Shown piece by piece: positions 1 to 64,000 of a stretch of DNA of 64,000 nt. Made by a program: the position numbers and the translations under genes. The DNA lies in IMG/VR virus record IMGVR_UViG_3300044631_002422, positions 1-64,000 of that record; one strand, 5' to 3'. Source of the DNA: a virus. The notes under the pieces were generated by a model. That model was given only the letters and a program-made list of their open reading frames with translations, was not told the DNA's origin and made no database searches. Numbering within the stretch: position 1 is the first letter of the stretch; each line of letters starts with the position of its first letter.

Positions 1-745
1 TCATATCTTTAACTACAGTTAAATTACCGGACACATCCTTTATGGCAAGATGAACAGCAGTGCGTTCAGAAGAATCTCCAACGAATCCAATGTTTCTAGG
101 TCCAGTTCCAGTGGCTGTTTCGGTAACTACCATAGCGCATGTTCCTCCAAAACTATTAAACCCTCCGATACCATGACGATATGTACTATTTGCTCCGGGA
201 TATAGTGTATCAAAAGCTGGAGGGTCGTCTAAAACTGTCCCAAAGTAAGTATTTAGGGCGATAATTCCAGCCACGCGAAGTGAATTCCCAGTTCCAGAGC
301 TACCGTCAGTCACAGACTGTTCGGAGATTGTCCCATCGCCCTGAAGTAAAACAATGCCAGCGTCGTGCGTAGCAGAGTTTTGACTAGAATTTACGGTTAT
401 AGCCACCGCCCAAATTTTCTTTGTATTATTTGTTCTATTTACTACTACGGTTTGTGTTCCGGTAGCAATACCAGAGCCTAAAAACCAAGCCTTGCAATTA
501 TAACCGTTGCCACTTTGACTTTGCCCAGAATCAAGTTCGGCCTCGCCGCTAGTTACAGCAGTCAAAGACGTTCCGCCATAAGTTACAGAACTAATATTAT
601 TTCCTTCTAGATCCATCAACTCCGCATAAGTAAAAGTAAAAACTATAACACCTTCGGGCGTTCCGCCAGCATGACTCCAGCTAAAACTACCAGTACTTTG
701 TGTAATACTACCATGCGCACTAGAAGCATCAAAAGTAATTGCCAT
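1..745 (-). CDS. Putative virion/tail-associated beta-rich protein (3'-truncated by window edge)
   Basis: ATG at 745 (MAITFDASSAHGSITQSTGSFSWSHAGG...), 2 nt after the upstream stop; frame stays open to position 1; G/S/T-rich like its neighbours. Confidence 0.7.
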   Translation of the reverse strand, partial: MAITFDASSAHGSITQSTGSFSWSHAGGTPEGVIVFTFTYAELMDLEGNNISSVTYGGTSLTAVTSGEAELDSGQSQSGNGYNCKAWFLGSGIATGTQTVVVNRTNNTKKIWAVAITVNSSQNSATHDAGIVLLQGDGTISEQSVTDGSSGTGNSLRVAGIIALNTYFGTVLDDPPAFDTLYPGANSTYRHGIGGFNSFGGTCAMVVTETATGTGPRNIGFVGDSSERTAVHLAIKDVSGNLTVVKDM

Positions 746-747
746 TG

Positions 748-3700
748 TTAACTTTCAATAGTGTAATATGTAACCGTTACCGATAAACCGCCACCAACTG
801 GATCTTCGCAGGTCAATCTTAATTCTTCATCATCGGCCCCAATACCAATAACACCGCCGCCATTTCCGATTGAAACACCGCTACCGGCAGCAATTCCTTT
901 ATGATCTAAAATAATTCCATTTGCACCAGTAGAAGAATCTGCGGGCAGTGTTGTTGTGGTCGAAAACGCTAATTTTACCGCAACACCACCAGCAGCCGTC
1001 ACCGCGCTATCTACAGTTACTGTTACCGAAGTAACAACAACTTTTGTGCCAGCCGCAATTGTTCCAACTATCGAAGCGCCGGTTTGGGCTCCGGTTGCGT
1101 CTGCAATATATGTTGTTCTTGAAATAGTATTTGGATGACCACCAATTGTCCAAAGAATGCCATGACGATTGGCATAAAGATTGGTTCTGTCTGCTGCCGC
1201 AACTTGAGTTGGATTAGTGCCATGTGCTATTGCCTTCGCCCCAATTTTTACTGGACTACCGGCATCTATTGCGTCATGCTCAACACTTCCATCGGTCTTT
1301 AATGAACCATTAGGACCAGCAACTAACGATCTAGAATCTGTACCATCAACAGCACCAATCATTATAACGCTAGTTGGTGCGGTTCCACTATCTTCACCAA
1401 AAGCTGGATGTGTCACATTTACTGCACCATTTGGTGACATCCATACTCTGGCAACATCACCATCTGCCTCGCCAAATGGTGGCGATGAAGAAACAACTCC
1501 TCCAATCAAAATTGGCCTATTATTTGAAACTGCAACGCCATGATTTTGTATACCACCAACAGCAAGTGTTCCAGCAGTTCCTCCGTTTACAACCGAAGTA
1601 TTACCAATTTGAGTCAAATTTATAGTGCTGTTTGCAGCGAGTGTGAGGTCAAGCCCACTCGCATTCACGTAAAGCCTTCCAAGGGTGTCTGTTTTAAGAG
1701 TCGCAAAATCCCCATCGTTTGATGTTGAAGTGGCTAAACTATCCTGTCTAACTGTCCCGGCAAGGGTCAAAGATTCACCTCCTGCGGAAGTTGCATCCTC
1801 AGTGTATTGAGTACCGCCTCCAAAAGAAGTGACCTGTGCGCCAGCAGCATTAACTATTTGAACCGAAAGAGCGCGTTCTGAGCCCCTAGAGGCTGATGTT
1901 AACGCATTTCCAGAGCCATCCTGTGTTCTAACATTCCAAGTTCCAGACTGGGTTGCCGCAATAGTACCAGTAGAATCACTAGCGACTGTGACTCGTAATG
2001 CCGTGGCAGCTGTGCCATTTCCAGACGTAGAAAGAGGTGCGGGTACTGTGAGAACATCCACATCCCCAATATTATTAGTACCAGCCGCTAGATTAGCAGT
2101 AACCGTTCCTGACACAGGCTGAGTAACAGCCGAGCCATCAACCTTCAATGCATTTGCTGCCGTAACAGTGGCGTAACGAGCGCGTGTAGCTCCGTCTTCA
2201 ATCACACCAACTTGTGCGCGATTAGTATTTATTCTACCAGCCGCCGCGTCATTTTCTGTTAAAGCTGTTCCGGCTACTTCGTCAAAGATATAGCCTGACA
2301 TTGCCAGTTTTGTCGTGCCGTCAGTAAACCCAGCGTTGTCTGTAACCACCGTGTCATCAAGTAGTTGCAGTGCAGTGATTATCGTGGATTGATTCGCAGA
2401 AGTAGCCGCGCCGGTAGGCAAAGAAACAGTTCCAGAAACGTTAGTAATATTCCAAGTACCTGACTGTGTGGCAGCTACCGTACCGTCAACAGTGATTGAC
2501 CCAGCACCGTCGTCAATTGATAAAGTAGACCCGCCGTCAGCTACATTGACTGCACCGGCAGTAGTTGTCCAAATCCTACAAAGGTCTCCGTTGGCTACTG
2601 CCGTGGGTGTGGTAGAAGAGGCATAACCACCCACAAATAATGGGTTAGAACCAGCTATAGAGTCATGGCTATGTGTCCCTTGAACGACTAAGTTACCTGT
2701 AACAATCAACTCACCGTCGTCACTAAAAGTTATAACCCTTGTCTCTCCGCTGCCAAATAGTCCACCAACAGTCACAAACTTTGTTGGCAAGGTGCTATCG
2801 CCGATTATCGCTATAGCACTATTCAAATTAGTTAATGCTGTATTGTCTACAGTTAGTGAAGAGCCATTGTCATCAACCGAGACGAGACCAGTAGAGTCAT
2901 TGGCGAGGGTAACTCGCAGGGCAGTTGCCTCGGTTCCACCACCAGTAGTTGACAACGGCGCAGGTATGGTAAGAACATCTACGTCACCAATATTGTTTGT
3001 GCCTGCCGCGAGATTAGCAGTCACGGTCCCAGAAACTGGTTGTGTTACACCGCTATTGTTAACCCAAAGACGGCCAACTGAGTCAGTTTTAAGATTTGCA
3101 TAATCTCCATCCAAGCTTGTTGAAGAAGCGGGTGTATCTTGACGAATAGCCCCAGCTAATGTAAGAGATTCACCTCCTGCGGAAGCTGCATCCTCAGTGT
3201 ATTGAGTACCACCGCTACCACCTCCAAAAGATGTCACTTGATTACCAGAACCGTCAACTATTTGCACTGAAAGCGCGCGTTCTGACCCGCGTGTAGCAGA
3301 AGTTAAATTATTGCCAGCGCCATCTTGTGTTCGCGTAGACCAAGTACCCGATTGCGTTGCAGCAACGACTCCTGTTGAATCGCTGGCGAGTGTTACTCTA
3401 AGAGCGGTTGCAGCGGTTCCATTACCAGAAGTTGAAAGCGGAGCCGGAACTGTGAGAACATCAACGTCTCCAATGTTATTTGTACCAGCCGCAAGATTTG
3501 CGGTAACAGTTCCAGATACCGGCTGAGTAACAGCCGAGCCATCAACTTTCAATGCATTCGCGGCAGTAACAGTAGCATATCTACCTCTTGTTGCTCCATC
3601 TTCCAAGGTGTGGACTTGAGACCTTTTAGCATCAATCCTAGCTGCCGCAGCGTCATTCTCAGTCAAAGCAGTTCCAGCTACTTCATCAAAGATGAAGCCG

Positions 3701-6700
3701 TTCATACTTAACTTTGTCGTTCCATCAGTAAACCCAGCATTGTCAGTGACAACCACATCGTCCAATAATTGGACAGCGGTGATTATCGTTGACTGATTTG
3801 CGGCAGTAGATGCTCCCGTTGGAAGCGAAACTGTACCAGATACGTTTGTTATATTCCAAGTTCCAGACTGCGTTGCAGCTACTGTACCGTCAACAGTTAA
3901 TGTGCCTCCTCCATCGTCAACCGAAATTGTTGAGCCTCCGTCTGCAATATTCAAAGCACCCGAAGTAGTCGCCCAAAGTCTAACTGCGTCTCCAACAGCC
4001 ACCGCAGTTGGCGCGGAAGTTGAAGCATAAGCCCCTGCCGCAACTAATTGAAGATTAGCTACGTTGTCGTGCGTCACCGTCCCCACTGTAACTTTTACAG
4101 GAAGTGGAAAACTGTCTCCAGCCGTAACCCATTCAGTCCCGTCATAGTAGTGTAAGGCCGAGGCATTTAGATAGAAGTCTCCCGGAGTGTCATAAAGCTC
4201 ACTGCGGTTTATAACAGGGAGTCTGTTTGTTTCATTAACAACTCCCAATGCCGAAGTGCCCGTGTTTGTCTCAAACATCAGAGCGGTTCCGGTTATCGTA
4301 GCATCTGTATCACCCTCAGTGTATTGAGTGCCTCCTCCGAAGGAAGTAATTTGATTTCCAGATCCATCAACAATAGCTACAGCTTGTGCATTATATCCAG
4401 CCAGTGGAACTACTTCTGCGTCAGTTGTTCCATCAGTTAACCTAGTCTTTCCAATGTAGTTAGTACCAGCAGCGAGGCTTGGAAGCGTTGTAATACTTCC
4501 AATATTCCAAGTACCTGACTGGGTTGCGGCGACAGTGCCATCAACAGTGATCGAATTGCCCCCGTCAGCGATATTCAAATGACCTGAGGCATTTGTGCTT
4601 AGGATTTGAGCATTAGTACCATCTGTTCCGCCAACTTGAAATAAGCCGGTTACGGCAGCAGATCCATCTGTCGCCACCGCGTTATCCAATAATTGTAGTG
4701 CGGTTATAATTGTAGATTGATTCGCGGAAGTAGCCGCGCCAGTCGGTAAAGAAACAGTTCCAGAAACGTTAGTAATATTCCAAGTTCCAGCTTGATTAAC
4801 TGCTCCGATAGTATTTGAACCTGTTGGAAGCGCAGGTAATGTAAGAACATCAACGTCTCCAATATTATTAGTACCTGCCGCGAGATTAGCAGTAACCGTT
4901 CCTGACACAGGCTGAGTAACACCGCTGTTATTAACCCATAAACGGCCAACTGAGTCGGTCTTTAAATTAGTATAATCTCCGTCTAAACTGGTCGTTGAAG
5001 AAGGGGTATCCTGTCTAATCGCCCCAGACAAAGTTAGAGATTCGCCGCCGGTAGAGGCAACATCTTCGGTATATTGCGTACCACTTCCACTAAAGGCGGT
5101 TATTTGATTTCCAGAAGCATCTACAATTTGAACCGACAGGGCGCGTTCTGTCCCCCTAGTGGCGGACGTAAGGTTGTTTCCAGATCCATCTTGTGTTCGC
5201 GTAGACCAAGTACCAGATTGCGTTGTCGCAACTGTCCCATCGACCGTAATTGAGTTACCACCATCGGCAATATTAAGATGACCAGAAGCATTTGTGCTAA
5301 GTATTTGCGCGTTCGTTCCATCAGTACCACCAACTTGATAAAGTTTTGTTAAAGCGGCTGAACCATCAGTTGCAACAACATCATCTAATAGTTGTAATGA
5401 AGTCAACGCAGCACCGTCAACTTGAACAGCGAACGTACCAGCATTTGTTACTGGATGTGACGGAACTGTTGCAAGAGATACTGGCAAAGTTGAAATTGCA
5501 GAAGTGCCATCAGAAAGACGAACAAATACCGGAGATCCAACTGGTGCATCAACGGTTAATGAACTAGAATTATCAGTTACTGCTACGGCAGCGGCAATAC
5601 TTACTGGCTGTGTTGCCTGCCAAAATGTTCCTGACACTGGTTGTGTAACAGCGCTTCCATCAACCTTTAAAGCATTTGCAGCAGTAACAGTAGTATATCG
5701 ACCGCGAGTTGTAGCATCTTCTATTATTCCAATTTGGGCTCGCTTTGCGTCAATTCTTGCTGCCGCTGCATCATTTTCGGTAAGAGCCGTGCCAGCGGTT
5801 TCATCAAAAATATAACCCGACATGTTCAGTTTGGTTGTGCCATCTGTAAATCCAGCATTATCTGTTAATATAGCATCATCTAAAAGTTGTAATGCTGTAA
5901 TTATAGTAGATTGATTCGAAGACGTAGACGCGCCGGTTGGAAGCGAAACTGTTCCCGAAACATTGTTAACATTCCAAGTCCCAGACTGTGCGGCTTGTAC
6001 TGCAAATGTTCCTGCATTTGTTACAGGGTGAGAAGGAACTGAAGCTAAAGAAACTGGAAGCGTTGAAATTGCAGAAGTTCCATCTGACAACCTAACAAAA
6101 ACAGGTGTGCCAACTGGCGCATCAACTGTTAAAGATCCACTATTATCAGTAACAGCGACAGAAGCTGCAATACTTACAGGTTGCGTAGCTTGCCAAAACG
6201 TTCCATCTACAGTAATAGAATTACCGCCATCAGCAATATTCAAATGACCCGTGGCATTTGTACTGAGGATTTGGGCATTTGTTCCATCGGTTCCACCCAC
6301 TTGAAATAAGCCAGTTACCGCAGCAGATCCGTCAGTTGCCACCGCGTTATCCAGCAGTTGCAAAGCAGTTATGATCGTAGATTGGTTTGCCGAAGTCGAA
6401 GCGCCGGTTGGAAGAGATACCGTACCAGATACATTGTTTATATTCCAAGTGCCTGACTGAGTAGAAGCAACGGTCCCATCAACGGTAATTGACCCACCGT
6501 TATCATCGATTGAGATAAGTCCGGTAGAATCATTGGCGAGGGTGACTCGCAGGGCAGTTGCCTCTGTGCCTCCTCCAGTTGTTGAAAGAGGTGCTGGAAC
6601 GGTCAGTACGTCTACGTCCCCAATATTATTAGTACCCGCAGGAAGTGCGGCAACCACATCAACTTGCATCTCATTACCTGAGATAGCGTTATCAATTATT

Positions 6701-6816
6701 TCAACCGCCGTTTTAATTGCAGCAGTATTTGGTTCAGCTACTTCTAACCTATTGTTTGCGTCAACCGAAGCTACTTCAGTTCCGTCAGTTAATTTTATTC
6801 TTTCTACGAATGACAT
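748..6816 (-). CDS. Giant repetitive fibre-like virion protein (2022 aa)
   Basis: T/G/S/A-rich; built from recurring modules (NLAAGTNNIGDVDVLT, GTWNITNVSGTVSLPTGA, STIITALQLLD, GTQYTED); lies in the structural module. Confidence 0.7.
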   Translation of the reverse strand: MSFVERIKLTDGTEVASVDANNRLEVAEPNTAAIKTAVEIIDNAISGNEMQVDVVAALPAGTNNIGDVDVLTVPAPLSTTGGGTEATALRVTLANDSTGLISIDDNGGSITVDGTVASTQSGTWNINNVSGTVSLPTGASTSANQSTIITALQLLDNAVATDGSAAVTGLFQVGGTDGTNAQILSTNATGHLNIADGGNSITVDGTFWQATQPVSIAASVAVTDNSGSLTVDAPVGTPVFVRLSDGTSAISTLPVSLASVPSHPVTNAGTFAVQAAQSGTWNVNNVSGTVSLPTGASTSSNQSTIITALQLLDDAILTDNAGFTDGTTKLNMSGYIFDETAGTALTENDAAAARIDAKRAQIGIIEDATTRGRYTTVTAANALKVDGSAVTQPVSGTFWQATQPVSIAAAVAVTDNSSSLTVDAPVGSPVFVRLSDGTSAISTLPVSLATVPSHPVTNAGTFAVQVDGAALTSLQLLDDVVATDGSAALTKLYQVGGTDGTNAQILSTNASGHLNIADGGNSITVDGTVATTQSGTWSTRTQDGSGNNLTSATRGTERALSVQIVDASGNQITAFSGSGTQYTEDVASTGGESLTLSGAIRQDTPSSTTSLDGDYTNLKTDSVGRLWVNNSGVTQPVSGTVTANLAAGTNNIGDVDVLTLPALPTGSNTIGAVNQAGTWNITNVSGTVSLPTGAATSANQSTIITALQLLDNAVATDGSAAVTGLFQVGGTDGTNAQILSTNASGHLNIADGGNSITVDGTVAATQSGTWNIGSITTLPSLAAGTNYIGKTRLTDGTTDAEVVPLAGYNAQAVAIVDGSGNQITSFGGGTQYTEGDTDATITGTALMFETNTGTSALGVVNETNRLPVINRSELYDTPGDFYLNASALHYYDGTEWVTAGDSFPLPVKVTVGTVTHDNVANLQLVAAGAYASTSAPTAVAVGDAVRLWATTSGALNIADGGSTISVDDGGGTLTVDGTVAATQSGTWNITNVSGTVSLPTGASTAANQSTIITAVQLLDDVVVTDNAGFTDGTTKLSMNGFIFDEVAGTALTENDAAAARIDAKRSQVHTLEDGATRGRYATVTAANALKVDGSAVTQPVSGTVTANLAAGTNNIGDVDVLTVPAPLSTSGNGTAATALRVTLASDSTGVVAATQSGTWSTRTQDGAGNNLTSATRGSERALSVQIVDGSGNQVTSFGGGSGGTQYTEDAASAGGESLTLAGAIRQDTPASSTSLDGDYANLKTDSVGRLWVNNSGVTQPVSGTVTANLAAGTNNIGDVDVLTIPAPLSTTGGGTEATALRVTLANDSTGLVSVDDNGSSLTVDNTALTNLNSAIAIIGDSTLPTKFVTVGGLFGSGETRVITFSDDGELIVTGNLVVQGTHSHDSIAGSNPLFVGGYASSTTPTAVANGDLCRIWTTTAGAVNVADGGSTLSIDDGAGSITVDGTVAATQSGTWNITNVSGTVSLPTGAATSANQSTIITALQLLDDTVVTDNAGFTDGTTKLAMSGYIFDEVAGTALTENDAAAGRINTNRAQVGVIEDGATRARYATVTAANALKVDGSAVTQPVSGTVTANLAAGTNNIGDVDVLTVPAPLSTSGNGTAATALRVTVASDSTGTIAATQSGTWNVRTQDGSGNALTSASRGSERALSVQIVNAAGAQVTSFGGGTQYTEDATSAGGESLTLAGTVRQDSLATSTSNDGDFATLKTDTLGRLYVNASGLDLTLAANSTINLTQIGNTSVVNGGTAGTLAVGGIQNHGVAVSNNRPILIGGVVSSSPPFGEADGDVARVWMSPNGAVNVTHPAFGEDSGTAPTSVIMIGAVDGTDSRSLVAGPNGSLKTDGSVEHDAIDAGSPVKIGAKAIAHGTNPTQVAAADRTNLYANRHGILWTIGGHPNTISRTTYIADATGAQTGASIVGTIAAGTKVVVTSVTVTVDSAVTAAGGVAVKLAFSTTTTLPADSSTGANGIILDHKGIAAGSGVSIGNGGGVIGIGADDEELRLTCEDPVGGGLSVTVTYYTIES

Positions 6817-6826
6817 ATTTTACCTC

Positions 6827-9800
6827 TTAGATTATAAACCAATTAGCATTATCGCTAATCAATGTAATACTTGTGTATTGGAATTCGATAGTTTTTGTGA
6901 GACTTCCATCGATTGTTTGTGTGCTATTTGCATCTACAACAACTGTATTTGCTGACGAATCAGTTTTCTTTACGGTTATCTTGGCGGTATTTCCAACAGC
7001 AGTTGGTAAATTCATTGTTACCGAACCCGATGTTGCGTTCACAAGATAAACAATTTCGCCCGATGTGGCCGACACGTTTGTTGTGGTGCTTACTGAAGAA
7101 ACCGAATAACCACTAGCGCTAGAAACGGTCGCCCAGCTTAACGTGGCACTTCCATTGGTAGTTAACGCTTGTCCATTTGAACCATCTGCCGAAGGTAAAG
7201 TATAAGTAGTACTTCCAGCCGCAGCAGCAGGAGCAAAGCCAACATAACCACTGGAGCTTCCGCTCAATCGGAGAGTACCTTTAACGTCTAACTCTGAGCC
7301 GGGAGTATCAGTGTTTATACCAACGTATGATCCAGAAACAACTATAGGCTCATATCCCGGAGCGCCTCCCCCGTATCTAAAAGTACCGTCAGAATGCTTA
7401 CTAGCTAAAATTTCATCGTTATCGGTCATTATCCCAAGCTCTCCTCCATAATAATCATCAGTTATGATGATTCTTCCATTATCGCCATTACCGAAAACAG
7501 ATGATGATGAATATACATCTAAACTATATTGGGGGTCAGTAGTTCCTATACCTACATTACCGATGCTATTTACTCTTAATCTCTCAGACAAAGTGTTGTT
7601 GTAACCACCAGTCCAGATAGTGAAGTCATACTGAGCAGTTCCACCTCCACTGACACCGCTATCCGCACTACCAATTATCCTGATTGCTGAGTAAATTCCG
7701 GCTCCAGACGGGTCAGCGTTGTAGAATTGAATGTCGTGGGCAGTCACTCCTGCCCAAGCAGTAGTTCCTAGATTGGTGGTAGTGGTTGAACGTATTATGT
7801 TTGAACCATTTGCTCCAGACACCTCAAGCAGTGTCGAGGGGCTTGCCCCAATACCAACATTACCCCCGAAGTAGCTTTGGGCGGTACCCGCCCCATAGAA
7901 TGCCCAGCCCGAATTATTACCCGTCTCGACACTTCTCCAATCTGCGGCAGCGGTCAGGACGGGGTTGACATACAAACCCCGAGTAATGCCACTAGCGCCT
8001 CCAGTCTGATTTATTCTGGCGCGAATATAAGCACCAACCCAAGTGCCCGTTCCTGAGGTAGGGGCAAATGAATTAGCAGGAAGTTGCCCAACCACTAAGT
8101 AAGTAGTTAGTCCAGAAGTTTGAGTTTCAGAAGCAGACCGGGTAATGGAGACAACACCTCCCGACATTCCTCCAGTGGTTGTTCGGTTACTGGAGAAACA
8201 AATCGCTAAGTCACCTGATTGTGCAAGTGTTCCAAAACCATCGATTCCAGCGCCACTACTGTAAGGATAAAAACTCGTCTTCTGATTGTCATTTCCAATT
8301 TCAACTACGCCGGGATTGGAGATCCTAAACAGGTTTTGGTCTGACTGGTTTGTAAAACCAGCGGAATATCCTGATACATCACTCGCACCCTTAACAAGTA
8401 ACCTGTAGGAGGAAGAGGCAGCTACTCCAATAGAGAAGTAACCGTCATTACTCAAAGTAGCTCTTGTAACACCTGCGGTCTGAAACTCCATCGACCGGGA
8501 AGTGCCAGTTCCCGCATTTTCAGTTCCAATTTGTAAGACATTTGAAGACCAGACAAACTTCGCACGCTCGTAGTTAGAACCGTCTGTATAAGTATTGTAT
8601 ACTCGGAACGCTTGGGCGGTTAGGCCATTCTTTAGTTCAGCGGAACCAGCTACGTCGAGAGTGACTGTTGGAGCCGAGGCACCAATCCCAACTCCAGTTG
8701 GAGTAAAATAAGTCAGTAATGGTCCCGCAGCGTTGGACCAAGATCGAATTACAACCTGACCCGCATTGGTTGCATGACCTCTCGAATACAATATCATGTA
8801 GGAATAATCTAGGTTATCCCCCGAGATTGTGAAGGACTGAGTGTTTGAGTTCAGCATCAGCTTGAATGGAGTCAGACGTAGACGATCATTTGCATCCGAG
8901 TCCGCAATCAATGATCCAATGAATATCTTATCGTCGTTTGCTACAGTCTTATTTATTAAAAGACTGCCCCCAAATATATGGGCTCTCTGAGAGGGGGATG
9001 CTGTCCCAATTCCGACACTTCCTCCGTTAGCTCCATCAATAGTCATTGCTCGAAGTGAGCCGACAGTTCCAGCAGCATCTACTCCCTGCTGCCATAACCA
9101 GAAGTCTATTGCATTGTTAGCAGCAGCCGCAGAATTATGTCTCGTTCTTATTGCATGACGATACTCAGAGGAAGCATTAAAACCAAATGCAATTTGAATA
9201 GCTGAAGTCCCAGCGCCCGCCTCACCGCTCCTCAATAGAAGTGAATAGCCTGTGGCTCCAGTCTGCCCAGTAATGTCTAACTTAGCTGTTGGGGACACAA
9301 CACCAATCCCCATATTCCCAGAAGAATTTAATACCGCAGTCTGACTTCCATTGTGTTGGAAGATATGCGATCCACTGTTTCGGGTGTTGTAGATATTGTT
9401 AGAAGAGAATAAAAATCGATCTATTGAGTTAGTAGCATCGTATAGCCTGAAATTATCAGAACACCGGATACCATATCCAGCGTCAACTTGAATATTTCCC
9501 CCAGCCACTCTGAACTTGTCACTTGTTGTTGTAGCTCCGATTACTACATTACCCGCAGCAGTAATCCGCATCCTTTCTGATGCAGAAGTTGAGAATCCTA
9601 TCTCGTCCGTAGCAGGACGAAACATTCCCGTATTCGTATCGTTGGTGAAACTGAACGAGGGAGAGATGGCACTTCCATCACTGACTGCCCGATAAAAATC
9701 ATCATATCTCGGGTCTAGTCCGAATGAGATAGCACTTAAAGCAGTTTGTGCTGTTCCAACTGGAGTGTTGTAACTCAACAACCAACCAATTCGCATAAAC

Positions 9801-12800
9801 GCAACACCGTGACGGAATCCGCCCGGCGCTGTTAACATATCACCCGTTGAACTTACTGTAGTGCCTTCAGTTAAAGCACTGTAAAAAGATCCAGTGGGAC
9901 CGATCACGCCTTCATATTTAGTCCAGCTAGTCTGGGTGGGTACGTTACCTCCTGCAATATAGTCGTAAGTACCTCCAGATTGGTGATTAGCTACCTTGGT
10001 TCCAGCAGGACGAGCAACACCCGAATAAGGGACAGCAAGAGTGATTACGTTTCCAGATATCCCTCCCTCAGCCCAAGCCCCGACCATGTAGTTTCTGGTA
10101 TACGTATAGTCGGGGTAAGTGTACCCTTGTCCGTTAGTGTAGGGATGAAACCCTATTGTCCTCTGATGGGAGTTTGGTCCACTGTACCACCCTGTAGCGT
10201 TAGTCAGCGTGATCGTTGGGTCACCGGGATTGAGAGGTAGTGCCAACGTGGTATAAGTACTACCTACAACTTTCTGGCAATTAAAGGGCTGAATCAATAA
10301 TCCATCAGCATCATAACTAACGACCATGCCGTAGTGAGTGGGAGTCTCTGAGACCTCAGACTTTGAGAGGAGTTTGGCATAGTAGGTGTATCTGTGTATC
10401 TTTCCAATGTCAACTGGAATGAGTTCATCATTGGTTATAGCATTATCCGCGCCGTTGTAGACGAATGAACCACCACCAGAAAACCTTTCAGCGGCATTGA
10501 AAGTGATGGTCGAGAAATTGGTGTTGTTTCCAAGAAGACCCGATCCATTTGTCACTAGGTTTTGTAACCTAGACTGAACGTAAGTAGTATAATAACTACC
10601 ATGCTGACCGTCTAACAAGTCTGCGTTTAAGTTCGTGACAACAGTGGTGGAGGCCACTGTAAAAGGTGCAGTTCCAGTTGTGATATCGGATCTAAAAACA
10701 CCAGAGGGTTGAATATAAGATAGAGGGGTTCCTGCACTATTTTGCCACTCCTGTAGATTGGCTGTTTGAGAAGTTGCGGCTTGAACAATCAAGCCTTTTG
10801 TTCCAGCGGCATTGCAAACCATATGCAACATACCGCCGGGAGGGTTTCGGTTAATACCGACCAAACCCCCACCAGTTATACGCATTAGCTCATTCGAGCT
10901 AGAAACTGACGCACCCGCGTAAAAAACATGGTTATCTAGTGTACTTGAGGCTTGGTACCTAAGTATACCACTGCTTATACCTAAACCATAAAATTGGTGG
11001 TCATTGTTGTTGGTATCCCAGAGAACAATTTTCCTGTTTACAGTTGTATTTGCAAACTGCAATGGGGCATTTGTAGTGGTTGTCCCAATTCCAACATTGC
11101 CTGCAAAATAACTAGGGGCTGTCCCTGACCCATAAAACGCCCAACCACTGTTGTTGTTAGTCTCAATCGCACGATAGTTAGCTGCCGCAATCAAATTGGA
11201 GTTTACCCACAAACCACGGGTTATTCCGTTTGCCCCACCTGTTTGATTTATGATGGAGTCGATCTGAATGCCCGCCCACACTCCCGTACCAGAAGTCGGG
11301 TAGAATGGTGCAGAGACTTGGACCAATGATCCAGTACCGCTGCTGAACTGCCTATTTCCTTGGTAGTTTCTAAAGTAGTGGTCTGCCCCTGCAACTGAGG
11401 TTCCTAAGGCACTCCTATATCTCAAACCAGAACTGGTTGTAGTGCCAATATTATCCGTTCCATCAGACGGACTGATAAATGCTCCAGAGGATGCCCCAGT
11501 AGTTGGCCCAACATGAATTCCACCATCATCGCGAACACGGAAGACATGTACACCAGCACTATCTTCTAAATTTATTCCAAAAGTTGCAGATGTATTTCCC
11601 GAACCCTTAACATGCAACCTTGCAAGTGTACTGATTGTTCCAATACCAACATTTGTTCCATTATCAAATATCAAACTATTGGCAAGCGTATCAGAATCGC
11701 TCCATTTTGGCACATAGTTTGTTGTGCCGGTTCCGTCAACTCCAGTGCCATTTACCCATGAAGAGTTTGCTGAGTTGTATCTAAGAAAGTTTCCATTAAC
11801 AGGACTGGTAATTACAACATCTGTTAAATCATCAAGCGAAGTAATTGCCTGACCGCCAGCAGTAACTGTTGATATACTTCTAAACAATCCAGCCTGAATA
11901 AACTTTGCATCAGCCGTGTTGCTTAAATTTGTAGTATTAGATTTAACAATTAAATAACCACAAAACACACCCTGATTCGATGTAAGCTCACTTTCCGAAA
12001 AAACCTCATAAGGAATATTTGCTTCTGCCGCTTGTATAGAATTGTATTCTTCGCCGCCATAATAAATTCCAATCAAAGTTGGTTGCGTTGGGCAAGAGAA
12101 AATTCTTTGTATAGTGTACTTGCCGCCAGAAGCAGTTTGAAGTGTGCCGCTTCCATTGTCGTATTTAGTAGGATCAACTAAGCTTCCTATTTGGATATTA
12201 AATCCGCCCGAGCCGTTTTTGAAGTAATAATGAACTGCGCCAATAGGACTTGCGTTTGTATCCGAAACAATATTTGGGTTGTTTGGATCGTTTAAATAAT
12301 TTGAGCCAATAGAATAAGAAGTTCCACTTGATCTACTTATTTGCAAATTAGTGCTATAAGCACTGATTGTGTTTCCAGATAATTTAAGCGGACCAAAAGC
12401 ACGAACAAACGGGTCTACAAGCGTGGACTGACCGTAAGATAAGTGCGGTGCTGGTTTTGCAAAACTTATAGAGGTATTATTCGGATGAACAGCAACACCA
12501 AGAGGAAGCTCTGTTTCATAACCAGAATCAGACCAAGCCGATGAAGATTGAACTACATTACCCGAACTATTTATTGAAAACCAAGTAACTTCACTTGTTG
12601 CGAGATAAGTTAATGTTACTGCTGTTTTGGCCGTCCAAGTCACAGTGGTTACTGTTGGAATCGGTAGTGCAGTCGTAGATGCCCCAGCAGAAACAATAAT
12701 ACCAACACCAGCAGAAATATCAACTTTACTATTATCAAGTGCATTTACAGTTATTACACCGCCATACAAAACGCCAGTTTGAAGATTTTCAACAAATCTA

Positions 12801-14212
12801 TTACCTTCAACCCCTTTAACAAAATCAGCATTGATTCCGGTCAACGTAGAAGGATCAACCCAATCAGTTCCAGTTGCAGTTGACTTTAATACCTGACCCG
12901 ATGTTCCGGGCTCATTATTGCTATCGTAGTAAGCTCCAGTAACACGAACATTTCCGCTAACATGCAACTTCTGCGACGGCGCTGTATCAAATCCAACCCC
13001 AACATTGCCAGAGTTATTGAAATTTATATTACGACCACTTGAGCTTGTAAATACAAAACTATTCGGCGTGGCCATATACTTCAAAGACATAGTTTGTCCT
13101 GAAGCAGTAAACGTTAAAAAATCAACTTCTGCCGTGGCTGTTGAGACATGAAATAAAGTAGCTGGACTAGTAGTGCCAATACCAACATTGCCACCAAAAT
13201 AACTATTGGCGGTTCCGGCTGTATAAATAGCATAACCAGTATTGTTGCTAGTCTCAATACTTCGCCAGTTGGCTGCGGCTGTCAGAGTAGGATTTACATA
13301 AACACCGCGAGTTATTCCGTTCGCGCCGCCAGTTTGATTGATGGTTGGAGCAATACCAACACCGGTATAAGTAAGAGTTCCACTGGTTGGTTGAAAGCTA
13401 TTTGTAGACGAAAAAATGGTTCTTGACCCAGCAGTGGCACTATACGGCTGCGAACAAGTAAAAACACTTTCACTACCCGTTCCAGCGGCGGATGCGTTGA
13501 CTATTCCATTAGCAGTAGAACCAATATAAAGGGCATTGGTTGTAGTTATTATACCGTTAGCAGCAATTGTTAATTGTGTCAAACTATTTGTCTGCAAAAC
13601 CAACCCTCTAGCAGTTCCAGTGCCAGCAGACTCTGTTCCGATTTCTAATACATTGCTATTCCATGAAATTTTAGCACGTTCGTAATTACTTGCATCTGTA
13701 TAGGTATTGTAAATTCTTAAAGTCTGCGGATTTACTCCGTTTCTTTGAGCAAATATACCAGAAGCATCTCTATGAAATTTAGTGTCACCAGATGAATCAA
13801 CCCCAATAAATGAGGTTGCCATCAAGGCGCCACAGAAGATATTAAATCCACCAGTTGAAATTACACCATTAATATCAACTCTGCCAGATTTTGCAACCTT
13901 AAACATAGATGTGCCGCCGACTTGCAAATCCATAAGCAATGAATTCGCATTACTTGCAGTGTCAGTAACATTTAGCTTCCAAGCAGTTGGAACACCAGTT
14001 GTATTCCAAGTTGTTGATGCATCTATCAAACTAGTCGCACTAGAACCAGTCAGAGATTGACCCGACAAAACCAAGGCAAGAAAAGAAGGAGAGTCAGAAG
14101 TGCCAAGTCCAAGAAGAGTTCTTTGGGCAGAAGCATTTGCGGCAGTTAGTAAAGCTCGTCCAGCTGTAGTAGAATCTATTATCGAGGTTGATGGAAAACC
14201 CAGTATTGCCAT
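6827..14212 (-). CDS. Long tail fibre / receptor-binding protein (2461 aa)
   Basis: Many GNVGIGT(T)xP and ERMRI motifs typical of phage fibre shafts, plus NADLLDGQHG; directly downstream of the major capsid gene. Confidence 0.8.
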   Translation of the reverse strand: MAILGFPSTSIIDSTTAGRALLTAANASAQRTLLGLGTSDSPSFLALVLSGQSLTGSSATSLIDASTTWNTTGVPTAWKLNVTDTASNANSLLMDLQVGGTSMFKVAKSGRVDINGVISTGGFNIFCGALMATSFIGVDSSGDTKFHRDASGIFAQRNGVNPQTLRIYNTYTDASNYERAKISWNSNVLEIGTESAGTGTARGLVLQTNSLTQLTIAANGIITTTNALYIGSTANGIVNASAAGTGSESVFTCSQPYSATAGSRTIFSSTNSFQPTSGTLTYTGVGIAPTINQTGGANGITRGVYVNPTLTAAANWRSIETSNNTGYAIYTAGTANSYFGGNVGIGTTSPATLFHVSTATAEVDFLTFTASGQTMSLKYMATPNSFVFTSSSGRNINFNNSGNVGVGFDTAPSQKLHVSGNVRVTGAYYDSNNEPGTSGQVLKSTATGTDWVDPSTLTGINADFVKGVEGNRFVENLQTGVLYGGVITVNALDNSKVDISAGVGIIVSAGASTTALPIPTVTTVTWTAKTAVTLTYLATSEVTWFSINSSGNVVQSSSAWSDSGYETELPLGVAVHPNNTSISFAKPAPHLSYGQSTLVDPFVRAFGPLKLSGNTISAYSTNLQISRSSGTSYSIGSNYLNDPNNPNIVSDTNASPIGAVHYYFKNGSGGFNIQIGSLVDPTKYDNGSGTLQTASGGKYTIQRIFSCPTQPTLIGIYYGGEEYNSIQAAEANIPYEVFSESELTSNQGVFCGYLIVKSNTTNLSNTADAKFIQAGLFRSISTVTAGGQAITSLDDLTDVVITSPVNGNFLRYNSANSSWVNGTGVDGTGTTNYVPKWSDSDTLANSLIFDNGTNVGIGTISTLARLHVKGSGNTSATFGINLEDSAGVHVFRVRDDGGIHVGPTTGASSGAFISPSDGTDNIGTTTSSGLRYRSALGTSVAGADHYFRNYQGNRQFSSGTGSLVQVSAPFYPTSGTGVWAGIQIDSIINQTGGANGITRGLWVNSNLIAAANYRAIETNNNSGWAFYGSGTAPSYFAGNVGIGTTTTNAPLQFANTTVNRKIVLWDTNNNDHQFYGLGISSGILRYQASSTLDNHVFYAGASVSSSNELMRITGGGLVGINRNPPGGMLHMVCNAAGTKGLIVQAATSQTANLQEWQNSAGTPLSYIQPSGVFRSDITTGTAPFTVASTTVVTNLNADLLDGQHGSYYTTYVQSRLQNLVTNGSGLLGNNTNFSTITFNAAERFSGGGSFVYNGADNAITNDELIPVDIGKIHRYTYYAKLLSKSEVSETPTHYGMVVSYDADGLLIQPFNCQKVVGSTYTTLALPLNPGDPTITLTNATGWYSGPNSHQRTIGFHPYTNGQGYTYPDYTYTRNYMVGAWAEGGISGNVITLAVPYSGVARPAGTKVANHQSGGTYDYIAGGNVPTQTSWTKYEGVIGPTGSFYSALTEGTTVSSTGDMLTAPGGFRHGVAFMRIGWLLSYNTPVGTAQTALSAISFGLDPRYDDFYRAVSDGSAISPSFSFTNDTNTGMFRPATDEIGFSTSASERMRITAAGNVVIGATTTSDKFRVAGGNIQVDAGYGIRCSDNFRLYDATNSIDRFLFSSNNIYNTRNSGSHIFQHNGSQTAVLNSSGNMGIGVVSPTAKLDITGQTGATGYSLLLRSGEAGAGTSAIQIAFGFNASSEYRHAIRTRHNSAAAANNAIDFWLWQQGVDAAGTVGSLRAMTIDGANGGSVGIGTASPSQRAHIFGGSLLINKTVANDDKIFIGSLIADSDANDRLRLTPFKLMLNSNTQSFTISGDNLDYSYMILYSRGHATNAGQVVIRSWSNAAGPLLTYFTPTGVGIGASAPTVTLDVAGSAELKNGLTAQAFRVYNTYTDGSNYERAKFVWSSNVLQIGTENAGTGTSRSMEFQTAGVTRATLSNDGYFSIGVAASSSYRLLVKGASDVSGYSAGFTNQSDQNLFRISNPGVVEIGNDNQKTSFYPYSSGAGIDGFGTLAQSGDLAICFSSNRTTTGGMSGGVVSITRSASETQTSGLTTYLVVGQLPANSFAPTSGTGTWVGAYIRARINQTGGASGITRGLYVNPVLTAAADWRSVETGNNSGWAFYGAGTAQSYFGGNVGIGASPSTLLEVSGANGSNIIRSTTTTNLGTTAWAGVTAHDIQFYNADPSGAGIYSAIRIIGSADSGVSGGGTAQYDFTIWTGGYNNTLSERLRVNSIGNVGIGTTDPQYSLDVYSSSSVFGNGDNGRIIITDDYYGGELGIMTDNDEILASKHSDGTFRYGGGAPGYEPIVVSGSYVGINTDTPGSELDVKGTLRLSGSSSGYVGFAPAAAAGSTTYTLPSADGSNGQALTTNGSATLSWATVSSASGYSVSSVSTTTNVSATSGEIVYLVNATSGSVTMNLPTAVGNTAKITVKKTDSSANTVVVDANSTQTIDGSLTKTIEFQYTSITLISDNANWFII

Positions 14213-14308
14213 TTGTTAATTTTCCCGTTTGTTATATAGATATTTGCTTTTGTGAAACGGCAAGCAAAGTTGTTGTTTTGTTCAACTATTTATACACAAT
14301 AAAACAGA

Positions 14309-14338
14309 AAAAGCCATCTCTTTCGAAATGGCTTTTAT
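14309..14338 (-). terminator. Intrinsic terminator after major capsid gene
   Basis: AAAAGCCAT-N10-ATGGCTTTT hairpin with A/T tails. Confidence 0.55.
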
Positions 14339-14369
14339 TAGAAAAATCAGCGCTACGAGAACGGCTTCG

Positions 14370-15368
14370 TTAGAACGAGCCAGCGATGATTCTACGATTG
14401 TCCAGAACGCCGAAACCAATTTCAGCCCAGCCGTAGTAGCCTTGTCGTTGATGACGATGAAGAGCAGGATCTTCAAAGATCTCAACTTCTTTCTTGACAG
14501 GCATAACGAAACTGTCATTGGCGCTCTTGTCGATACCAATAACCAACTCAACGTCGCCCGATTCGATTGAACCACCGAGATCGCTAGTAAAGTAGGTTTG
14601 GTATTCTTGACCATCGCCAAATTCAAACAGGTCATTCAGCGTAACACCGAAAACTCGGGTCAAAGCAGGACCGTCCGAAGAAGCGACATAAATTTCTCTA
14701 CGAGAAACTTCGTCAAGCTGATCAACGCCCCAGTTGCGAATATCTTCGATAGCTTCTGGAGACATATAAAGGTCAGTCAAACGTCCCGGAGCAGTAACAT
14801 TGTTACCGCCGCCGTTTCGACGCATAACAGTCTTCATCAAGCTAACAAGACGCTTGGTGAACTGACCAGCAGCAGCATCGCCGTCGTAAACCAAAATGTT
14901 ACGATCTACAGCAGCTGCGAGCAAAGTGTGCCAACCGTCATCATTGATCTTCTTGACAAAAGAAGATTCAAGAACTTGCATAGCGCGACCAATGACGTTC
15001 CAGTTAGCTTCACGGGCATACTTCAGCAAGAAATCAATCGAGCTTGTGATGCCGTAGGTGTTGATCATAACGTAATCACCTTCAACATGACGTTCTGGGA
15101 TACGTCCGTTGCCGGGATTGGTAAACGCAACATGATCAACTTCAGTTCCGGGAGCCAAAAGGTCCAACGGAAATTCAGGTGATGCGCCGGGTTCCAGAGG
15201 CATTGGCTCATAGATGCCACGAACAACATCGCCAAACAAAACGCCCTTTCGCAATGGAAGTTCGAGAGCCTTAGCAATCTCGCGTTGTGCTTCCATAGCG
15301 ATGGATTTGTCAGAATCACCGGATCGCTTAAGCAATTCGATGAACTCAGGTGTAGGTCTATCTTTCAT
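14370..15368 (-). CDS. Major capsid protein (HK97-like)
   Basis: 332 aa; gene order portal, protease/scaffold, decoration, MCP; C-terminal GYYGWAEIGFGVLD strand pattern; strong AAGGAG RBS. Confidence 0.8.
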   Translation of the reverse strand: MKDRPTPEFIELLKRSGDSDKSIAMEAQREIAKALELPLRKGVLFGDVVRGIYEPMPLEPGASPEFPLDLLAPGTEVDHVAFTNPGNGRIPERHVEGDYVMINTYGITSSIDFLLKYAREANWNVIGRAMQVLESSFVKKINDDGWHTLLAAAVDRNILVYDGDAAAGQFTKRLVSLMKTVMRRNGGGNNVTAPGRLTDLYMSPEAIEDIRNWGVDQLDEVSRREIYVASSDGPALTRVFGVTLNDLFEFGDGQEYQTYFTSDLGGSIESGDVELVIGIDKSANDSFVMPVKKEVEIFEDPALHRHQRQGYYGWAEIGFGVLDNRRIIAGSF

Positions 15369-15398
15369 TATCTTTTCTCCTTTGTTTTGAATTATAAA

Positions 15399-15878
15399 TT
15401 AGTTGTTCGGCAGATTGATATGGACTTTAGCAAAACCATATTGGTCAACACCACTGAGGAAGCGGCCAACAGCACCAACAGTTCGTGAACCAGAAATCTG
15501 GTTGGAAACTGTAGGAGATGCCAAAAGACCGCTATGACCAAGGTAAGCCAAGTCACCGCCAGCAGGAGTTCCCTGCAAGCTATCGGTAACAACCCAACCC
15601 TTGGTAAGGAGAGTGACCTTGCCACCCTTCTGAACTTCGTCTTTATGCTGATTCAGATGTTGGCGAGTCAGATCGATATTAACCATATCATTGAGCAGCA
15701 AACCCAGCGGAACCTTGCCCGAAGGATTAGCAGAATAAGTAACTAAAGCAGCGCCAGCGTCCATAGCTGCACCGCTACCAGCGGTACTCAGAGAGGCGAT
15801 GCCACCGCGAGTTGCGACTTCATTCATGAAGAACGAAATATCTGTTTCGAGAGTAGATCTATCTTGTTTAAGAGCCAT
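15399..15878 (-). CDS. Capsid decoration/cement protein
   Basis: 159 aa, Gly-rich beta protein (PLGLLLND...GDLAYL...VGRFLS) between scaffold and MCP. Confidence 0.6.
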   Translation of the reverse strand: MALKQDRSTLETDISFFMNEVATRGGIASLSTAGSGAAMDAGAALVTYSANPSGKVPLGLLLNDMVNIDLTRQHLNQHKDEVQKGGKVTLLTKGWVVTDSLQGTPAGGDLAYLGHSGLLASPTVSNQISGSRTVGAVGRFLSGVDQYGFAKVHINLPNN

Positions 15879-15908
15879 TATATATTCTCCTGTAAAATTA
15901 AATTAGAA

Positions 15909-17381
15909 TTACTTGTTATACTTTAGAACGGAGCCAATCCATTCAGTAGCAACAGCACGAAGATTGCTTGCAGTATCTTCGGCCACTGCTTCAGCAATGG
16001 CTACGCCTGAAGGAGTTTCAACAGCATCAAGAATTTCGTCGTTAGCTTCAGCAGCATCAACGTCATCAGCCTTGGCTGGCTTCTTCGCATCTTCCTTCAT
16101 CATTTTGTCTTTCATCACTGCCTTCTTCTTCATCATAACGGCAACAACCCGATCAAAGGTTTCGTCGTCAAGATTTTCAAATTCAGCAACGGTAGAAGTA
16201 GCATCTTCAGCGTCCAGACCAGCTTCTTCAAGCTGCGCCTTTCGCTTCGACATTGTTTCCTTCTTTTTCATCTGCTTCATTTCTTCCATTTTGTCTTGCA
16301 TTTCTTTATTCTTCATAGCAATGGTCTCTTCGGCCTGCTTGAGAGATTCGGCAAGAGTTTCGGCTTCAGCGATTTGCTTTTGCAGCTTTTCGGTCTGTTC
16401 AGCAATTGTGGTTTCCAAGGACTTAATCGTTGCTTCAAATTCAGCCTGCTGCCCTTGGGCAACTTGCTGCTTGAGCGCTTCGTTAGCAGCCTTAGCTTCT
16501 GCTAACTCGGCTCGCAAGTCTTCAACTTGCTTTGTTAAAAGGTCTGACATATCATTCTCCTGTAATGAAGATAAAGATAAAGTTTGTGCTTGAGATTCAT
16601 CAAAAAAATCATTTCCTTCCAGAATTATACTTCGTGGGTTAGCAGGTTTGGAAACTAAGCCTTTACCAGAGAACGATAAGTTTCTTAATAATCTTCCCAC
16701 TTGGTAATCTTCGTATTTTCCATCTCCTCCATATGATCTTAAATGTTTTGTTAGAAATGCCGATGCTTCATTTCTTTTTATAACCTTCAATTCCCCTTTG
16801 CTGCTTTTTAAAGCATAATCAAAGTTAGGAAAAAGGCATTCCATTGATACAAACCATTTGTTTTCTTCTATCTCTGCAATAATCTTTCTCATTCTTTCCC
16901 TTTGTTCAGGGTCAGACCAAGAAGTATAAATTACAGCAGAAGTAAGAATATTAAACTCACTAGGAACATCTCTAGAATTTGAGTCGATTTTATTTCCCTC
17001 AAAATCTACAACTTCGTTTGCAGTAATGTGTCCGATTATATCTTTCTCATTATGCATGAAGTTAAATGGCTTGTCCTCGGGAGTATCTTTTGCATTCCAA
17101 AGCTCACTTGAATCAAAAACATCATCGTTTTTGTTCCAACCGGTGCTAACCAGAATTGATTTAATATAGTACAAGTCGATTTGGTTTTTATTTTCTGCTA
17201 CGGCCAACTCTTCGTTTGGGCTTGCTGTCATTATCTTCTGTATTTTTTCTACCGTCTCGGAAGACGGCTCGAAGAATTGGGCAACAGCGCAACAAGCAAT
17301 AGAGTTATTGCTGATAGCCTTTTCCAAGCCATCTCTTATTTCTTGTTCGTATACTTTTATTTTCATATTTGGATTCTCCAT
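15909..17381 (-). CDS. Prohead protease-scaffold fusion (start possibly 17366)
   Basis: N-terminal NKNDDVF, MHNEKDIIGHI, VSMEC and PANP motifs of head-maturation proteases; C-terminal acidic coiled coil. Confidence 0.75.
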   Translation of the reverse strand: MENPNMKIKVYEQEIRDGLEKAISNNSIACCAVAQFFEPSSETVEKIQKIMTASPNEELAVAENKNQIDLYYIKSILVSTGWNKNDDVFDSSELWNAKDTPEDKPFNFMHNEKDIIGHITANEVVDFEGNKIDSNSRDVPSEFNILTSAVIYTSWSDPEQRERMRKIIAEIEENKWFVSMECLFPNFDYALKSSKGELKVIKRNEASAFLTKHLRSYGGDGKYEDYQVGRLLRNLSFSGKGLVSKPANPRSIILEGNDFFDESQAQTLSLSSLQENDMSDLLTKQVEDLRAELAEAKAANEALKQQVAQGQQAEFEATIKSLETTIAEQTEKLQKQIAEAETLAESLKQAEETIAMKNKEMQDKMEEMKQMKKKETMSKRKAQLEEAGLDAEDATSTVAEFENLDDETFDRVVAVMMKKKAVMKDKMMKEDAKKPAKADDVDAAEANDEILDAVETPSGVAIAEAVAEDTASNLRAVATEWIGSVLKYNK

Positions 17382-17423
17382 AACGGATATTACACAAAAT
17401 TTAATTTTTGTGGATTATTTTAC

Positions 17424-19544
17424 CTAAATATCGCTAGATTCAGAAAACATCTCGACATAAACAGAAGCATAAATATGGCGCATTTCTACGGTATTTGGCT
17501 TTCTTTGACGAACTGAACTAAAAGCCTCCTGTTTGGAGTCAACTAATTCAGTAAAAGCAGCGCTTGGTTTGGTGTTTAATTGAAGAATCTTTTGTATAAC
17601 TTCTGGAGTAACTTCTATTAATGGCTCTAAACCAGTAAATATACATAACTTTAAATATTCAAGATCATCCACTTCAGACTTGCTCAAAGCCCTAGCGTCT
17701 TTTTTATTGAAATGCGCACAAGCGATAGGGGTCATAACTTCAGATATTTTTTCTTGAGCTTCAATTCCCCAAAGAGTTGCCGATGTTGGTTCGCCACTTC
17801 TTGGTAAAACACGCCTTTGTTTACGAGGCGCGGTATCTCTTGAAAAAGAAGGTCTTCCAGATTGTTGCGATGGAGCGGCTGGTTTTTTACCTGTTGGGCT
17901 TGGAGCAACCGTAGCTGGCGGAGCATTTGTGGCAGGAAGACCAATCTGTTCAAGATATTCTTTTGAATCTAAAACATCCTTAGTCATTGCTATTTTAGCC
18001 ATATCTTCACGATGATGTGGATTATGATATGGACCAGCTTTTTTAGGCGTGTCTGAGTCATTCATTCTTTCTCTTTCTTCTCTTCGAACTCTTACTCTTT
18101 CGATGCTAGGAATTTCCCGGAATCGTTCAAGTAAAGTTTCTTGAGAAATTATATCACGATCAGCAAGATCCATAAGGAGTTTCTTTTGGGCAGCTTCGTC
18201 CGATAAAACAATAGAGTCAAAATGTATTTCAGCTGGAAGTCTAAAACCCATTGCTTTTCTGATGTACTCTATTTCTTGCTGCCAAAATTGAGTTAGTATT
18301 TCTCTTCCATATTCTAATCTTTCAATCAAAGTTTTGAGAGAAACATAGTTGTTTGTATATCCACCATTTCCAGAAGCTCCAGTTAAAGTTGGAGGAATTC
18401 CAAGACCAGCATAAATACTTGTTAATACTGGCTGATATTTCTCAGAACCTAAAAACTTATAAACCTGAGAATTACTCTCGGTAAATTTAAGCTCTGGACC
18501 CCAAACCAAATCCATTGTTCCGCCGCCAACATTACTTGCAAGAATGTCGCGAATTTTTTGCAGACCAGCTTTTGTTGGCACAATTTTTTGCTCGAAATCA
18601 CCAACAGTCCACAATCTAACCTGACTGATAGCACCATCCAAAGCCGCAAGATCAGCCAGCTTCATTTTTTCCAACATGCGAATATCATCAAGAATCGCAT
18701 AAATCATAGGATTAGCCCAAAGTAGCCAATCATCTTTCTTGTAATGATAAAAGAACGTATCTTCATTTATTGGAATTCTTCGGTCGCCATTTTGTAATCT
18801 TTGTTGTAAATCGGTTGGTAAAGTTTTAAATGCATTATTGTTTGTATTTGATGTTTGCATCAAAGACTGATATGTATACTTGGAAATATTCAAGTAAAAC
18901 TTTGGCTTGCCAACAGCAAGCAACCCAGCATCATCAATTTCTACAGCTAAAGGATTTAGAAAATCATAAACCCAAGGAATTTCGCGGCGTGGAATCTTCG
19001 AATCTTCAATAATTACATCAGCGCCAGCAGCACGACGAAGTTCTGCTTCTTTATTGCGGTTTATTTTTGCTGTACGTCGCTGAACAATAACATTGCCGCA
19101 ACGATAAAGATAATTTAAAAATCTTTCAGACCGGTCGTAACCTTTAATTTGAGCGAACCATTTTCTATAAAATTTTTCAATTGTTTTATTTGGGTGTACA
19201 AGCACAAGCCCCTGACTAGCAAAGTCGCTCATAAGATCAATAACATTACGAATAATACCAACCCTATCGTAAGCAACCATACAAGCCGCCATTATTTTCT
19301 TTTGACGAGTCGGAATAGATTCGCCCGGACGAAAAGCGTCATAATCAGAACGATCAAAAGAAGGACGAACAGTGCGATTTGGCTCGATATCTAGATATGT
19401 TTGCTTTCTGTATGTTCCATCATAACCATTTCCGTGAGCGGAGCTTCTATAAACGATACCATCATATCCATCTAGAATTGTAGAATCATATACCTTTTCT
19501 TTATCCGAGTCGCTGGCCCATGTTTGATAGAGTGGTTCAGACAT
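17424..19544 (-). CDS. Portal protein
   Basis: 706 aa between terminase and protease; IYAGLGIPPTLTG and ISQETLLE motifs. Confidence 0.8.
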   Translation of the reverse strand: MSEPLYQTWASDSDKEKVYDSTILDGYDGIVYRSSAHGNGYDGTYRKQTYLDIEPNRTVRPSFDRSDYDAFRPGESIPTRQKKIMAACMVAYDRVGIIRNVIDLMSDFASQGLVLVHPNKTIEKFYRKWFAQIKGYDRSERFLNYLYRCGNVIVQRRTAKINRNKEAELRRAAGADVIIEDSKIPRREIPWVYDFLNPLAVEIDDAGLLAVGKPKFYLNISKYTYQSLMQTSNTNNNAFKTLPTDLQQRLQNGDRRIPINEDTFFYHYKKDDWLLWANPMIYAILDDIRMLEKMKLADLAALDGAISQVRLWTVGDFEQKIVPTKAGLQKIRDILASNVGGGTMDLVWGPELKFTESNSQVYKFLGSEKYQPVLTSIYAGLGIPPTLTGASGNGGYTNNYVSLKTLIERLEYGREILTQFWQQEIEYIRKAMGFRLPAEIHFDSIVLSDEAAQKKLLMDLADRDIISQETLLERFREIPSIERVRVRREERERMNDSDTPKKAGPYHNPHHREDMAKIAMTKDVLDSKEYLEQIGLPATNAPPATVAPSPTGKKPAAPSQQSGRPSFSRDTAPRKQRRVLPRSGEPTSATLWGIEAQEKISEVMTPIACAHFNKKDARALSKSEVDDLEYLKLCIFTGLEPLIEVTPEVIQKILQLNTKPSAAFTELVDSKQEAFSSVRQRKPNTVEMRHIYASVYVEMFSESSDI

Positions 19545-19607
19545 TTGTATTGTTTCCTATTTAATTGAATTGTCAATCATATCGTCAATTATATTACTAT
19601 ACACATT

Positions 19608-21590
19608 CTAATACAAACCCTGTACTTTTTCAGTAAACCAAGAGGGTCCAGCAAATAACTTGTCGTTGCTGTAATCATAAAAAGCCGGTTGACCGCCGCG
19701 AGCAAAGCCCCCAATAGCTCCAGTTTCCATTGTGGTTTTTTCTGTAAGAAGACTTCTGGCAGACATATTGGCCATAATTAAAGATGAATAACGATCTTTT
19801 CTGAGTCTGTTTTTTCTACCGGTTCCGGTTTTAACTTCTGGGGTATCCCATCGCTCGCGACCATTTTGTGTTTGTGTCATAACTATCATAGAAAGTTCAT
19901 CCTTCAACTCTTCTATTTCCATCACACAATCTTCTAGTGTATCGTATTTTCTTCCTACGGACTTATCTACCTCCAACGACAATCCCAAGCTAACAGAGTC
20001 AAAATAAGGAAATAAAATAATCTTATCTTCAAAATCTTTTCTTAATCCGTGATTAGCTTCCGCCAACCATTCAGATCTTGCAAACTGACACATTCGCAAT
20101 ATATGCAAGCCCTGTTTATCATCAGTATCTTTTGCTTTTTCTTCAATAACAGGCCATATTGGAAGTTCACCTTCGGGAATTTTGTCCTTGTCATGCAAAG
20201 CTTCCATAACAGCAATACCACCGCCCTGCGCGTCCATTGCTATTTCAGAGCAAGGAAATGACTTCATCAACTTTCTTATTTTCTTTGCGCAGAAAGAATA
20301 AAAATCATCCTCTTCGACTATTTTAGATTTAACTAATTCCTTGTGCGATTTTCTGTTTGTAGTCCAGCAATGTACTATTTTTCTATGATCGCTATTTACT
20401 TCCATGACAACAATACTAAAGTTGTCAACTTCAGAAGCGGGATCAACCCCGAATACATATTTTTTATCTGAATCGCCAGTAAGACTAGCCTCAAAACAAA
20501 TTTCGCCAGATTGAAGTCTTACTGGTTTTGATGGAGATACGGTACATGATTCTATTAAACTACGCTTGAAAAAGCCTTGGCTATCGCTAGTAAAAATAGC
20601 CCCATACTCCATTTGAAAAATACCAGAGTGAACAGTTGCTTTTGCTCGTCCAATTTGGCCAGCGTCCATAAACCCTTCTGGAAGTTTATCGACAGGTATT
20701 CTTATCACTGAATAATTACGGTAGTCAAAGTCAACTGGAACTTCTCCGTTAAATATTTCTTCTAGCCTTCTTCTGTCTCCGCCACTTGACACAATAGCAT
20801 GATATCGCTTGAAGTACTCGGCAAAATGGTTGAAGTCATAATATGCAGTACCAGATAAAATAATTTGATTTGATTTATCGGAAGGATTTTCAGATTCATC
20901 CGGTTTGGCCATTGCTATTCCAAGCTCTTTTGCTTTTTTCTCTTTTGCCTTTTGTTTGACTTTTTCAATTGGAGAAGACGAAACAGCGGCAAAACCAGCC
21001 ACTACATTTTCAAAAATATCTCTCGGGATCGAGGCAAACTCATCGGCAATTATATCATTAGCGCGTTGGCCGCGAATTTTAGAACCATCACCAAGCGGAA
21101 GACATGTTATTGTACTTTGCCCAATATGCATAACACAACGATCAATATCGCGTCTAGGACCACTGTTGCTATCGCACAAATCTCGTAAAACTGGGGCGTT
21201 TTTCCATATTGTATCCATATATTCAAACAAAACTTTGGACTGTCTAAATGCAGCGCCCACAATAATTATCTTTCTGCGAGGCATAAACAAACCTCGAAGC
21301 AATGGATACACCGAAAGTATAAAACTTTTACCCATACCACGGCTACCAACAAGCATGGGAAATTTACGGTTCCACATTTCATAAAGCAACAAAGACTGAA
21401 ATGGGCTAAGTTCAATATTTAATATATACTTACAAGCAAAGCTAAAATATTCTGGACGCATCATCAACCATGAAAGTCTTTTCAATAGAGTTTCGCCGTC
21501 CAAGAAGTCCTGCATTACAAAATCCATTGGATTGAACAACTCAGAATCATTTACATCTATATCAAGCCAAGCATCGTCTAGATTTTTCAT
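19608..21590 (-). CDS. Terminase large subunit
   Basis: SRGMGKS Walker A, IRGQRA, IIADE Walker B, FGVDPA nuclease motif and C-terminal KDRYSS. Confidence 0.92.
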   Translation of the reverse strand: MKNLDDAWLDIDVNDSELFNPMDFVMQDFLDGETLLKRLSWLMMRPEYFSFACKYILNIELSPFQSLLLYEMWNRKFPMLVGSRGMGKSFILSVYPLLRGLFMPRRKIIIVGAAFRQSKVLFEYMDTIWKNAPVLRDLCDSNSGPRRDIDRCVMHIGQSTITCLPLGDGSKIRGQRANDIIADEFASIPRDIFENVVAGFAAVSSSPIEKVKQKAKEKKAKELGIAMAKPDESENPSDKSNQIILSGTAYYDFNHFAEYFKRYHAIVSSGGDRRRLEEIFNGEVPVDFDYRNYSVIRIPVDKLPEGFMDAGQIGRAKATVHSGIFQMEYGAIFTSDSQGFFKRSLIESCTVSPSKPVRLQSGEICFEASLTGDSDKKYVFGVDPASEVDNFSIVVMEVNSDHRKIVHCWTTNRKSHKELVKSKIVEEDDFYSFCAKKIRKLMKSFPCSEIAMDAQGGGIAVMEALHDKDKIPEGELPIWPVIEEKAKDTDDKQGLHILRMCQFARSEWLAEANHGLRKDFEDKIILFPYFDSVSLGLSLEVDKSVGRKYDTLEDCVMEIEELKDELSMIVMTQTQNGRERWDTPEVKTGTGRKNRLRKDRYSSLIMANMSARSLLTEKTTMETGAIGGFARGGQPAFYDYSNDKLFAGPSWFTEKVQGLY

Positions 21591-22225
21591 AGTTTTAATG
21601 ATTTAGAAAAAAGACAATCGGCAAAACCATAATGCACAGATTCTTCTGCGGTTAAATACCAATCACCATCTTTCATTTTCCTTTTTATATAAGATTTAAC
21701 TTTTGAAAGCGAGTCGCCGCGATCTTTAAAATACTGGCCAGTTTTGTGACACTTTTCCGCGTAAATATCAACCATAGTTTGCATGTTGTGACGATCAATC
21801 ATTGCATAGTTGTGCGCACTTAGATAGTCACCAGAAAGCTCGCTCACCCCATAATGGCACATAAAAATACAACTTGGCATCAGTATTCTACGATAAGCAG
21901 CCTGCATAATGATTGTACCCATCGAGCAAATTTGACCATAACCAATTAATGTGATTCTACAGTTACACGATTTAATTACATCAAAAATACCCATACCAGA
22001 ATGCCAATCACCACCGATAGTTTGCATGTAAATTGTAATAGGGTCTTGACTTATGCTTTGAAGGATATTGATATTCTTCATGAAATTTTGACTCATTCTA
22101 AAATCAACGCCAGTGCTTTGATTTTCAGAAGCGTCTTCTTTTTCGTGTAAGTATATTATTCTATTTTCAAGATCAAGATTATAATCATGAATATCAGAAA
22201 TCGTATCGTTTTTGTCCTTCGGCAT
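21587..22225 (-). CDS. ClpP-like serine protease (peptidase S14)
   Basis: RIIYL, TIGG, CSMG (catalytic Ser), MCH (His) and DWYLTAEESVHYGFAD. Confidence 0.85.
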   Translation of the reverse strand: MPKDKNDTISDIHDYNLDLENRIIYLHEKEDASENQSTGVDFRMSQNFMKNINILQSISQDPITIYMQTIGGDWHSGMGIFDVIKSCNCRITLIGYGQICSMGTIIMQAAYRRILMPSCIFMCHYGVSELSGDYLSAHNYAMIDRHNMQTMVDIYAEKCHKTGQYFKDRGDSLSKVKSYIKRKMKDGDWYLTAEESVHYGFADCLFSKSLKL

Positions 22226-22769
22226 CTTCCTCGTCCTTTTTATCGAATAGTTCGGTAAGTCTTTTGAAAATACTATTACAAATTAAAAATGCGCTATGTT
22301 TGTTGTCGCAGAAAATAACATTAACTTCATACTTGATAGATATTTCGAGTAAACATTTGATCAAATACTTTCCGGTTATTTTTGTTTCTTGTATTATATC
22401 AAATTTTTTGCCGCTAGGTTTCGGACCACCGTCTAGATATTTTTGATACGCCGCCTGTTCTTGTTCATTCAGTAAACTAGTTGGATAGCCTATAACATCA
22501 GAAGCAGAAAACTCAAGTAAAATATAACGAAATGGAAAATCTCGCATTCTTTCCACTTCTTTATAAAATGCTTCTTTCTTCCTGCCTAAATTCATTGCTA
22601 TTTCTGATACCGAAGCTTTTCGTTCAACACAAATAACATCTTCATAGCCTTTGATTGTGTAGTCTCCAGTCAGAAGAGTGCCAAGTTCCATTCCTTCGCA
22701 CTTATCGTATTCTGAAAAAAACCAACCTTCTTGTTCGCGCGTATCTTTTATAACAGTATACTTGCTCAT
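22194..22769 (-). CDS. ERCC4-domain nuclease
   Basis: DTREQ, GDY and VERK motifs of the XPF/ERCC4 family. Confidence 0.85.
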   Translation of the reverse strand: MSKYTVIKDTREQEGWFFSEYDKCEGMELGTLLTGDYTIKGYEDVICVERKASVSEIAMNLGRKKEAFYKEVERMRDFPFRYILLEFSASDVIGYPTSLLNEQEQAAYQKYLDGGPKPSGKKFDIIQETKITGKYLIKCLLEISIKYEVNVIFCDNKHSAFLICNSIFKRLTELFDKKDEEDAEGQKRYDF

Positions 22770-22771
22770 AC

Positions 22772-23017
22772 TTATGCGTTTATATCTGGCTCGGAAGGAG
22801 GCGCTGGAGGAGGCGACGGTGGAGTTTCTTCACCAATTGGACGGTTGTCTGTTTTTTGAATTCGGACTTTGTTTGTTACTTGATCTAAACTACAGCGAAT
22901 ACCGTATTTTCGATTGTACTTTCCGCAAAATTCATTGAATGCAACAATATCGTCACAATCAATAGTTATGTCGCCGCCTTGTAAAATTTGCTGTAAAGCT
23001 TGCTCTAGATTATTCAT
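22772..23017 (-). CDS. Hypothetical protein with Pro-rich tail
   Basis: 81-aa ORF tightly coupled to both neighbours. Confidence 0.6.
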   Translation of the reverse strand: MNNLEQALQQILQGGDITIDCDDIVAFNEFCGKYNRKYGIRCSLDQVTNKVRIQKTDNRPIGEETPPSPPPAPPSEPDINA

Positions 23018-23286
23018 TTTTTGCTCCTAACCTTTTCTGTAAAATATGAAATATAATGTGATTCAAACCCTGTAACATCTTTATGGCATAATTTGCATAA
23101 AGTTATTCCATTATCTGTATCGTAACGAAGAGTACTGGCTGAACTCCATTTCATTATATGATGAACATTCAGCCTTAAGTTTTTACCTTTTTTATTACAC
23201 ATTTGGCATGTGAATTTGTCTCTTTTTAGAACAGCATCGCGAAACCTCTTGTAAACAGGGTCGCTGTAATCTCGCTTCTTCGACAT
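23014..23286 (-). CDS. HNH endonuclease
   Basis: RDKFTCQMC, VHHI, NGITLCKLCH. Confidence 0.9.
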   Translation of the reverse strand: MSKKRDYSDPVYKRFRDAVLKRDKFTCQMCNKKGKNLRLNVHHIMKWSSASTLRYDTDNGITLCKLCHKDVTGFESHYISYFTEKVRSKK

Positions 23287-24331
23287 CGTGGTCTACCATT
23301 CTTTCTGCTAGTTGAGTAAAACTAATTTCTCGCTGCCACCCAAGCACTCTTTCAGCTTTAGCTGGAATCCCAAGGAGATAATCCACTTCGGATGGACGAT
23401 AAAATTGTGGATCAACCACAACATAATTCACCCAGTTTTCAATTCCAATCCGAGCAAAAGCAGCATCTAAAAATTCTCGCACACTGTATGTTTGCCCTGT
23501 GGCAACAACGTAATCGTCAGGAGTTTCTTGCTGAAGCATGAGCCACATGGCATTTACATAATCTTGAGCATGACCCCAATCACGCTTTGCATCCAAATTA
23601 CCCAAACGTAATTTCGGAAAAGAATCTCTTGTGGCAATTATATAATGGTCATCGAAAGCAATATCGCCAAGTTTATTGTATTTATTGCTCCATCTTACAT
23701 ACTCGCCAATCCATTTTGTAATTTTGCGTGTTACAAAATGTTCGCCGCGACGTTCTGACTCATGGTTGAACAAAATGCCGCTACTAGCATGTATTCCATA
23801 ACTGTCACGATAGTTTCGCACCAAATGATGTGCGGCCAGTTTGGCAATAGCATAAGGGCTTTGCGGTAAAAACTTGGTATCTTCGTCTTGGAATTTTAAT
23901 ACTGGCCCATTGTATTCATCGTAAGTTTCATCGTAAGAAGCCCCGAACATTTCACTGCTGCTGGCTTGATAAAATCGAATTTCACTTTTTCGTGACGAGT
24001 ATCGTATCGCTTCAAGTATATTCAATACTCCACCGGCTGTGATATCCCATGTTAAACTCGGTTGTTTAAAACTAGTACCAACATGCGACTGAGCGGCAAG
24101 GTTGTAGATTTCATCGGGCTGAGAATCTTCTATAACTTTACTGACATTAAAACCATCGGTAATGTCACCCTCGACGATATTTATTTTGGGCAGAAGGTGT
24201 TCAATACGAGCGAGTGTATTAACACTCACACGGCGAGTTACACCCGTAACTGCATACCCTTTTGCCAAAAGCAACTCGGCCAAATAACTTCCGTCTTGTC
24301 CAGTAATACCCCAAATTAAAGCTTTCTTCAT
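23195..24331 (-). CDS. gmd: GDP-mannose 4,6-dehydratase
   Basis: GITGQDGSYL, NLAAQSHV, YQASSSEMFG, SPYAIAK, FNHES, LGNLDAKRDWGHA. Confidence 0.95.
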   Translation of the reverse strand: MKKALIWGITGQDGSYLAELLLAKGYAVTGVTRRVSVNTLARIEHLLPKINIVEGDITDGFNVSKVIEDSQPDEIYNLAAQSHVGTSFKQPSLTWDITAGGVLNILEAIRYSSRKSEIRFYQASSSEMFGASYDETYDEYNGPVLKFQDEDTKFLPQSPYAIAKLAAHHLVRNYRDSYGIHASSGILFNHESERRGEHFVTRKITKWIGEYVRWSNKYNKLGDIAFDDHYIIATRDSFPKLRLGNLDAKRDWGHAQDYVNAMWLMLQQETPDDYVVATGQTYSVREFLDAAFARIGIENWVNYVVVDPQFYRPSEVDYLLGIPAKAERVLGWQREISFTQLAERMVDHDVEEARLQRPCLQEVSRCCSKKRQIHMPNV

Positions 24332-25129
24332 TTATTGTTCCTTGATTAATGTTTCAGAAGTTAAAAATGGTTGGTCAATCGTGCCGTCCTCGTACCGATG
24401 ATATTCACTCAGTTTTTCTTTTTCGTGATGCATGGCAAGACGCATTTTTTCCATTTCCAACCCAATCCTTGTGCGAAATTCTGAATCGGTTGCAATTTGT
24501 TTTACAAGTGCTGCAAATGTTTCGCGACTGTCTTCGATGGCCTTGATGCGTTGCTCGCGTGTTCCCTTCAAGTCTTTCAGCATTGTTGCTTTGCGTGTTT
24601 GCAAATCTTTATAATCACGCGAAAGCGTTTCCTGCGAAGCCCGCAAAACCGCCACCTGACGTTCAAGCTGGATGATGTATTCCATATCGCGTTGATCTTT
24701 ATCCACAGCCTTCTCTTCTTGAACGAGACGTTCATACGTCGAGATTTCGTTTTGATTTTCTTGCTGGCTCCTCAAAATCCTATTCATCAAAATTTCCAAC
24801 TTTATAGTGTCAATGATTTGCATTTCCTCGGTATGAAACACATCGTCCTTGAACTGACTCCACATCTTTTTAAAATGAAACTCAAACATTTCAAGCTCGT
24901 CTTCATTGAACTGATGTTTTAATTCACGATAATATGGCTTGGTTTTAAGCTCGTTGGCAACAGCAGCTTCTTGCTTTTGCTTGGCCGAAAAGCCTATTTT
25001 TTTGCTGATCCACTCGCGCACACTTTCAGGGTCGCGGTCGAGTTGTTGGGAGATTTGCTCTATCGACAATACCTCGGCATTGGCCTCGATATAGGACATT
25101 TCTTCAACTGAAAATCTACCTTTTTTCAA
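24332..25129 (-). CDS. HTH plus coiled-coil protein (terminase small subunit candidate)
   Basis: N-terminal helix-turn-helix-like segment and a long coiled coil, upstream of terL; TTG start; function is inference. Confidence 0.45.
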   Translation of the reverse strand: MKKGRFSVEEMSYIEANAEVLSIEQISQQLDRDPESVREWISKKIGFSAKQKQEAAVANELKTKPYYRELKHQFNEDELEMFEFHFKKMWSQFKDDVFHTEEMQIIDTIKLEILMNRILRSQQENQNEISTYERLVQEEKAVDKDQRDMEYIIQLERQVAVLRASQETLSRDYKDLQTRKATMLKDLKGTREQRIKAIEDSRETFAALVKQIATDSEFRTRIGLEMEKMRLAMHHEKEKLSEYHRYEDGTIDQPFLTSETLIKEQ

Positions 25130-25144
25130 ATTGCTTTCCTTGTG

Positions 25145-25690
25145 TTATGTCAACTCGTCAAGTTCGCCATTGATAATCTGCTCGATAATATTTATAATAT
25201 TGGCCTTGCGGCCTTTGGGCAGAGGAGAGTTTGACTGTAATCTTAAATAATCACGACGCAAATGTGTGGGGAGTTTACGATCAATAAGTTCGAGTATTTC
25301 CTTTACATAAGCATCGTTGTTTACGTCGGGCGCGGTGTGCATTGTATAAACATTGTCGATACTAACAGGTTCGAGCAAGTCGCGCTTTTGGTGTTGTATT
25401 TTTTCGGCCTCGGTTCCGTAGTCCATGCGGTAGTAATTATCGCGTTTAAATGTTTTCAAACGATTGTTTATATGCGTGTACATAAAGTTTTCCAGTGGGC
25501 GAGTAGGGTCATAACTTTTTAGCCCAGCAAATCCAATGAGAAAAGCTTCTTGTTCGATATCTTCGACTTCATACCCAGCAAAAACATATTTTGGGGCTAA
25601 TCTTTTGGCAATTTTTTGAATAGTGGCAATAACTTCCTGTTCGTTTAATCCATCAGGTATTTTCATTAAGCTCCTCGTCAATTTCATCAA
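25145..25690 (-). CDS. Phage RNA polymerase sigma factor, sigma70 region 2 (start probably 25666)
   Basis: EDIEQEAFL...YDPTRP.ENFMYTHINNRL matches region 2. Confidence 0.75.
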   Translation of the reverse strand: MMKLTRSLMKIPDGLNEQEVIATIQKIAKRLAPKYVFAGYEVEDIEQEAFLIGFAGLKSYDPTRPLENFMYTHINNRLKTFKRDNYYRMDYGTEAEKIQHQKRDLLEPVSIDNVYTMHTAPDVNNDAYVKEILELIDRKLPTHLRRDYLRLQSNSPLPKGRKANIINIIEQIINGELDELT

Positions 25691-25919
25691 TCAAACGCTC
25701 TTCTTCGCGGCGTAGATCGGCTGGGTCTGGTTGATACTGAAAACTCCAGTCAATAACTGGTTGCATTGTTTCAGAATTTTCAACCGCCCGCAAACGCGCA
25801 AGTTCGTCTATTGTTAGTGGGCGATCCGGCAACTCAAGGTCGCGGGCAATTGATTTGCGTAGCTCGTCGGTGTCAACAGCTTCGACATTAAAAAGATTTT
25901 TTGGTTTTAAATTTTTCAT
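25653..25919 (-). CDS. Hypothetical protein
   Basis: 88 aa with AAGGAG RBS; first gene of the minus-strand operon. Confidence 0.65.
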   Translation of the reverse strand: MKNLKPKNLFNVEAVDTDELRKSIARDLELPDRPLTIDELARLRAVENSETMQPVIDWSFQYQPDPADLRREEERLIDEIDEELNENT

Positions 25920-26022
25920 TATATTTCTCCTTTTGTATCATTATATCTCCAAACAGTAAAATATACACAAATTTCGAAATTTTTGCGTATGTTATAGCAG
26001 AGAAAAGTTTAAGGGTCAAAGT

Positions 26023-26571
26023 ATGGACGAATCAATGATAAACATTTTTGTACTGGGTTTTGTGTGTTTGCTGGGACTATTTTTAGTGCTGGTGGAATTG
26101 CACCATTTAAATTTAACTCTAAAAGAATTAGTCAAAGCTGTAAAAATGGGCCGCAAGCCCGGAGTTGTATTTCCTGTTTTTAAAGATGGAGAAAAGAATA
26201 TGTTAAAGTTTTATTTGTCGCTGCCAGCCAAGGGTGCTGCCGACGTTGTGGCCCGCGAACTGCTCGTTTCGATTGCTGGTGCTGAACCAGCTTTGTACGT
26301 CTTGGGCGCTGACGCCGCACAAAGCGCTGAGTTTTCTGGTTCCGACAACAGCACTGTTGTTGGTACACTAGTTGACATTGACGACGCTGGAAACCGATCA
26401 AGTGCAAGCTCGTTCGAGTTTGTTTTGGTTGACACAATTCCTCCTGCTACACCCGGAGCAGTTGGATTGGTTGTAACCGAAGAAGTTGCTGACCCAACAC
26501 CAGAGCCAGAAGCTCCGGTCGAACCAGCCGAACCAGCCGAACCAGAAGTTCCCGAAACTCCCGAAGGCTAA
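26023..26571 (+). CDS. Membrane-anchored protein with Ig/FN3-like domain and PE-rich tail
   Basis: N-terminal TM segment, DDAGNRS and DTIPPATP motifs, EPAEP repeats; possible internal start at MLKF. Confidence 0.6.
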   Translation: MDESMINIFVLGFVCLLGLFLVLVELHHLNLTLKELVKAVKMGRKPGVVFPVFKDGEKNMLKFYLSLPAKGAADVVARELLVSIAGAEPALYVLGADAAQSAEFSGSDNSTVVGTLVDIDDAGNRSSASSFEFVLVDTIPPATPGAVGLVVTEEVADPTPEPEAPVEPAEPAEPEVPETPEG

Positions 26572-26602
26572 TGCAACACAGTTGCAAAAGTTTTCGAAAC
26601 GG

Positions 26603-26633
26603 AACCGTTGAAAGCAATTTCAGCGGTTTTTTT
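26603..26633 (+). terminator. Intrinsic terminator
   Basis: AACCGTTGAAA-GCAA-TTTCAGCGGTT followed by a T-run. Confidence 0.8.
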
Positions 26634-26891
26634 ATCAACAACCATGTGTAATCAATTTGGTTTAGCTAAGACATTTACAAATATTGATGGGCAATTTAGT
26701 CTGAACCACCCCGGCGTTTGTCAAGGGGAAATCCACTTTTTTTCCTGAACATAAAATACCACCCCCTAGCTAGGGCATTTCGGAAATTTTTGTCTTTTTT
26801 TTCTGATTTTGGCTGTAGGCTATTGACATTTCCTGTCGATATGGTATAATAGAGACATCGAAAGCAAGTTAATCACACAAAGGAAACGAAC

Positions 26892-27056
26892 ATGAAACAC
26901 AACGTTAAAATCATCGAAGAAAAGACAACCAAGGCAATCAACGGCGTTTGGTTCAAAGTTTACGTTAACGGGATTAGCGTAGGCTATCGCTCGACACGCG
27001 AACAAGCCGAGAAACTTTCTCAAGAAATTTTGGCAAAAAAGACTTATCGCTCTTGA
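26892..27056 (+). CDS. Small early protein, family A (54 aa, absent from ORF track)
   Basis: Promoter plus AAGGAAA RBS; FKVYVNG..R.TRE.AE..IL.KK.YRS shared with 30686-30856. Confidence 0.8.
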   Translation: MKHNVKIIEEKTTKAINGVWFKVYVNGISVGYRSTREQAEKLSQEILAKKTYRS

Positions 27057-27118
27057 CAATGGATGCCGATATAGTATAATAGAAGCATACAAAAGACAAT
27101 CACACAAAGGAAAAAAGA

Positions 27119-27307
27119 ATGAACGAAACAGAATTCAGCTTGACAATCAACGGAACCACTTTTGTAGCTACTTGGTTCGACAAAGAAGACGACCGCGTAG
27201 CCGAGTGGTACATCGACGCTAACGGTGAACGTGTTGGCAAGTTTCGCGGTTATCCAAGTAACGCAAAGCAAGTAGAAAATTTCATCCGGCATTTTCTTGC
27301 CAAGTAA
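27119..27307 (+). CDS. Small early protein, family B
   Basis: Own promoter and RBS; EWYIDANGE resembles ELWIDVNGE of 30189-30395. Confidence 0.75.
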   Translation: MNETEFSLTINGTTFVATWFDKEDDRVAEWYIDANGERVGKFRGYPSNAKQVENFIRHFLAK

Positions 27308-27538
27308 ACGATGAATACCGACGAAACGGTTGGTAGTGTACAGCTGTAAAATAGTGTACACGCGTATACTAGTCGGGCCGACCCAAATCGTCGTAAGTCC
27401 TAGAGCCACAAGGACTTATGGCAACAGGAAAAATTCTGAAAAAAATTTCTTTTTTTGTTCTAAAGCTATTGACAGTGTTTTGCCGATATGTATAATAAGG
27501 ACATGAGAAACAACAACACACAACAAAAGGAAACGAAA

Positions 27539-27673
27539 ATGAACACTGTCAAGATTGTCAAGGTTAACACTTGCTGGGGAGCTTACTGGTACACCGTAAA
27601 GGTTAACGGAATTGCCGTTGCGAATTGCGGTACATTGTCACACGCTCAAGAAATTTCTAAAAAATATTCCTAA
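27539..27673 (+). CDS. Small early protein, family A-like
   Basis: RBS-supported start; YTVKVNG..VANCGTL.HA shared with 28156-28332. Confidence 0.75.
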   Translation: MNTVKIVKVNTCWGAYWYTVKVNGIAVANCGTLSHAQEISKKYS

Positions 27674-27740
27674 AGCTATTGACAACCGATTGCCGATAAG
27701 TATAATAACAACATACGAAACACAACACAAGGAAACGACA

Positions 27741-27905
27741 ATGGACAGCTTTGACAACATTCAGTGCGACGAAATGCCATTCGAACCCAAGCAATCGGAC
27801 TGGCTGGAGTTTCAAATGTGGCTTGACAGCTTGCCGATTCGCGACGATGAAATCGGGGTTGAATACGGGCCTATCGAGTTTCCTGCCGATGACCTTCCCT
27901 TCTAA
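27741..27905 (+). CDS. Small acidic early protein, family C
   Basis: MDSF..Q.DE....P...DW.E...W.D shared with 33410-33601. Confidence 0.75.
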   Translation: MDSFDNIQCDEMPFEPKQSDWLEFQMWLDSLPIRDDEIGVEYGPIEFPADDLPF

Positions 27906-28155
27906 GGGCTTGACCCACAAGCCTCGCCCAAGTCGCGAGCATAGTTCGCCTCTCTATTCCAAAAGAGGCTTTTTATACACTAGTGTACAAGCGTACACCT
28001 GCCGGGCCGACCCAAATCGCCGTAAGTCCTAGAGCGCCAAGGGTTTACGTCAATTCAAAAAATTCCTAGAAAAATTTCTTTTTTTCTGCTCAAGTCTATT
28101 GACATTTCTAGCCGATACTGTATAATAGAAGCATAACACAACAAGGAAAATAAAA

Positions 28156-28332
28156 ATGACTATCTCAATTATCCCCCACGAAGCAACTAGCGGCTACGGC
28201 TTTCATTACACTGTAGAAATCGCCGGTTCGGTTGTTGCAATCTGCGGAACTCTGCATCATGCTCGCAAAGTTGCTGACGAAAAAAGAAAAGAATATCTCA
28301 AAAATTTGATTGATGGTATTGACAGTTTGTAA
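28156..28332 (+). CDS. Small early protein, family A-like (58 aa, absent from ORF track)
   Basis: Promoter 28099, AAGGAAA RBS, YTVEIAG..VAICGTLHHA. Confidence 0.75.
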   Translation: MTISIIPHEATSGYGFHYTVEIAGSVVAICGTLHHARKVADEKRKEYLKNLIDGIDSL

Positions 28333-28371
28333 CCGATAAGTATAATAAGAACACACACAAAGGAAAAAAAC

Positions 28372-28572
28372 ATGAAAACAGAACTACTCAAAAAAGCCGC
28401 TATTGCTCACCTTCCGCACGTTACTGATTACAAGTTGATTAACGAATTGCAACAACGAATTGTGGCTGATATTGTAGGTCATGAAAATGGTCGCGGTTGT
28501 TTGAGCAGTGAATACATTTCCAAACTGAACGCATTAAATGATGCAATCAACGCGGTTAAGGTTCACTGGTAA
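28372..28572 (+). CDS. Hypothetical early protein
   Basis: Promoter 28319 and RBS. Confidence 0.7.
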   Translation: MKTELLKKAAIAHLPHVTDYKLINELQQRIVADIVGHENGRGCLSSEYISKLNALNDAINAVKVHW

Positions 28573-28774
28573 TAATTTTACAATAATTATAAATACAACA
28601 CACACACACACACAAGGAAACGAAAAATGAAAATTTACATTGCAATCGAAGCGGATAAGGGTCTTGGGCAAACCATGATTCGAGCTTTTTATAACAAAGA
28701 AGAAGCTGAAAAATTCGCAAAAGAAAATCGTTATTGGATTGAAGAAGTTGAATTGTCGTAACGAAAGGAAAATT

Positions 28775-28954
28775 ATGTTCGACCGTTTTGCCGTTGCCGT
28801 TTTTTTAATGGATTATCATAGTGGCCAGTGGAGCCGAGGCTATCGCATTCTATCCAAAATGCGGCCCGAAAATTTCTCCTCTGATTTCTGTGAAGAAATG
28901 CGGAACACCGAATATTACGCTCACCTAGTTGCAAATTATGAAAACGAAGTATAA
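28775..28954 (+). CDS. Hypothetical early protein (DYHSGQWSRGY motif)
   Basis: AAGGAAA RBS before MFDRF. Confidence 0.65.
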   Translation: MFDRFAVAVFLMDYHSGQWSRGYRILSKMRPENFSSDFCEEMRNTEYYAHLVANYENEV

Positions 28955-28966
28955 GGAAAAATTATA

Positions 28967-29293
28967 ATGTTTACACGCGCCCAATATCTTGCCGGTGAAT
29001 GTTCGCACCAAGAATATTACGGTCAATTTGTTAATCAGTGGATTCTTACTTGCGTAAAGGGAAAATATGGAGTTAATCGATTAATTGAAGCTGAAAAGCT
29101 TGATATTAATTTTAACACTATCCCATTGTATTCATGGGACCAACTGAATATAATGTCGGCAGTTGACCAAGAACTTTGGGCTGCTGCTAATGGTTCACGA
29201 TATTACAGCCTATCTGATAATCTTTGCATCCAAAAACAAGCTGCTCGAATGATTGTAGAAAAATATCATAGTGAACAAAACGCCACTGTCTGA
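28967..29293 (+). CDS. Hypothetical early protein
   Basis: 108 aa with RBS. Confidence 0.75.
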   Translation: MFTRAQYLAGECSHQEYYGQFVNQWILTCVKGKYGVNRLIEAEKLDINFNTIPLYSWDQLNIMSAVDQELWAAANGSRYYSLSDNLCIQKQAARMIVEKYHSEQNATV

Positions 29294-29733
29294 CCCTATG
29301 TAAACAGACTGCGCAAAACAACCGCCCTAAGTGCTAGAGCCACAAGGACTTAGGTCAACGCGGGCCGCCGCCGTAAGTCGCAAGTCCTAGAGCCGCAAGG
29401 GTTTACGTCAATTCTCTAGAGCAATCGTCATGCCAATCGGCAAGTGAACAAAGATTGTACATGCCAATGAGCAGAATCTATGCAGCCAATGAGCAGTTTC
29501 TGTACACCCAGCAACGCTGCTTAAATTTTAGGCACGAAAACCGCGTGTTTTGAGCAGGAAAAAAATTCTGTGCTTAATTTTTGACTTGGCACGGGATTCG
29601 CTCTATATAGTGGTATGGAAAGTAAAAATCAAAAACAGAAACTTGCTGGGGAAAGAAAAGTTTCTGCTAAAGATTTAGCTTGACAATGACGATAAATATG
29701 GTATAATAGAGTAATAAGAATTAAGGAAAAAAA

Positions 29734-29934
29734 ATGAAAATTCTAAAAAGTAAAATCACAAAATTTGGTGCAAAAGTTAACCTAGTCGATGGTGGCGAAG
29801 GTACAAAACAATTCTTTGCACTGTCAAAACGTTATTGGATTTCTTATGGTGAATCTGCAAGTCCTCAAAATAATTGCAGAAATCGCTCAGATAATCTGAA
29901 ATATATCGAAAAAAAGTTTCAAGAAATTATCTAA
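29734..29934 (+). CDS. Hypothetical early protein
   Basis: Promoter 29680 and RBS. Confidence 0.65.
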   Translation: MKILKSKITKFGAKVNLVDGGEGTKQFFALSKRYWISYGESASPQNNCRNRSDNLKYIEKKFQEII

Positions 29935-29996
29935 AGCTCTTGACAACATCTTGTCGATACTGTATAATAGAATCACACAACACAAAGGAAACGAAA

Positions 29997-30134
29997 ATGA
30001 TTATCAACGGTTTTAAATTTTATGTTCGTCAACACGATACCGCCGACAAGTATTATGTCGCGATGAAGGGCGATGTGGTTCTCACTTCAAAAAGTTTGGA
30101 TTATCTTGTGAAAAAAGTCAAGAAACACGCTTGA
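29997..30134 (+). CDS. Small early protein
   Basis: Promoter 29940 and RBS; stop codon lies in the next -35 box. Confidence 0.65.
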   Translation: MIINGFKFYVRQHDTADKYYVAMKGDVVLTSKSLDYLVKKVKKHA

Positions 30135-30188
30135 CAACGCCGATAATTACTGTATAATAACAACACACAACACAACAAAGGAAAAAAT

Positions 30189-30395
30189 ATGATTGAAAAA
30201 TTTGATTACAATAGTTATGAAATCGCGACGTTTGTATATGACGGCGACCGCGAACGTTTGAAGGAATTGTGGATTGATGTCAACGGCGAATTTATTGGGG
30301 CGATTCGATTTCGCTCGATGAAACCATCGCAAGAACAAATCGAACAATACGTTGACGAATATCTTTCAGAAATGGCATTGGGATACGAAATATGA
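30189..30395 (+). CDS. Small early protein, family B
   Basis: Promoter 30131 and RBS; similar to 27119-27307. Confidence 0.75.
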   Translation: MIEKFDYNSYEIATFVYDGDRERLKELWIDVNGEFIGAIRFRSMKPSQEQIEQYVDEYLSEMALGYEI

Positions 30396-30685
30396 AAAAC
30401 GAAATTGAAAGCCTGGAAAGTATGTCGTATGATGAACTACTTCAGGCGGCTATTGCTCTGCTTGAAAATGCGGTCGAATTACGGGCCGAATTGGATAAAA
30501 TCAGGGGCATCATCAGATGAACAACTAGTGTACAAGTGTACAGTGGCCGGGCGGGCCGCAATCGACGTAAGTCCTAGAGCCACAAGGGTTTACGTCAACA
30601 AAAAAATTTTCCAGAAAATTTCCAGAATTGGGCTCAAGACTCTTGACAAATCCAGCCGATAGTGTATAATAGAGGCATAAGGAAA

Positions 30686-30856
30686 ATGAAAATGAAAAAC
30701 GAAATGACAATCACCGAAACCAAAACCAACAAGTCCCTAACCGGTTCTTTTTTCAAAGTTTACATTAACGGCCAACTGGTGGCAACTCGCACAACCCGCG
30801 AAGCCGCTGAAGAAGCTGGAAAAAAAATTCTGGAAAAAAAGGTCTACCGCTCTTGA
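30686..30856 (+). CDS. Small early protein, family A
   Basis: Paralog of 26892-27056; start 30686 or 30692. Confidence 0.75.
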   Translation: MKMKNEMTITETKTNKSLTGSFFKVYINGQLVATRTTREAAEEAGKKILEKKVYRS

Positions 30857-30923
30857 CAATGGCTGTCGGTTTGGTATAATCAGAGCATAAGTTAATCACA
30901 CAAACACAAAAGGAAAAAACACA

Positions 30924-31274
30924 ATGAACACTCAACAAGCTATCCGCGAATTTCAAGCCGCTATCGAATCCGTTATCGAAATCCCAAACAGTTGGTTGCC
31001 AACTGAATTGCATGATGACGTTCGTGGTGGTCGCACAATCGAACGTCTCAACGAACTACTCGACGAACGCGATGGTATCACCGAACATCGCAAGCTCAAA
31101 GCTCTCAAAGCTCGCAACATCGAAAAGTATGCCGCTACAGTTGCAGCCGGTCAAGAAATTGATTACAATATTGGCGAACGCGACGAATTGCAACTCTATC
31201 GTAATGAATGTGCAATGATTGAAGGAATGATTCACGCTGGTCATATCGACCGCGACGATTTGGAAGTAGAATAA
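30924..31274 (+). CDS. Hypothetical early protein
   Basis: 116 aa with promoter 30853 and RBS. Confidence 0.8.
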   Translation: MNTQQAIREFQAAIESVIEIPNSWLPTELHDDVRGGRTIERLNELLDERDGITEHRKLKALKARNIEKYAATVAAGQEIDYNIGERDELQLYRNECAMIEGMIHAGHIDRDDLEVE

Positions 31275-31471
31275 TGAACAGTAAAAAAATTGCAAAACGG
31301 CTTGAAGCAATGGGCTATAAGTTAACCCGCCGATTGAATTATTGGATTGTAAGTTGTGAGGAATTACCTTGGGATTGGGTATTTACTAACTTAAAAGAAG
31401 TTGAGCGTTGGACTCATATCGAAGAAACTGTTGGCGATAGATTTTGCTATCCCGAACCAGACGAGTGCTAA
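31274..31471 (+). CDS. Hypothetical protein
   Basis: TAATG coupling to the upstream gene. Confidence 0.65.
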   Translation: MNSKKIAKRLEAMGYKLTRRLNYWIVSCEELPWDWVFTNLKEVERWTHIEETVGDRFCYPEPDEC

Positions 31472-31783
31472 TGAAATTTTTTAAATCGTTTTTTATAATA
31501 TTGTGGATGGTTGGGTTTTTGTATTGTAGTATAATGGCTGTTACTTTTCTAATTCTGGATTTTATAAAATGGTTTTGAACACGCTATAGTGTACAACTGT
31601 ACAGGTCGGCGGGCGGCCCGGCGAGCCGTAAGTCCTAGAGCCTCAAGGGTTTACGTCTGTCAAGTAGGCAAAACCCATGCCACACAAAAAAGATTTTTTT
31701 TCTTATTTTTCTCTCAAGTATCTTGACAACTAGTGCCGATACTGTATAATGAGGAAGTCAATCACACACACAAGGAAAAAGTC

Positions 31784-32548
31784 ATGCTGAAATTCTCACC
31801 TGCTAACGTCAAGATTAAAGCCCTTAAACTCGTCGCCGCACTTGCCAAGTATTTGCCACGCGGTCGCCGTGTTTATAGTTTCGACTTGCTATCCGGTCAT
31901 ACTTGCCCATTCGCGAAATTATGCCGCAGTAAAGTAAAAATAATCGACGGCAAGCGTAAAATCTTTGATGGTCCGCATACTCAATTCCGCTGCTTTTCGG
32001 CAAGTCAAGAAGCGACATATACAAACGTTTATGAGCTACGCAAACACAATACGGAAATTCTGACCGCGATGAAAGACAACCAAGAAATTTTTGATATGTT
32101 AAATTCTTCTCTGCCCAAAAATGCTGGAGTTGTTCGCATTCACGTTGCGGGAGACTTTTTCAATCAAGATTATTTCGACGCTTGGGTGATGGTTGCGATG
32201 AACAATCCGAACGTTCTATTTTACGCTTATACAAAAAGCCTGCGTTATTGGGTCAGCCGCATTGCAGTTATTCCCGCGAATATGATTCTGACCGCAAGCG
32301 AAGGCGGAAGCGAAGATAATTTAATTCAAGAATATAATTTGCGGAAAGCTGTCGTTGTTTACAACGAACAATCAGCCGCTGAACTCGGATTGGAAATTGA
32401 CCACACCGACGAACATGCCGCCAACCCAGAAACGGCAAACCACGATTTTGCTCTTCTCATTCACGGTATTCAGCCAGCAGGCAGCGAAGCAGCCGCAGCG
32501 ATTCGCGAATTGAAAAGGAACGGAGTTGAATTTGCTTATTCACGATAA
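31784..32548 (+). CDS. Gene product 88 (GP88)-family protein
   Basis: FDLLSGHTCPFA..C, CFSA, VRIHVAGDFF, FYAYTKS. Confidence 0.8.
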   Translation: MLKFSPANVKIKALKLVAALAKYLPRGRRVYSFDLLSGHTCPFAKLCRSKVKIIDGKRKIFDGPHTQFRCFSASQEATYTNVYELRKHNTEILTAMKDNQEIFDMLNSSLPKNAGVVRIHVAGDFFNQDYFDAWVMVAMNNPNVLFYAYTKSLRYWVSRIAVIPANMILTASEGGSEDNLIQEYNLRKAVVVYNEQSAAELGLEIDHTDEHAANPETANHDFALLIHGIQPAGSEAAAAIRELKRNGVEFAYSR

Positions 32549-32611
32549 GGGGTAAAACGTGATTTATATTTTGATTGTAGTTATATCGACAATTTTATTT
32601 TTAGCACTATC

Positions 32612-32899
32612 ATGGAAAAATTCAGAATGAAAAGTTTGGTTATATTTTCTTACAAGCAGCCAGTGGATGGTTCGGTTATTCGTTGGGGAATTTTAGAACG
32701 CGAACGCGATACTAAAAAAGAACCTTTATCAATCAATTCTTTATGCGGACCTTATAGAAAACGCGATGCTAACTTTGAAAGGTCGCAACATCTTGACACT
32801 ATAAAAACTCGCAACGGAATAAAAACATTTTATCGCGAGCGACAAAATTGGAAAATCAAAATTCCATTTGTTGGAAGTATAGTATCGCGATTCGTATAG
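32612..32899 (+). CDS. Hypothetical protein
   Basis: 95-aa ORF. Confidence 0.55.
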   Translation: MEKFRMKSLVIFSYKQPVDGSVIRWGILERERDTKKEPLSINSLCGPYRKRDANFERSQHLDTIKTRNGIKTFYRERQNWKIKIPFVGSIVSRFV

Positions 32900-33100
32900 T
32901 GTACACGCGTACAGGGCGCGGGCCGTCCCGCCGCGTCGTAAGTCCTAGAGCCACAAGCACTTACGTCAGTCAAGTAGGCAAAGCGTGTGCCAGTGAAAAA
33001 AAATAAATTTCAAGAATCTTTTTTTATTTTGCTTCAGACTCTTGACAAACCTAGCCGATATTGTATAATAAGGAAGTCAATCACACAAGCGAGAAAAAAA

Positions 33101-33343
33101 ATGTACAAAGTAGAAATTGCCACTGTTTACGGCCCCTTTTGTGGTCAAGGCGGTTATGGTACTGAAACCTGCATCGGTTTCGACCGTAGCGTTAAGCGGG
33201 CTTTTGCCAAGGCTCGCGGCCAAGGCAGTCACCGCTACGACCGTAGCCAGATTGTAACCGGCTCGCGTGGTGGCGGCGTTCCCGTTCTGGGTATGGTTCG
33301 GATTTCTCACAACGGAAAAATTATTTCCGAAATTTGGGATTGA
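33101..33343 (+). CDS. Hypothetical Gly/Arg-rich early protein
   Basis: Start placed downstream of promoter 33042. Confidence 0.65.
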   Translation: MYKVEIATVYGPFCGQGGYGTETCIGFDRSVKRAFAKARGQGSHRYDRSQIVTGSRGGGVPVLGMVRISHNGKIISEIWD

Positions 33344-33409
33344 CCCCTTGACAGTTGTTTTTTCTTTGGTATAATCAGCGTATCAGTCACACACTTTGGA
33401 GAATTGAAA

Positions 33410-33601
33410 ATGGACAGCTTCAGCACCAACCAACATTCCGACGAATTGGACTATCAACCCACCGCTGCCGATTGGAACGAATACCAAGAGTGGTATGACG
33501 GCCAAGAGGCTTGCTACCCAGAGGGTGATGACCTCCTCGACAGCGACCCCATCGACCTTTACGGTGGCGATGACTCGCACTACTGGCAATACGACGAATA
33601 G
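33410..33601 (+). CDS. Small acidic early protein, family C
   Basis: GGAG RBS; paralog of 27741-27905; very D/E-rich. Confidence 0.75.
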   Translation: MDSFSTNQHSDELDYQPTAADWNEYQEWYDGQEACYPEGDDLLDSDPIDLYGGDDSHYWQYDE

Positions 33602-34051
33602 GGCTTGACCCGCAAATCCCGCCCAAGTCGCGGGTATGGTATGGGGTCCATTCAAAAACCCCCTATATTCGGGAAAAGAGGTAGGCGAATTAACGTCAAG
33701 GATTTGAGAAGCCTTAGCGGTTCTGTCTTCAGCGGAAAACGGCCTCGAAGTACCATATTTCATTTTGACAGGTGAACACCTGTACACATAGTGTCTATGC
33801 TAAACAAAACCGATTTACTTTTTTTTCTTTGGCCGAAATTTAAGGTAGTCTTACTCAAACTAATCTGAATTGCCCCAGCATTTGGGCCAAAGTTTGCCCG
33901 GCCCGCGCCGCCCTAAGTCCTAGAGCCCCAAGGAGTTACAACGATTGAAAAAAAACTTTTTTTCTGCTAAAGTTCCTTGACATTGTGTGCCGATATAGTA
34001 TAATAGAGAAAGTGTGCCGATATAGTATAATAGAGAAAAAAGAGAAACGAA

Positions 34052-34339
34052 ATGAAAGTTGAAGTAACGCCCGCAAAGCCTGATTTCCAGCCCGTCACCC
34101 TGAGTATCACCATTGAGTCGTTTGCCGAACTCGCTGTGCTTTTTGCTCGATTCAATTGCCCAGTTGCGATTATTAAACAACATGGCTTTGGTGATGGCCC
34201 AATGAACACCAGACTCGCAAGAGCAGCAGATTTTAGCATCGAAGATATCGATGAAGGCGGCAGAATTTTCGACCATATTTCAGACATAGCTAGAGGTTAT
34301 TATTACGCGATGTATAATGTGGGAAAAGGAGAACGATAA
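34052..34339 (+). CDS. Hypothetical early protein
   Basis: Follows promoter 33977. Confidence 0.7.
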   Translation: MKVEVTPAKPDFQPVTLSITIESFAELAVLFARFNCPVAIIKQHGFGDGPMNTRLARAADFSIEDIDEGGRIFDHISDIARGYYYAMYNVGKGER

Positions 34340-34545
34340 TGCTACAAATGACTAAGAATGAAATTATTTGCGAAATTTTGGAACAAACAACGCCCGATGA
34401 GCTAATGTTCGACCTTGAAAATACCGATATTGAATGGTATACTGACTTGGTGTGCGATGTTGTGTTTATGCGTACTGTAAGATATCAAGATGTTTGCGAC
34501 GCTTTAGTGTGGTTTGCTTCACAAGAATTGGAGGCTTTAAATTAG
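34339..34545 (+). CDS. Hypothetical acidic protein
   Basis: TAATG coupling and RBS. Confidence 0.65.
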   Translation: MLQMTKNEIICEILEQTTPDELMFDLENTDIEWYTDLVCDVVFMRTVRYQDVCDALVWFASQELEALN

Positions 34546-34727
34546 ACAAAGACTTTTATTTTGGGCAGGAACAATTACTGTTTGGTGTTGTTTTATTTTA
34601 CTCATGAGCTTAATTTTAGTGGGGATATACAACGGCTAAAAAATTTCTTAAGTTTTGACTTGACATAGACGATAAGTATGTTAGAATGATATTGTAAATG
34701 ATGTTTCACTTTTTTGGAGAATGTGCT

Positions 34728-34931
34728 ATGATGGTTGATTTGTACGGCAAGCGTAACGAGCGTAAGGTTTCTTTCCTGTATCCTGTTGGTGGCAAGAAGA
34801 ATGTTCTTCGGGCCGTAAATGGTGTAAAGGTTCGCAGTTATACTGGACCGAATGGGCGTGGTATTACCGTCCGCGAAGACAGCGGAATCATGAAGTCCTT
34901 TTCGGTCAGCAAGTGCGTAGCTGGTCTTTAA
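34728..34931 (+). CDS. Small basic beta-barrel-like protein
   Basis: GGAG RBS upstream of MMVDLYG. Confidence 0.6.
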   Translation: MMVDLYGKRNERKVSFLYPVGGKKNVLRAVNGVKVRSYTGPNGRGITVREDSGIMKSFSVSKCVAGL

Positions 34932-34944
34932 TTGCTACGCTTGC

Positions 34945-35187
34945 AACGGCGACGGTCAGCAGACAATCGCTAAGGTGCGGAACAAACCAACAAAATCCGC
35001 ACGACTCGATTGGGCGAGTATAAATAGGATGATAGGCCCAATGCGGCGGCATTTGCCGCGAATCGGCATTAAAGTTTAGCCCTCCTGTCGTCAGACGGCA
35101 GCAAACTAAACGAGCTAGCGTGTCGCCCCAACAGTTCTTCGCCGTTCTGCTGCTGGTGGATAAAACGAACGGCGAGCTTTTTCTTTT
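34945..35187 (+). ncRNA. Candidate structured non-coding RNA
   Basis: Intergenic and GC-rich; closing helix GGCGAC/GTCGCC, several internal hairpins, possible pseudoknot, terminator-like 3' hairpin. Confidence 0.5.
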
Positions 35188-35199
35188 AGGAAATGAAAC

Positions 35200-35382
35200 G
35201 TGAAACTGATTGTATTGGATTTTCTCATCGGCATATGTCATATCTTTACCGTAACTAAGGAGTTATGCGAAAGCGAAGATAATATCGTTGATTTCCTAAT
35301 GGAAAAAGATTTTAATCTTGACAACATTCAGTATATGTATGGCGACATACCGATAATAGGCGACATGAAAGTTGTGTTGTAA
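35200..35382 (+). CDS. Hypothetical protein
   Basis: AGGA RBS, GTG start. Confidence 0.5.
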   Translation: MKLIVLDFLIGICHIFTVTKELCESEDNIVDFLMEKDFNLDNIQYMYGDIPIIGDMKVVL

Positions 35383-35569
35383 TGCAACTACTTGACAAAC
35401 TCTTGCGATATGCTAAAATGATTCGTGAAGACCGTGCCACTGTTTGTTTGTGGTGCGGTAGACATTTAGTACTGCTTTGGGACGTACTTTTTTGGAGTAG
35501 CATTGCGGCTGGCGGTTGGCTGTTTGGTTACTTGATTTGTATTACGTTTAACATTGGGAGTTTTGCGCA

Positions 35570-35815
35570 GTGAAAACTTTTCTTGAATTTAGCGGATGGA
35601 TAGAGCTTGACGAAAAAACACAAATGTGTTATTATGGAAACGGCGACCCAAAAAGAATAACGCTAAAGGAATGGCAACAGCTTCCTAGGCAAGAGCAAAG
35701 TAATTATTGGATAGAACAAGAAGATTTTGACGTACTGTACCGCTATGGCGTAGATAGTGATTTTTTTGATTGGCGTTTAGTTTTGGGAGAAAAATATGAC
35801 GAAGAAGCTGTTTAG
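35570..35815 (+). CDS. Hypothetical protein
   Basis: GGAG RBS, GTG start. Confidence 0.6.
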   Translation: MKTFLEFSGWIELDEKTQMCYYGNGDPKRITLKEWQQLPRQEQSNYWIEQEDFDVLYRYGVDSDFFDWRLVLGEKYDEEAV

Positions 35816-35986
35816 TTTGGGGCAAACTTTTGTTGTGAATGGTGTCGAATGGACTGGCCGCGAGTATCGACTTGATGCCGCGTTTGAAGGATGGACGATT
35901 GTTGCCGTAAACGGCAGTAATCAAGTGGCACAATTTAGTCTTGCAGACGTTGAAAAAGCACTGGGGGTATGATATACTAGCGGTAT

Positions 35987-36055
35987 GGGCCAGCCGCTGG
36001 TTGCGGACTTGACTCTTATAAGGTCGATGATGGGATTCGATTTCCTGCTGGCCTA
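35987..36055 (+). tRNA. tRNA-Ile(UAU)-like, atypical
   Basis: Acceptor GGGCCAG/CTGGCCT, anticodon loop CT-TAT-AA, TTCGATT loop; weak D arm. Confidence 0.55.
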
Positions 36056-36105
36056 TTTGACTTTAGCAAAATGCATGGTAGAATGATTGAAAAGGAGAAC
36101 GTAAC

Positions 36106-36375
36106 GTGGCTAAACGCAAAAAGAAACTTCCGGTTGCGAGTGGTGAAATGTTGGATTTTGTGGTGACTTTAGAGCGTCCCGAAACTGGTACAATTGTGCG
36201 GTATATCGAGCAGTTCAGCCCGTTTAATCCCGCGACTGGACAGCTATATACTCATCGAGAGTTTAGCGAACAACTTTTGCCATACGTCCGAGAAGTTGGC
36301 AAGAGTTTTGAAAATTGGAATATGTTTGTTGTTCTTGCCACAAACGAAGAAATCGAAGAACTAAAGAGTATATAA
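36106..36375 (+). CDS. Hypothetical protein
   Basis: AAGGAG RBS. Confidence 0.7.
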   Translation: MAKRKKKLPVASGEMLDFVVTLERPETGTIVRYIEQFSPFNPATGQLYTHREFSEQLLPYVREVGKSFENWNMFVVLATNEEIEELKSI

Positions 36376-36584
36376 TGGGCATACTTATTGGGCTAGTTCT
36401 TGCATTTATTTTTGTGCAGAAAATATACCATCTCAACGGAAACCGCTAGGTCGGCGGGCCGACCCGCCGCGTCGTAAGTCCTTGTGGCCCTAGCACTTAC
36501 GTCAACAAAAAAATTTCTTAATTTTTTCTCAAGTCGGTTGACATTCTGTGTCGATAATGTATAATAGGAAGCAAGGAGAACGCA

Positions 36585-36830
36585 ATGTATAAAAATTTTA
36601 CGATTGAAATTAACTGCTGGCGATGCCACGAACCATACCGCGTCAAGCCTAACTGTGAAGGTTTTCTTCAGTGGATTAGGGGAGAAGCTTTGATTCAGGA
36701 CGCAATGCCAGAACTTACTGCTGACCAACGCGAACTGATTATGAGTGGAACTTGCGACCGCTGTTGGAACGCTATGTTTCCATACAACGAAATTCTCTCG
36801 GCTGAAGTTCTTGACAAGGACGGTCGATAA
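36585..36830 (+). CDS. Zinc-finger (CxxC...CxxC) early protein
   Basis: CWRC and CDRC; LIQDAMPELTADQRELIMSG; own promoter. Confidence 0.75.
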   Translation: MYKNFTIEINCWRCHEPYRVKPNCEGFLQWIRGEALIQDAMPELTADQRELIMSGTCDRCWNAMFPYNEILSAEVLDKDGR

Positions 36831-36878
36831 TGTATACTAAGGAAGTAAGTTAAAGTCACACATTTTGGAGATTGAATT

Positions 36879-37277
36879 ATGGGTTTGGACCAGTATGCTT
36901 TCGCACGTAAGGGTGAACCTGAAAAGTATATCGATAAAAATTGGCTTGGCAAGGACCAAGAATTTATTCGCTATCCAGAAAAAAACGAAATCGCCTATTG
37001 GCGAAAGCACCCCAATTTGCAAGGTTGGATGGAAAATCTATACCGCGAAAAGGGTGGTGACGCTGAATCTTTCAACTGCGTTGATGTTGAATTGACGCTC
37101 GAAGATTTGAACCGTTTAGAGCGTGATATTAATAAAGGTGCTTTACCAAGCACGACCGGCTTTTTCTTTGGTTCAGATTCCGACGAATACTACAAAGAAC
37201 AAGACGAGAAATTTATCGACGCGGCTCGCGATTCAATTATTAACGGTTACACTGTTGTTTATAATTCGTGGTGGTAA
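36879..37277 (+). CDS. Conserved phage hypothetical protein (MGLDQY...YWRKH...GFFFG family)
   Basis: Motif set recognisable from many phage genomes. Confidence 0.8.
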   Translation: MGLDQYAFARKGEPEKYIDKNWLGKDQEFIRYPEKNEIAYWRKHPNLQGWMENLYREKGGDAESFNCVDVELTLEDLNRLERDINKGALPSTTGFFFGSDSDEYYKEQDEKFIDAARDSIINGYTVVYNSWW

Positions 37278-37308
37278 CTAACGTTAAAGAAATAACAAGG
37301 AGAAAGTT

Positions 37309-37617
37309 ATGAGCAAATACTTTACAGCAGCAGAAGCAAAGAAATTGGCCGGAAAATCAGTTGAAGAAAAAGTTGAGCTTTTGTGTGAATCAATCAAGAA
37401 AAACGCCAGCGAACGTAAACGTTCATTAATAACTGGTTGGGAGCACAAAGAAGACCGAGATTTGTGGATTGATGGTGGATACAGCCGAACAGAAGATTGG
37501 GAAAAAGCAAAAAAGATTCTTGAGGCACTTGGTTATAAAGTTACATTTTATTGTCAAGAGCCCCCATCCGTGTGGGCAATCCCAATCGTTGCTATGTATA
37601 CCATAATTGAGTGGTAA
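37309..37617 (+). CDS. Hypothetical protein
   Basis: AAGGAG RBS. Confidence 0.7.
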   Translation: MSKYFTAAEAKKLAGKSVEEKVELLCESIKKNASERKRSLITGWEHKEDRDLWIDGGYSRTEDWEKAKKILEALGYKVTFYCQEPPSVWAIPIVAMYTIIEW

Positions 37618-37645
37618 CTGACAAACTGCTTCAAAGGAACGTAAC

Positions 37646-37834
37646 GTGAAAATTTGGTGTGTAGCGTGTTTTTACGAAGTCCAGCGTGATGCCCATTGGC
37701 GTTTGGAACTCAGCAATATTTATTTGTTTAGTTCTGCTCAACTGGCAAATAAGTTTGTTAGGAGTAATTATTACCAAAAAATGAACTACGACGCATTTGA
37801 AACTTATGAATCAGAGGTTGACAATGCGGTTTAG
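37646..37834 (+). CDS. Hypothetical protein
   Basis: AAGGA RBS, GTG start. Confidence 0.55.
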   Translation: MKIWCVACFYEVQRDAHWRLELSNIYLFSSAQLANKFVRSNYYQKMNYDAFETYESEVDNAV

Positions 37835-37979
37835 TGTGGTATACTTGCGTTATGAAGATTAAAATCAACAAAGTGGCAACGGGTCACAATCCGCCAGTAT
37901 TTCGCTGCGGCAAGTGGCAGGATAAGCGTAAACGGCGTGAGCGTACTCGCGCAGCACAAAGATTAAAGTGGAGTCGGGA

Positions 37980-38240
37980 ATGAGCGTAAAGACTCTTGTT
38001 CGTTGTCGCGGATTTACTGAAATTTTTAGCGATAACAAATACACATATATTTATCACAATGGTAATATGGGTGACACAGAAAGTCATATTCGCAAAAATT
38101 TTGATAGTATGTATTTTGATGGAGCGTACAACAGGCTTGAAAGGCAAGCAAATGTTATTAAAGATGGCTCGCCTGATTACAGTTTTGTTTTACGTGTTCC
38201 TACAAATGTATTTAACGCTTTGATAAAGGAGAACGAATGA
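37980..38240 (+). CDS. Hypothetical protein
   Basis: GGAG RBS; ATGA overlap with the next gene. Confidence 0.6.
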   Translation: MSVKTLVRCRGFTEIFSDNKYTYIYHNGNMGDTESHIRKNFDSMYFDGAYNRLERQANVIKDGSPDYSFVLRVPTNVFNALIKENE

Positions 38241-38605
38241 TTAAGATTAAAGGTTTGCCGGAAGGCTATGACATTGTGAGGATTGGCAGGCCAGAGGCTT
38301 GCGAATTATTTATAGGTGGCACTGGGATGGTGGAAAGGTCAAGCGGTGATTTGATGGCCGCTTGCTACCTCATCGTCCGCAAAATCGAGCGGCCAAAGCA
38401 ATACAGGCCGTTTGCCAGTGCTGAGGAGTTTAAGCCGCATCGGGATAGGTGGACAAGGCGAATCGCATACGACCCACAAGGAAATGATATTTACCCGCCA
38501 ACACGATACAGCGATTTAGGTTATCACGGGTTCAAATGGCAATGGTGCTTTGAGAACTTTTCATTTGACGATGGTACCCCATTTGGCGTGGAGGTGAGTG
38601 AATGA
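38237..38605 (+). CDS. Hypothetical protein, family D
   Basis: G.P.GY..VRIGRP...RKIE.PK.YRPFA...G.PFGVE shared with 61583-61951. Confidence 0.8.
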   Translation: MIKIKGLPEGYDIVRIGRPEACELFIGGTGMVERSSGDLMAACYLIVRKIERPKQYRPFASAEEFKPHRDRWTRRIAYDPQGNDIYPPTRYSDLGYHGFKWQWCFENFSFDDGTPFGVEVSE

Positions 38606-38744
38606 AGGTCTTTGTTGTAATTTGTTTTAAGGTAATTGGCCGCGAACATATTTTTGTAAATGCCGCCGTTTTCAAAAACTCAAATGACGCATCTACGTTT
38701 GGTGCAAATTATGACGATTCAATAGTAATCGAAAGGACTGTATC

Positions 38745-39167
38745 TTGAACGCCAAAGTTTATATTTACTGGAATTTACATAAGCGTTGTTTCAGTGCAAA
38801 ACGAAACGGCAAAGTTTTCGCCCACTTCCGAAATGCCAGCATTTTGAATCCTGAGTTTCGAGTGAGTGCTGCTGGATGCCGCCGTGTTCGTCGCGATGGT
38901 CGCAAAAATGTTCATGCCAACATTGTATGCGAATTGGAGAATTTTACAATTCATTCAGACAGCAGAATCGCCCCTGTTAGTGACGCTACTGCTGAGTATG
39001 CTTACTATAATCCGTATCTTTACGAAACTTTTGTTGACAACGAAGGTGATGCATTGTATAATGCACAAAGTGCCGAGTTAACCACTTATGAGCATATGCT
39101 CAATTACTATAAAAATTTGAAAGAAAGACAACCCATTATTTACATTACGAAAGAAGCAAATGACTAA
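38745..39167 (+). CDS. Conserved phage hypothetical protein (YWNLHK...RKNVHA...YNPY)
   Basis: Widespread phage motif pattern. Confidence 0.75.
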   Translation: MNAKVYIYWNLHKRCFSAKRNGKVFAHFRNASILNPEFRVSAAGCRRVRRDGRKNVHANIVCELENFTIHSDSRIAPVSDATAEYAYYNPYLYETFVDNEGDALYNAQSAELTTYEHMLNYYKNLKERQPIIYITKEAND

Positions 39168-39354
39168 CGACATTGCAAAAAGATTAGAAAACGACATTGC
39201 AAAAAGATTAGAAAAACTCCAAGATGACTTGAACCATCTGGCCGAGAAACTCTCTGGAGAAGGTCCATCTAGCTATACCGAACGAAAAGAGCGAGCAAAA
39301 GAACGACAAGCTTTTGTTAGTGAAATAGAAAGAATGCAAAATGAAAGTGAATAA
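39160..39354 (+). CDS. Small coiled-coil protein
   Basis: Contains an in-frame 24-bp tandem duplication (NDIAKRLE x2). Confidence 0.6.
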   Translation: MTNDIAKRLENDIAKRLEKLQDDLNHLAEKLSGEGPSSYTERKERAKERQAFVSEIERMQNESE

Positions 39355-39550
39355 GCACAACCGCGACCTAATTATTGCCGAATATATCGACCGTACCATC
39401 GATGGAATGGATATTAAAGGACTTATTGAATATGTTCGTGGCGGAATAGAAGCCGACCTTAAACATTATTCCGATACAGAATTGGAATATGAAATTCTTG
39501 ACCAATACGATGATTTTCCTTGGTACGATTTTGATTATGCAGATGAATAA
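39341..39550 (+). CDS. Small acidic protein
   Basis: Overlaps the upstream stop. Confidence 0.6.
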   Translation: MKVNKHNRDLIIAEYIDRTIDGMDIKGLIEYVRGGIEADLKHYSDTELEYEILDQYDDFPWYDFDYADE

Positions 39551-39622
39551 AGTATAAGGTTTTGGCGGCCCTGTTGGTAGTTTTGTTATTGAATATAAGG
39601 AACCTTCATTAGAGAATAAATA

Positions 39623-39832
39623 ATGACCGAAAACCCACTACAACTAGCAACTAAAAATTGGATAGAAGCAGTCCAGAAGTATTATGAGAATACTCGTAGT
39701 AATGAATTGACCCAAATTCATATGAGGGGTTATTTCAGCGGTTGGAGCGAACGCGAGATTCTGGAATTTGCGAATAAATTGGCTAAAAATGAACAGGACT
39801 ATCCTTTGTATAGAGAGAACGAGAATAAATAG
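39623..39832 (+). CDS. Hypothetical protein
   Basis: 69-aa ORF. Confidence 0.6.
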   Translation: MTENPLQLATKNWIEAVQKYYENTRSNELTQIHMRGYFSGWSEREILEFANKLAKNEQDYPLYRENENK

Positions 39833-40056
39833 GCCCGCCCGCCGAGCCCTAAGTCCTTGTGCCGCTAGGACTTACGTCAATCAAGCAAAGCAACTTTTGT
39901 GCCATTCCCGCTCGGGAAAATTCTAGGCAAACCGCAAAAGTTATTCCCGCTCGGGACAGAAAACTTTTTTCTTTTTTTTCTCTCAAGCCACTTGACCTTC
40001 GCGGTCGATAAAGTATAATGAGAGAGTAAGTCACACACAATGTTTAGGAGTTAGTT

Positions 40057-40908
40057 ATGCCTCGCCGTGTTGTTAGTTGTCAGTTGCCGCCCGTCAAAAC
40101 GTGCAAGAATACCAATTGTGCTAGTGTTGCTATTAGCTACGATGGTTTCTGCAAGTCGCACGCTCCAAGTCGTCGCATTAAGAGCTATAATTCGCGTCCG
40201 CGATGTAGTTCACGATGGGCGAATCCTATCGGTATCGAACTCGAAATGATTCATCCAGAATCCGCAAGCCGTTTGGCACAAGTTGCCCGCTTTGCATGTA
40301 CCGATGCCAGTTTACCCTATGGTGGTGCGGAAATCAAGCTGGTGCAAGATGCCAGTAAGATTACCAATATCGCCGCCGATACTGCTCAACGTGCTGGCCT
40401 TGCTGGTGCAAAGGTTAATCGTAGCTGCGGTTTTCATGTTCATATGGGATTGCCCAATGGTGTCAGCGTTGGATTAGAGCGTCGAAGCGATGCGAACTGG
40501 TCAAGCTGTAACGCCCGTTATCGTTTGTGGGCATTGGCAACAAACTTTCAAGAATACTTTTTTGATATTGTTCCCAAAACTCGCCGCACGAACCACTATT
40601 GCTCGCCGTTGACAAGCGTAACCAATAGTTTACATTCTCACTATGCTTGGCTATCTGTTTCGCACCGTGTTCCTACGGTCGAACTACGGATTCATAGCGG
40701 AACGGTCAATCCGTGGAAAGTCAAAGGTTGGGTCGAAGTCGCTGTGCGTTTGCGTGAAATGGTAAACGCCGCGATTCTCGGAACCCAAGGTTGGGATAAT
40801 CTTCCTAGCAAGAAGTTTGTAGATTATATGGAACCGGGAACACTTGGTTCCAAGTATTTGCTCGCTCGCGAATGTGCTGGTGGCAAACTGGTAAATTTTG
40901 GATTCTAA
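40057..40908 (+). CDS. Putative amidoligase (COOH-NH2 ligase, Amidoligase_2)
   Basis: IGIELE, DASL, AEI, VNRSCGFHVH, TVELRIHSGT. Confidence 0.85.
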   Translation: MPRRVVSCQLPPVKTCKNTNCASVAISYDGFCKSHAPSRRIKSYNSRPRCSSRWANPIGIELEMIHPESASRLAQVARFACTDASLPYGGAEIKLVQDASKITNIAADTAQRAGLAGAKVNRSCGFHVHMGLPNGVSVGLERRSDANWSSCNARYRLWALATNFQEYFFDIVPKTRRTNHYCSPLTSVTNSLHSHYAWLSVSHRVPTVELRIHSGTVNPWKVKGWVEVAVRLREMVNAAILGTQGWDNLPSKKFVDYMEPGTLGSKYLLARECAGGKLVNFGF

Positions 40909-40959
40909 TTATCGTTCGATAGAACGTACACACACTCACTTTTTTTGGAGAATTTTATT

Positions 40960-41826
40960 ATGTGTCGATTGGCTTATATTCCGGGCAACTGCAAAGTAAA
41001 CCGTACTGATTTGGTGGACCTTTTGCATATGCTGCAAAAGTCGTTTGGTGGCGATGGTAACGGATTCGTTGCCGTTGGTCCCAATGGTGAGGAGTTTAGC
41101 GAGAAGGGTGTCAAGTTAGACAACGATGCTATCGTTATCAAAACTTGGAAACTTATCAAAAAGGGTTGGTCGGTTTACTATCATACTCGCAAGATTAGCG
41201 TAGGCTGGAGTAGCGACAAGCAATGCCATCCGCACCGTATCAACGGTGACAAGTTCAAGGGTTGGCTGTGCCACAATGGAACGTGGAATGATGGAGTACC
41301 GCTTGCCAATTATCTTAACTGTGGTAGCGATACCGCTGCTCTTGCTCGATGTATCGGCAAGTTTGGTATCGAGGGAGCAGAAAAACGCAATCTGTTTCCC
41401 AAGTCGGGCGTGTTTCTTATCTACGGTAGCGAGAATGGCGAATCGCCTATTCATCGCGTAGTCAAGAAATCGGGCGACTTGCAATACTGCCCCAAGACTG
41501 GTATTTGGGCCAGTGAGTTCGAAAAGGATTGGCCGTACTGGTCGCAGGTTTATACCGCAACTGTTGGCAAGCACTTGCTTTGCAAACCAGCCCCACAATA
41601 TATTTCGCCTGCTCGCGGTAATGGTGGCAAGTTTGTGAGTCGCAAGAATAGCCATCCTGATATTATTGATTCAGGAATTCCAGCACCGTGGGACGATGAT
41701 GACCGAACCGTTGTTGATTCGCGTCGCTCGTTGTCGCAACGATTGTGGCCGCAAGACCCTACTGAGTACGAACCAGAGCCAGATTGGGAATATCGTGGCG
41801 GATACCCACGACGCGATTTGAGTTAG
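40960..41826 (+). CDS. Class II (Ntn) glutamine amidotransferase
   Basis: Starts MCRL (Cys2 nucleophile); DGNG, HTR, CHPH, HNG and SDT motifs. Confidence 0.85.
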   Translation: MCRLAYIPGNCKVNRTDLVDLLHMLQKSFGGDGNGFVAVGPNGEEFSEKGVKLDNDAIVIKTWKLIKKGWSVYYHTRKISVGWSSDKQCHPHRINGDKFKGWLCHNGTWNDGVPLANYLNCGSDTAALARCIGKFGIEGAEKRNLFPKSGVFLIYGSENGESPIHRVVKKSGDLQYCPKTGIWASEFEKDWPYWSQVYTATVGKHLLCKPAPQYISPARGNGGKFVSRKNSHPDIIDSGIPAPWDDDDRTVVDSRRSLSQRLWPQDPTEYEPEPDWEYRGGYPRRDLS

Positions 41827-42189
41827 TGTGTGTGTGTGTTTGTAGGTGAGTTTTATCTTTTAACTTTAGGAGTATTTTATGAAGAAGTGTACTGGTTGTG
41901 GCCGTCCAATTGAAACTGTTGTTATTCGTCAATGTCCAAAATGCATCAACAATCGCGCTGGATTATAAGTGTGTGTGTGTGTGTGTGATGCCCAACAGCT
42001 TGGGGGACGCAAGTCCCCCGGCTGTACGGGTGTACACTACGCGGGCCGCCCCGCGACGCCCTAAGTCCTTGTGGCTCTAAGACTTACGTCAATCCGCTAG
42101 GCAAACCTCATGCCAAACAAAAACAAAAATCTTTTTTCTTTTTTCCTCAAGATACTTGACAAGCAATGCCGATATAGTATAATAAGGAA

Positions 42190-42316
42190 GTGAGCAGTGG
42201 CCTGACAAGCAGGTACGACTCTCGACAGTTAAGGACCGGGAAGCTCCGGGCTGAACCGTTTCGTAGCGGTTACTGTTGATTGCTGCTGTTGGCGGTGTTC
42301 GATTCCCGCCGCTCAC
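42190..42316 (+). ncRNA. tRNA-like small RNA with its own promoter
   Basis: Begins 6 nt after the TATAAT of promoter 42156; closing stem GTGAGC/GCTCAC; T-arm GGCGG..TTCGATT..CCGCC; T-run follows. Confidence 0.6.
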
Positions 42317-42406
42317 ATTTTTTAAAAATTCCGCTTGACATTCGTTGAGCGTAACGTATAATTCAAGAGTAACAAGTTCAGTTTTTTTTCACGAAGGGTT
42401 TTTACC

Positions 42407-43327
42407 ATGTCTACTGTTTCCCGTTCTAATGTTTCTGCCAACGAAATCTCGGCTCGCGTTGCCGCTGCTTTCAACTTCACTGTTGACAAGTTCCCGCTTG
42501 CTGGCCCAGATGGTCTTCGCACTCCGTGGTACGGTATGTTCCGCTCTGACAACAACGAAGTTGTTGGTAACGGTTCTGTAACCTCGCGGTACTGTCCACA
42601 CCAAACCGAAGACGTTCTCGCACTGGTGGATGCCGCCAGCGAAGCGTTTGAAGGTGTGGCGAGTGTTGACACCTACTTCCGCGATGGGCATTATGTCGCC
42701 ATCGAACCAACTCGCGAACAACGTTATGCGATTTTCGGCACTGCCGACAACATCTTTCCGCGTGTCGTGATTCGTGCGGGTTACGATGGCAAGGCGTTCA
42801 ACGCCGCGATGGGTTATTACCGCGATGCTTGCCGCAATCTGGCAATCATGCGACAAGTTAGCGGAACCACCGTTTCCATCCGCCACACTAGCGGACTGCG
42901 AAGCCGCATGGATTCGCTGATTCAAAGCTTTACGAGTCTTCGCGATTCGTGGCAAATGCTGGCCGCAACTGCGGTTCAGCTTGAATCAACTCGCGTGAAT
43001 CTTGCGGACTTCCTTCGCGAAGTTTACGGCGAACCCGAAACCGACAGCGGTCGTGCTGCGACTATCCATCGCAATCGTACCGAAACGATTTTCAATCGTG
43101 TGATGGATGAACGTAGCCGCACTGGTCGCGGTGCTATGCCAGCCGATTTCCGCGTCAGCGGTTGGGAAGCGTTCAACGCTGTGCAGGGATTCGTTCAGCA
43201 TGAATCAACTCGCAAGAGTTCGGCTCGCGGTGCTGCCGCAACCGGATTTGGTCGAATCATCGCCGCCGCTAACGATGCTGCGGTTCAACGTGCCGAACGT
43301 GCTGCGATGAATCTGCTCGCGGTTTAA
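42407..43327 (+). CDS. DUF932 domain protein
   Basis: R.D....G..V...Y.P.Q, YDG, YR.ACRN, IRHTS, WEAFNAVQ. Confidence 0.8.
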   Translation: MSTVSRSNVSANEISARVAAAFNFTVDKFPLAGPDGLRTPWYGMFRSDNNEVVGNGSVTSRYCPHQTEDVLALVDAASEAFEGVASVDTYFRDGHYVAIEPTREQRYAIFGTADNIFPRVVIRAGYDGKAFNAAMGYYRDACRNLAIMRQVSGTTVSIRHTSGLRSRMDSLIQSFTSLRDSWQMLAATAVQLESTRVNLADFLREVYGEPETDSGRAATIHRNRTETIFNRVMDERSRTGRGAMPADFRVSGWEAFNAVQGFVQHESTRKSSARGAAATGFGRIIAAANDAAVQRAERAAMNLLAV

Positions 43328-43353
43328 TCTTTCGTGTGTTTCCTTTCGTGTGA

Positions 43354-43388
43354 GCCAGTGGCGGCATTTTGCCGCCGCTGGTTTTTTT
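43354..43388 (+). terminator. Intrinsic terminator after DUF932 gene
   Basis: GCCAGTGGCGGC-ATTTT-GCCGCCGCTGGT followed by a T-run. Confidence 0.85.
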
Positions 43389-43770
43389 AGATAGGTGTAC
43401 AATGGTATACATACTAATCGTCATTGTGGCGTGTATTATATTTTTGATGCTGGAATTATAATTCCGGTTATACTCTGGCCGCCTAGCGCGGCCTTTTTTA
43501 TTATACTTTCGGTGAGTTGACGTAAGTCCTTGGGGCTCTAGGAGTTACGACGCGCGGGGCCGGGCGGCTTACTGTACATCTGTACACCTGTACGAATTTT
43601 CACTATTGACATTCTGTCTCTGCTAAACTATACTGATTTGCTGGGAACTCTTGGCCGAAATTTGTCTTATCCAAAGTATTAAGATTTGCCCACAACATTT
43701 GGTCTGAATTCATATTTTGCTAAAGTGTGGCTTGACATTAGTCGATATGTATTGTATGATGTTATTGTAT

Positions 43771-43843
43771 GAGACTGTAGCTCAGATGGTAGAGCAATAG
43801 ACTTTTAATCTATTGGTCGTGGGTTCGATCCCCGCCAGTCTCA
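43771..43843 (+). tRNA. tRNA-Lys(UUU)
   Basis: Canonical cloverleaf, anticodon loop CT-TTT-AA. Confidence 0.95.
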
Positions 43844-43870
43844 CTTTTAATTTAACTTTACAATAAATAT

Positions 43871-44068
43871 ATGCTCAAACAAAAAGAAATGACACGCGAA
43901 CAGTTTTTAGCAATGTGCAAACGTATGAAATTGTTGCAAATAAAAGCCCGTAAAACTGAGTGGGAATATCGTAGCAACACTCACACAGCACATTTTTTTC
44001 TCAAACGATCCACCAGCAAAACTGGACTGGCAGTTTGGATGAAAATTGACAACAAAGAAGATTTGTAG
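43871..44068 (+). CDS. Hypothetical protein
   Basis: 65-aa ORF after tRNA-Lys. Confidence 0.45.
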   Translation: MLKQKEMTREQFLAMCKRMKLLQIKARKTEWEYRSNTHTAHFFLKRSTSKTGLAVWMKIDNKEDL

Positions 44069-44171
44069 CAGGAAGAAGCTTAGGGTTGTCTTTTCTAAAC
44101 TACATTGATTTCGCGGGAATCATGGCCAGAATTTGTATTATACTATTTTGATTTTGAAATAGGGTGAAAAA

Positions 44172-44375
44172 ATGAGATTCAAAGTTTTATTCCACGTTGA
44201 TACAGAATTAGAAAAAGAATTTGAAACTTTAGAACAAGCAAAAGAATACGTTTTAAAAATAGATTCTGAATATGTTTTAGTTAATGATGATGAACAAAGT
44301 CAAAACGGTTATAGATGTAGATATCTGTGGGGAGGATATCCTGAAGGAATATCAGCTTTTATTATTGAACAATAG
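44172..44375 (+). CDS. Hypothetical protein
   Basis: 67 aa; FETLEQAK motif. Confidence 0.6.
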   Translation: MRFKVLFHVDTELEKEFETLEQAKEYVLKIDSEYVLVNDDEQSQNGYRCRYLWGGYPEGISAFIIEQ

Positions 44376-44603
44376 AAATTTGTTTAGGACTAGTGCGCTG
44401 TCTTTGCTGAACTATATTGATTTCGCCCAGCCCGTGGCCCAAATTTATGCCAAAGATTTAAAATGGTGTTTCTGTTTATTGTTATTGTTATTTATATACT
44501 TGTTTTTTGGCACGAACTTAACTAATTGTCTCTGCCAAACTACTTAGATTTTGCCCCGAGCATGGCCAAAATTTAGTCATAAAGATTTGCCCCAAGATTG
44601 TGA

Positions 44604-44912
44604 TTATGTTTTAAAGTAATGCATAACCAATAGAAATTGCACAACAGCCATTGTGCCAAGAGTGAAATAAGCATATTCTTTGCGTAGATAGTATAGTCTT
44701 ATACAAGCAAAAAATATAACCCAAAGGCTCATCATTTTTACAGTCATAAACAGAGCCGGATTACCATCATCGGCTGCAAGCAGTACCTTGCCGATGGGAT
44801 TGCTTTCTTCTTCATTTATAGTACATGCCAACTTAATTGTGTAATAATGGTCCAGCATACTGACGGCCCAAATCCACAAAAATAAAACGCCAAGGAAAAA
44901 TCTATCGCGCAT
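44604..44912 (-). CDS. Small membrane protein (DUF5658-like)
   Basis: Three hydrophobic segments with D..YT and E.NPI motifs. Confidence 0.6.
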   Translation of the reverse strand: MRDRFFLGVLFLWIWAVSMLDHYYTIKLACTINEEESNPIGKVLLAADDGNPALFMTVKMMSLWVIFFACIRLYYLRKEYAYFTLGTMAVVQFLLVMHYFKT

Positions 44913-44957
44913 GATTGAATCTCCATGTATATACGGTACATATACATATACTCAAAA

Positions 44958-45326
44958 TCAAACACCAAGACCCATTTCGTCCATAAGATCATCCCAATAA
45001 TGTTCAATCAATATTTTAACAACATAAGTTACTACTTTGTTTGAAACCCAACTCCATGTGAATGAATGGTCGTACCAACTTTTGTTTGCATCGTCCAATT
45101 TAATTTTTGATAGAACGTAACGTTTTAGTTCGATACGACATTCGCGTTGAGTGTCAAAATCTTCACGATTGCCGCTTTGCCAAGGCTGTTCTTGGAACCA
45201 ACCCTCGGCAACATCTAAAGTTTCGCGCCCAAGATCAACACTATTGTCTTCATATTCCTTTACAAGCGTCTCACCGTACTGCTTTATTTGTGGCAGGAAC
45301 AAAGATTGATTAATTTTTATGGCCAT
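44958..45326 (-). CDS. Hypothetical protein
   Basis: 122-aa ORF. Confidence 0.7.
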   Translation of the reverse strand: MAIKINQSLFLPQIKQYGETLVKEYEDNSVDLGRETLDVAEGWFQEQPWQSGNREDFDTQRECRIELKRYVLSKIKLDDANKSWYDHSFTWSWVSNKVVTYVVKILIEHYWDDLMDEMGLGV

Positions 45327-46119
45327 GTTATTGCCCTTGAAATGAAATGTCGTAGCTAAACCAGCATGATTGTCGCACTCTAACTAATATGACTAAACCC
45401 CCTAAAAAGTGTCTCTCTCAAACAAATTTATGTTTTCCCCTGCCCAAAAATGTATTAAAGCAAGCATAACAGCTAAGAAGAACCTCTGCAATATACCTTA
45501 TATTATCCTAAAATGTAACTTTTTGCACAAAGAAGATTCTAGTTGTGGCTATAATTCGCGGGATTTTGCGTGTTTTTGCGGCTATTTTAAACAATTAAAT
45601 CTTTGTGATTGCTTGTTGTGGGGCAAGCAAGTTAAGTGTCTTAGCTAAACCTCTTTGTATGTTTATATCAATCCCATTGTATTTGCTTATACTTTATTAT
45701 TATATGTACTTATGTATAGTATGTATATATACGTGTTTTTCTTACATTTTTGTGTGTTTTAGTGTTATGTAAAATACACTTTTCGCAGTCCTTTTTTAGT
45801 GTGCTTTTAGGTCATTATTCACCCACTATGATATCGATTCTATAGTCTGTAATATCCCCAGATAGACATTTAAGGGAAAATTAATGGATAAAAAAAATAA
45901 AAAAATAAAGAAAAAATTCGAGTGCGTAGACTGTAATAAAAAAACAGATGACTACTACAAAATACCCACCAATAAAGGTGGAATCTACAAATGCGCAAAT
46001 TGCTATGAGTTGTGGATTGTTCGTTCGGCTCGCTCGTATGCCAGCCAATCAAAGAGCTACAACGAAGATAGTTGAGTATAAACTACTAGTAAAACTACTC
46101 AAGCAAAAGGAACTCTTCT

Positions 46120-46518
46120 ATGTTAAAAGTCAAGCCTAATTTTTTGTTTTACCTTATTGGTTTTATTTTTATTGCTATCTTTTACTCTATTTACATGTCT
46201 GCCAAAAAAGAAGAAATAAATGCTTATGAGCTACAACGCCAGCAAGATCAAGTAAGAGTTATTTACTTCGGGGCTGAATGGTGTGATCCATGCAAAATAA
46301 TGCGAAAAACTTTTGAGCAGAAAGAAATAAAGTCTGAGCTTGACAAACTACTTTTCAGGAAGTATGATATCGATATCGACATCAAAGAAAGCGAAAAATG
46401 GGCGATTAAGTCAGTTCCAACCATAATCACAATCGATAAAAATGGAAAAATAAAACGATACACCGGGCTTTTAAAAAAAGAACAACTTTCTAGCATTTTG
46501 TCTGAATTGTTGAATTGA
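46120..46518 (+). CDS. Thioredoxin with N-terminal membrane anchor
   Basis: FGAEWCDPCK and IKSVPT; TM segment. Confidence 0.9.
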   Translation: MLKVKPNFLFYLIGFIFIAIFYSIYMSAKKEEINAYELQRQQDQVRVIYFGAEWCDPCKIMRKTFEQKEIKSELDKLLFRKYDIDIDIKESEKWAIKSVPTIITIDKNGKIKRYTGLLKKEQLSSILSELLN

Positions 46519-46574
46519 CATTGACGATAATTATTGTATAATGGCTTTTTTAATTAGTTAACTTAGGAGGTTTT

Positions 46575-46778
46575 ATGGACGACTATGTTTATGACTTTGA
46601 TTGGGAAATTGAACAAATATTGTTGACTATTGAATATTTCGAAGAAAGTATTGAAAATAACCGTTCAATGAATGAATTCGAGTATTACGAAACACTCAGA
46701 AAGATTCACGAACTCGAAAGCAAGGTAGAAAATTTACAATGGGCCAAAAAAAGAAGGTTAATTTATTGCGATCACTAA
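46575..46778 (+). CDS. Small acidic protein
   Basis: Promoter at 46515 and AGGAGG RBS. Confidence 0.7.
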   Translation: MDDYVYDFDWEIEQILLTIEYFEESIENNRSMNEFEYYETLRKIHELESKVENLQWAKKRRLIYCDH

Positions 46779-46923
46779 AAATGGCTTTAGATATGCTTGA
46801 TCGAGTCGAAGGTAGTGCAATCTACGAAATACAAAAAAGATTAAACAGCTACACCGATCAAGAATATCGCGATATGTTAGAGCAAATTGCCGATATGTAT
46901 AATCACTTAAAAAGTAGAGAAAG

Positions 46924-47133
46924 ATGAACAAAGCTATTTTATTTGCCGATTTCATTCGATATGTAGAAAAAAACTATGAAAATTTTGATAAGTTTAGGTC
47001 TGAATACAATGTTTTAGAAGTAAGGAACCATGCCGCTCAAAACGGAGTAGAAATGACACCAGAAGAAGTTGAAGATTGTTTTGATATGATAATTGCGGCG
47101 TTGGAATTCATTGATAATCAAAATTCATATTAA
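46924..47133 (+). CDS. Hypothetical protein
   Basis: ATGA coupling to the upstream ORF. Confidence 0.6.
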   Translation: MNKAILFADFIRYVEKNYENFDKFRSEYNVLEVRNHAAQNGVEMTPEEVEDCFDMIIAALEFIDNQNSY

Positions 47134-47171
47134 ATTGCGTATTATACCTTACTAGTCTACAAGGAGTTCAA

Positions 47172-47495
47172 ATGAAGGCTACAATGAAAAAACCACAACA
47201 ATCCCAAGATCCTGACTACGAAAAGCCAATTGCAAAAAATAAAATCAACCCAAAGGTTTTAAATAAATGGCTTTCCGATACAATGCATATTGACAAAATT
47301 AAAAATATAGTTAGAATAGACGCTGTTAATCTTTGGTCGATAGAATCGATTGAAAGATACCGAATCAATGTTTGGATTGAAGAAAAATTTGAAAATTGTG
47401 TTTATTTGAGAAATCGTATTGCAAATAGTTGGTTTGTACATTACGATAGGTCTAAAGAGAAAATTGTTAACAAAACTATTGAAGGAGAAAAGTAA
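47172..47495 (+). CDS. Hypothetical protein
   Basis: AAGGAG RBS. Confidence 0.7.
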   Translation: MKATMKKPQQSQDPDYEKPIAKNKINPKVLNKWLSDTMHIDKIKNIVRIDAVNLWSIESIERYRINVWIEEKFENCVYLRNRIANSWFVHYDRSKEKIVNKTIEGEK

Positions 47496-47713
47496 TGATG
47501 AAAGACATTATTGTTGAATTGGATCAAGACGGCTTTGTGGTTGGTGTTTGGTGTCCAGATGCTACTTACAATGTAAACATACTCGATAGGGCAGATAAAA
47601 ATTTAGAGATTGAAGTTGCTTCTTACTATCACGACCTAGAAGAAGCTACCAAAGAATTGGTTAATTGTCTTGAAACAAATGAAGATTATATCAATCAGGG
47701 TATAGATTATTAA
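47495..47713 (+). CDS. Hypothetical protein
   Basis: Translationally coupled, with RBS. Confidence 0.65.
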   Translation: MMKDIIVELDQDGFVVGVWCPDATYNVNILDRADKNLEIEVASYYHDLEEATKELVNCLETNEDYINQGIDY

Positions 47714-47806
47714 TGGTTTTATGCTGGGTAACAGCCCATAAAAGCCTTCTAAGCTTTTGTCTTTAACGTATGGGATGGAAGACTAGAGTTCGATTCTCTT
47801 ATCCAG
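47714..47806 (+). pseudogene. Degenerate tRNA-Arg(UCU)-like element
   Basis: AAAGC-CTTCTAA-GCTTT anticodon arm, long extra arm, AGAG-TTCGATT-CTCT T arm; acceptor stem pairs poorly. Confidence 0.45.
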
Positions 47807-47876
47807 AGTTTTTTTATTTTTATTAGGATTATATATTTAACTTATTTTACTATTTTGGAAAAAAATAGGCATTATT

Positions 47877-48128
47877 ATGCAATGGCATAAAGTAAACGGT
47901 TTGGTTGTGCCGATTGAAAAACCGAAGAAGCCAACACGAAAAGAATTAATGGATATGTATTACCTAATGCATTGTCGCTGTCCATCGTGCGGTAGCAATA
48001 ACATCGCAAGTACCTGCGTAGGATACGCATTTAATGATATTGAAACAGCTAAGGATGAAAATAGGGCAATGTGCGGTTGTGGGTGGCGTGGTATTGTGCA
48101 TGACCTAGTTCCACAGGAAAAACTATGA
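47877..48128 (+). CDS. Zinc-ribbon protein
   Basis: CPSCGS and CGCGWRG. Confidence 0.65.
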   Translation: MQWHKVNGLVVPIEKPKKPTRKELMDMYYLMHCRCPSCGSNNIASTCVGYAFNDIETAKDENRAMCGCGWRGIVHDLVPQEKL

Positions 48129-48213
48129 ACGAAGAAAAGATTTATAGTTGGGGTGGCAGATATGCTTCAAACATTCCGCCAAATTATACTGATAAAGAAA
48201 AACAGGAGAAAAC

Positions 48214-48519
48214 ATGATTAAATATTTAGTATGTGCAGCGTTTTGTTTGATGGCATCTTGTGTTAACGCTCAAGATTTGTATTACAACTACGGCGGTATT
48301 TATAACCCGCCTCAAAATTATCGTAATGTTTATCGTTATGACTATTATCAGCCGCGAGTAGTTGGATATATGCCAATCGTTCAGTGGATTCCACAAGGAA
48401 CGTATTTGAATGTTGGGCCAGTTGTGGTTGACAAACAGCGGAGGCGTGTTATAATGGGTATCAACGCGGGATTTTACGGTATTAACGGGGTTGACACTTA
48501 TTATCTTTATGGGCGGTAA
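48214..48519 (+). CDS. Secreted Tyr-rich protein
   Basis: Signal peptide ending VNA; RBS. Confidence 0.65.
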   Translation: MIKYLVCAAFCLMASCVNAQDLYYNYGGIYNPPQNYRNVYRYDYYQPRVVGYMPIVQWIPQGTYLNVGPVVVDKQRRRVIMGINAGFYGINGVDTYYLYGR

Positions 48520-48538
48520 CCGTAGGTGAGCGAAAATT

Positions 48539-48586
48539 GTCGGAGAAAACGTCGGGGAAAACGTCGGGGAAAACGTCGGGGAAAAT
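48539..48586 (+). repeat. 12-bp tandem repeat GTCGGGGAAAAC x4
   Basis: Read directly, just upstream of the YopX RBS. Confidence 0.9.
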
Positions 48587-48601
48587 TAGAGGAGCAACAG
48601 A

Positions 48602-48988
48602 ATGAGAGAGATTAAGTTTAGGGTTTGGTCAAAAGATAGAAAAATGTTTGTTGTGGATGGTATGAGCGTGGAAGACATACAAGAAGATGCTACTCATTCA
48701 GTACACTTGCCTATGCTTATTAAGCAGGAAGAGTGTGTTTGGCAACAGTATATTGGACTTAAAGACCTTAATGGAAGAGATATCTATGAGGGCGATATAG
48801 TTTCAATTTATTTAAACGGCCCATTAGAAACTTCTAAACCTAATACTGGCGTGGTTATTTGGAATGAAGATAATGCAGGTTTTGTAATGGCGACAAAAGT
48901 TTATGATGAAGATGTAAATTGGGAATTTTTACTTACTGAATTGACCGTAATTGGAAACATATTTGAAAACCCTGAGTTATTAAGATGA
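48602..48988 (+). CDS. YopX family protein
   Basis: MREIKFRVW, QYIGLKDLNGRDIYEGDIV, VIGNIFENPELL. Confidence 0.9.
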   Translation: MREIKFRVWSKDRKMFVVDGMSVEDIQEDATHSVHLPMLIKQEECVWQQYIGLKDLNGRDIYEGDIVSIYLNGPLETSKPNTGVVIWNEDNAGFVMATKVYDEDVNWEFLLTELTVIGNIFENPELLR

Positions 48989-49314
48989 GAGAAAGTAAGT
49001 TTAGAATGTGGAATGTCGATGCTAACCGTTGGGCTGATATTGATGACTACTTTAGCGCAAAAAAGTTGATTTGGCAATTACGCACTGGACTCAAAGACCG
49101 TAACGGTCAAGAAATCTACGAAGGTGATTTAATTAACTTTTCTTGGCAGGCTGGACATAAAGAATTTTATGAATGCAAAAACCAAGAAGTATTTTATAGC
49201 AACGAATGTGCAAGTTTTGTTTTTGGCAAAGACGAAATTTGTATGCTTGACCGCGTAGTATATGATACTTTAGAAGTTGTTGGAAACGTATTTGAAAACC
49301 CGGAGTTATTATAA
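48985..49314 (+). CDS. YopX family protein (tandem paralog)
   Basis: TGLKDRNGQEIYEGD, EVVGNVFENPELL. Confidence 0.9.
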   Translation: MRESKFRMWNVDANRWADIDDYFSAKKLIWQLRTGLKDRNGQEIYEGDLINFSWQAGHKEFYECKNQEVFYSNECASFVFGKDEICMLDRVVYDTLEVVGNVFENPELL

Positions 49315-49511
49315 TGTACGGACCAAGCGAAGGACAATCATATGCCATTGGATGCTTAATGATTATACTTGTTATTCTATCTATATTTGGCGTAATGGAA
49401 ATTATTGATATCGTCAAATATGTTTTTTCTCATCTAAAATGGGTTGACAATTAAGATTGTTGTGGTATAATGACGATAAAGGAGATTTAAAATGAAAGTG
49501 GAGATGAGCGA

Positions 49512-49793
49512 ATGAGCGAGTTTACAAAAGGACCGTGGCGGAAAGGCAATGTAGGCGAAATTATGCTGAATAACAAATACCGCGAAATCATTTCCGACGA
49601 CGGGAAGATTGGATTGGTGTACGGAATTATTGACCAAGACAACAAGGCCAACGCCAATCTCATCGCAGCCGCACCGGAGTTGTACGAGGCTCTTCAAAAG
49701 GTGCTTGACCAATCGTGGAATGGACCTATCGACGCGGAGCATCACGCGAGAAAACAGGCTGCTGCCGCACTAGCCAAAGCGAGGGGCGAATGA
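49512..49793 (+). CDS. Conserved phage protein (TKGPW...ANANLIAAAPELYEAL)
   Basis: Widespread phage motif. Confidence 0.8.
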   Translation: MSEFTKGPWRKGNVGEIMLNNKYREIISDDGKIGLVYGIIDQDNKANANLIAAAPELYEALQKVLDQSWNGPIDAEHHARKQAAAALAKARGE

Positions 49794-50137
49794 GCGAGAT
49801 ACAAGCTGGCGAAGGATGGCGGTTGCTGGGGCCAGATGAATCGGTAGATGGTTTTGGCGACGAGCATAAAACATCAGAGGGCGTATGGATTAAAGTGCCG
49901 TCATACTTCACCCTCCGGAAAGCCGCAGATTTTATCGCCGTTCGCCGCCGCATCCCGGTCAAGCCGGAGGCGGTGGAGATAGACGGTCATCGAGTCAGCC
50001 TTGACAACGGGTTCGTGCGAATCGGCAGCTTATTTTCGCAGTACTATTTTTCGTCACGCACTGAGGCGATTCGCAAACTTGGCGAGTGGTGTATTGCTGT
50101 TGCCGACTGGCGAGAGGCACAAGGAGATAGTAAATGA
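49790..50137 (+). CDS. Hypothetical protein, family E
   Basis: MSEIQAGEGWRLLGPDE...RRRIP.KPEA...ADWREAQG. Confidence 0.75.
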   Translation: MSEIQAGEGWRLLGPDESVDGFGDEHKTSEGVWIKVPSYFTLRKAADFIAVRRRIPVKPEAVEIDGHRVSLDNGFVRIGSLFSQYYFSSRTEAIRKLGEWCIAVADWREAQGDSK

Positions 50138-50505
50138 GCGAGATTGAAGCTGGCGATGGATGGCGATTGCTGGGGCCAGATGAGGTAATCAAGAAAGGGG
50201 ACGAAGTTTGCCCTTTGTTTAGCTTTATATGGTCAGAAGTCCCAGAGCAATTTATTGGCAAAGAGAATCAAGGCTCACAAATCCGTCGCCGCATCCCGGC
50301 CAAGCCGGAAGCGTTGGACATCTGGAACGCTTTTGAGGTGAGTGTGGGCTCAGGTGTTGCCGCGACCTTCGTTATCCGACAGATGGGAGCGTCGCAAGAC
50401 GAGTGGGACGTTGTTGTCGGCGATCTAAACGATGCCCGCCAACTAGCCGACTGGCTGACACGTTACGCCGACTGGCGAGAGGCACAGTATTTAAATGCAA
50501 AGTAA
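50134..50505 (+). CDS. Hypothetical protein, family E
   Basis: Tandem paralog with the same motifs. Confidence 0.75.
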   Translation: MSEIEAGDGWRLLGPDEVIKKGDEVCPLFSFIWSEVPEQFIGKENQGSQIRRRIPAKPEALDIWNAFEVSVGSGVAATFVIRQMGASQDEWDVVVGDLNDARQLADWLTRYADWREAQYLNAK

Positions 50506-50866
50506 AAAATGCATAAAATGCAATCAAGAACTTGACGTTTCTTCTTTTGCTAAAAGGGGCGGTGAAAATTATTTACGAACCGAGTGTAAAAGATGCAATA
50601 ACGAATCAACCAAAATAAGAAAGCTACTCAGGCAGCAAAACGAATCGCCGCCAGACAATTACTGCTGCCCAATATGCGGCAGAAACAACGAGCAATGCGC
50701 TGGCCAAGGCGGAAAAGAAATACCGGCTTGGGTTATTGACCATTGCCACAAAACAAATAAATTTAGAGGTTGGCTTTGCCATAAATGCAATCGTTCATTG
50801 GGTGGTTTCAATGATAGTATTGAGTTATTAAACAAAGCTATTGATTATTTAAAGAATTGGAGTTAA
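50495..50866 (+). CDS. Recombination endonuclease VII-like HNH nuclease
   Basis: CPICG, IDHCHKTNKFRGWLCHKCNRSLG. Confidence 0.9.
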   Translation: MQSKKCIKCNQELDVSSFAKRGGENYLRTECKRCNNESTKIRKLLRQQNESPPDNYCCPICGRNNEQCAGQGGKEIPAWVIDHCHKTNKFRGWLCHKCNRSLGGFNDSIELLNKAIDYLKNWS

Positions 50867-50867
50867 A

Positions 50868-51221
50868 ATGAAAGTTGCTGTATATGGAACATTGCGTCGT
50901 GGTTTTGGAAATCATAGACTTTTAGCACATTCTAAATTTTTAGGGCAAACAAAAACTGAACCAGTATTTACAATGTATGGTCATTTAGTTCCTTGGTTGT
51001 CTAATAATGGAACAACTTCTATTGTTGTTGAAGTTTACGAAGTTGATCAAACAATAATGGATTCGCTTGATTGGCTAGAAGGCTATCCGTCTTATTACAA
51101 TCGCCAGTTGATTAACACTGAATTTGGCGAAGCGTGGATTTATTTTATTGACAATAGAGATTCGGGTGCTATAATAGAAAGTGGCGACTGGGCCGAGTAT
51201 AGAAGGTCTGTGTTGCTTTAG
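50868..51221 (+). CDS. Gamma-glutamylcyclotransferase (AIG2-like)
   Basis: VAVYGTLRRGFGNH, EVYEV, LDWLEGYP.YY.R, IIESGDW. Confidence 0.9.
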   Translation: MKVAVYGTLRRGFGNHRLLAHSKFLGQTKTEPVFTMYGHLVPWLSNNGTTSIVVEVYEVDQTIMDSLDWLEGYPSYYNRQLINTEFGEAWIYFIDNRDSGAIIESGDWAEYRRSVLL

Positions 51222-51226
51222 TATTT

Positions 51227-51754
51227 GGCGCGGTGGTGAAATGGCAGACACTCAGGACTCAAAAAGGGTCGGCTATCTCGAAAGGGATAGTTAGTAAGGT
51301 GTAAATTCGGTGAACGCTTAACAGATAATGCTGATGCCAACGCCGAGCGAAGCTCAAATAAATATTGGAACTGTAAACTGAGTTCGATTCTCAGGATGCT
51401 TGGTTGCTGTGTGGTTCGATTCCACAATGCTCTCTGGTGAGGGGACTGGTTCGAATCCAGTTGTTTGAGAACGTGTAGAGACTATAATCACCCACCTAAT
51501 GTAGATAGCAAATTATATTGCGGGGGCAGACATAGTAGAGTGTATATCTCGTCTACCTATCTATAATGGTGAAGGCATAGTCCAGACCACAAACATGGAA
51601 GATTCTCTCAGTGAGACAGAAACTCACGTTAATCAAACAAACAGAGTGGGGAGAGTGAGAGATAAAATATCCCCCATTGGCGGTGAAAACCGTAGTGGTA
51701 AGTAAAATCCTGTGGGAATTAAATCCCGTGCGGGTTCGAGTCCCGCTCGCGCTA
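51227..51754 (+). tRNA. tRNA-Leu(UAA) interrupted by a group I intron (exons 51227-51259 and 51703-51754)
   Basis: Joining the exons gives CAGGA-CT TAA AA-TCCTG, a long variable arm and a canonical T arm. Confidence 0.85.
51260..51702 (+). ncRNA. Group I self-splicing intron (443 nt)
   Basis: P1 GACUC/GGGUC with U.G at the splice site; P4 region AAATTCGGTGAA/GCCGAGC; P7 GACTA/TAGTC; terminal G. Confidence 0.85.
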
Positions 51755-51853
51755 TTTCTCTATATTTTTTAAAAATGTTTTGTAAACAGTCAATCCTTTG
51801 CCGATAATACTAAGTATTCAAATGTAAATGAATCTTAATATAGAGAAAGTAAA

Positions 51854-52597
51854 ATGTACCATCCGTACAAAAAAGGATATAGTGTACTACCGGCATTGGA
51901 AAAGTTAGATGGACCTATTTTTCACAAGGATGTTTTTTACGATGAATACATTGAAGCAAAAATTGAAATCTCAAAAAAAAGAAATCTTCTACTTTATAGT
52001 AACATTAGTAAAGATATACTTTATTGTGCAGAATCTGTAATAAAAGAAAATGCCGATTGGGTTAATCCAAATTACAGTTTTGGCGATATATGTATGCAGC
52101 TACAAGAAGATGTAGCAATTCATAGAATTGATAGAGCTACAAATTCTAATTGGTTAGCAGCATCGCATATTGCATTTCCATCGAGTTGGCGTCCAGAAGA
52201 AAAAATTGGAAAGGGATTAGAAGAAATTCATCAACCAGTACCGGGAATGAATTTAAAAAATAGCTACAGGTTAGCTGAAACTTCTTGTCGTCTTGGCCCA
52301 TTCCAAAGATTCGTTTGGTCGCCAATTTTTGAGTATAGATTGGATTTTCATCCAGATAATCCAAAACAAAAGTTTGACCCAAAAAATCCAAAAATCTATG
52401 TTAAAGTAGAAAAGCAGATTACATATCCTTTGTTGGATGTTGATGCTTTTCTTTTTGTTTTAAGACAATACATTGTAGAGCCAGACCTTATTGACTTATA
52501 TAGAACGTGTTGTACAATGACACCAGAACAAAAGAAATACAAAGGTATAACCGATGAATTTCTTGATTTTTTATTTTTGTGGTTGGATCAAAGCTAA
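51854..52597 (+). CDS. DUF3445 / heme-dependent oxidative N-demethylase alpha-subunit-like protein
   Basis: LQED, FPSSWRPEEKIGK.LEEIHQPVPG, RF.W, VEKQ. Confidence 0.75.
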   Translation: MYHPYKKGYSVLPALEKLDGPIFHKDVFYDEYIEAKIEISKKRNLLLYSNISKDILYCAESVIKENADWVNPNYSFGDICMQLQEDVAIHRIDRATNSNWLAASHIAFPSSWRPEEKIGKGLEEIHQPVPGMNLKNSYRLAETSCRLGPFQRFVWSPIFEYRLDFHPDNPKQKFDPKNPKIYVKVEKQITYPLLDVDAFLFVLRQYIVEPDLIDLYRTCCTMTPEQKKYKGITDEFLDFLFLWLDQS

Positions 52598-52606
52598 ACG
52601 GAGATT

Positions 52607-53638
52607 TTGATGTATAATTTGTGCTGTATAAGTAACGAGCTAAAAGAACAAGGTTACTCATTCAAGACCATGACTTGGAAAAGATTTTGCCAACTTTCAG
52701 AATTGCATGGGCGAGGATATGCAATAATGGAGCTTGGGTATCGTTATTTAAACAATATAAAAGTTACACATCAAATCATAAAACATTGTCATAAACACGG
52801 ATGGGGATATCGCGTATCATCAGACCTTTTTCCTCTTTTAACTCATCCAGAAGCAAAATTCTTGCTCAAGAATATTCCACAGTATGACGATATTTTTGAA
52901 GAGTTTCGTGCTATACGAAACGGTAATTACAATGTGCGTTTATCTACTCATCCAGACCAATTCAATGTGCTTGCAAGTAATAATTTAGAGTCTGTGCGTA
53001 AAACAATTCAAGAACTATCGAATCATGGAATGGTTATGGATTTATTAGGATGTGAACAAAATTATAACAATCCAATAAATATTCATGTCAATTGCGCCGA
53101 TGGTGAGCCAGAAGATATTGCCATGCGATTTACATACTGGCTTGCTGCCGCGCCACACAACGTGCGGTCACGACTTGTTGTAGAAAATGAAGATAAGGGT
53201 ATATGGACCGTAAGTAATCTACTTAGATATTTCTGGGAAGAATACGGAATTCCAATAACGTTTGATAATCTGCATCATAAATGTAATCCTTGTGGTATGT
53301 CGGAAGAATTAGCTATGGCGCATTGTGCTGGAACATGGTATCATTATGGAGCAAAGCCGCTATTCCACTACAGCGAATCTTGCCCAAACAACAAAAACAA
53401 ACGCGCTCATGCTGATATGCCAACAAACATTCCTCCATCAGATAAATATGATTGGGATGTCGAATTAAAAAATAAGGATAAAGCGATACGTCATTTATAT
53501 TTAATTGAACTTATGCGAGAATCTGAATTACTTGGTGAATGGGCTGCTGATGTTGGTCCGCAGCGAGGCCCAAGTAGTGTTGCAAAAATAAATGCAGAAA
53601 CAAAATCTGTTAACATTCAGTTGAAGGAATTATCATGA
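52607..53638 (+). CDS. uvsE: UV damage endonuclease
   Basis: YRVSSDLFP, RLSTHPDQFNVLAS, NIH, RLVVENED, TFDNLHH, FHYSES, RAHAD. Confidence 0.9.
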   Translation: MMYNLCCISNELKEQGYSFKTMTWKRFCQLSELHGRGYAIMELGYRYLNNIKVTHQIIKHCHKHGWGYRVSSDLFPLLTHPEAKFLLKNIPQYDDIFEEFRAIRNGNYNVRLSTHPDQFNVLASNNLESVRKTIQELSNHGMVMDLLGCEQNYNNPINIHVNCADGEPEDIAMRFTYWLAAAPHNVRSRLVVENEDKGIWTVSNLLRYFWEEYGIPITFDNLHHKCNPCGMSEELAMAHCAGTWYHYGAKPLFHYSESCPNNKNKRAHADMPTNIPPSDKYDWDVELKNKDKAIRHLYLIELMRESELLGEWAADVGPQRGPSSVAKINAETKSVNIQLKELS

Positions 53639-54447
53639 CTTATAAAGTAGGAATAATTGGCCGGGGTTTTGTTGGAGGAGCAATTGAATCTTATCTTAAA
53701 GATAAATGCGATGTTGTATCTTATGACATACGCGACTCTTTAGATGCTGACCAAGGCTACAAAAATGTAGTTGATCACTCTGAAATTATTTATGTTTGCG
53801 TTCCTACACCACAAAATAGTGATGGTAGTTTTTGTAAAGATATTTTGGAACAAAGTATAAGACTAATAGATTTTCATGCTGCGCAAAAATCAACTCAACC
53901 AATTGTTGTAATAAAGTCAACAATGTCTCCGGGAACATTTGATGATCTTTACAATATTTACAAGAACATTGAAATGGTTGTCAACCCAGAGTTTTTGACT
54001 GAACGAACAGCCAAGAAAGATGTTCAAAACACAAAAAAACATTTGATTGGAGGTTATTCAATCAATGCTGCACATCCCGTTATGGAGTTCATTTGGTCGA
54101 TGTGGCCTAGTACAGATTGTTTTTATGTAGAACCAACTGAAGCTGAACTAATAAAATATATTACAAACTCTTTTTTTGCAGTAAAAGTTTCATTTGCAAA
54201 TCATATACATGACTTGTGCGAGTCGCTTGGTATTGATTACGAAAGTATTTCTGATACAATGATCCAAGTAGATCCAAGGGTTGGCGATCTTCATTGGAAA
54301 GTTCCCGGTCCAGATGGAAAGCTTGGATTTGGAGGAAGATGTTTTCCAAAAGACTTGAATAGTATGATTGAACTATTCAATAAGCTTGAGCTTGATTGCG
54401 ATGTTCTTTCTGCTGCCCAAAATTACAATTTAAAAATAAGGGATTGA
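53635..54447 (+). CDS. UDP-glucose/GDP-mannose dehydrogenase family (short form)
   Basis: GRGFVG, CVPTP, IKST, NPEFL, AELIKY..N, GFGGRCFPKD. Confidence 0.9.
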   Translation: MTYKVGIIGRGFVGGAIESYLKDKCDVVSYDIRDSLDADQGYKNVVDHSEIIYVCVPTPQNSDGSFCKDILEQSIRLIDFHAAQKSTQPIVVIKSTMSPGTFDDLYNIYKNIEMVVNPEFLTERTAKKDVQNTKKHLIGGYSINAAHPVMEFIWSMWPSTDCFYVEPTEAELIKYITNSFFAVKVSFANHIHDLCESLGIDYESISDTMIQVDPRVGDLHWKVPGPDGKLGFGGRCFPKDLNSMIELFNKLELDCDVLSAAQNYNLKIRD

Positions 54448-54448
54448 T

Positions 54449-55504
54449 ATGAAGATAGTTGATGAAGTTAAACTTGATTTTGATGACATACTTCTTGTTC
54501 CAGCGAGATCACCAGCAGCAAGCCGAAAAGAAGTTGAGCTTAAACGGTTGTTTAAGTTTTTTCATTCTCCCCGACAATGGTATGGCATACCAATCATGGC
54601 AGCGAATATGGATGTTACAGGCACGTTTGCTATGGGCAATTCTTTATTGAACTGGTGTGCTGTTACCTGTCTTCACAAACATTATCCAATTGAAGAGGTA
54701 GTAAAATACTATAAGTCAAATAATGTTCAAAACAATGTTTGGATGAGCATTGGAATGAATCAAGAAAAAGATATCGACAGGCTTATTGCAGTCGAAGATG
54801 CTACAGATTACTCTCCAAATATTTGTATTGATATTGCAAACGGTTATACCGAAAAGTTTGTTGAGTGGTGTGCAAAAGTAAGAAGTGTTTTCAAAGATTC
54901 AATTATTATGGCTGGTAATGTTTGTACTCCAGAAATGGTGCAGGAGTTGATTCTGCATGGCGGAGTCGATATAGTTAAGGTTGGAATTGGACCGGGAAGC
55001 GCGTGTCTGACTCGTCATATGACTGGTGTGGGATTCCCGCAACTTTCAGCGATTATAGAGTGTAGTCATGCTGCTCATGGACTCAAAAGCGGAGAAGGCA
55101 GAATGGGATTGATTTGTGCTGATGGCGGATGTAGAATACCAGCAGACGTATGCAAAGCTTTCGCTGCCAACGCTGATTTTGTTATGCTTGGAGGAATGTT
55201 TGCAGGAGCAGATGAGTGTGATGGTGAATGGATAACCCAAGGCGATAAAAAATATCTAACATTTTACGGAATGTCATCGCAAAAAGCACAATATAAGCAT
55301 AACGGAGGAATGGCTACCTACAAAGCCAGTGAGGGTCGCGTCAAAAAAGTAGCTCATAAAGGTTCTGCCAATGATATTATGTCAGAAATTTGCGGTGGTC
55401 TTCGTAGCTGTTGTGCTTATACTGGCGCTATTTGCTTGAAAGATTTGCCAAAATGTGCAAAAGCTGTCCGTGTTAACCGAGTTCATTTTGATAATACGGT
55501 TTAA
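54449..55504 (+). CDS. guaC: GMP reductase
   Basis: VKLDFDDILL, AANMD, DIANGY, KVGIGPGSAC, ADGG, FYGMSS, YKASEG. Confidence 0.92.
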   Translation: MKIVDEVKLDFDDILLVPARSPAASRKEVELKRLFKFFHSPRQWYGIPIMAANMDVTGTFAMGNSLLNWCAVTCLHKHYPIEEVVKYYKSNNVQNNVWMSIGMNQEKDIDRLIAVEDATDYSPNICIDIANGYTEKFVEWCAKVRSVFKDSIIMAGNVCTPEMVQELILHGGVDIVKVGIGPGSACLTRHMTGVGFPQLSAIIECSHAAHGLKSGEGRMGLICADGGCRIPADVCKAFAANADFVMLGGMFAGADECDGEWITQGDKKYLTFYGMSSQKAQYKHNGGMATYKASEGRVKKVAHKGSANDIMSEICGGLRSCCAYTGAICLKDLPKCAKAVRVNRVHFDNTV

Positions 55505-55507
55505 AAT

Positions 55508-55834
55508 GTGTATAAAGCATCAAATGCGAGCTTTATTTTAGGTAAAATAATGGACAAAGAAAAACTAATAAAAACCATAAATTCAATTTATGAATGGCCC
55601 ATAACAGAAGAAAAAATACTTGAGGTTTATGATAACTTCAAGAATATAATCAAATGTGGCGATATAGAAACTATTGAATTCATGGAAAATGTAATCAAAT
55701 TTGACAAAAAACGAAGAATGGAATACAGAAACTATCTAGCTTCAATTGGTTTTGAATTAAGGCCAAACGAACTAGACCAGTATATTTTATTGATGATTAT
55801 TGCTATGTTAGATACGGTAAAAATTAATGGCTAG
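55508..55834 (+). CDS. Hypothetical protein (start probably 55550)
   Basis: Overlaps the start of the next gene. Confidence 0.55.
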   Translation: MYKASNASFILGKIMDKEKLIKTINSIYEWPITEEKILEVYDNFKNIIKCGDIETIEFMENVIKFDKKRRMEYRNYLASIGFELRPNELDQYILLMIIAMLDTVKING

Positions 55835-57173
55835 ATCAAGACTTGGACACGGATTTAAATGTTGCAAAGAAGAAAGTAGTTCTAGCTCTAGTTCATCTAG
55901 TTCCATTTCAACTGGAACGGCCAGTTCATCTACTTCTACTGGCGGTCCAAGTGGCGATTGTCCATGTTTAGTTTACTCTGAAAAGTTTTTAGCTTTTGAC
56001 TCCTGTGACCCACAGGAAGACAGAATCGGCGCGATTAGTATAAATATGTCGCCAACTAGAGTTTGCGGCAATCAAAATTTTACAATTAGCTTTACAATAA
56101 GAAATGAAACTGGTGGTACTTGGACTTCAACAAATGATGATTCTTTTGTTTACTTGGCGGTTGTAAACACCAATGGAAATTCATGTACTTTATGTTCTGA
56201 TATTGATTATGTAAGCGCAAGCCCATCTCCACTTAGAACAAATCTTACCGGTGGAAATGTAGGATGCGCAATCATGCAAATAGATTGGTCTATAAACCTT
56301 GCCAACAACTCAGAAACTTCTTACTCGGCTACATTTACTATGGGTACAATTTGTAACTGTACCGACCCAGTTATTTTTGAAGTTGGTGTTGTGAGAGGCT
56401 GTCGCGCAACACTTTCTGCTGTATGCGATCCATGTCAACCATCTCCTTGTGTTGGTAATTGTCAGGTAAATAAACCATCAACAGCAACTGGTTCTGGCGG
56501 TCAGTTTTGGGATATACTATCCTCTACATATAATACGGCTAATGGCAACTGGTCACTAACAGCTGTTGCTAAAACCCCTACTGGTGTTGGAGCTAGTAGT
56601 TTTAGCAGTGGTCAAGTAAGTAGTACCGGAGGAGCAAACGCTGCAATTAGTTCACACGTTCCAGCTGCAAATTTTGGCGGTACAGCATATCCCGTCGGAA
56701 CAGTAGTTACAATAAATGGAACATCAACTCCGCCGACTTCTGCGAATTGTTCAACTTGGGGATTTGGTTTAGTTACATACGCTATAGTTTATCTTCCAGC
56801 AACTTGGACTTCAGAAATTTGTGCATCAGATTTTAATCCTATGAATTTTTTAGATCAGGAAAATTATTCATATTCTAGCAATAGATCGTTATCTAGCGGA
56901 TCTGGAGATATATCTTCAATATCAAGCTTTTCACTGACTTTAAATTCAGAAAAATGTTGCGACGGAGCGTGTGTGGTTGATTGTGAAAATGGACAAGTTA
57001 TTAGAACTATTTTTGATGATTGTGCTGGAAGAATATCAGACAGTGGAGAATCGTGTAATTGTCAGTCCGGTTTCGATCTAAATGTTTGTTATGAAAAACC
57101 AGATGGTCCCCTTGTAATTAAGTGTGGATACAAAGATTCCTCTTTGAATTATATTGTTTGTGGAGATGTTTGA
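55827..57173 (+). CDS. Cys/Ser/Thr-rich protein, possibly virion-associated
   Basis: Cys-rich, poly-Ser tract, Ig-like beta strands. Confidence 0.6.
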   Translation: MARSRLGHGFKCCKEESSSSSSSSSSISTGTASSSTSTGGPSGDCPCLVYSEKFLAFDSCDPQEDRIGAISINMSPTRVCGNQNFTISFTIRNETGGTWTSTNDDSFVYLAVVNTNGNSCTLCSDIDYVSASPSPLRTNLTGGNVGCAIMQIDWSINLANNSETSYSATFTMGTICNCTDPVIFEVGVVRGCRATLSAVCDPCQPSPCVGNCQVNKPSTATGSGGQFWDILSSTYNTANGNWSLTAVAKTPTGVGASSFSSGQVSSTGGANAAISSHVPAANFGGTAYPVGTVVTINGTSTPPTSANCSTWGFGLVTYAIVYLPATWTSEICASDFNPMNFLDQENYSYSSNRSLSSGSGDISSISSFSLTLNSEKCCDGACVVDCENGQVIRTIFDDCAGRISDSGESCNCQSGFDLNVCYEKPDGPLVIKCGYKDSSLNYIVCGDV

Positions 57174-58506
57174 AATGAATTTTGATGACTTGCCATGCGA
57201 TAAAAGAATTGCATCTTCTACAGATCCAAACAAAATGATTTGCCAAATAGCTACATCAAGACAGCCGTTTGAAGTAGAAGTCACTCCAACATTTTGTGAA
57301 ACTTGTTTAAAGTGCGGAGGCTATCAAGCCGATAACAACAATAAAGGCATCAAGCTAGCTTCAATTTATTCAGCGAAAAAACAATCTGAACAAGTTTACC
57401 AACTGGCGGAAATCAACAATGGCGATGGTCCCGGAACCGAACTTAAAAAGATGATTCCAAAGTGGCTAGAAAGAAAAGAATGCGGGTGTGCAAACTTTGC
57501 AAAGAAAATGAATATATGGGGTCCAGATTTATGCGAAAAAAATATAGAGCAAATAGTTGACAAACTTCATTCCGAATCCAAAAAGCTTGCAATGTTTTCT
57601 TGGGTTCCAGATGTTTGCACACGAACTGTTTGTTATAAGCTTGCCACTACTGCGATAAAAAGAGCCAGAGAAAAAGAAGGTAACTTAAAAAACAAGTGGT
57701 TTGTTGCTGTTACAACAGCACCAAGAAAAGAACAAACTCTTAGTATTTGTTTGGATTCATTGCTTATCAATGGCTGGCGACCGTACATTTTTGCCGAACC
57801 CGGAAACTATGACTATCTCAATGAAGAATATCGTTCTAATTTAATTTTGAACAAAGAACGAAAAGGAGTTTGGTGGAATTGGATTCAAAGTTGCAGATAT
57901 GCTCTTGAAAATTCTGATGCAGACGTTATAATGACAGTTCAAGACGACTCATTATTTCATCCAGACGCAAAAGACATTGCTGAAATGTTTATGTGGCCAT
58001 CTAAGGATGTTGGATTTATTTCTTTATATACACCAAAACATTACAGCTTGATGTCAAGACAAAAATCTTTAAAAAGATCCACTGGAATAAATAGAATACA
58101 TACCAAAGCTTTATGGGGAGCTTGTGCTTTGATTTGGCCAAGAGAAGTGCTTGAAAAAGTAATGCAGCATGAGTTGATAGAAGGATGGCTTGGCGCTCCA
58201 CTAAAAACAATGTCAGCTTGGGAAGAAAGAAAAAGAAAAAGAAAAGAAGAGCCTTGGACTATTCAAAATAGTGATACCGGCATAGGAAAAATCATGAACA
58301 GAATGGGTCGCAGTATGTGGTTTGTTGACCCTTCGCCTGTGCAGCATATAGCTAAATATTCAGCAATTAATCATGGAGGAAACGAAGGCAGAAGAAATTG
58401 CGGACGATGCGCAAACTTTAAAATTCCTCTTAAAGAACAAGTTCCTTTTTTGTTCAATGGAGAGCCAGCAAAAACTTTTTCTGCAAAAGAAATAGAATTG
58501 AGTTGA
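57154..58506 (+). CDS. Cys-rich domain fused to GT-A-like glycosyltransferase
   Basis: GPGTELKK..CGC..KMN.WG domain, then VTTAPR, VQDD (DxD-like), WGACAL and PSPVQHI. Confidence 0.65.
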   Translation: MFVEMFEMNFDDLPCDKRIASSTDPNKMICQIATSRQPFEVEVTPTFCETCLKCGGYQADNNNKGIKLASIYSAKKQSEQVYQLAEINNGDGPGTELKKMIPKWLERKECGCANFAKKMNIWGPDLCEKNIEQIVDKLHSESKKLAMFSWVPDVCTRTVCYKLATTAIKRAREKEGNLKNKWFVAVTTAPRKEQTLSICLDSLLINGWRPYIFAEPGNYDYLNEEYRSNLILNKERKGVWWNWIQSCRYALENSDADVIMTVQDDSLFHPDAKDIAEMFMWPSKDVGFISLYTPKHYSLMSRQKSLKRSTGINRIHTKALWGACALIWPREVLEKVMQHELIEGWLGAPLKTMSAWEERKRKRKEEPWTIQNSDTGIGKIMNRMGRSMWFVDPSPVQHIAKYSAINHGGNEGRRNCGRCANFKIPLKEQVPFLFNGEPAKTFSAKEIELS

Positions 58507-58590
58507 CATAAGTATTGATAGAATGTATAATAAGTATATGAATAACGATTACGGCGTGTAATCTTTTTTGTTTAGTGTAAGGAGTTTATT

Positions 58591-58950
58591 GTGAAAAATT
58601 TTGTTTTGTTGATTTTGGTTTTTGTTTTTGGTGTAATTGCTAGTACTTCAGTTTCGGCCCAAGAGCCTATTGCAGAAGCCCCTCCTTCTGTTCAAACGCT
58701 CGTTCATCAAGAACAAGGGCAAACTTCGGTTGCAACATTGGCCTTGTCACAGTCTTGCGCAAATTGCACAGGAAGTTCAGTTGCCACAACAATGATTAGC
58801 ACTCCAGTAAAGTTTATTCAACGGCTTGCGTGTTCATCTCCAGTTCAGCGCGTAGCTCAGGCTCCGTCGCGATTTGGTCACTGGGTTCAGTGCAATAAAC
58901 CAGTTCGGTCTGCGATGCGAAATGTAGCTTGCCGTTTGCGTTGTCGATAA
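58591..58950 (+). CDS. Secreted small Cys-containing protein
   Basis: Signal peptide; promoter near 58503; AAGGAG RBS. Confidence 0.65.
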   Translation: MKNFVLLILVFVFGVIASTSVSAQEPIAEAPPSVQTLVHQEQGQTSVATLALSQSCANCTGSSVATTMISTPVKFIQRLACSSPVQRVAQAPSRFGHWVQCNKPVRSAMRNVACRLRCR

Positions 58951-59047
58951 CAATAGAAACAAAAGTCGGAAGCGTCTGCTTTGCATTCAGCGATTAGACA
59001 GATAGACAATACTAGACTCGCCGGTGAAAATCCGGCTTGTTTCTTTT

Positions 59048-59120
59048 GCTGCTCTAGTTCAATTGGTAGAACAATAGTTTTGTAAACTATATGTTGTGGG
59101 TTCAAGTCCCACGGGTAGCT
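59048..59120 (+). tRNA. tRNA-Thr(UGU)
   Basis: Cloverleaf, loop TT-TGT-AA. Confidence 0.9.
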
Positions 59121-59125
59121 TTTAC

Positions 59126-59197
59126 TGCCCTGTTGTGTAACTGGCAGCACGGCAGACTTTGACTCTGCTAGTCTAGGTTCAAATCCTAGCGGGGCAA
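59126..59197 (+). tRNA. tRNA-Gln(UUG)
   Basis: Cloverleaf, loop CT-TTG-AC. Confidence 0.92.
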
Positions 59198-59199
59198 TT

Positions 59200-59270
59200 C
59201 GAGCTATAGTTTAAAGGTAAAATGTAACTCTGATAAAGTTAAGATGGGGGTTCAATTCCTTCTGGCTCGA
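59200..59270 (+). tRNA. tRNA-Ile(GAU)
   Basis: Cloverleaf, loop CT-GAT-AA. Confidence 0.8.
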
Positions 59271-59275
59271 CTTAT

Positions 59276-59348
59276 GACTCCTTGGCATGTCTGGGATTGC
59301 AGCAAGCTGTTAACTTGCACTAGCTCGGTTCGATTCCGAGAGGGGTCT
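59276..59348 (+). tRNA. tRNA-Asn(GUU)
   Basis: Cloverleaf, loop CT-GTT-AA. Confidence 0.85.
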
Positions 59349-59354
59349 TTATAA

Positions 59355-59428
59355 CGGAAAGTAGCTCAGTTTGGCAGAGCGCTTGCCTTGGGAGCAAGAG
59401 GCCACAGGTTCGAATCCTGTTTTTCCGA
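59355..59428 (+). tRNA. tRNA-Pro(UGG)
   Basis: Cloverleaf, loop CT-TGG-GA. Confidence 0.92.
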
Positions 59429-59430
59429 CT

Positions 59431-59566
59431 GGCATATTAGTTTAATGGGTAATTGTAGATCTTAGCTAAATCTATTTAAATTACGCATTCAAGTTTTCTA
59501 GAAACTGTAGAATGTTAAAGCGCCGTGAGTCCACGGAAGAATACGGTTCGATTCCGTAATATGCCG
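59431..59566 (+). ncRNA. tRNA-like RNA with expanded D region and no anticodon loop
   Basis: Perfect acceptor GGCATAT/ATATGCC and T arm TACGG-TTCGATT-CCGTA; CCGTG-AGTC-CACGG at the anticodon position. Confidence 0.65.
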
Positions 59567-59571
59567 CTATT

Positions 59572-59651
59572 GGAATGTATCCGAACGGTGAGGAAGCTGT
59601 TTTGAAAACAGTAGCCCGAAAGGGTTGTGGGTTCGAATCCTACACATTCCG
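59572..59651 (+). tRNA. tRNA-Ser(UGA)
   Basis: Loop TT-TGA-AA, long variable arm, G discriminator. Confidence 0.85.
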
Positions 59652-59686
59652 CTTGCAAAAAGAGATATCGTAAGATATAATACATT

Positions 59687-59776
59687 GGGAGTGAGGCTAC
59701 TGCTGGTTGTGTAGCGTCAGACTGTAAATCTGATCCTTATTAGGTAACATCGGGGGTTCAATTCCCTCTGCTCCCA
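59687..59776 (+). tRNA. tRNA-Tyr(GUA)
   Basis: Loop CT-GTA-AA, long variable arm. Confidence 0.85.
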
Positions 59777-59817
59777 CTTGGAAAAGAGGCAAATTCTTTG
59801 TAGAGGAATAACAAAAA

Positions 59818-59891
59818 GGTGCTATAGATCAATTGGTTAGATCGTCAGCCTGTCACGCTGAAGGTTACGGGTTCGAGTCCCGTTAGCATCG
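59818..59891 (+). tRNA. tRNA-Asp(GUC)
   Basis: Cloverleaf, loop CT-GTC-AC. Confidence 0.92.
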
Positions 59892-60006
59892 TTTATTAAG
59901 TTTTGGTTAATAATTGTTAACATAACCTTTTAGCATAGCCTATTTGAGTAAATTAAACTATAACACAGAATGTTAATTTAGTTTATTATGTCAAAAGGAA
60001 TGTTTA

Positions 60007-61044
60007 ATGAAAAACCGAAATGCTTTTACTTTGATTGAATTGTTGGTTGTTATTGCTATTATTGGTATTCTTGTTGGAATGCTGTTGCCAGCAATTCAAA
60101 GTGTCCGCGAAGCGGCGCGTAGAACACAATGTATGAACAATATGCGGCAGCTTGGAATAGCGGTTATGAATTACGAAAGTGCTGCTAAGTTTTTACCAGC
60201 AAGCCGCTGGGGAACCAATAGAACTATAACAAATAGTCCAATTACTGGTGTAACTTTGAATGTCCATAGTGCAAAAACTAAAGATCACTCTTGGCTTGCT
60301 CTTGTTCTTCCATACATCGAACAGGTTGGACTTGCAGACCTTTATGACGGAGGTAATAATTCTTATTGGTGGAATGGCGCTCCTACATCAAATCCATCTT
60401 CAAACAATCTATCTGTGTCAAGAACATCTGTGAATACATTTTTGTGTCCAACTTCTCCGGGAAGCAACCGTACAGATCCATATTTGATTGTTGGTGCTGC
60501 TGCCGGTGACTATAGTTCAATAAATGAAGTTAAAGAGGATTTTTACACTGTTGGTTTGGGTTTAGCTGCTACTGCTGTTCCTGCTCAACGCGCCCGCGAT
60601 GGCGTATTGGCAAAAGATGTAAGAAATCCACTGCGAGACGTTGTAGACGGAACATCAAACACTATAATGATTGGGGAAGCAAGTGGCGCTCCAGATGTTT
60701 ATATTCGTAGAAAATTAATGACACTAACTGAATACAATGTGTATATCGCTGATGGTGGTACAAAGGTTACAAACTCAATTGCTGGTCGATTTGTTTTGGT
60801 TGATGGAACTGGTTGGGCAGATCCTGATCGTGGATATTCAATCAACGGATCAAGAGCTAGTGGAGCGGCTGGTGGAAATCGCGTTATGAATTACATAAAT
60901 GCAAGCGAACCGTTTAGTTTTCATCCCGGTGGTTGTGCTTTTGTAAGAGCAGACGGCTCAACAGAATATGTTGGAGAAACTATTGCTCCAGCTGTTTTTG
61001 CAGCAAAATGCACACGCGCCGGTTCAGAAATTATACAAGAATAA
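60007..61044 (+). CDS. DUF1559 prepilin-type N-terminal cleavage/methylation protein
   Basis: [57 protein letters not shown]...ADGS (H-X9-DG). Confidence 0.93.
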
Positions 61045-61330
61045 GGGCTAGAAAGGTTTCGAATCAGTATAGAGATTTTAAATGCATCGCGTAGTTGGGA
61101 TAGAGGCTACGTTAAAACTATTCCAAAATTTTAATTGGCAAGAATACTCTTGCTCTCGCTGCCTAATAAGTAGCTAGGGTTGCCCGACACCTTACTAACC
61201 AAAGTCGGGTAATATTATATCACTCTTAGACTGACTTGTTGCGGCGGTCAGGTAAAAAATGCAGCAACTAACGATGTAGATTTTAACTTTGTAAGTATCT
61301 GATGACCCGTTTTCGATAACGGCTAGTCCA
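61045..61330 (+). ncRNA. ssrA: tmRNA
   Basis: GGGCTAG/CTAGTCC-A acceptor with G3.U; TTTCGA after the D-like loop; PK1-like pairings; tag reading frame GKNTLALAA-stop at 61137-61166. Confidence 0.9.
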
Positions 61331-61409
61331 CTGAAGTTTTTAAAAAACGAGCTTCTCTGCCATGCGTAGAGGAAGTAACAAAGCCGTCCATAGTGGCGGC
61401 TTTAGCTTT

Positions 61410-61506
61410 GGGAAAGTGATGATAAAGACGCTAAATAGAATAAAAGACAATGGTAGGCTTGCTCCTGAGTCGGAGCCTGATGCTGGTTCGAATCCAGCCT
61501 TTCCCA
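61410..61506 (+). ncRNA. tRNA-like RNA lacking canonical D and anticodon arms
   Basis: Perfect acceptor GGGAAAG/CTTTCCC-A; T arm GCTGG-TTCGAAT-CCAGC; hairpin GCTCC-TGAGTC-GGAGC. Confidence 0.6.
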
Positions 61507-61582
61507 TTTTTTTTGATCGCGATGTTGACAAGCACATTTCGTATGCTATAATAAAGGAAAGCCAAATGGGAAGGAGAAAATA

Positions 61583-61951
61583 ATGATTGAGGGAATTCCA
61601 GTTGGGTATGAACTGGTGCGGATTGGACGGCCTCTGTGCGGAGAGCAAATTCTGAGCCCAGACGGAAGGGTTGTGTTCATGAGCGGTGGAGCGTTGGACG
61701 TTAATTACGTCGTCCTTCGCAAAATCGAAAAACCCAAGACCTACAGGCCATTTGCCAATGGTGATGAGTATGCACCGCACTTTAGTAGGTTGGTTATTGA
61801 AGTGAACGATAATAATTTGACGTATCTACCAACAGCATTTGATAAAAACAAAGTGTGGCTTGGACCCGGTTTTAATGGGTGTACTTGGGACGAAGCATTC
61901 TGTGTTTTTAAATTCAAGGACAGCGGCGAGCCATTTGGTGTGGAGGAGTAG
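61583..61951 (+). CDS. Hypothetical protein, family D
   Basis: Paralog of 38237-38605; own sigma70 promoter near 61525. Confidence 0.8.
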   Translation: MIEGIPVGYELVRIGRPLCGEQILSPDGRVVFMSGGALDVNYVVLRKIEKPKTYRPFANGDEYAPHFSRLVIEVNDNNLTYLPTAFDKNKVWLGPGFNGCTWDEAFCVFKFKDSGEPFGVEE

Positions 61952-62139
61952 TGATGTTTGATTGTGAAGACGATCCGCCGTGGCTTGATTACCTAGTTTT
62001 TTTGTTTCCGCCATTCGCAATAGCAATGGCAGTTACAGCTTCGATGTTGTTTGGAGATACATTGCGAGCAAAAGTTATTCGTAAAAGCGAACCAGTTAGA
62101 GTTGAGATTGTTGACCAAGGGAAAGCGAGGGGCGAATGA
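61951..62139 (+). CDS. Small membrane protein
   Basis: One TM segment; coupled on both sides. Confidence 0.6.
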   Translation: MMFDCEDDPPWLDYLVFLFPPFAIAMAVTASMLFGDTLRAKVIRKSEPVRVEIVDQGKARGE

Positions 62140-62390
62140 ACGAGTGGAAGTCGATAACCGAAATGCCAGACAACTTTTGTGGAGATGTTTGGGTTTTCTC
62201 GCCGCACGTAAAACAACCAGAGTTGGCTCACACCTATCTAGCTGGATGGAGCAAAGACCCAAGCAAGCGTGTATTCGAGACAATCTATACAGTCCACGAC
62301 AGCGAGGGATTGAACGCTGAATACTTCAGAGACGTTTCCCATTACATGGAGGTTGTTCCTCCAGAGCCACCAATAGTGAGGGTAGAATAA
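62136..62390 (+). CDS. DUF551-like protein
   Basis: W.S..EMP...VSHYM..PPEPP pattern. Confidence 0.6.
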   Translation: MNEWKSITEMPDNFCGDVWVFSPHVKQPELAHTYLAGWSKDPSKRVFETIYTVHDSEGLNAEYFRDVSHYMEVVPPEPPIVRVE

Positions 62391-62815
62391 TGAATGAGGA
62401 ATGGTTGGCGAGTGAAATAGAGAAGTTTGAAAAGGAAAAAGCAATGAGCGAGATACAAACTGGCGAAGGTTACAGGTTAATCGACAAGGCAAAGGACACA
62501 AAGCGACCGGGAGATGAGTATTGGTCCTGTTTTGGCGACTGGGCTTTAGCGTCGAATGACGGCATGTTTCACCCCGAACACGTTTACCGTCGCCGCATCC
62601 CGGCCAAGCCGGAAGCGATGGAGATTTGGAACGCTTTTAAGGTGCAATGTGGCTACGCACCAGACCACTTTGCAATTTGGCAAGTTGGTCCACCCGATTC
62701 CGCTGGCGATGTTGTTATTGGTAATGCAGCCGAAGCCCGCCAACTAGCCGACTGGTTGACGAGGTTTGCCGAATGGCGAGAAGCACAAGGGGACAACAAT
62801 GAACGAACAAATTGA
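62390..62815 (+). CDS. Hypothetical protein, family E (start possibly at MSEIQ, 62444)
   Basis: RRRIPAKPEA.(E/D)IWNAF and ARQLADWLTR shared with 50134-50505. Confidence 0.75.
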   Translation: MNEEWLASEIEKFEKEKAMSEIQTGEGYRLIDKAKDTKRPGDEYWSCFGDWALASNDGMFHPEHVYRRRIPAKPEAMEIWNAFKVQCGYAPDHFAIWQVGPPDSAGDVVIGNAAEARQLADWLTRFAEWREAQGDNNERTN

Positions 62816-63170
62816 GCCCGGCGATGGATGGCGGTTGCTGGGACCGGATGAACCAGTATTTCCATTAGACGAACTTTACTTTGCGGAAGGTGGAAGCTGG
62901 CATCAAATGTCTCCACAGAATTTCCTTTGCAAAGCAAAGCTATGGACCGCCGTTCGCCGCAAAATCCCAGCCCTGCCAGATGTGTTAAAGATTCAGAGTG
63001 AAGGCGGGTCAATATCGCTGGAAACCATTCCTCGCGGACCTGCTTATATTATTCAGCGATGGGAAGATTCAAGGGATGAGGTTCGACTGGATACCACCGA
63101 GCAAATTCGCCAAGTAATCGCATGGCTACAACAAGTTGTTGACTGGCGAGAGCAAGGAGAACAAAAATGA
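62799..63170 (+). CDS. Hypothetical protein, family E
   Basis: GDGWRLLGPDE...AVRRKIP...DWREQG. Confidence 0.75.
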   Translation: MNEQIEPGDGWRLLGPDEPVFPLDELYFAEGGSWHQMSPQNFLCKAKLWTAVRRKIPALPDVLKIQSEGGSISLETIPRGPAYIIQRWEDSRDEVRLDTTEQIRQVIAWLQQVVDWREQGEQK

Positions 63171-63270
63171 GCTTAATATGATATTTTTTGCTGGAGTTTT
63201 GATTGGGGGCTTGACGATACTGTTTTGTATGGTATAATTGAGTTGTAACATCAACAATTTGGAGAACACA

Positions 63271-63672
63271 ATGAATCGACAAGAAATTTTCAACAAAGTT
63301 TACGATTACGCAAAGACTATGCAGGGGCCGTCATATTTTATGGAAAATGACACAAGCCCAACATGTGCATATCGCGGATGCAATGGAAACAGGTGTTTGA
63401 TTGGGGCTTTGATTCCCGATAGTCTTTATTGCAAAGAAATGGAAGCTAACGTTATTGAAAACTTGTTGGGAGAATTTCCACAGCTTGACGACTACTTTGA
63501 AGTAAAAAGTGAAGACGATGTGAGGTTTCTAGCAAGTCTTCAAATGTGTCACGATAATTCTTGTAACTTTAATAATCGTTTTGCTCCAGATAAAGTTCCA
63601 TTGGATCTTTTCAAAGAGCGATTAATGGAAAACTTGAAAGATTTTGCAGAAGCTAATAATTTGAAAGTCTAA
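63271..63672 (+). CDS. Conserved phage hypothetical protein (CAYRG..G.RC.IG.LI...LQ.CHD)
   Basis: Promoter 63211 and GGAG RBS. Confidence 0.75.
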   Translation: MNRQEIFNKVYDYAKTMQGPSYFMENDTSPTCAYRGCNGNRCLIGALIPDSLYCKEMEANVIENLLGEFPQLDDYFEVKSEDDVRFLASLQMCHDNSCNFNNRFAPDKVPLDLFKERLMENLKDFAEANNLKV

Positions 63673-63752
63673 AAAATTTTGTTTTTATTGTGGACAATCT
63701 AGTTTATCGAGATATAATATGTTGTATCAAAACGAACAACAAAGGTTTTGGG

Positions 63753-64000
63753 ATGGTTAAAAAAAAGAAACGAATTCCTCTTAAAGAATGTCCAGCTTGT
63801 CAAGCAAAAGTTCATGCAAGAAAAGCTGAATGCGAGGAATGTGGACATTGTTTTTACGAAAAGAAAAGTAAACTTGTTACTGATTGGACAAAATTAAAAA
63901 TTGGTGATATAGTTAGATCACTGTATGGAAATGGACCTTATTGGGAAGATCCAGTTAGTAAAGAAAAACTGTACATGGGTTCGTATGGAAAGTTTGCTGT
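63753..64000 (+). CDS. Zinc-ribbon protein (3'-truncated)
   Basis: MVKKKKRIPLKECPAC...CEECGH; frame open to the window end. Confidence 0.6.
   Translation, partial: MVKKKKRIPLKECPACQAKVHARKAECEECGHCFYEKKSKLVTDWTKLKIGDIVRSLYGNGPYWEDPVSKEKLYMGSYGKFA

Follow-up and report, generated by a model that had tools for sequence, protein, structure and literature searches.

An uncultured phage from a lake has twelve copies of a 29-bp palindromic element in its early region, and these are probably double-stranded binding sites for a host protein of the IHF/HU family. We put the probability of this at roughly 0.78. We also think it somewhat probable that such binding would go together with a role at promoters or at a boundary.

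The window that we analyzed is a stretch of 64,000 nt, and the phage genome is complete at 148,186 bp. The host is apparently a Planctomycete, as suggested by a DUF1559 gene; given the distribution of this family, we take DUF1559 to be a marker for Planctomycetota. Among cultured phages, the terminase's matches are to Bacillus phages, at only 24–28% identity. The phage encodes RecA, and we did not find a DNABII gene in its genome. These genes are referred to below or help to place the array:

31784..32548, + strand: GP88-family gene (PF17338)
40057..41826, + strand: amidoligase-like gene and its downstream partner; the pair is retained in the relative G001
42407..43327, + strand: DUF932 gene (PF06067), the final gene ahead of the inverted element
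60007..61044, + strand: DUF1559 gene with an N-methylation motif (presumed host marker)

The palindrome array

The initial annotation described 12 copies of the element and saw none outside 27.3–43.6 kb. All 12 start positions are exact, and shuffled sequence gives 0 matches. The confinement holds across the full 148,186 bp: in a scan with a position weight matrix, the 12 sites (27.4–43.5 kb) scored 43.6–51 bits, and the next-best place in the genome scored 2.9 bits. Inverted arms of 10 bp are present as described, but they are imperfect, with 1–3 mismatches per 10 pairs. A usual order of flanking motifs had also been proposed, and this is true of part of the array: GTAC-N4-GTAC boxes accompany 7 of the 12 copies, and TCAA comes immediately after 8. 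The palindromic element had 0 matches among 50,697 phage records, and an exact search of viral sequences with this phage's CTAG core gave no match.

27392..27420, + strand: palindrome 1; GTAC boxes at 27356–27367; 63 bp from its center to the –35 box (27469)
28021..28049, + strand: palindrome 2; GTAC-N4-GTAC at 27985–27996; 64 bp to the –35 box (28099)
29326..29407, + strand: palindromes 3 and 4; a 53-bp doublet with a GC linker, the form that is usual in the family
30566..30594, + strand: palindrome 5; GTAC-N4-GTAC at 30530–30541; 63 bp to the –35 box (30643)
31627..31655, + strand: palindrome 6; GTAC-N4-GTAC at 31591–31602; 82 bp to the –35 box (31723)
32937..32965, + strand: palindrome 7; GTAC-N4-GTAC at 32901–32912; 91 bp to the –35 box (33042)
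33912..33940, + strand: palindrome 8; no GTAC boxes; 51 bp to the –35 box (33977)
36473..36501, no strand assigned: palindrome 9; core flipped relative to its flanks; 51 bp to the –35 box (36538)
39848..39876, no strand assigned: palindrome 10; flipped core, facing the other way from its ortholog in G001; 130 bp to the –35 box (39992)
42060..42088, no strand assigned: palindrome 11; flipped core, facing the other way from that in G001; GTAC-N4-GTAC at 42024–42035; 82 bp to the –35 box (42156)
43521..43593, – strand: palindrome 12, accompanied by a GC box and three GTAC boxes; inverted as a whole; ends the early region; same orientation in the relative G002

The core is on the + strand in the first eight copies and is reversed, with unchanged flanks, at 36473, 39848, and 42060. 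At 43521 the entire element is inverted, and it points away from the genes. The doublet at 29326 and 29379 is ~290 bp from the next promoter. A relic left arm of a palindrome lies at 42008, near palindrome 11.

Sequence of the sites and the host protein

The family profile, which is based on ~630–640 sites from ~100 viral loci, reads TAA-N4-TTG-N5-CAA-N4-TTA, or the IHF consensus mirrored. Its AA, T, A, and TT positions are near-invariant, and WATCAA-N4-TTR can be read on both strands. Across the family's half-sites, TTR is found in 99.6%, CAA in 75%, and the complete WATCAR-N4-TTR in 30%. IHF from E. coli recognizes WATCAR-N4-TTR and makes two kinks that are 9 bp apart (PMC8421141, PMC8942017). 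(Table 2 of PMC6907758 seems to swap the motifs of IHF and H-NS, and we left it out of the consensus.) In the palindromes, T11 and A19 are near-invariant and the TT/AA steps are 9 bp apart (TTG-N5-CAA, with TAG in one arm in this phage), so the "9-bp core" matches the distance between IHF's two kinks. In this phage, all 24 half-sites contain C(A/T)A-N4-TTR; the WAT part is missing, and CTA replaces CAA in one arm. These half-sites fit the E. coli consensus at only 5–7 of 9 positions, which weighs against an IHF-type site.

The 29-mer is also found in bacterial chromosomes, directly 3' of tRNA or tmRNA genes (loci L054 and L073; locus L062 adjoins a tyrosine integrase) and within the end of a DDE insertion sequence (six copies). 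The 3' flanks of tRNA and tmRNA genes and the ends of insertion sequences are typical places for IHF. A point against IHF binding is that the strict motif is rare in unselected chromosomes of Planctomycetota: of 151 genomes, 15 have it, at 21 sites in total, versus 13 sites for the reversed control.

Could the element instead be the operator of some other dimeric protein, encoded by the host or the phage, with an incidental likeness to IHF sites? The N4 and the flanks (GTCS, CG) are conserved beyond what the E. coli consensus demands, the center is GC-rich in this phage, and many of the phage's ORFs lack annotation. But it is at the A/T positions of the IHF consensus that the element is invariant, and the motif is found at tRNA/att sites and the ends of insertion sequences in chromosomes from at least seven phyla. 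Also, the center of the site follows the host group: T precedes CAA in 16% of the chromosomal half-sites of Planctomycetota and in 6% of the half-sites in the phage's relatives, as compared to 64–84% for other hosts and phages. We consider another operator to be unlikely.

The elements are also unlikely to act as single-stranded hairpins, be it as PeSL-like terminators or attenuators or as structures in single-stranded DNA. Three small hairpins can be drawn for each element, one of six folds had z = –3.0, and hairpin loops can undergo flips in place like those of the cores. On the other hand, the other five folds were no better than those of shuffled sequences, and the arms do not covary (across 641 sites, 0.758 of positions were paired, versus 0.755 in within-locus shuffles). 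There is no U-tract after the elements on the transcribed strand, and we found no Rfam family at them. This makes hairpins a very unlikely explanation.

If the palindromes are IHF-type sites, their symmetry might reflect the host's protein. Planctomycetia have one DNABII protein per genome, with the E-x-R motif of IHF beta (RIELRNFG), in 15 of 15 genomes; we saw no alpha-type IHF subunit in these 15 genomes. Arg42, Glu44, and Arg46 are specific to IHF beta (bioRxiv 2024.06.24.600358). IHF is the best match of known structure for the Planctomycetia protein, but the host IHF-like proteins fall below the NCBIfam cutoffs for IHF. Since the beta-type subunit is alone, without an alpha subunit, a homodimer and a symmetric site are predicted. 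Such a homodimer would read the CAA-N4-TTR half on both arms, while IHF from E. coli reads it on one side. The 9 bp between the arms would be the stretch between the kinks, and its direction would be immaterial.

Promoters, spacing, and companion boxes

The early region contains about 31 matches to sigma70-type promoters on the + strand and 2 on the – strand. Many belong to a repeated unit with TTGACA, a 16-bp spacer that often includes GCCGAT, GTATAAT, and then ACACA-AAGGAAA:

26823..42400, + strand: about two dozen repeated promoter/RBS units, each with a single small gene, or a few, downstream

The palindromes had been thought to divide the early region into gene cassettes. The sites do lie upstream of promoters, but they mark a minority of the promoter-gene units, and most early promoters have no palindrome. 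Where there is one, its center is 51–130 bp upstream of the –35 box, at roughly helical steps. Among 71 viral sites, the distances from the center to the –35 box cluster at ~10.3-bp steps (Rayleigh p ~ 1e-5, though the sites are not independent); for this genome alone, the phasing is borderline (p = 0.054). The most common spacing of doublets across loci is 50 bp, which is not a whole number of turns. The initial annotation also suggested a binding array that controls DNA entry or early transcription, and an array of protein-binding sites linked to early transcription is supported.

We infer that the protein, once bound, would bend the DNA into a U-turn ahead of some of the strong early promoters of the sigma70 type, with the center at about –85 to –165. 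The bend could bring a distal module toward RNA polymerase. This module would be a second site in most relatives and the GTAC-N4-GTAC boxes here. Those boxes are at a constant –36/–28 relative to the palindrome, they replace the second palindrome that is usual in the family, and they are presumably the site of another protein in this lineage. (As a candidate for a host LexA-type box, GTAC-N4-GTAC had 1 match in four host genomes versus 2 for the control, and we rejected it.) Alternatively, the bend might protect the A/T-rich promoter against silencing and against read-through from upstream. IHF at lambda pL and at Mu Pe provides parallels.

Five palindromes are accompanied by an antisense sigma-54 box (TGGCAY-N5-TTGC), and no other perfect box occurs in the genome. 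Each matches the –24/–12 consensus:

29421..29435, – strand: sigma-54-type box aimed at the palindrome; –12 C is 28 bp from the center
31668..31682, – strand: sigma-54-type box; 27 bp from the center
32978..32992, – strand: sigma-54-type box; 27 bp from the center
39890..39904, – strand: sigma-54-type box; 28 bp from the center
42101..42115, – strand: sigma-54-type box; 27 bp from the center

The palindrome is downstream of each box (about +2 to +30), not between a promoter and an enhancer, and a search of the phage for a sigma-54 activator gene (PF00158) found none. Binding by IHF leaves both the sigma-54 boxes and the GTAC boxes unaccounted for.

An IHF-like protein might bind these sites mainly for structural reasons: the array could fold or pull in the first-entering DNA, insulate supercoiled units, or drain IHF away from host processes that depend on it, for example the uptake of CRISPR spacers. 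The array is restricted to the early region both here and in four relatives, twelve strong symmetric sites exceed what most promoters need, the doublets are rigid, and the final element is inverted like a boundary, as it is in G002. Yet a sponge or a ratchet would not need a near-helical distance to –35 boxes, and 12 sites per genome are few compared to the thousands of IHF dimers in an E. coli cell (PMC6907758). We view a mainly structural array as rather unlikely. Still more doubtful is a broader scheme in which the early region is the first-entering DNA, possibly a long terminal repeat, and the array loads host IHF homodimers along with activator-less sigma-54 polymerase. The folded nucleoprotein would then insulate the early promoters, protect the incoming DNA or pull it inside, and keep IHF away from host defense, as a "chromatin" program, built from host factors, that a large clade of phages infecting PVC bacteria would share.

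Gene shuffling occurs at promoter repeats, not at palindromes

The leading idea of the initial annotation was that the palindromes are crossover sites, like loxP or dif, at which a site-specific recombinase shuffles cassettes. The element does have an asymmetric core between inverted arms, and one core is common to five of the copies. Also, gene order is strongly shuffled relative to G001, with 12 of 14 palindrome junctions broken. But junctions away from palindromes are broken too (16 of 22; the paralogs 26892 and 30692 are possibly interchanged in the map to G001, and if so, one or two of these breaks would be kept junctions), and the five left-hand blocks are split. A recombinase would need identical overlaps, but there are 7 cores among the 12 sites, 14 among 14 sites in G003, and 10 among 10 in G005. 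The cores face both directions, yet every gene is on the + strand, as are 31 of the 33 promoter matches; we saw no inversions. Between orthologous sites, the core flips without its flanks, which is impossible by a single crossover.

The absence of a recombinase gene, first noted for the window, extends to the complete genome, which lacks both PF00589 and PF00239. PF00589 is also absent from the relatives G002–G005, two of which are complete. No integrase was among the families listed in Pfam scans of 52 further ORFs (for the second scan, 25 of 26 families). This search covered phage genes, so a host enzyme of the XerCD type could still act at these sites. Among assembled contigs, no joint had its crossover inside a core; rare crossovers there are possible because contigs drop rare variants. 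In run X1, a low-depth contig connects 32968 and 30560, with 16 added letters, but it looks like a 54-bp doublet from a relative rather than a core crossover. Overall, recombination at the palindromes is highly improbable.

Instead, breakpoints in the variants and in the relative lie at promoter/RBS repeats, within the blocks that the palindromes delimit. Of 17 joint ends that we examined, 8 are in promoter/RBS units, which cover ~10% of the region, and none is in a palindrome (joints with sides of 21–30 letters may be mis-laid repeats). For example, lake contigs contain a promoter-flanked 226-nt insertion at 27679–27724 and a promoter-fusion deletion of 28755–29962. The promoter/RBS repeats are the likely homology for shuffling. 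Homologous recombination between many repeats of 60–150 bp, probably assisted by the phage's RecA, would reorder the genes in the manner of PeSLs. The paralogous mini-genes that had been taken to fit shuffling are real, as is the shuffling, but the unit that moves is a promoter plus a gene and not a block bounded by palindromes. The result also does away with the claim of a new recombinase system in phages, which was tempting but had no support.

Significance and comparison with known systems

If our interpretation is correct, then lytic phages that infect Planctomycetes or hosts related to them build their early promoters with a DNA-bending protein of the host as a recurring component. We searched the literature and found no paper that describes this early-promoter layout or this family of elements. 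Whether single-subunit IHF-like proteins homodimerize and bind specifically is open for Acidobacteria and Bacteroidetes (bioRxiv 2024.06.24.600358). The array would be a natural substrate, in many copies, for addressing this question outside the Proteobacteria.

The IHF sites of E. coli share with the 29-mer a CAA-N4-TTR half, 9 bp between TT/AA steps, an extent of ~30–35 bp, and a presence at att sites, the ends of insertion sequences, and promoters (PMC8421141, PMC8942017). While an E. coli site has an A-tract and one consensus half, the predicted site in the phage is two-fold symmetric. It also has a GC-rich center in the Planctomycete lineage and is repeated 12 times in the early region of a lytic phage.

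The promoter of the Caulobacter GTA cluster has the same order as the phage, with a distal box, an IHF site, and then the –35/–10 (PMC11150451). There, the box for the activator GafY is at –123 to –113, and IHF binds between the box and the core promoter. That is one promoter, while the phage has a dozen, with a putative activator. Also, the distal module in the phage family is usually a second IHF-type site, and the phage core promoters already match the consensus.

In the leader of Type I-F CRISPR arrays, two IHF sites at a fixed spacing, along with inverted repeats, fold ~150 bp (bioRxiv 2023.05.26.542337). The phage family has a similar arrangement of paired IHF-type sites, fixed spacing, and additional motifs. 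However, the phage has no Cas1-2 or CRISPR repeat, its partner motifs differ, and its sites are in a promoter context.

The loxP and dif sites have inverted arms about an asymmetric spacer, as does the phage element, but the phage spacer is 9 bp, variable, and free in orientation, with no recombinase gene and no observed crossovers.

Finally, the PeSL cassettes of T4-type phages combine a repeated strong sigma70 promoter, A/T-rich upstream DNA, an RBS, and small variable early genes, all of which are seen here, and in both systems genes are gained, lost, and reshuffled at the repeats (PMC2839356, PMC4122927). The stem-loop of a PeSL is a proven terminator near or within the promoter, whereas the phage dyad is 51–130 bp upstream and shows no selection for pairing. 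With neither covariation nor a U-tract, the phage dyad reads as a probable protein-binding site rather than a stem-loop.

Palindromes in the early region

The phage genome, from lake-water metagenomes, is complete (148,186 bp, with a 127-bp end overlap), and its first 64 kb make up the window. We found no cultured relative in the phage collection that we searched. One gene belongs to DUF1559 and has an N-methylation motif; we take this family to be linked to Planctomycetota, which points to a host in this group. Structural genes occupy the - strand as far as ~26 kb, and small genes, including GP88, amidoligase-like, and DUF932 genes, are on the + strand from 26.8 kb. A protein adjoining the early region (25145-25690, -) matches sigma-70 region 2 and is possibly a phage late sigma factor.

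All 12 of the palindromes (29-mers with inverted arms and a 9-bp core) in the initial annotation were located, starting at:

27392, 28021, 29326, 29379, 30566, 31627, 32937, and 33912: core reads on the + strand
36473, 39848, and 42060: core reversed, with the direction of the GC-rich box before the palindrome and of the downstream tract unchanged
43521: entire element reversed

In a profile search of the whole genome, these sites scored 43.6–51 bits and the next-best site scored 2.9 bits, so there are indeed no copies outside the early region. The arrangement described as usual holds only in part: GTAC-N4-GTAC boxes precede just seven of the 12 copies (at -36/-28 from the palindrome in all seven), and TCAA directly follows the palindrome in eight. 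The early region has ~31 matches to sigma70-type promoters on the + strand and 2 on the - strand, so most promoter-gene units lack a palindrome.

We also noticed other features of this region. Promoters in this phage and its relatives (e.g., at 27469, 28099, and 31723) have a 16-bp spacer in which GCCGAT is conserved, and G precedes TATAAT; the host's primary sigma factor may account for these features. Summed contig depth, which is not copy number, is ~1.5–1.9x that of the flanks across 26828-43427 in 4/4 runs; at best, this hints weakly at a long terminal repeat. Two non-coding features are:

35004-35065 (+): Pistol ribozyme in a gene-free stretch (47.7 bits, above the Rfam gathering score)
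42190-42317: tRNA-like non-coding stretch, led by the promoter after palindrome 11 and not called by ARAGORN or Rfam

Rearrangements do not single out the palindromes

The palindromes had been likened to loxP or dif, as recombinase sites that shuffle cassettes. Three observations argue against this. First, the lack of a recombinase gene extends from the window to the whole genome, which encodes neither a tyrosine nor a serine recombinase; we found no tyrosine recombinase in four relatives either. Second, the cores are diverse: this phage has 7 distinct cores in 12 sites, and in two relatives every site (14 and 10 sites, respectively) has its own core. Third, the joint ends examined lie outside the palindromes.

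Gene order is strongly shuffled relative to G001 (a relative with 70–80% identity). Junctions are broken in 16/22 cases without a palindrome and in 12/14 cases with one. Left of 31.6 kb, each of the five multi-gene blocks is distributed over different G001 blocks. At the G001 orthologues of 39848 and 42060, the core points the other way within the same flanks, and in three G001 elements the GC box and the palindrome are reversed; orientation of the element appears to be neutral.

Variation among lake contigs includes:

27679-27724: duplicated promoter on the flanks of a 226-nt insertion
28755-29962: deletion that fuses two promoters, with the palindrome doublet (29326/29379) wholly lost
from 33085: replacement that starts inside a promoter/RBS unit

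Also, 33985-34038 is an exact 27-bp tandem duplication of a promoter spacer and -10 region, which is missing in a variant from run X19. Eight of the 17 joint ends examined are in promoter/RBS units, which make up ~10% of the region. In these contigs, which drop rare variants, none of the 17 falls within a palindrome, and the closest is 53 bp from one. By these counts, the palindromes do not stand out as places of synteny breaks or indels. The pattern fits homologous exchange as in PeSLs, the promoter/stem-loop cassettes of T4-type phages (PMC2839356). The phage encodes two SSBs, endonuclease VII, and a RecA whose gene (genome positions 87423-89525; L140:3423-5525 in our record of this part) has a LAGLIDADG-bearing insertion, probably an intein.

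The palindromes resemble paired IHF half-sites

Searches with DUF932 and with a less strict pattern yielded ~100 viral loci. In most of them the 29-mer recurs in arrays, usually of doublets that have a GC-rich linker and are spaced 41–42, 50, or 52–53 bp apart; in four relatives, too, the array is limited to one region. (Phage-type doublet arrays at L056, L059, and L065, on contigs binned as Rhodobacteraceae and Enterobacterales, are probably misbinned phage DNA.)

We considered whether the palindrome forms a stem. Arm complementarity was 0.758, versus 0.755 after shuffling right arms within loci, and 5/6 folds were no better than shuffles. These results argue that the palindrome is a pair of independent half-sites in double-stranded DNA rather than a stem.

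The profile of ~630 sites is CG-TAA-GTCS-TTG-AT-N-AT-CAA-SGAC-TTA-CG. From the centre outward, on either strand, this reads WATCAA-N4-TTR, which is the IHF consensus (PMC8942017, PMC8421141). Among half-sites, 99.6% have TTR, 75% have CAA, and 30% have the entire consensus. Sites in this phage retain C(A/T)A-N4-TTR, yet match just 5–7 of the 9 E. coli IHF positions. IHF kinks DNA at two steps that are 9 bp apart (PMC8421141); judging from the sequence, the 9-bp core is the interval between these kinks.

Host chromosomes and a putative IHF-like homodimer

The same 29-mer is found in chromosomes of Planctomycetota, Verrucomicrobiota, Fibrobacter, Treponema, Bacteroidetes, and Proteobacteria. At three loci it lies 4–14 bp 3' of tRNA or tmRNA genes, with a tyrosine integrase alongside in one. 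In one Verrucomicrobiae genome, six copies of a DDE insertion sequence (L053, L068, L071, L072, L074, and L076) hold it at their end, perfectly symmetric and just upstream of the transposase promoter. One Planctomycetota copy precedes the -12 of a sigma-54 box by 57 bp, which is the classical IHF position. Four genomes chosen because they contain the 29-mer have 5–42 copies, versus 0–2 for the control. Among 151 unselected Planctomycetota genomes, there were only 21 strict matches versus 13 for the control, so near-perfect sites are uncommon and the chromosomal support is modest.

All 15 of the Planctomycetia genomes examined have exactly one protein of the DNABII (HU/IHF) family with the IHF-beta motif R-I-E-L-R; their remaining DNABII proteins are divergent and HU-like. 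The best solved match of the beta-type protein is IHF, although the protein scores below the NCBIfam cut-offs. Arg42, Glu44, and Arg46 of IHF read TTR. These residues are specific to the beta subunit (bioRxiv 2024.06.24.600358), and Arg46 inserts into the minor groove of the lateral DNA. A host IHF-like homodimer would recognize TTR in both halves, and its predicted site is therefore symmetric. The site's centre also varies with host group: the proportion of half-sites with T before CAA is 16% in Planctomycetota chromosomes and 6% in the phage's relatives, versus 64% in other chromosomes and 74–84% in other phage groups.

Geometry and neighbouring boxes

The palindrome centres are at about -85 to -165. 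At lambda pL and Mu Pe, IHF acts from centres near -80 to -90. Centre-to--35 distances in this genome are 51, 51, 63, 63, 64, 82, 82, 91, and 130 bp. Across 71 viral sites, which are not independent, these distances are phased at ~10.3 bp (Rayleigh p ~1e-5); for this genome alone, p = 0.054.

The GTAC boxes were seen only in this phage and its closest relative (G001/G002), and we found no enrichment of them in the host genomes examined. By position, they stand where the family otherwise has its upstream palindrome: there is a relic left arm at 42008, 52 bp before 42060, and a lake contig has a palindrome arm at the 53-bp position ahead of 42060.

The only perfect sigma-54 boxes in the genome, five of them, are on the - strand, 27–28 bp from a palindrome centre and facing it; in relatives, these boxes peak at 26–32 bp. 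Relative to such a promoter, the palindrome would span about +2 to +30, instead of the classical upstream position of IHF. The phage genome lacks a sigma-54 activator gene. A near-consensus box on the + strand (29587-29601) lies in the long spacer after the 29326/29379 doublet.

Proposed role and known systems

Most likely, a host IHF-like homodimer bends the DNA at each palindrome, and the bent sites would shape the DNA upstream of certain early promoters. IHF is also able to act against silencing of the H-NS type (PMC6524683). In the literature that we searched, we did not find IHF sites and PeSL-like promoters combined as an array of symmetric sites. The components, IHF sites and PeSL-like repeated promoters, are of known kinds. 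A model for the proposed role is the Caulobacter GTA promoter, where IHF shapes the upstream DNA: an activator box at -123 to -113 acts through an intervening IHF site (PMC11150451).

Follow-up and report, generated by a model that had tools for sequence, protein, structure and literature searches.

Among bacterial sigma factors, sigma54 (RpoN) alone remains inactive until fired by an ATPase; glnAp2 and pspA are examples of its enhancer-dependent promoters. At its -24/-12 promoters the GG and GC dinucleotides of TGGCAC-N5-TTGC stand exactly one helical turn apart, RNA synthesis begins about 12 nt beyond the GC, and an AAA+ enhancer-binding protein, as a rule bound upstream, brings about activation. 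Small-RNA genes such as Qrr and GlmY/GlmZ are also sigma54-dependent. To our knowledge, the Pseudomonas phage YuA is the only phage shown to use sigma54 and the only published precedent; its sites reportedly drive, in sense orientation, the genes for particle formation and lysis, which is said to have been confirmed in an rpoN mutant. The RpoN consensus is quoted as mrNrYTGGCACG-N4-TTGCWNNw (Barrios et al. 1999, quoted in PMC2725144), and YuA is cited as using sigma54 promoters and needing host sigma54 (Ceyssens et al. 2008, as cited in PMC10914365). For Escherichia coli, RpoN 'repressive promoters' have been described, at which the enhancer-free holoenzyme is suggested to repress transcription that depends on sigma70 (Shimada et al. 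2021, PMC8743547). T4-type phages are described as carrying PeSLs (promoter-early stem-loops), small repeated cassettes in which a stem-loop is joined to a strong sigma70-like early promoter, and which flank small non-essential genes and are points at which recombination shuffles modules (Arbiol et al. 2010, PMC2839356).

The window analyzed here is the whole 64,000-nucleotide stretch from an uncultured lake phage with a genome of 148,313 bp. Its early region holds sites that share with bacterial sigma54 promoters the two boxes, their spacing and the flanking preferences; unlike those promoters they are viral, five of six face a palindrome and not a gene, the phage has no activator gene, three sites have no clear upstream activator sites, and binding and firing are predictions. 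As in YuA, host sigma54 would operate alongside sigma70 promoters; unlike those of YuA, the sites lie in the early region, run antisense, are fused to a palindrome and are predicted. That repeated use of RpoN sites in a phage early region is unusual, as an earlier note on this DNA put it, needs qualifying, since YuA uses sigma54 promoters (PMC10914365). We give about an even chance to the explanation that the sites are true RpoN-class promoters, which would hold a closed complex and, when fired by a host activator, would yield hairpin-led leftward RNAs; the binding of RpoN, the start and the RNA are what we infer from the DNA letters.

Results

Sigma54-type sites in the phage genome

By exact matching of TGGCAY-N5-TTGCY to the whole 148,313-bp genome, five copies were found, each on the minus strand and within the interval 29.4-42.1 kb (Table 1), confirming the positions reported in the earlier note. 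These are the sole exact matches in both the window and the genome, confined to 13 kb of 148 kb and to a single strand, versus a mean of 0.13 and a maximum of 1 in 100 shuffles of the window; this excess on one strand within 13 kb favors the RpoN reading. In the site alignment both boxes are identical in 5/5 sites and the central five bases differ in each, just as the note had described. Scoring against the RpoN consensus and a shuffled background, which the note had suggested, placed the five sites among the top eleven matches of a consensus-weighted genome scan, with 3.05 matches in shuffles at the same threshold; site 1 had the top score and a sixth site, on the plus strand, the third-best. 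The base after TTGC is C at three of the five window sites, where the consensus favors A or T, and this counts against the RpoN reading.

Table 1. Sigma54-type sites and associated elements, in window coordinates
Feature	Position	Strand	Remarks
Sigma54-type -24/-12 site 1	29420..29435	-	exact match; predicted +1 29409; 12-nt gap to ACGTAA arm
Sigma54-type site 2	31667..31682	-	exact match; predicted +1 31656, first base of palindrome arm
Sigma54-type site 3	32977..32992	-	exact match; predicted +1 32966
Sigma54-type site 4	39889..39904	-	exact match; predicted +1 39878
Sigma54-type site 5	42100..42115	-	exact match; predicted +1 42089
Sixth sigma54-type site	29587..29601	+	genome scan; -12 box TCGC instead of TTGC, GG and GC kept
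Sigma70 promoter, consensus	29680..29707	+	downstream of plus-strand sigma54-type site
Sigma70 early promoter, consensus (12/12)	31723..31750	+	back-to-back with site 2, 40 bp apart
Sigma70 early promoter, consensus	33042..33069	+	back-to-back with site 3, 49 bp apart
Sigma70 promoter (11/12)	39992..40019	+	back-to-back with site 4, 87 bp; heads amidoligase-like gene 40057-40908
Sigma70 early promoter, consensus	42156..42183	+	back-to-back with site 5, 40 bp; upstream of DUF932 gene 42407-43327
Two exact 12-nt direct repeats, 22 bp apart	29463..29496		candidate enhancer or operator between back-to-back sigma54-type sites
Two copies of 13-nt near-palindrome, 39 bp apart	39905..39956		candidate regulator sites directly upstream of site 4
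Stem-loop block, unit 1	29327..29408		palindrome, GC-only block, palindrome
Stem-loop block, unit 2	31585..31656		TGTACA hairpin, GC hairpin, TAAGTCC-type palindrome
Stem-loop block, unit 3	32895..32966
Stem-loop block, unit 4	39831..39878		GC hairpin and palindrome; palindrome core flipped versus units 1-3
Stem-loop block, unit 5	42001..42089		G5/C5 hairpin, TGTACA hairpin, GC hairpin, flipped-core palindrome

Agreement with the RpoN consensus

The sites were compared with the bacterial RpoN consensus. In 546 kb of DNA from the phage and its relatives, 55 distinct pairs of TGGCAY and TTGC had a spacing of exactly 5 nt, versus 0-4 pairs at each other spacing from 0 to 12. Positions not used for finding these 55 pooled sites also followed the extended consensus quoted above (PMC2725144): T preceded TGGCA in 44/55 (a pyrimidine in 49/55), a purine followed TGGCAY in 52/55, T preceded TTGC in 44/55, and A or T followed it in 48/55 (C in 4/55). 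The strict N5 spacing and these unselected flanks favor the RpoN reading. So do the near-misses: among 134 palindrome arms from loci fetched without any sigma54 query, 8 had exact and 5 had near-miss sites, the bulk carrying 4-7 mismatches, and GG and GC were retained in every near-miss site.

These data also bear on an improbable alternative, namely that another phage or host DNA-binding protein reads a motif that merely resembles an RpoN site, the motif and palindrome perhaps forming a composite operator. The host may lack rpoN, in which case the motif would reveal a new factor mimicking sigma54 specificity, and among the phage's own products are a sigma70-family factor and an HTH and coiled-coil protein, encoded adjoining the early region. 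A small inverted repeat, GGCA-N7-TGCC, is present at three of the five sites, arrays of TGGCA half-sites occur in relatives, the outer palindrome arm extends to about -4 relative to the predicted start, and the arms are conserved in sequence and not covarying, with recurrent G-G and C-C mismatches, as is typical of protein sites. However, the boxes, the exact 5-nt spacing and all four unselected flanking positions fit the RpoN consensus, the near-misses keep GG and GC, and sites 1 and 4, like nearly all relatives, lack the inverted repeat. The motif, two boxes in 15 bp, is moreover too short for the -35/-10 pair of a sigma70-type factor such as that of the phage.

Fixed spacing to a palindrome

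Each minus-strand site precedes a palindrome of the form ACGTAAG...CTTACGT, with 11 nt (sites 2, 3 and 5) or 12 nt (sites 1 and 4) from the C of TTGC to the first base of the ACGTAA arm, so that the 11-12 nt spacing claimed earlier was borne out at 5/5 sites. With this C set as -12, the predicted +1 falls at the palindrome edge in all five, within one base of the first base of the arm; the start site placed there by the note thus stands as a prediction from spacing.

The layout recurs in IMG/VR. The palindrome sequence CGTAAGTC was preceded by the motif at 9-16 nt in 101 stretches versus 17 at 29-36 nt (shifted-gap control), and the gap peaked at 12-13 nt (56/119 distinct sites), the linkers between motif and palindrome being only about 45-48% alike. 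Among hairpin-coupled sites, a sigma70-type promoter within 220 nt diverged in 44/85 and was co-directional in 3/85. The rule of spacing and orientation accordingly extends to about a hundred other viral contigs, and both the recurrence of the box-palindrome layout and the 44-versus-3 orientation bias favor the RpoN reading. In three relatives (L016, L020 and L018) the motif is found some 33-34 nt ahead of start codons, behind a shared leader, and in L019 and L020 the promoter of a 234-aa gene has the motif 16 nt ahead of its -35 box; these placements match how working promoters are placed, which again favors RpoN promoters. In relatives, most orthologous genes are without the site, which is therefore not tied to particular genes, and this weighs against the RpoN reading.

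Cassette boundaries

Twelve composite units between 27.3 and 43.6 kb contain the palindromes; 18 perfect sigma70 promoters accompany them, without exception on the plus strand. From left to right each cassette boundary consists of a stem-loop block, a consensus sigma70 early promoter and genes; at five of the twelve boundaries the sigma54-type element is inserted between the stem-loops and the A/T-rich region upstream of the early promoter, aimed at the stem-loops. In PeSLs the stem-loop is an effective terminator; the hairpins of the present phage fold, and in a consensus scan plus-strand terminators were called at none of them, the clearest terminators being at 43352-43384 and 43477-43493. 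Contigs of lake strains carry joints 28755-29962, 28140-30129 and 39986-29727, that is, cassette-level recombination; joint 28755-29962, found in contigs of two runs, deletes site 1 and its plus-strand partner.

The sigma54-type sites are an optional element of the modules at these boundaries, which resemble the PeSL cassettes of T4-type phages; the boundaries share with PeSLs repeated sigma70-promoter/stem-loop cassettes between small genes and, in the lake-strain contigs, cassette-level joints. They are analogues and not members: the phage is not T4-type (the terminase shows 26-28% identity to Bacillus phage and Microcystis phage MaeS terminases, the portal has a single match, to a Clostridium phage at 23% identity, and no T4-like match was found), the stem-loop block is a composite of three to four hairpins without U-tracts, and the PeSLs as described in PMC2839356 include no sigma54 box.

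Such shuffling among lake strains, for instance at joints 28755-29962 and 39986-29727, would also be expected if the boxes were hitch-hiking relics, spread with recombining boundary cassettes and without a role in this phage, as would the occurrence of the site in 5/12 units without linkage to orthologous genes. We consider this very unlikely, because the boxes are perfect in all five copies while spacers and linkers have diverged, the phage genome has full copies or none, without decayed intermediates, and the same layout is kept across about 100 diverged contigs.

Neighboring elements

The promoter back-to-back with site 2 (31723..31750) heads a GP88-family gene (31733-32548). As listed, this ORF opens at a GTG within the promoter, and an ATG is present just downstream.

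The sixth site stands back-to-back with site 1, the two forming inverted-repeat pair I2 with arms 149 nt apart, and points at the sigma70 promoter and a 66-aa gene (29734-29934), which would thus have tandem promoters. The pair brackets two direct repeats, of which the window holds no further exact copy. Back-to-back sites around repeats spaced by 22 bp are classical enhancer geometry, the arrangement resembles divergent sigma54 operons sharing an enhancer, and it favors the RpoN reading. Words of the type TTCC(C)GAG, like the near-palindrome at site 4, also precede sigma54-type sites in relatives L020, L016 and L074. Repeats that could be enhancers occur at sites 1 and 4 only, no recognizable upstream activator sites being found at sites 2, 3 and 5.

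Of the six sites, five are directed away from genes, into the palindrome, and no minus-strand ORF lies downstream of the minus-strand sites. For the predicted leftward RNAs no canonical terminator was found at sites 2, 3 and 5, and there was no Rfam match; none of the RNA runs contained the phage. On the sigma54-transcribed strand the hairpin stems contain 23 G-U versus 26 A-C pairs with many G-G and C-C mismatches, so that the pairing has no bias toward that strand, which weakens a purely RNA-structural role. The absence of upstream activator sites and terminators at sites 2, 3 and 5, of a downstream minus-strand ORF and of a strand preference in the hairpins all disfavor the RpoN reading.

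Search for an activator

A domain search for the sigma54 activator domain (PF00158) gave no match in the phage, and neither an RpoN DNA-binding domain nor an rpoN gene was found in it; no sigma54 activator was found among nine relatives. Weak activator-domain matches occurred in 5/9 relatives, and the four frames inspected (from four relatives) are RuvB-like and ClpB-like ATPases without a GAFTGA loop. The lack of an activator in phage and relatives, and of an RpoN DNA-binding domain in the phage, counts against the RpoN reading.

These results also bear on the main rival, which we think possible but unlikely: that host sigma54 holoenzyme is bound and rarely or never fired, the closed complex itself being the function. 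Such a parked complex might act as a cassette boundary or roadblock, tune the neighboring early promoter, or soak up host sigma54. Consistent with this are the missing activator gene in the phage and its nine relatives, the missing upstream activator sites at sites 2, 3 and 5, the pointing of five sites away from genes and into a stem-loop block where accidental firing would be harmless, and face-to-face pairs just 4 bp apart in some relatives, which cannot both fire. The proposed repression of sigma70 transcription by enhancer-free RpoN holoenzyme in E. coli offers a parallel (PMC8743547), although that proposal concerns chromosomal nitrogen genes, whereas the phage sites do not overlap sigma70 promoters and lie at variable distances from them. 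This distance to the -35 box (40-244 bp in the phage, 21-158 nt in relatives, without helical phasing) makes direct occlusion or contact unlikely, while the tight palindrome spacing and the 44-to-3 orientation bias resemble start-site logic. To judge from the geometry, a polymerase arriving at a roadblock would stall inside the palindrome, a position that does not favor release, and five sites per genome are a small sink, titrating only if multiplied by phage copy number. The divergent sigma70 promoters named in the earlier note are borne out by the back-to-back layout, but parking beside them, the alternative raised there, fits less well than implied, since the sigma70 distance is variable and the palindrome distance fixed.

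Discussion

For the sites as true RpoN-class promoters, the following course can be proposed. Host sigma54 RNA polymerase would bind the sites as a stable closed complex, which an enhancer-binding ATPase would fire, with transcription beginning about the first base of the palindrome. This ATPase would be the host's, because the phage encodes none. The leftward RNA would start with a hairpin and cross the stem-loop block in antisense, heading for the 3' end of the cassette before it. As in Qrr and GlmY/GlmZ, a sigma54 promoter would directly head a short structured non-coding RNA; unlike in those genes, three of the five sites have no terminator, and the hairpins show neither covariation, strand bias nor an Rfam match. 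The phage precedent YuA also favors this reading.

What was a vague motif sighting is now a defined, testable module with predicted start sites, and the rule, common to more than 100 uncultured phage contigs, places the element back-to-back with an early promoter and aimed at a palindrome, with the start about its first base. Sigma54 wired into the early region would give the phage a tight, signal-gated switch. More tentatively, and with doubt on our part, this may be a widespread, undescribed phage device in which a host sigma54 promoter is fused, at a set distance, to a sequence-conserved palindrome where cassettes meet, and a host activator sensing stress or nutrients would, through hairpin-capped antisense RNAs or release of parked polymerase, reprogram the entire early region in one step, so tying the shut-off of early genes to the physiological state of the host. 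If the rule reflects function, it would offer a portable promoter-plus-hairpin part for synthetic use, and would represent an unstudied route for phages to read host physiology or handle host polymerase.

Early region and composite promoter units

The virus record is complete, with 148,313 bp and direct terminal repeats, and recurs in 24 runs, all of lake-water DNA and none of RNA, from 2020 to 2025. Structural and late genes lie on the minus strand of bases 1 to 25,690 (see the table), where two giant ORFs gave almost no Pfam signal, the sole match being a short YscD-like Bon domain. The first gene of this leftward block encodes a sigma70-family factor, which is adjoined by a 265-aa protein with a weak N-terminal HTH signal and a coiled coil; no RpoN-like features were found in the latter. 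The rightward stretch from about 26 to 43.5 kb contains dozens of small ORFs and 18 perfect (12-of-12) TTGACA/TATAAT promoters (27053–42362, 16-nt spacer in 16 of them) and several more with one mismatch, all of them on the plus strand, and the clearest intrinsic terminators are confined to its far end. This stretch is the early region, driven by host sigma70. It also encodes proteins of families first named in mycobacteriophage L5 (GP88 and gp82), a DUF932 protein and a full-length match to the Pistol ribozyme. The word GCCGATA, or a near variant, was present in the spacer of most unit promoters inspected and in several relatives, and could be a candidate regulator site within the promoters.

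Twelve composite units were recognized between 27.3 and 43.6 kb. On the plus strand, each unit runs from a short TGTACA hairpin through a GC-only hairpin, a palindrome (TAAGTCC / GGACTTA-type arms, with ACGTCAA at its end) and an A/T-rich tract to a consensus sigma70 promoter. A second palindrome replaces the TGTACA hairpin in unit 1, units 36475, 39850, 42062 and 43523 have the asymmetric palindrome core in the opposite orientation to that of earlier units, and unit 43523 is inverted as a whole. The GC-only blocks, in surroundings of 40% GC, often centre on a short palindrome composed of G and C alone (type GGGCC(C/G)), with compensating stem changes between units; in relatives, 8-bp GC-only palindromes occupy the same slot. 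A CA dinucleotide repeat was also observed just upstream of unit 5. Rfam contained no family for the hairpin block. In five of the 12 units, a sigma54-type element separates the palindrome from the A/T tract; in the other seven it is absent outright, with no decayed copy.

Coordinates of features in the virus genome and, in the last row, in a related contig
Feature	Position (nt)	Strand	Remarks
Late block	1–25,690	−	Terminase, portal, Clp-type protease, weak major-head match; ERCC4 nuclease, GDP-mannose dehydratase
Two giant ORFs	748–14212	−	2,022 and 2,461 aa
Phage sigma70-family factor	25145–25690	−	Sigma70_r2, 28.5 bits
Sigma70-like promoter	26019–25991
Sigma54-type site 1	29420–29435	−	Predicted +1 29409; GC-only block 29360–29375
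Sigma54-type site 2	31667–31682	−	Predicted +1 31656; GC-only block 31604–31628
Sigma54-type site 3	32977–32992	−	Predicted +1 32966; GC-only block 32917–32937
Sigma54-type site 4	39889–39904	−	Predicted +1 39878; GC-only block 39831–39849
Sigma54-type site 5	42100–42115	−	Predicted +1 42089; GC-only block 42034–42058
Sixth sigma54-type site	29587–29601	+	TCGC replaces TTGC
Sigma70 promoter of 66-aa gene	29680–29707
GP88, gp82 and DUF932 proteins	31733–32548, 38745–39167, 42407–43327	+
Pistol ribozyme	35004–35065	+	47.7 bits (gathering score 34.5), E = 4e-6
CA dinucleotide repeat	41960–41994
Intrinsic terminators	43352–43384, 43477–43493
L074, locus of a related 122-kb contig	1–6095		Full module repeated seven times in 6 kb

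Sigma54-type motifs with features of RpoN recognition

An earlier note had claimed five minus-strand sigma54-type motifs with kept −24 and −12 boxes and varying central bases. All five were recovered as exact matches to TGGCAY-N5-TTGCY at the claimed positions; these are the only copies in the window or anywhere else in the genome, whereas shuffled sequences contained 0.13 copies on average and one at most. Both boxes are identical in 5/5 sites, and no two sites have the same central five bases. By a consensus-weighted scan, a sixth site was found on the plus strand, in which GG and GC are retained.

For motif statistics, this genome was pooled with 51 loci of other IMG/VR contigs (546 kb in total). 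Boxes separated by exactly five bases occurred in 55 distinct sites, and any other spacing from 0 to 12 in at most four. Positions that had not been selected for also matched the RpoN consensus as quoted in PMC2725144 (mrNrYTGGCACG-N4-TTGCWNNw): T before TGGCA in 44/55, a purine after TGGCAY in 52/55, T before TTGC in 44/55, and A or T after TTGC in 48/55. In addition, 134 palindrome arms from loci fetched without a sigma54 query were scored for the motif at the right distance. Their scores were bimodal, with 8 exact and 5 near-miss sites versus a bulk with 4–7 mismatches, and every near-miss kept GG and GC. Judged from sequence, box spacing, flanks and near-misses are as RpoN recognition predicts, and chance resemblance would not give them.

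Predicted start sites at the palindrome edge

It had also been proposed that transcription from these sites would start at the edge of the palindrome. When the C of TTGC was taken as −12, the predicted +1 fell on the opening base of the ACGTAA arm or one base ahead of it in all five sites, so that the claimed spacing is correct. The outer arm of the palindrome extends to about −4 of the predicted start. No minus-strand ORF was found after sites 1–5, and a T-rich tail follows the hairpin at sites 1 and 4 only. It was judged unlikely that read-through from site 1 drives the late operon or the sigma factor of the phage, because 3.7 kb of antisense transcription would be needed and a sigma70-like promoter is already in place there.

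The idea that the hairpin evolved as a structure of the sigma54 transcript was dropped, because neither the fold energies (sigma54 strand favoured in 9 cases, other strand in 5) nor the pair counts in the stems (G-U 23 vs A-C 26) showed a strand bias. Since the palindrome arms show conservation of sequence without covariation, and the stems repeatedly carry G-G and C-C mismatches at fixed positions, the palindrome resembles a protein site on DNA no less than it does an RNA structure.

Conservation of the layout across relatives

IMG/VR was scanned for the motif followed by CGTAAGTC after 9–16 nt, with a gap of 29–36 nt as a control, which gave 101 and 17 stretches, respectively. The gap between motif and palindrome peaked at 12–13 nt (56 of 119 distinct sites), while the linker sequences were only about 45–48% alike. 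Within 220 nt upstream of hairpin-coupled sites, a sigma70-type promoter was diverging in 44/85 and co-directional in 3/85. The distance between the two ranged from 21 to 158 nt; given this variation, helical phasing between the site and the sigma70 promoter was rejected. The module of L074 consists of a palindrome, GC block, palindrome, minus-strand sigma54 box, TTCCGAG word and sigma70-like promoter, with 7/7 motifs pointing opposite to the probable direction of the genes. The motif is mostly restricted to a few kilobases in five long relatives, and in a 223-kb relative genome all seven sites are inside 6 kb. Many loci with the hairpin or motif pattern share the gene order beside the early region (terminase, ERCC4, GDP-mannose dehydratase, 265-aa protein and sigma factor), the sigma factor being kept in about 50 and the terminase present in 22. 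The five-motif observation holds, and across the sequences compared the box–palindrome layout extends it to a family rule. No description of antisense, hairpin-coupled sigma54 sites was found in a full-text literature search; phage YuA (PMC10914365) was the sole published case found of a phage using sigma54.

Shuffling of cassettes carrying the box

Most relatives of the GP88-family and DUF932 genes, which lie downstream of sites 2 and 5, lack a box in the 330 nt upstream, and a role of the sigma54-type site as a gene-specific promoter was rejected on this ground. Alignment of contigs of four lake runs to the genome revealed cassette-level joints (28755 to 29962, 28140 to 30129, 39986 to 29727) whose breakpoints fall within the repeated promoters or next to them. 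Some lake strains lack 1.2 kb containing site 1, and others have the 66-aa gene placed behind the site-4 module, showing that whole cassettes, including that of site 1, are gained, lost or moved between strains. The box travels with these shuffling cassettes. The PeSLs of T4-type phages likewise combine a stem-loop with a strong early promoter and act as recombination points for shuffling (PMC2839356); however, the phage studied here is not T4-like, and no sigma54 box is described for PeSLs.

Placement like working promoters, and search for an activator

In three relatives, a small gene has a sigma54-type box about 33–34 nt ahead of its start codon, behind a shared leader, and in two relatives a 234-aa gene has the box 16 nt ahead of the −35 element of its promoter. 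The plus-strand site has a related leader and heads the 66-aa gene in tandem with a sigma70 promoter. It stands back-to-back with site 1 at a distance of 149 bp, and this interval contains two exact 12-nt repeats 22 bp apart; back-to-back sites around spaced repeats are the textbook arrangement of divergent sigma54 promoters sharing an enhancer. A 13-nt near-palindrome is present in two copies beside site 4, and words resembling it are found again upstream of sigma54-type sites in relatives. Such placements suggest that these boxes can be working promoters.

A search of the phage for a sigma54-activator domain and an RpoN DNA-binding domain found neither. Weak activator-domain (PF00158) matches in 5/9 relatives were rejected as sigma54 activators, the four frames examined being RuvB-like or ClpB-like ATPases without the GAFTGA loop. 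Any activator must be the host's or of an unfamiliar kind. Regarding the host, terminase and portal had distant phage matches only, the exact terminase was found solely in metagenome records, the Clp protease clustered with viral proteins, and the GDP-mannose dehydratase shared about 50% identity with genes from many phyla. WhiB was looked for in the phage and was absent, so the early protein families named after L5 give no host call. Strong Shine-Dalgarno sites and consensus −35/−10 promoters argue weakly against Bacteroidota and cyanobacteria.

Transcription start or occupancy

We propose that the sites are RpoN-class promoters whose transcript would begin at the palindrome. Sigma54 holoenzyme stays in the closed-complex state until it is triggered by an activator, and it would occupy the sites in this form until then. 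The main rival explanation is that occupancy alone matters, in line with the proposal of ‘repressive’ RpoN promoters in E. coli (PMC8743547). The logic of a start site best accounts for the box keeping a fixed distance and orientation to the palindrome, and also for further features: the sigma70 promoter lies at a loose distance, some relatives have sense-oriented copies, and site 1 belongs to an enhancer-like pair. The reading of the sites as RpoN promoters is well supported by sequence evidence. A stem-loop at the 5′ terminus protects bacterial RNAs from decay. The predicted RNA may be a harmless by-product; alternatively, it might base-pair with the stem-loop ends that early messages share, or its synthesis might collide with early transcription.

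Follow-up and report, generated by a model that had tools for sequence, protein, structure and literature searches.

Inverted centres in the palindromes of early-promoter cassettes of an uncultured phage look like rare, fixed mutations of the kind seen in chloroplast hairpins and not like a working genetic switch

The small ("minute") inversions of plastid genomes are flanked by the stems of hairpins, do not differ in energy between the two orientations and occur recurrently (PMC6824564; PMC12928735); they lie in non-coding DNA (Kelchner and Wendel 1996, as cited in PMC6824564). The promoter-early stem-loop (PeSL) cassettes of T4-like phages are intergenic modules composed of a stem-loop and an early sigma-70 promoter (PMC2839356, PMC4122927). 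These two systems are the closest parallels of the locus described here, in which an uncultured phage of ~148 kb carries copies of a palindrome ahead of its early promoters. We know of no report of centre flips in PeSLs. Two-state or polar palindromes are familiar from other settings as well: the flip/flop hairpins of parvoviruses are located at the genome termini, where hairpin transfer in each replication round leads to roughly equal mixtures, and the REP/BIME elements of enterobacteria are imperfect intergenic palindromes to which mismatches give polarity.

The complete phage genome (148,313 bp; IMG/VR record IMGVR_UViG_3300044631_002422) was searched with the pattern half-site, N9, half-site (up to three mismatches). 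Twelve copies were found, all of them at 27.4-43.5 kb and hence within the window, i.e., the 64,000-nucleotide stretch (positions 1 to 64,000 of the record) to which the positions given here refer; the reversed pattern, used as a control, matched 0 sites in the complete genome. The palindrome is imperfect and 25 bp long, with two half-sites of 8 bp (TAAGTCCT and its complement) around a 9-bp centre (Table 1). In copies 1-8 the centre is AGAGCCNCA, preceded by a GC-rich box and followed by GTCAA, while copies 9-11 combine the same forward order of flanks with a reverse-complement centre, a pattern that had been put forward in an original prediction and that was borne out by the genome-wide search and by the flanks. 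Compared to the consensus, the centre of copy 9 (TGTGGCCCT) matches at 8/9 positions as reverse complement and at 4/9 directly, and that of copy 11 (TGTGGCTCT) at 9/9 and 4/9, respectively; copy 10 (TGTGCCGCT; 7/9 and 5/9) is the least clear case and, judging from its sequence, probably flipped. Read in the forward frame the 12 copies comprise seven centre variants, and centre positions 1 and 9 carry the same base (A..A or T..T) in all of them. An assembly artefact is ruled out because the arms (8-10 bp) are much shorter than assembler k-mers and the flipped copies have substitutions of their own. A CTAG motif is present at one centre/arm junction in every copy except copy 11, which has CTAA there; it is located on the side of the GC box in copies 1-8 and 12 and on the far side in copies 9 and 10.

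Table 1. Palindrome copies and associated elements in the window
Feature	Start	End	Strand	Remarks
Copy 1 palindrome	27394	27418	+	Forward centre (27402-27410)
Copy 2 palindrome	28023	28047	+	Forward centre
Copy 3 palindrome	29328	29352	+	Forward centre; 53-bp pair with copy 4
Copy 4 palindrome	29381	29405	+	Forward centre
Copy 5 palindrome	30568	30592	+	Forward centre
Copy 6 palindrome	31629	31653	+	Forward centre
Copy 7 palindrome	32939	32963	+	Forward centre; sister of copy 9
Copy 8 palindrome	33914	33938	+	Forward centre, rare C variant; sister of copy 12
GC-rich box	36450	36474	+	Upstream of copy 9; forward flank orientation
Copy 9 palindrome	36475	36499	+	Flipped centre 36483-36491 (8/9 = reverse complement of copy 7)
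Sigma-70-type promoter	36538	36565	+	Consensus; served by copy 9
Copy 10 palindrome	39850	39874	+	Centre 39858-39866, probably flipped
Copy 11 palindrome	42062	42086	+	Centre 42070-42078, exact reverse complement of consensus
Sigma-70-type promoter	42156	42183	+	Consensus; served by copy 11
Two canonical intrinsic terminators	43352	43493	+	43352-43384 and 43477-43493; end of early transcription block, just before copy 12
Copy 12 with TTGACG	43517	43547	+	Palindrome starts at 43523; centre 43531-43539, exact reverse complement of that of copy 8
GC box and three TGTACA boxes	43551	43593	+	GC box 43551-43568, TGTACA boxes 43573-43593; right of copy 12
Promoter	43606	43634	+	Downstream of copy 12; next transcription unit, tRNA at 43771-43843

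The palindrome belongs to a clade-wide intergenic cassette upstream of sigma-70-type early promoters, which comes after an early transcription unit ends and before the next strong promoter of this type. Across the family, 419 hairpins were found in 117 sources (283 of them between co-directional genes), and for promoter-proximal hairpins a sigma-70 promoter (≥10/12, within 200 nt) lies downstream in 63% and upstream in 1%. A promoter of at least 10/12 within 200 nt downstream accompanies 9/10 elements in the genome studied, which contains 19 perfect promoters, and 52/82 paired and 61/109 single elements in relatives. None of the 12 palindromes was called as a terminator on the plus (sense) strand, the only canonical terminators being those at 43352 and 43477; minus-strand terminator matches overlap copy 3 (29340-29324) and the GC box of copy 10 (39849-31), neither of which corresponds to a palindrome stem. 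The likeness to PeSLs lies in the repeated intergenic stem-loop and early sigma-70 promoter modules between small early genes and in whole-cassette indels between close relatives, as the region at 32.5-42.1 kb with copies 7-11, a 9.6-kb difference, is absent from the close relative L121. However, PeSL stem-loops are terminators, whereas the palindromes of this phage, which is from another clade than the T4-like phages, lack a U tract, fold unevenly, have a strongly conserved half-site and are accompanied by a GC box and TGTACA boxes, to which relatives add a second palindrome at a distance of 52-53 bp.

That the centre has turned alone is evidenced by two pairs of sister copies. The arms of copies 7 and 9 are identical at 16/16 positions in direct register (14/16 reversed), and their centres match (8/9) only as reverse complements; in copies 8 and 12 the arms again agree at 16/16 positions (14/16 reversed), with centres that match at 9/9 only as reverse complements. 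In each case the inverted 9-bp segment is directly bounded by the inverted half-sites and the arm asymmetries are the same in both centre states; in copies 9-11 the flanks are forward as well. Each pair shares a rare right-arm variant of its own, which argues for at least two events, although these variants are also common among half-sites elsewhere in the family, so that parallel mutation is possible. A nested flip is observed in copy 3, whose 25-mer matches copy 9 at 24/25 positions as reverse complement and which differs from copy 7 by swapped arms around the same centre. The proposal that the core had inverted independently of its flanks holds, extends to the arms and probably applies more than once.

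Copy 12 differs from the others in that TTGACG is on its left and the GC box and TGTACA boxes are on its right, and therefore the whole cassette is inverted, as anticipated; read in the frame of its own flanks its centre is of the forward type. The same arrangement is found at the orthologous sites of L121 and of a second relative, G001. This element had been thought to close the array and it is indeed the last copy, but it closes nothing: two terminators precede it and the next promoter follows downstream. This promoter is served by copy 12, an old and conserved cassette in opposite orientation.

Since each half-site is an inverted repeat of the other, the intervening DNA can turn while the flanks stay in place. 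We favour, with some reserve, the explanation that a rare inversion of the centre became fixed in copied early-promoter cassettes, that it is not a switch, and that the palindrome is a putative protein site in duplex DNA. The centre alone would have turned at least twice, giving copy 9 from the copy 7 type and copy 12 from the copy 8 type, with copies 10 and 11 as probable further cases and the arm asymmetry swapped at another level of nesting (copy 3 vs copy 7). Flipping would most likely be a rare mutational event, produced either by a strand switch inside the palindrome during replication or by short-patch gene conversion between two copies paired antiparallel, which the palindromic arms would permit, and the resulting states would be inherited and fixed per site. 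The half-site sequence is conserved despite weak and uneven folding; a duplex binding site for a putative protein, in which mispairing is tolerated, would most likely fit the palindrome, and the orientation of its centre may then have little or no effect.

This scenario resembles the plastid small inversions, where a short segment between short inverted repeats occurs in both orientations with unchanged flanks and equivalent stems in intergenic spacers near gene ends, and where one flip mimics several substitutions. The plastid events recur, and those in the phage may have done so too. It differs from them in its setting (an early-promoter cassette with 12 paralogous copies in one genome), in the length of the arms (8-10 bp vs 11-24 bp in plastids), in the flips at two nested levels and in the concerted evolution of the centres, which opens conversion between copies as another possible route. 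A comparison of orthologous sites shows this concerted evolution. L121 shares 88% nucleotide identity in the neighbouring gene; orthologous centres differ at 1-4 of 9 positions, the ortholog of copy 5 in L121 having the centre TGTGCCCCA and that of copy 6 matching at 8/9 in the same orientation. Positions 1 and 9 are T..A in the L121 orthologs of copies 5, 6, and 12 and in the G001 ortholog of copy 12. The centre state is thus specific to the lineage and absent at the orthologous sites of L121, which indicates gene conversion among copies. Downstream of the DUF932 gene, G001 and a further relative, L123, are rearranged.

A single ancestral micro-inversion followed by copying, in which copies 9-12 would derive from one flipped element through cassette duplication or local spread, is unlikely because the sister pairs show the centre alone turned. 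It would account for the position of the four plus-strand "TG..CT" centres (copies 9-12), which form an uninterrupted run at the right end of the array, an arrangement that corresponds to 2/495 possible placements (9/495 for any contiguous run). Copies 9 and 10 are mutually nearest in their downstream flanks (69/96), and the absence of copies 7-11 from L121 would make a recent expansion possible. On the other hand, copy 9 has the rare arm variant and the GC box of the forward copy 7, to which its upstream flank is nearest (24/35), copy 12 has the arm variant and the rare centre variant of the forward copy 8 and is an old site with orthologs in both relatives, and the flanks of copy 11 group with the forward copies 6 and 7 (76/100 with the downstream flank of copy 6). 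The flanks of copies 9-11 do not form one group. The contiguity could reflect one event that spread locally or a switch of polarity near 34-36 kb.

We find it doubtful that the centre is read in a strand-specific manner, be it as a loop in the RNA of antisense or read-through transcripts or as a polar DNA signal, with copies 9-11 as a deliberately different class. Within the genome the flanks are far less conserved than the centre, which evolves in concert, a hint that it is read, in which case its orientation could matter; moreover, the side of the CTAG junction relative to the GC box changes with centre orientation (not in copy 11), orientation changes at a GC-skew shift at ~34 kb within co-directional genes, and RNA loops from forward and flipped copies would be complementary to each other. 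Against this, neither the spacing of the promoter nor the occurrence of an antisense sigma-54-like motif correlates with orientation, RNA folding is uneven whichever strand is taken, the loops are hypervariable among the relatives, and no other target of the centre sequence was found in the genome. 

It is also quite improbable, in our opinion, that these palindromes are a phage counterpart of BIMEs or attC sites, i.e., polar, mismatch-marked double palindromes through which early-gene cassettes are exchanged, inverted and homogenised without a dedicated recombinase. If this were true, centre orientation would be a functional mark of polarity that switches between copies 8 and 9, where the base skew changes. 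The phage elements resemble REP/BIME in the polarity given by mismatches and in the head-to-head pairs around a short linker found in relatives, but they are tied to promoters, reside in a phage and lack a RAYT or Y1 transposase gene and a GTAG-type 5' tetranucleotide.

Parallel point substitutions at positions 1, 3, 5, 7, and 9 of a degenerate palindromic centre (WGWGSCWCW) could in principle give mirror-image states with no inversion at all. Relatives have near-perfect palindromic centres (TGTG-C-CACA type) from which the mirror states are 2-3 changes away, and copy 10 is a mixed case. However, the centres of copies 11 and 12 reproduce at 9/9 positions the reverse complement of forward centres that exist in the genome, among them the rare variant of copy 8, and to assume five coordinated transversions in each copy is far less parsimonious than to assume a single inversion or conversion, which makes this account very improbable.

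The palindromic layout and the nested flips at two levels in one genome had suggested an ongoing flip-flop in which hairpins or cruciforms are extruded and processed and the phage population contains the two orientations side by side. In 77 non-identical orthologous hairpin pairs from relatives the loop is conserved in direct orientation in 65 and as reverse complement in 1, which indicates slow mutation and contradicts the predicted flip-flop, as do the own substitutions of the flipped copies. Arm polarity is the same in 50/50 orthologous hairpin pairs from relatives and swapped in 11/83 canonical upstream hairpins across the family; reverse-complement loop matches within genomes of relatives (12 observed vs 8.6 expected, maximum 16) are weakly above chance. 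With arms of such length around a 9-nt loop, the single-strand DNA folds of the copies are weak and uneven (-1.2 to -7.6 kcal/mol), copies 2, 4, and 11 are not more stable than shuffled sequences, five copies have a z above -1.6, and a stable hairpin on each strand, as expected for a cruciform, was not seen in these folds. Of the two mechanisms originally envisaged, exchange within the arms is viable and hairpin or cruciform processing is not supported, and continued flip-flop is highly improbable. The likeness to parvovirus hairpins is limited to a palindrome interior in two orientations, as the phage palindromes are internal and, as far as their sequences indicate, fixed per site.

Searches with the Pfam models Phage_integrase (PF00589), Resolvase (PF00239), and Y1_Tnp (PF01797) gave no match in the complete genome, whereas control genomes scored; tyrosine recombinases, serine recombinases and Y1 transposases are absent from it. 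Directional site-specific recombination sites of the lox/FRT/attC type, whose asymmetric 9-bp centre within inverted arms would set deletion vs inversion between sites, as had been predicted, are therefore scarcely credible in spite of the similar layout, the gene cassettes between sites and the differing cassette content of close relatives, since no such enzyme is encoded, the centres are neither identical between sites nor conserved among relatives, the cassettes have promoters of their own and the L121 indel breakpoint is at a promoter without a hairpin.

For phage genomics, the flipped centres are a caution that one mutation in a palindrome can mimic five substitutions or a designed "orientation code", and they illustrate that the interiors of repeated promoter cassettes become homogenised and flipped. 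The cassette family itself is more interesting: it has four position-specific half-sites, a GC box and hypervariable loops, is present in hundreds of copies on over 100 contigs from a large clade of uncultured phages and is without a described binding factor or function. The flips between sister copies provide a natural experiment in this regard: the centre is a spacer if the two kinds of copy behave alike, and it would be a new regulatory signal if they behave differently.

The complete phage genome comprises 148,313 bp with direct terminal repeats (IMG/VR), its first 64 kb forming the window. The region between 26 and 43.4 kb encodes small genes on the plus strand only, as called by a codon-usage gene caller, which recovers this all-plus early region, ORF-length estimates of gene direction being unreliable among small genes. 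It harbors 19 sigma-70 promoters that match the consensus perfectly (12/12); the spacer measures 16 nt in 17 of these and 17 nt in the other two, most share the spacer motif GCCGATA, and the only canonical terminators of the region are located at its end. Promoters (about 26) far outnumber the 12 palindromes. A match to the Pistol self-cleaving ribozyme is placed between early genes, and a conserved tRNA-like RNA follows the copy 11 promoter and precedes the DUF932 gene.

The palindrome is a 25-bp element composed of an 8-bp half-site, TAAGTCCT, a 9-bp centre and the complementary half-site; the genome contains 12 copies, all of them intergenic, and a control search with the reversed pattern gave 0 matches. 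Eleven copies share a common layout in which optional TGTACA boxes are followed by a GC-rich box, the palindrome, GTCAA, an A/T tract and a consensus promoter; the cassettes of copies 3/4, 6, 7, 10, and 11 additionally have an antisense sigma-54-like motif between GTCAA and the A/T tract, and thus between palindrome and promoter. Copies 1-8 carry the centre AGAGCCNCA, while in copies 9-11 the centre is its reverse complement (8/9, 7/9, and 9/9, respectively) within forward flanks. In copy 12, located after the terminators and ahead of the next promoter, the entire layout is reversed. The 12-copy layout and the comparison of the centres therefore confirm the flipped centres and inverted last copy described in the original prediction. 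Between copies 8 and 9, where the centre changes orientation, GC skew (window 26000-42000) also jumps: it is about 0.02 at 26-34 kb and 0.10-0.20 at 34-42 kb, despite all genes being on the same strand. No other target of the centre sequence was found in the genome, no Rfam family matched the palindromes (gathering and E-value searches), Pfam yielded no DNA-binding candidate among 20 early-region proteins, the half-site motif appeared in the literature only in primers and shRNAs, and no INPHARED phage matched 36-44 kb by megablast.

Coordinates of the features in the window and in related contigs
Feature	Location	Strand	Remark
Palindrome copy 1	27394 (start)		
Palindrome copy 12	43523 (start)		inverted layout
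Perfect sigma-70 promoters (19)	26823-42362	+	
Antisense sigma-54-like TGGCA-N5-TTGC motif	29421-29435	-	
Antisense sigma-54-like TGGCA-N5-TTGC motif	31668-31682	-	
Antisense sigma-54-like TGGCA-N5-TTGC motif	32978-32992	-	
Antisense sigma-54-like TGGCA-N5-TTGC motif	39890-39904	-	
Antisense sigma-54-like TGGCA-N5-TTGC motif	42101-42115	-	
Block missing from contig L121	32540-42125		vs L121:2942-3027
Pistol ribozyme match (RF02679)	35004-35065	+	47.7 bits; gathering score 34.5
(GT)n run and the 124 bp preceding it	41846-41987		run just upstream of copy 11
tRNA-like RNA, acceptor/T-arm end	42190-42320		conserved, L121:3095-3215
Canonical terminators	43352-43384, 43477-43493		
Pirellulales locus	L196:4250-4560, L233:3700-3960		also in about 15 other Pirellulales contigs

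Since the arms are imperfectly symmetric, their polarity can be traced. The arms of copies 7 and 9, both with the same rare variant on the right, agree at 16/16 bases in direct register vs 14/16 in reverse, whereas the two centres are alike (8/9) only when one is reverse-complemented. Similarly, copies 8 and 12 have another rare arm variant in common (arms 16/16 direct), with centres identical as reverse complements (9/9), including the rare C of copy 8. These sister pairs support the inversion of the centre alone, as had been proposed. Copy 3, in turn, is related to copy 9 as a full 25-mer reverse complement (24/25), and to copy 7 by swapped arms around the same centre. Altogether, these comparisons indicate that two nested segments of the palindrome were reoriented, each independently of the other and of the flanks. 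A history of one inversion followed by copying would account for the contiguity of copies 9-12, but it is less likely given the sister pairs, the nested swaps and the scattered flank affinities of copies 9-11, which do not form one group: copy 11 clusters with copies 6 and 7, and the flanks of copy 9 resemble copy 7 on the upstream side and copy 10 on the downstream side.

Comparison of orthologous sites among relatives showed that interior flips are rare on short time scales, as 65 of 77 non-identical hairpin pairs retain the loop in direct form and 1 has it reversed, with arm polarity unchanged in 50/50; the ongoing flip-flop formerly envisaged is thus not supported. Orthologs of copies 5, 6, and 12 are present in the metagenome contig L121 (DUF932 gene 88% identical at the nucleotide level), and the related genome G001 (78% identical) likewise has copy 12, together with the GC box and the TGTACA boxes. 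The orientation of this whole cassette, being the same in all three phages, is old. In relatives, the centre is an almost perfect palindrome (TGTG-C-CACA type) whose positions 1 and 9 read T..A, whereas in this genome these positions are A..A or T..T in 12/12 centres. Such a lineage-specific state at sites predating the split indicates that the centres evolve in concert, by gene conversion among copies. As the arms read alike in both directions, a donor could pair with its recipient in either register, and conversion from a donor paired in the opposite register would be a simple route to a flipped centre; alternatively, a strand switch inside the palindrome may produce it.

The 9.6-kb block holding copies 7-11 is missing from L121, evidencing that cassette content turns over quickly, as at the promoter-early stem-loops (PeSLs) of T4-like phages (PMC4122927). 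The junction in L121 carries a different palindromic module, in which CTGCCATTTTGGCAG-like arms enclose a GC box; this module recurs in the contigs L123, L067, and L205. The 124 bp preceding the (GT)n run are 95% identical to G001 1463-1586, located there downstream of the copy 12 ortholog, showing that this segment was relocated.

Processing of a cruciform or hairpin, invoked in the original prediction, is not supported by the folding data: single-strand DNA hairpins reach no more than -1.2 to -7.6 kcal/mol, the z-scores of the RNA folds lie between -0.1 and -5.8, and several copies fold indistinguishably from shuffles on both strands. With such folding, and the half-sites nevertheless conserved in sequence, neither a cruciform nor an obligatory RNA hairpin is likely; the half-sites are more plausibly recognized as duplex DNA. 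A lox/FRT/attC-type site, and with it a role of centre orientation in deciding between deletion and inversion, fails because the complete genome contains no tyrosine recombinase, serine recombinase or Y1 transposase and the centres differ from copy to copy and between relatives.

A pattern scan of IMG/VR recovered more than 116 contigs, many with terminase-to-early-region synteny in common (tblastn). Related palindromes number 419 in 117 sources, 283 of them between co-directional genes. They usually come as two palindromes spaced 52-53 bp apart that flank a GC box; their half-site variants are position-specific, and the 7-nt loops are hypervariable. A sigma-70 promoter of at least 10/12 lies within 200 nt downstream in 63% of cases vs 1% upstream; thus, the palindrome is a clade-wide cassette positioned upstream of promoters. 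The antisense sigma-54-like motif occupies the interval between palindrome and promoter in 32% (26/82 paired cassettes of relatives vs 2/82 at a control position). Within fixed flanks, arm polarity is swapped in 11/83 upstream hairpins, and in single elements it is unlinked to the side of the GC box; interior flips thus characterize the family as a whole. G.U-wobble asymmetry was rejected as proof of an RNA hairpin, since arm polarity opposes the sense strand in relatives (107 vs 57), follows it in this genome, and is not tied to the flanks. An IMG/VR search with the amidoligase-like protein found no close relative, and the closest terminase relative (G002) has a single such palindrome in its early region and so provided no orthologous sites.

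A palindrome scan of 185,579 prokaryote genomes gave no host assignment, its matches being phage contigs that had been mis-binned, terminator hairpins arising by chance, and one conserved Pirellulales locus. The latter, of about 150 nt, has the shape of a long hairpin followed by a terminator and matched nothing in Rfam; the same palindrome forms its tip, with CG, 9-bp arms and a 7-nt loop. The flanks show >90% conservation, while the loop is hypervariable, and in one pair the two loops are exact reverse complements.

In plastid spacers, small inversions are bounded by hairpins, and a flip-flop mutation at the stem reverses the loop; both states have equal energy, and the inversions arise repeatedly and can pass for several substitutions (PMC6824564; PMC12928735). 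The phage flips match these in kind. Unlike the plastid case, they affect paralogous promoter cassettes, operate at two nested levels and are coupled to concerted evolution, and it is this setting that is new here. The flip event itself is of a known kind; the surrounding cassette family merits experimental work.
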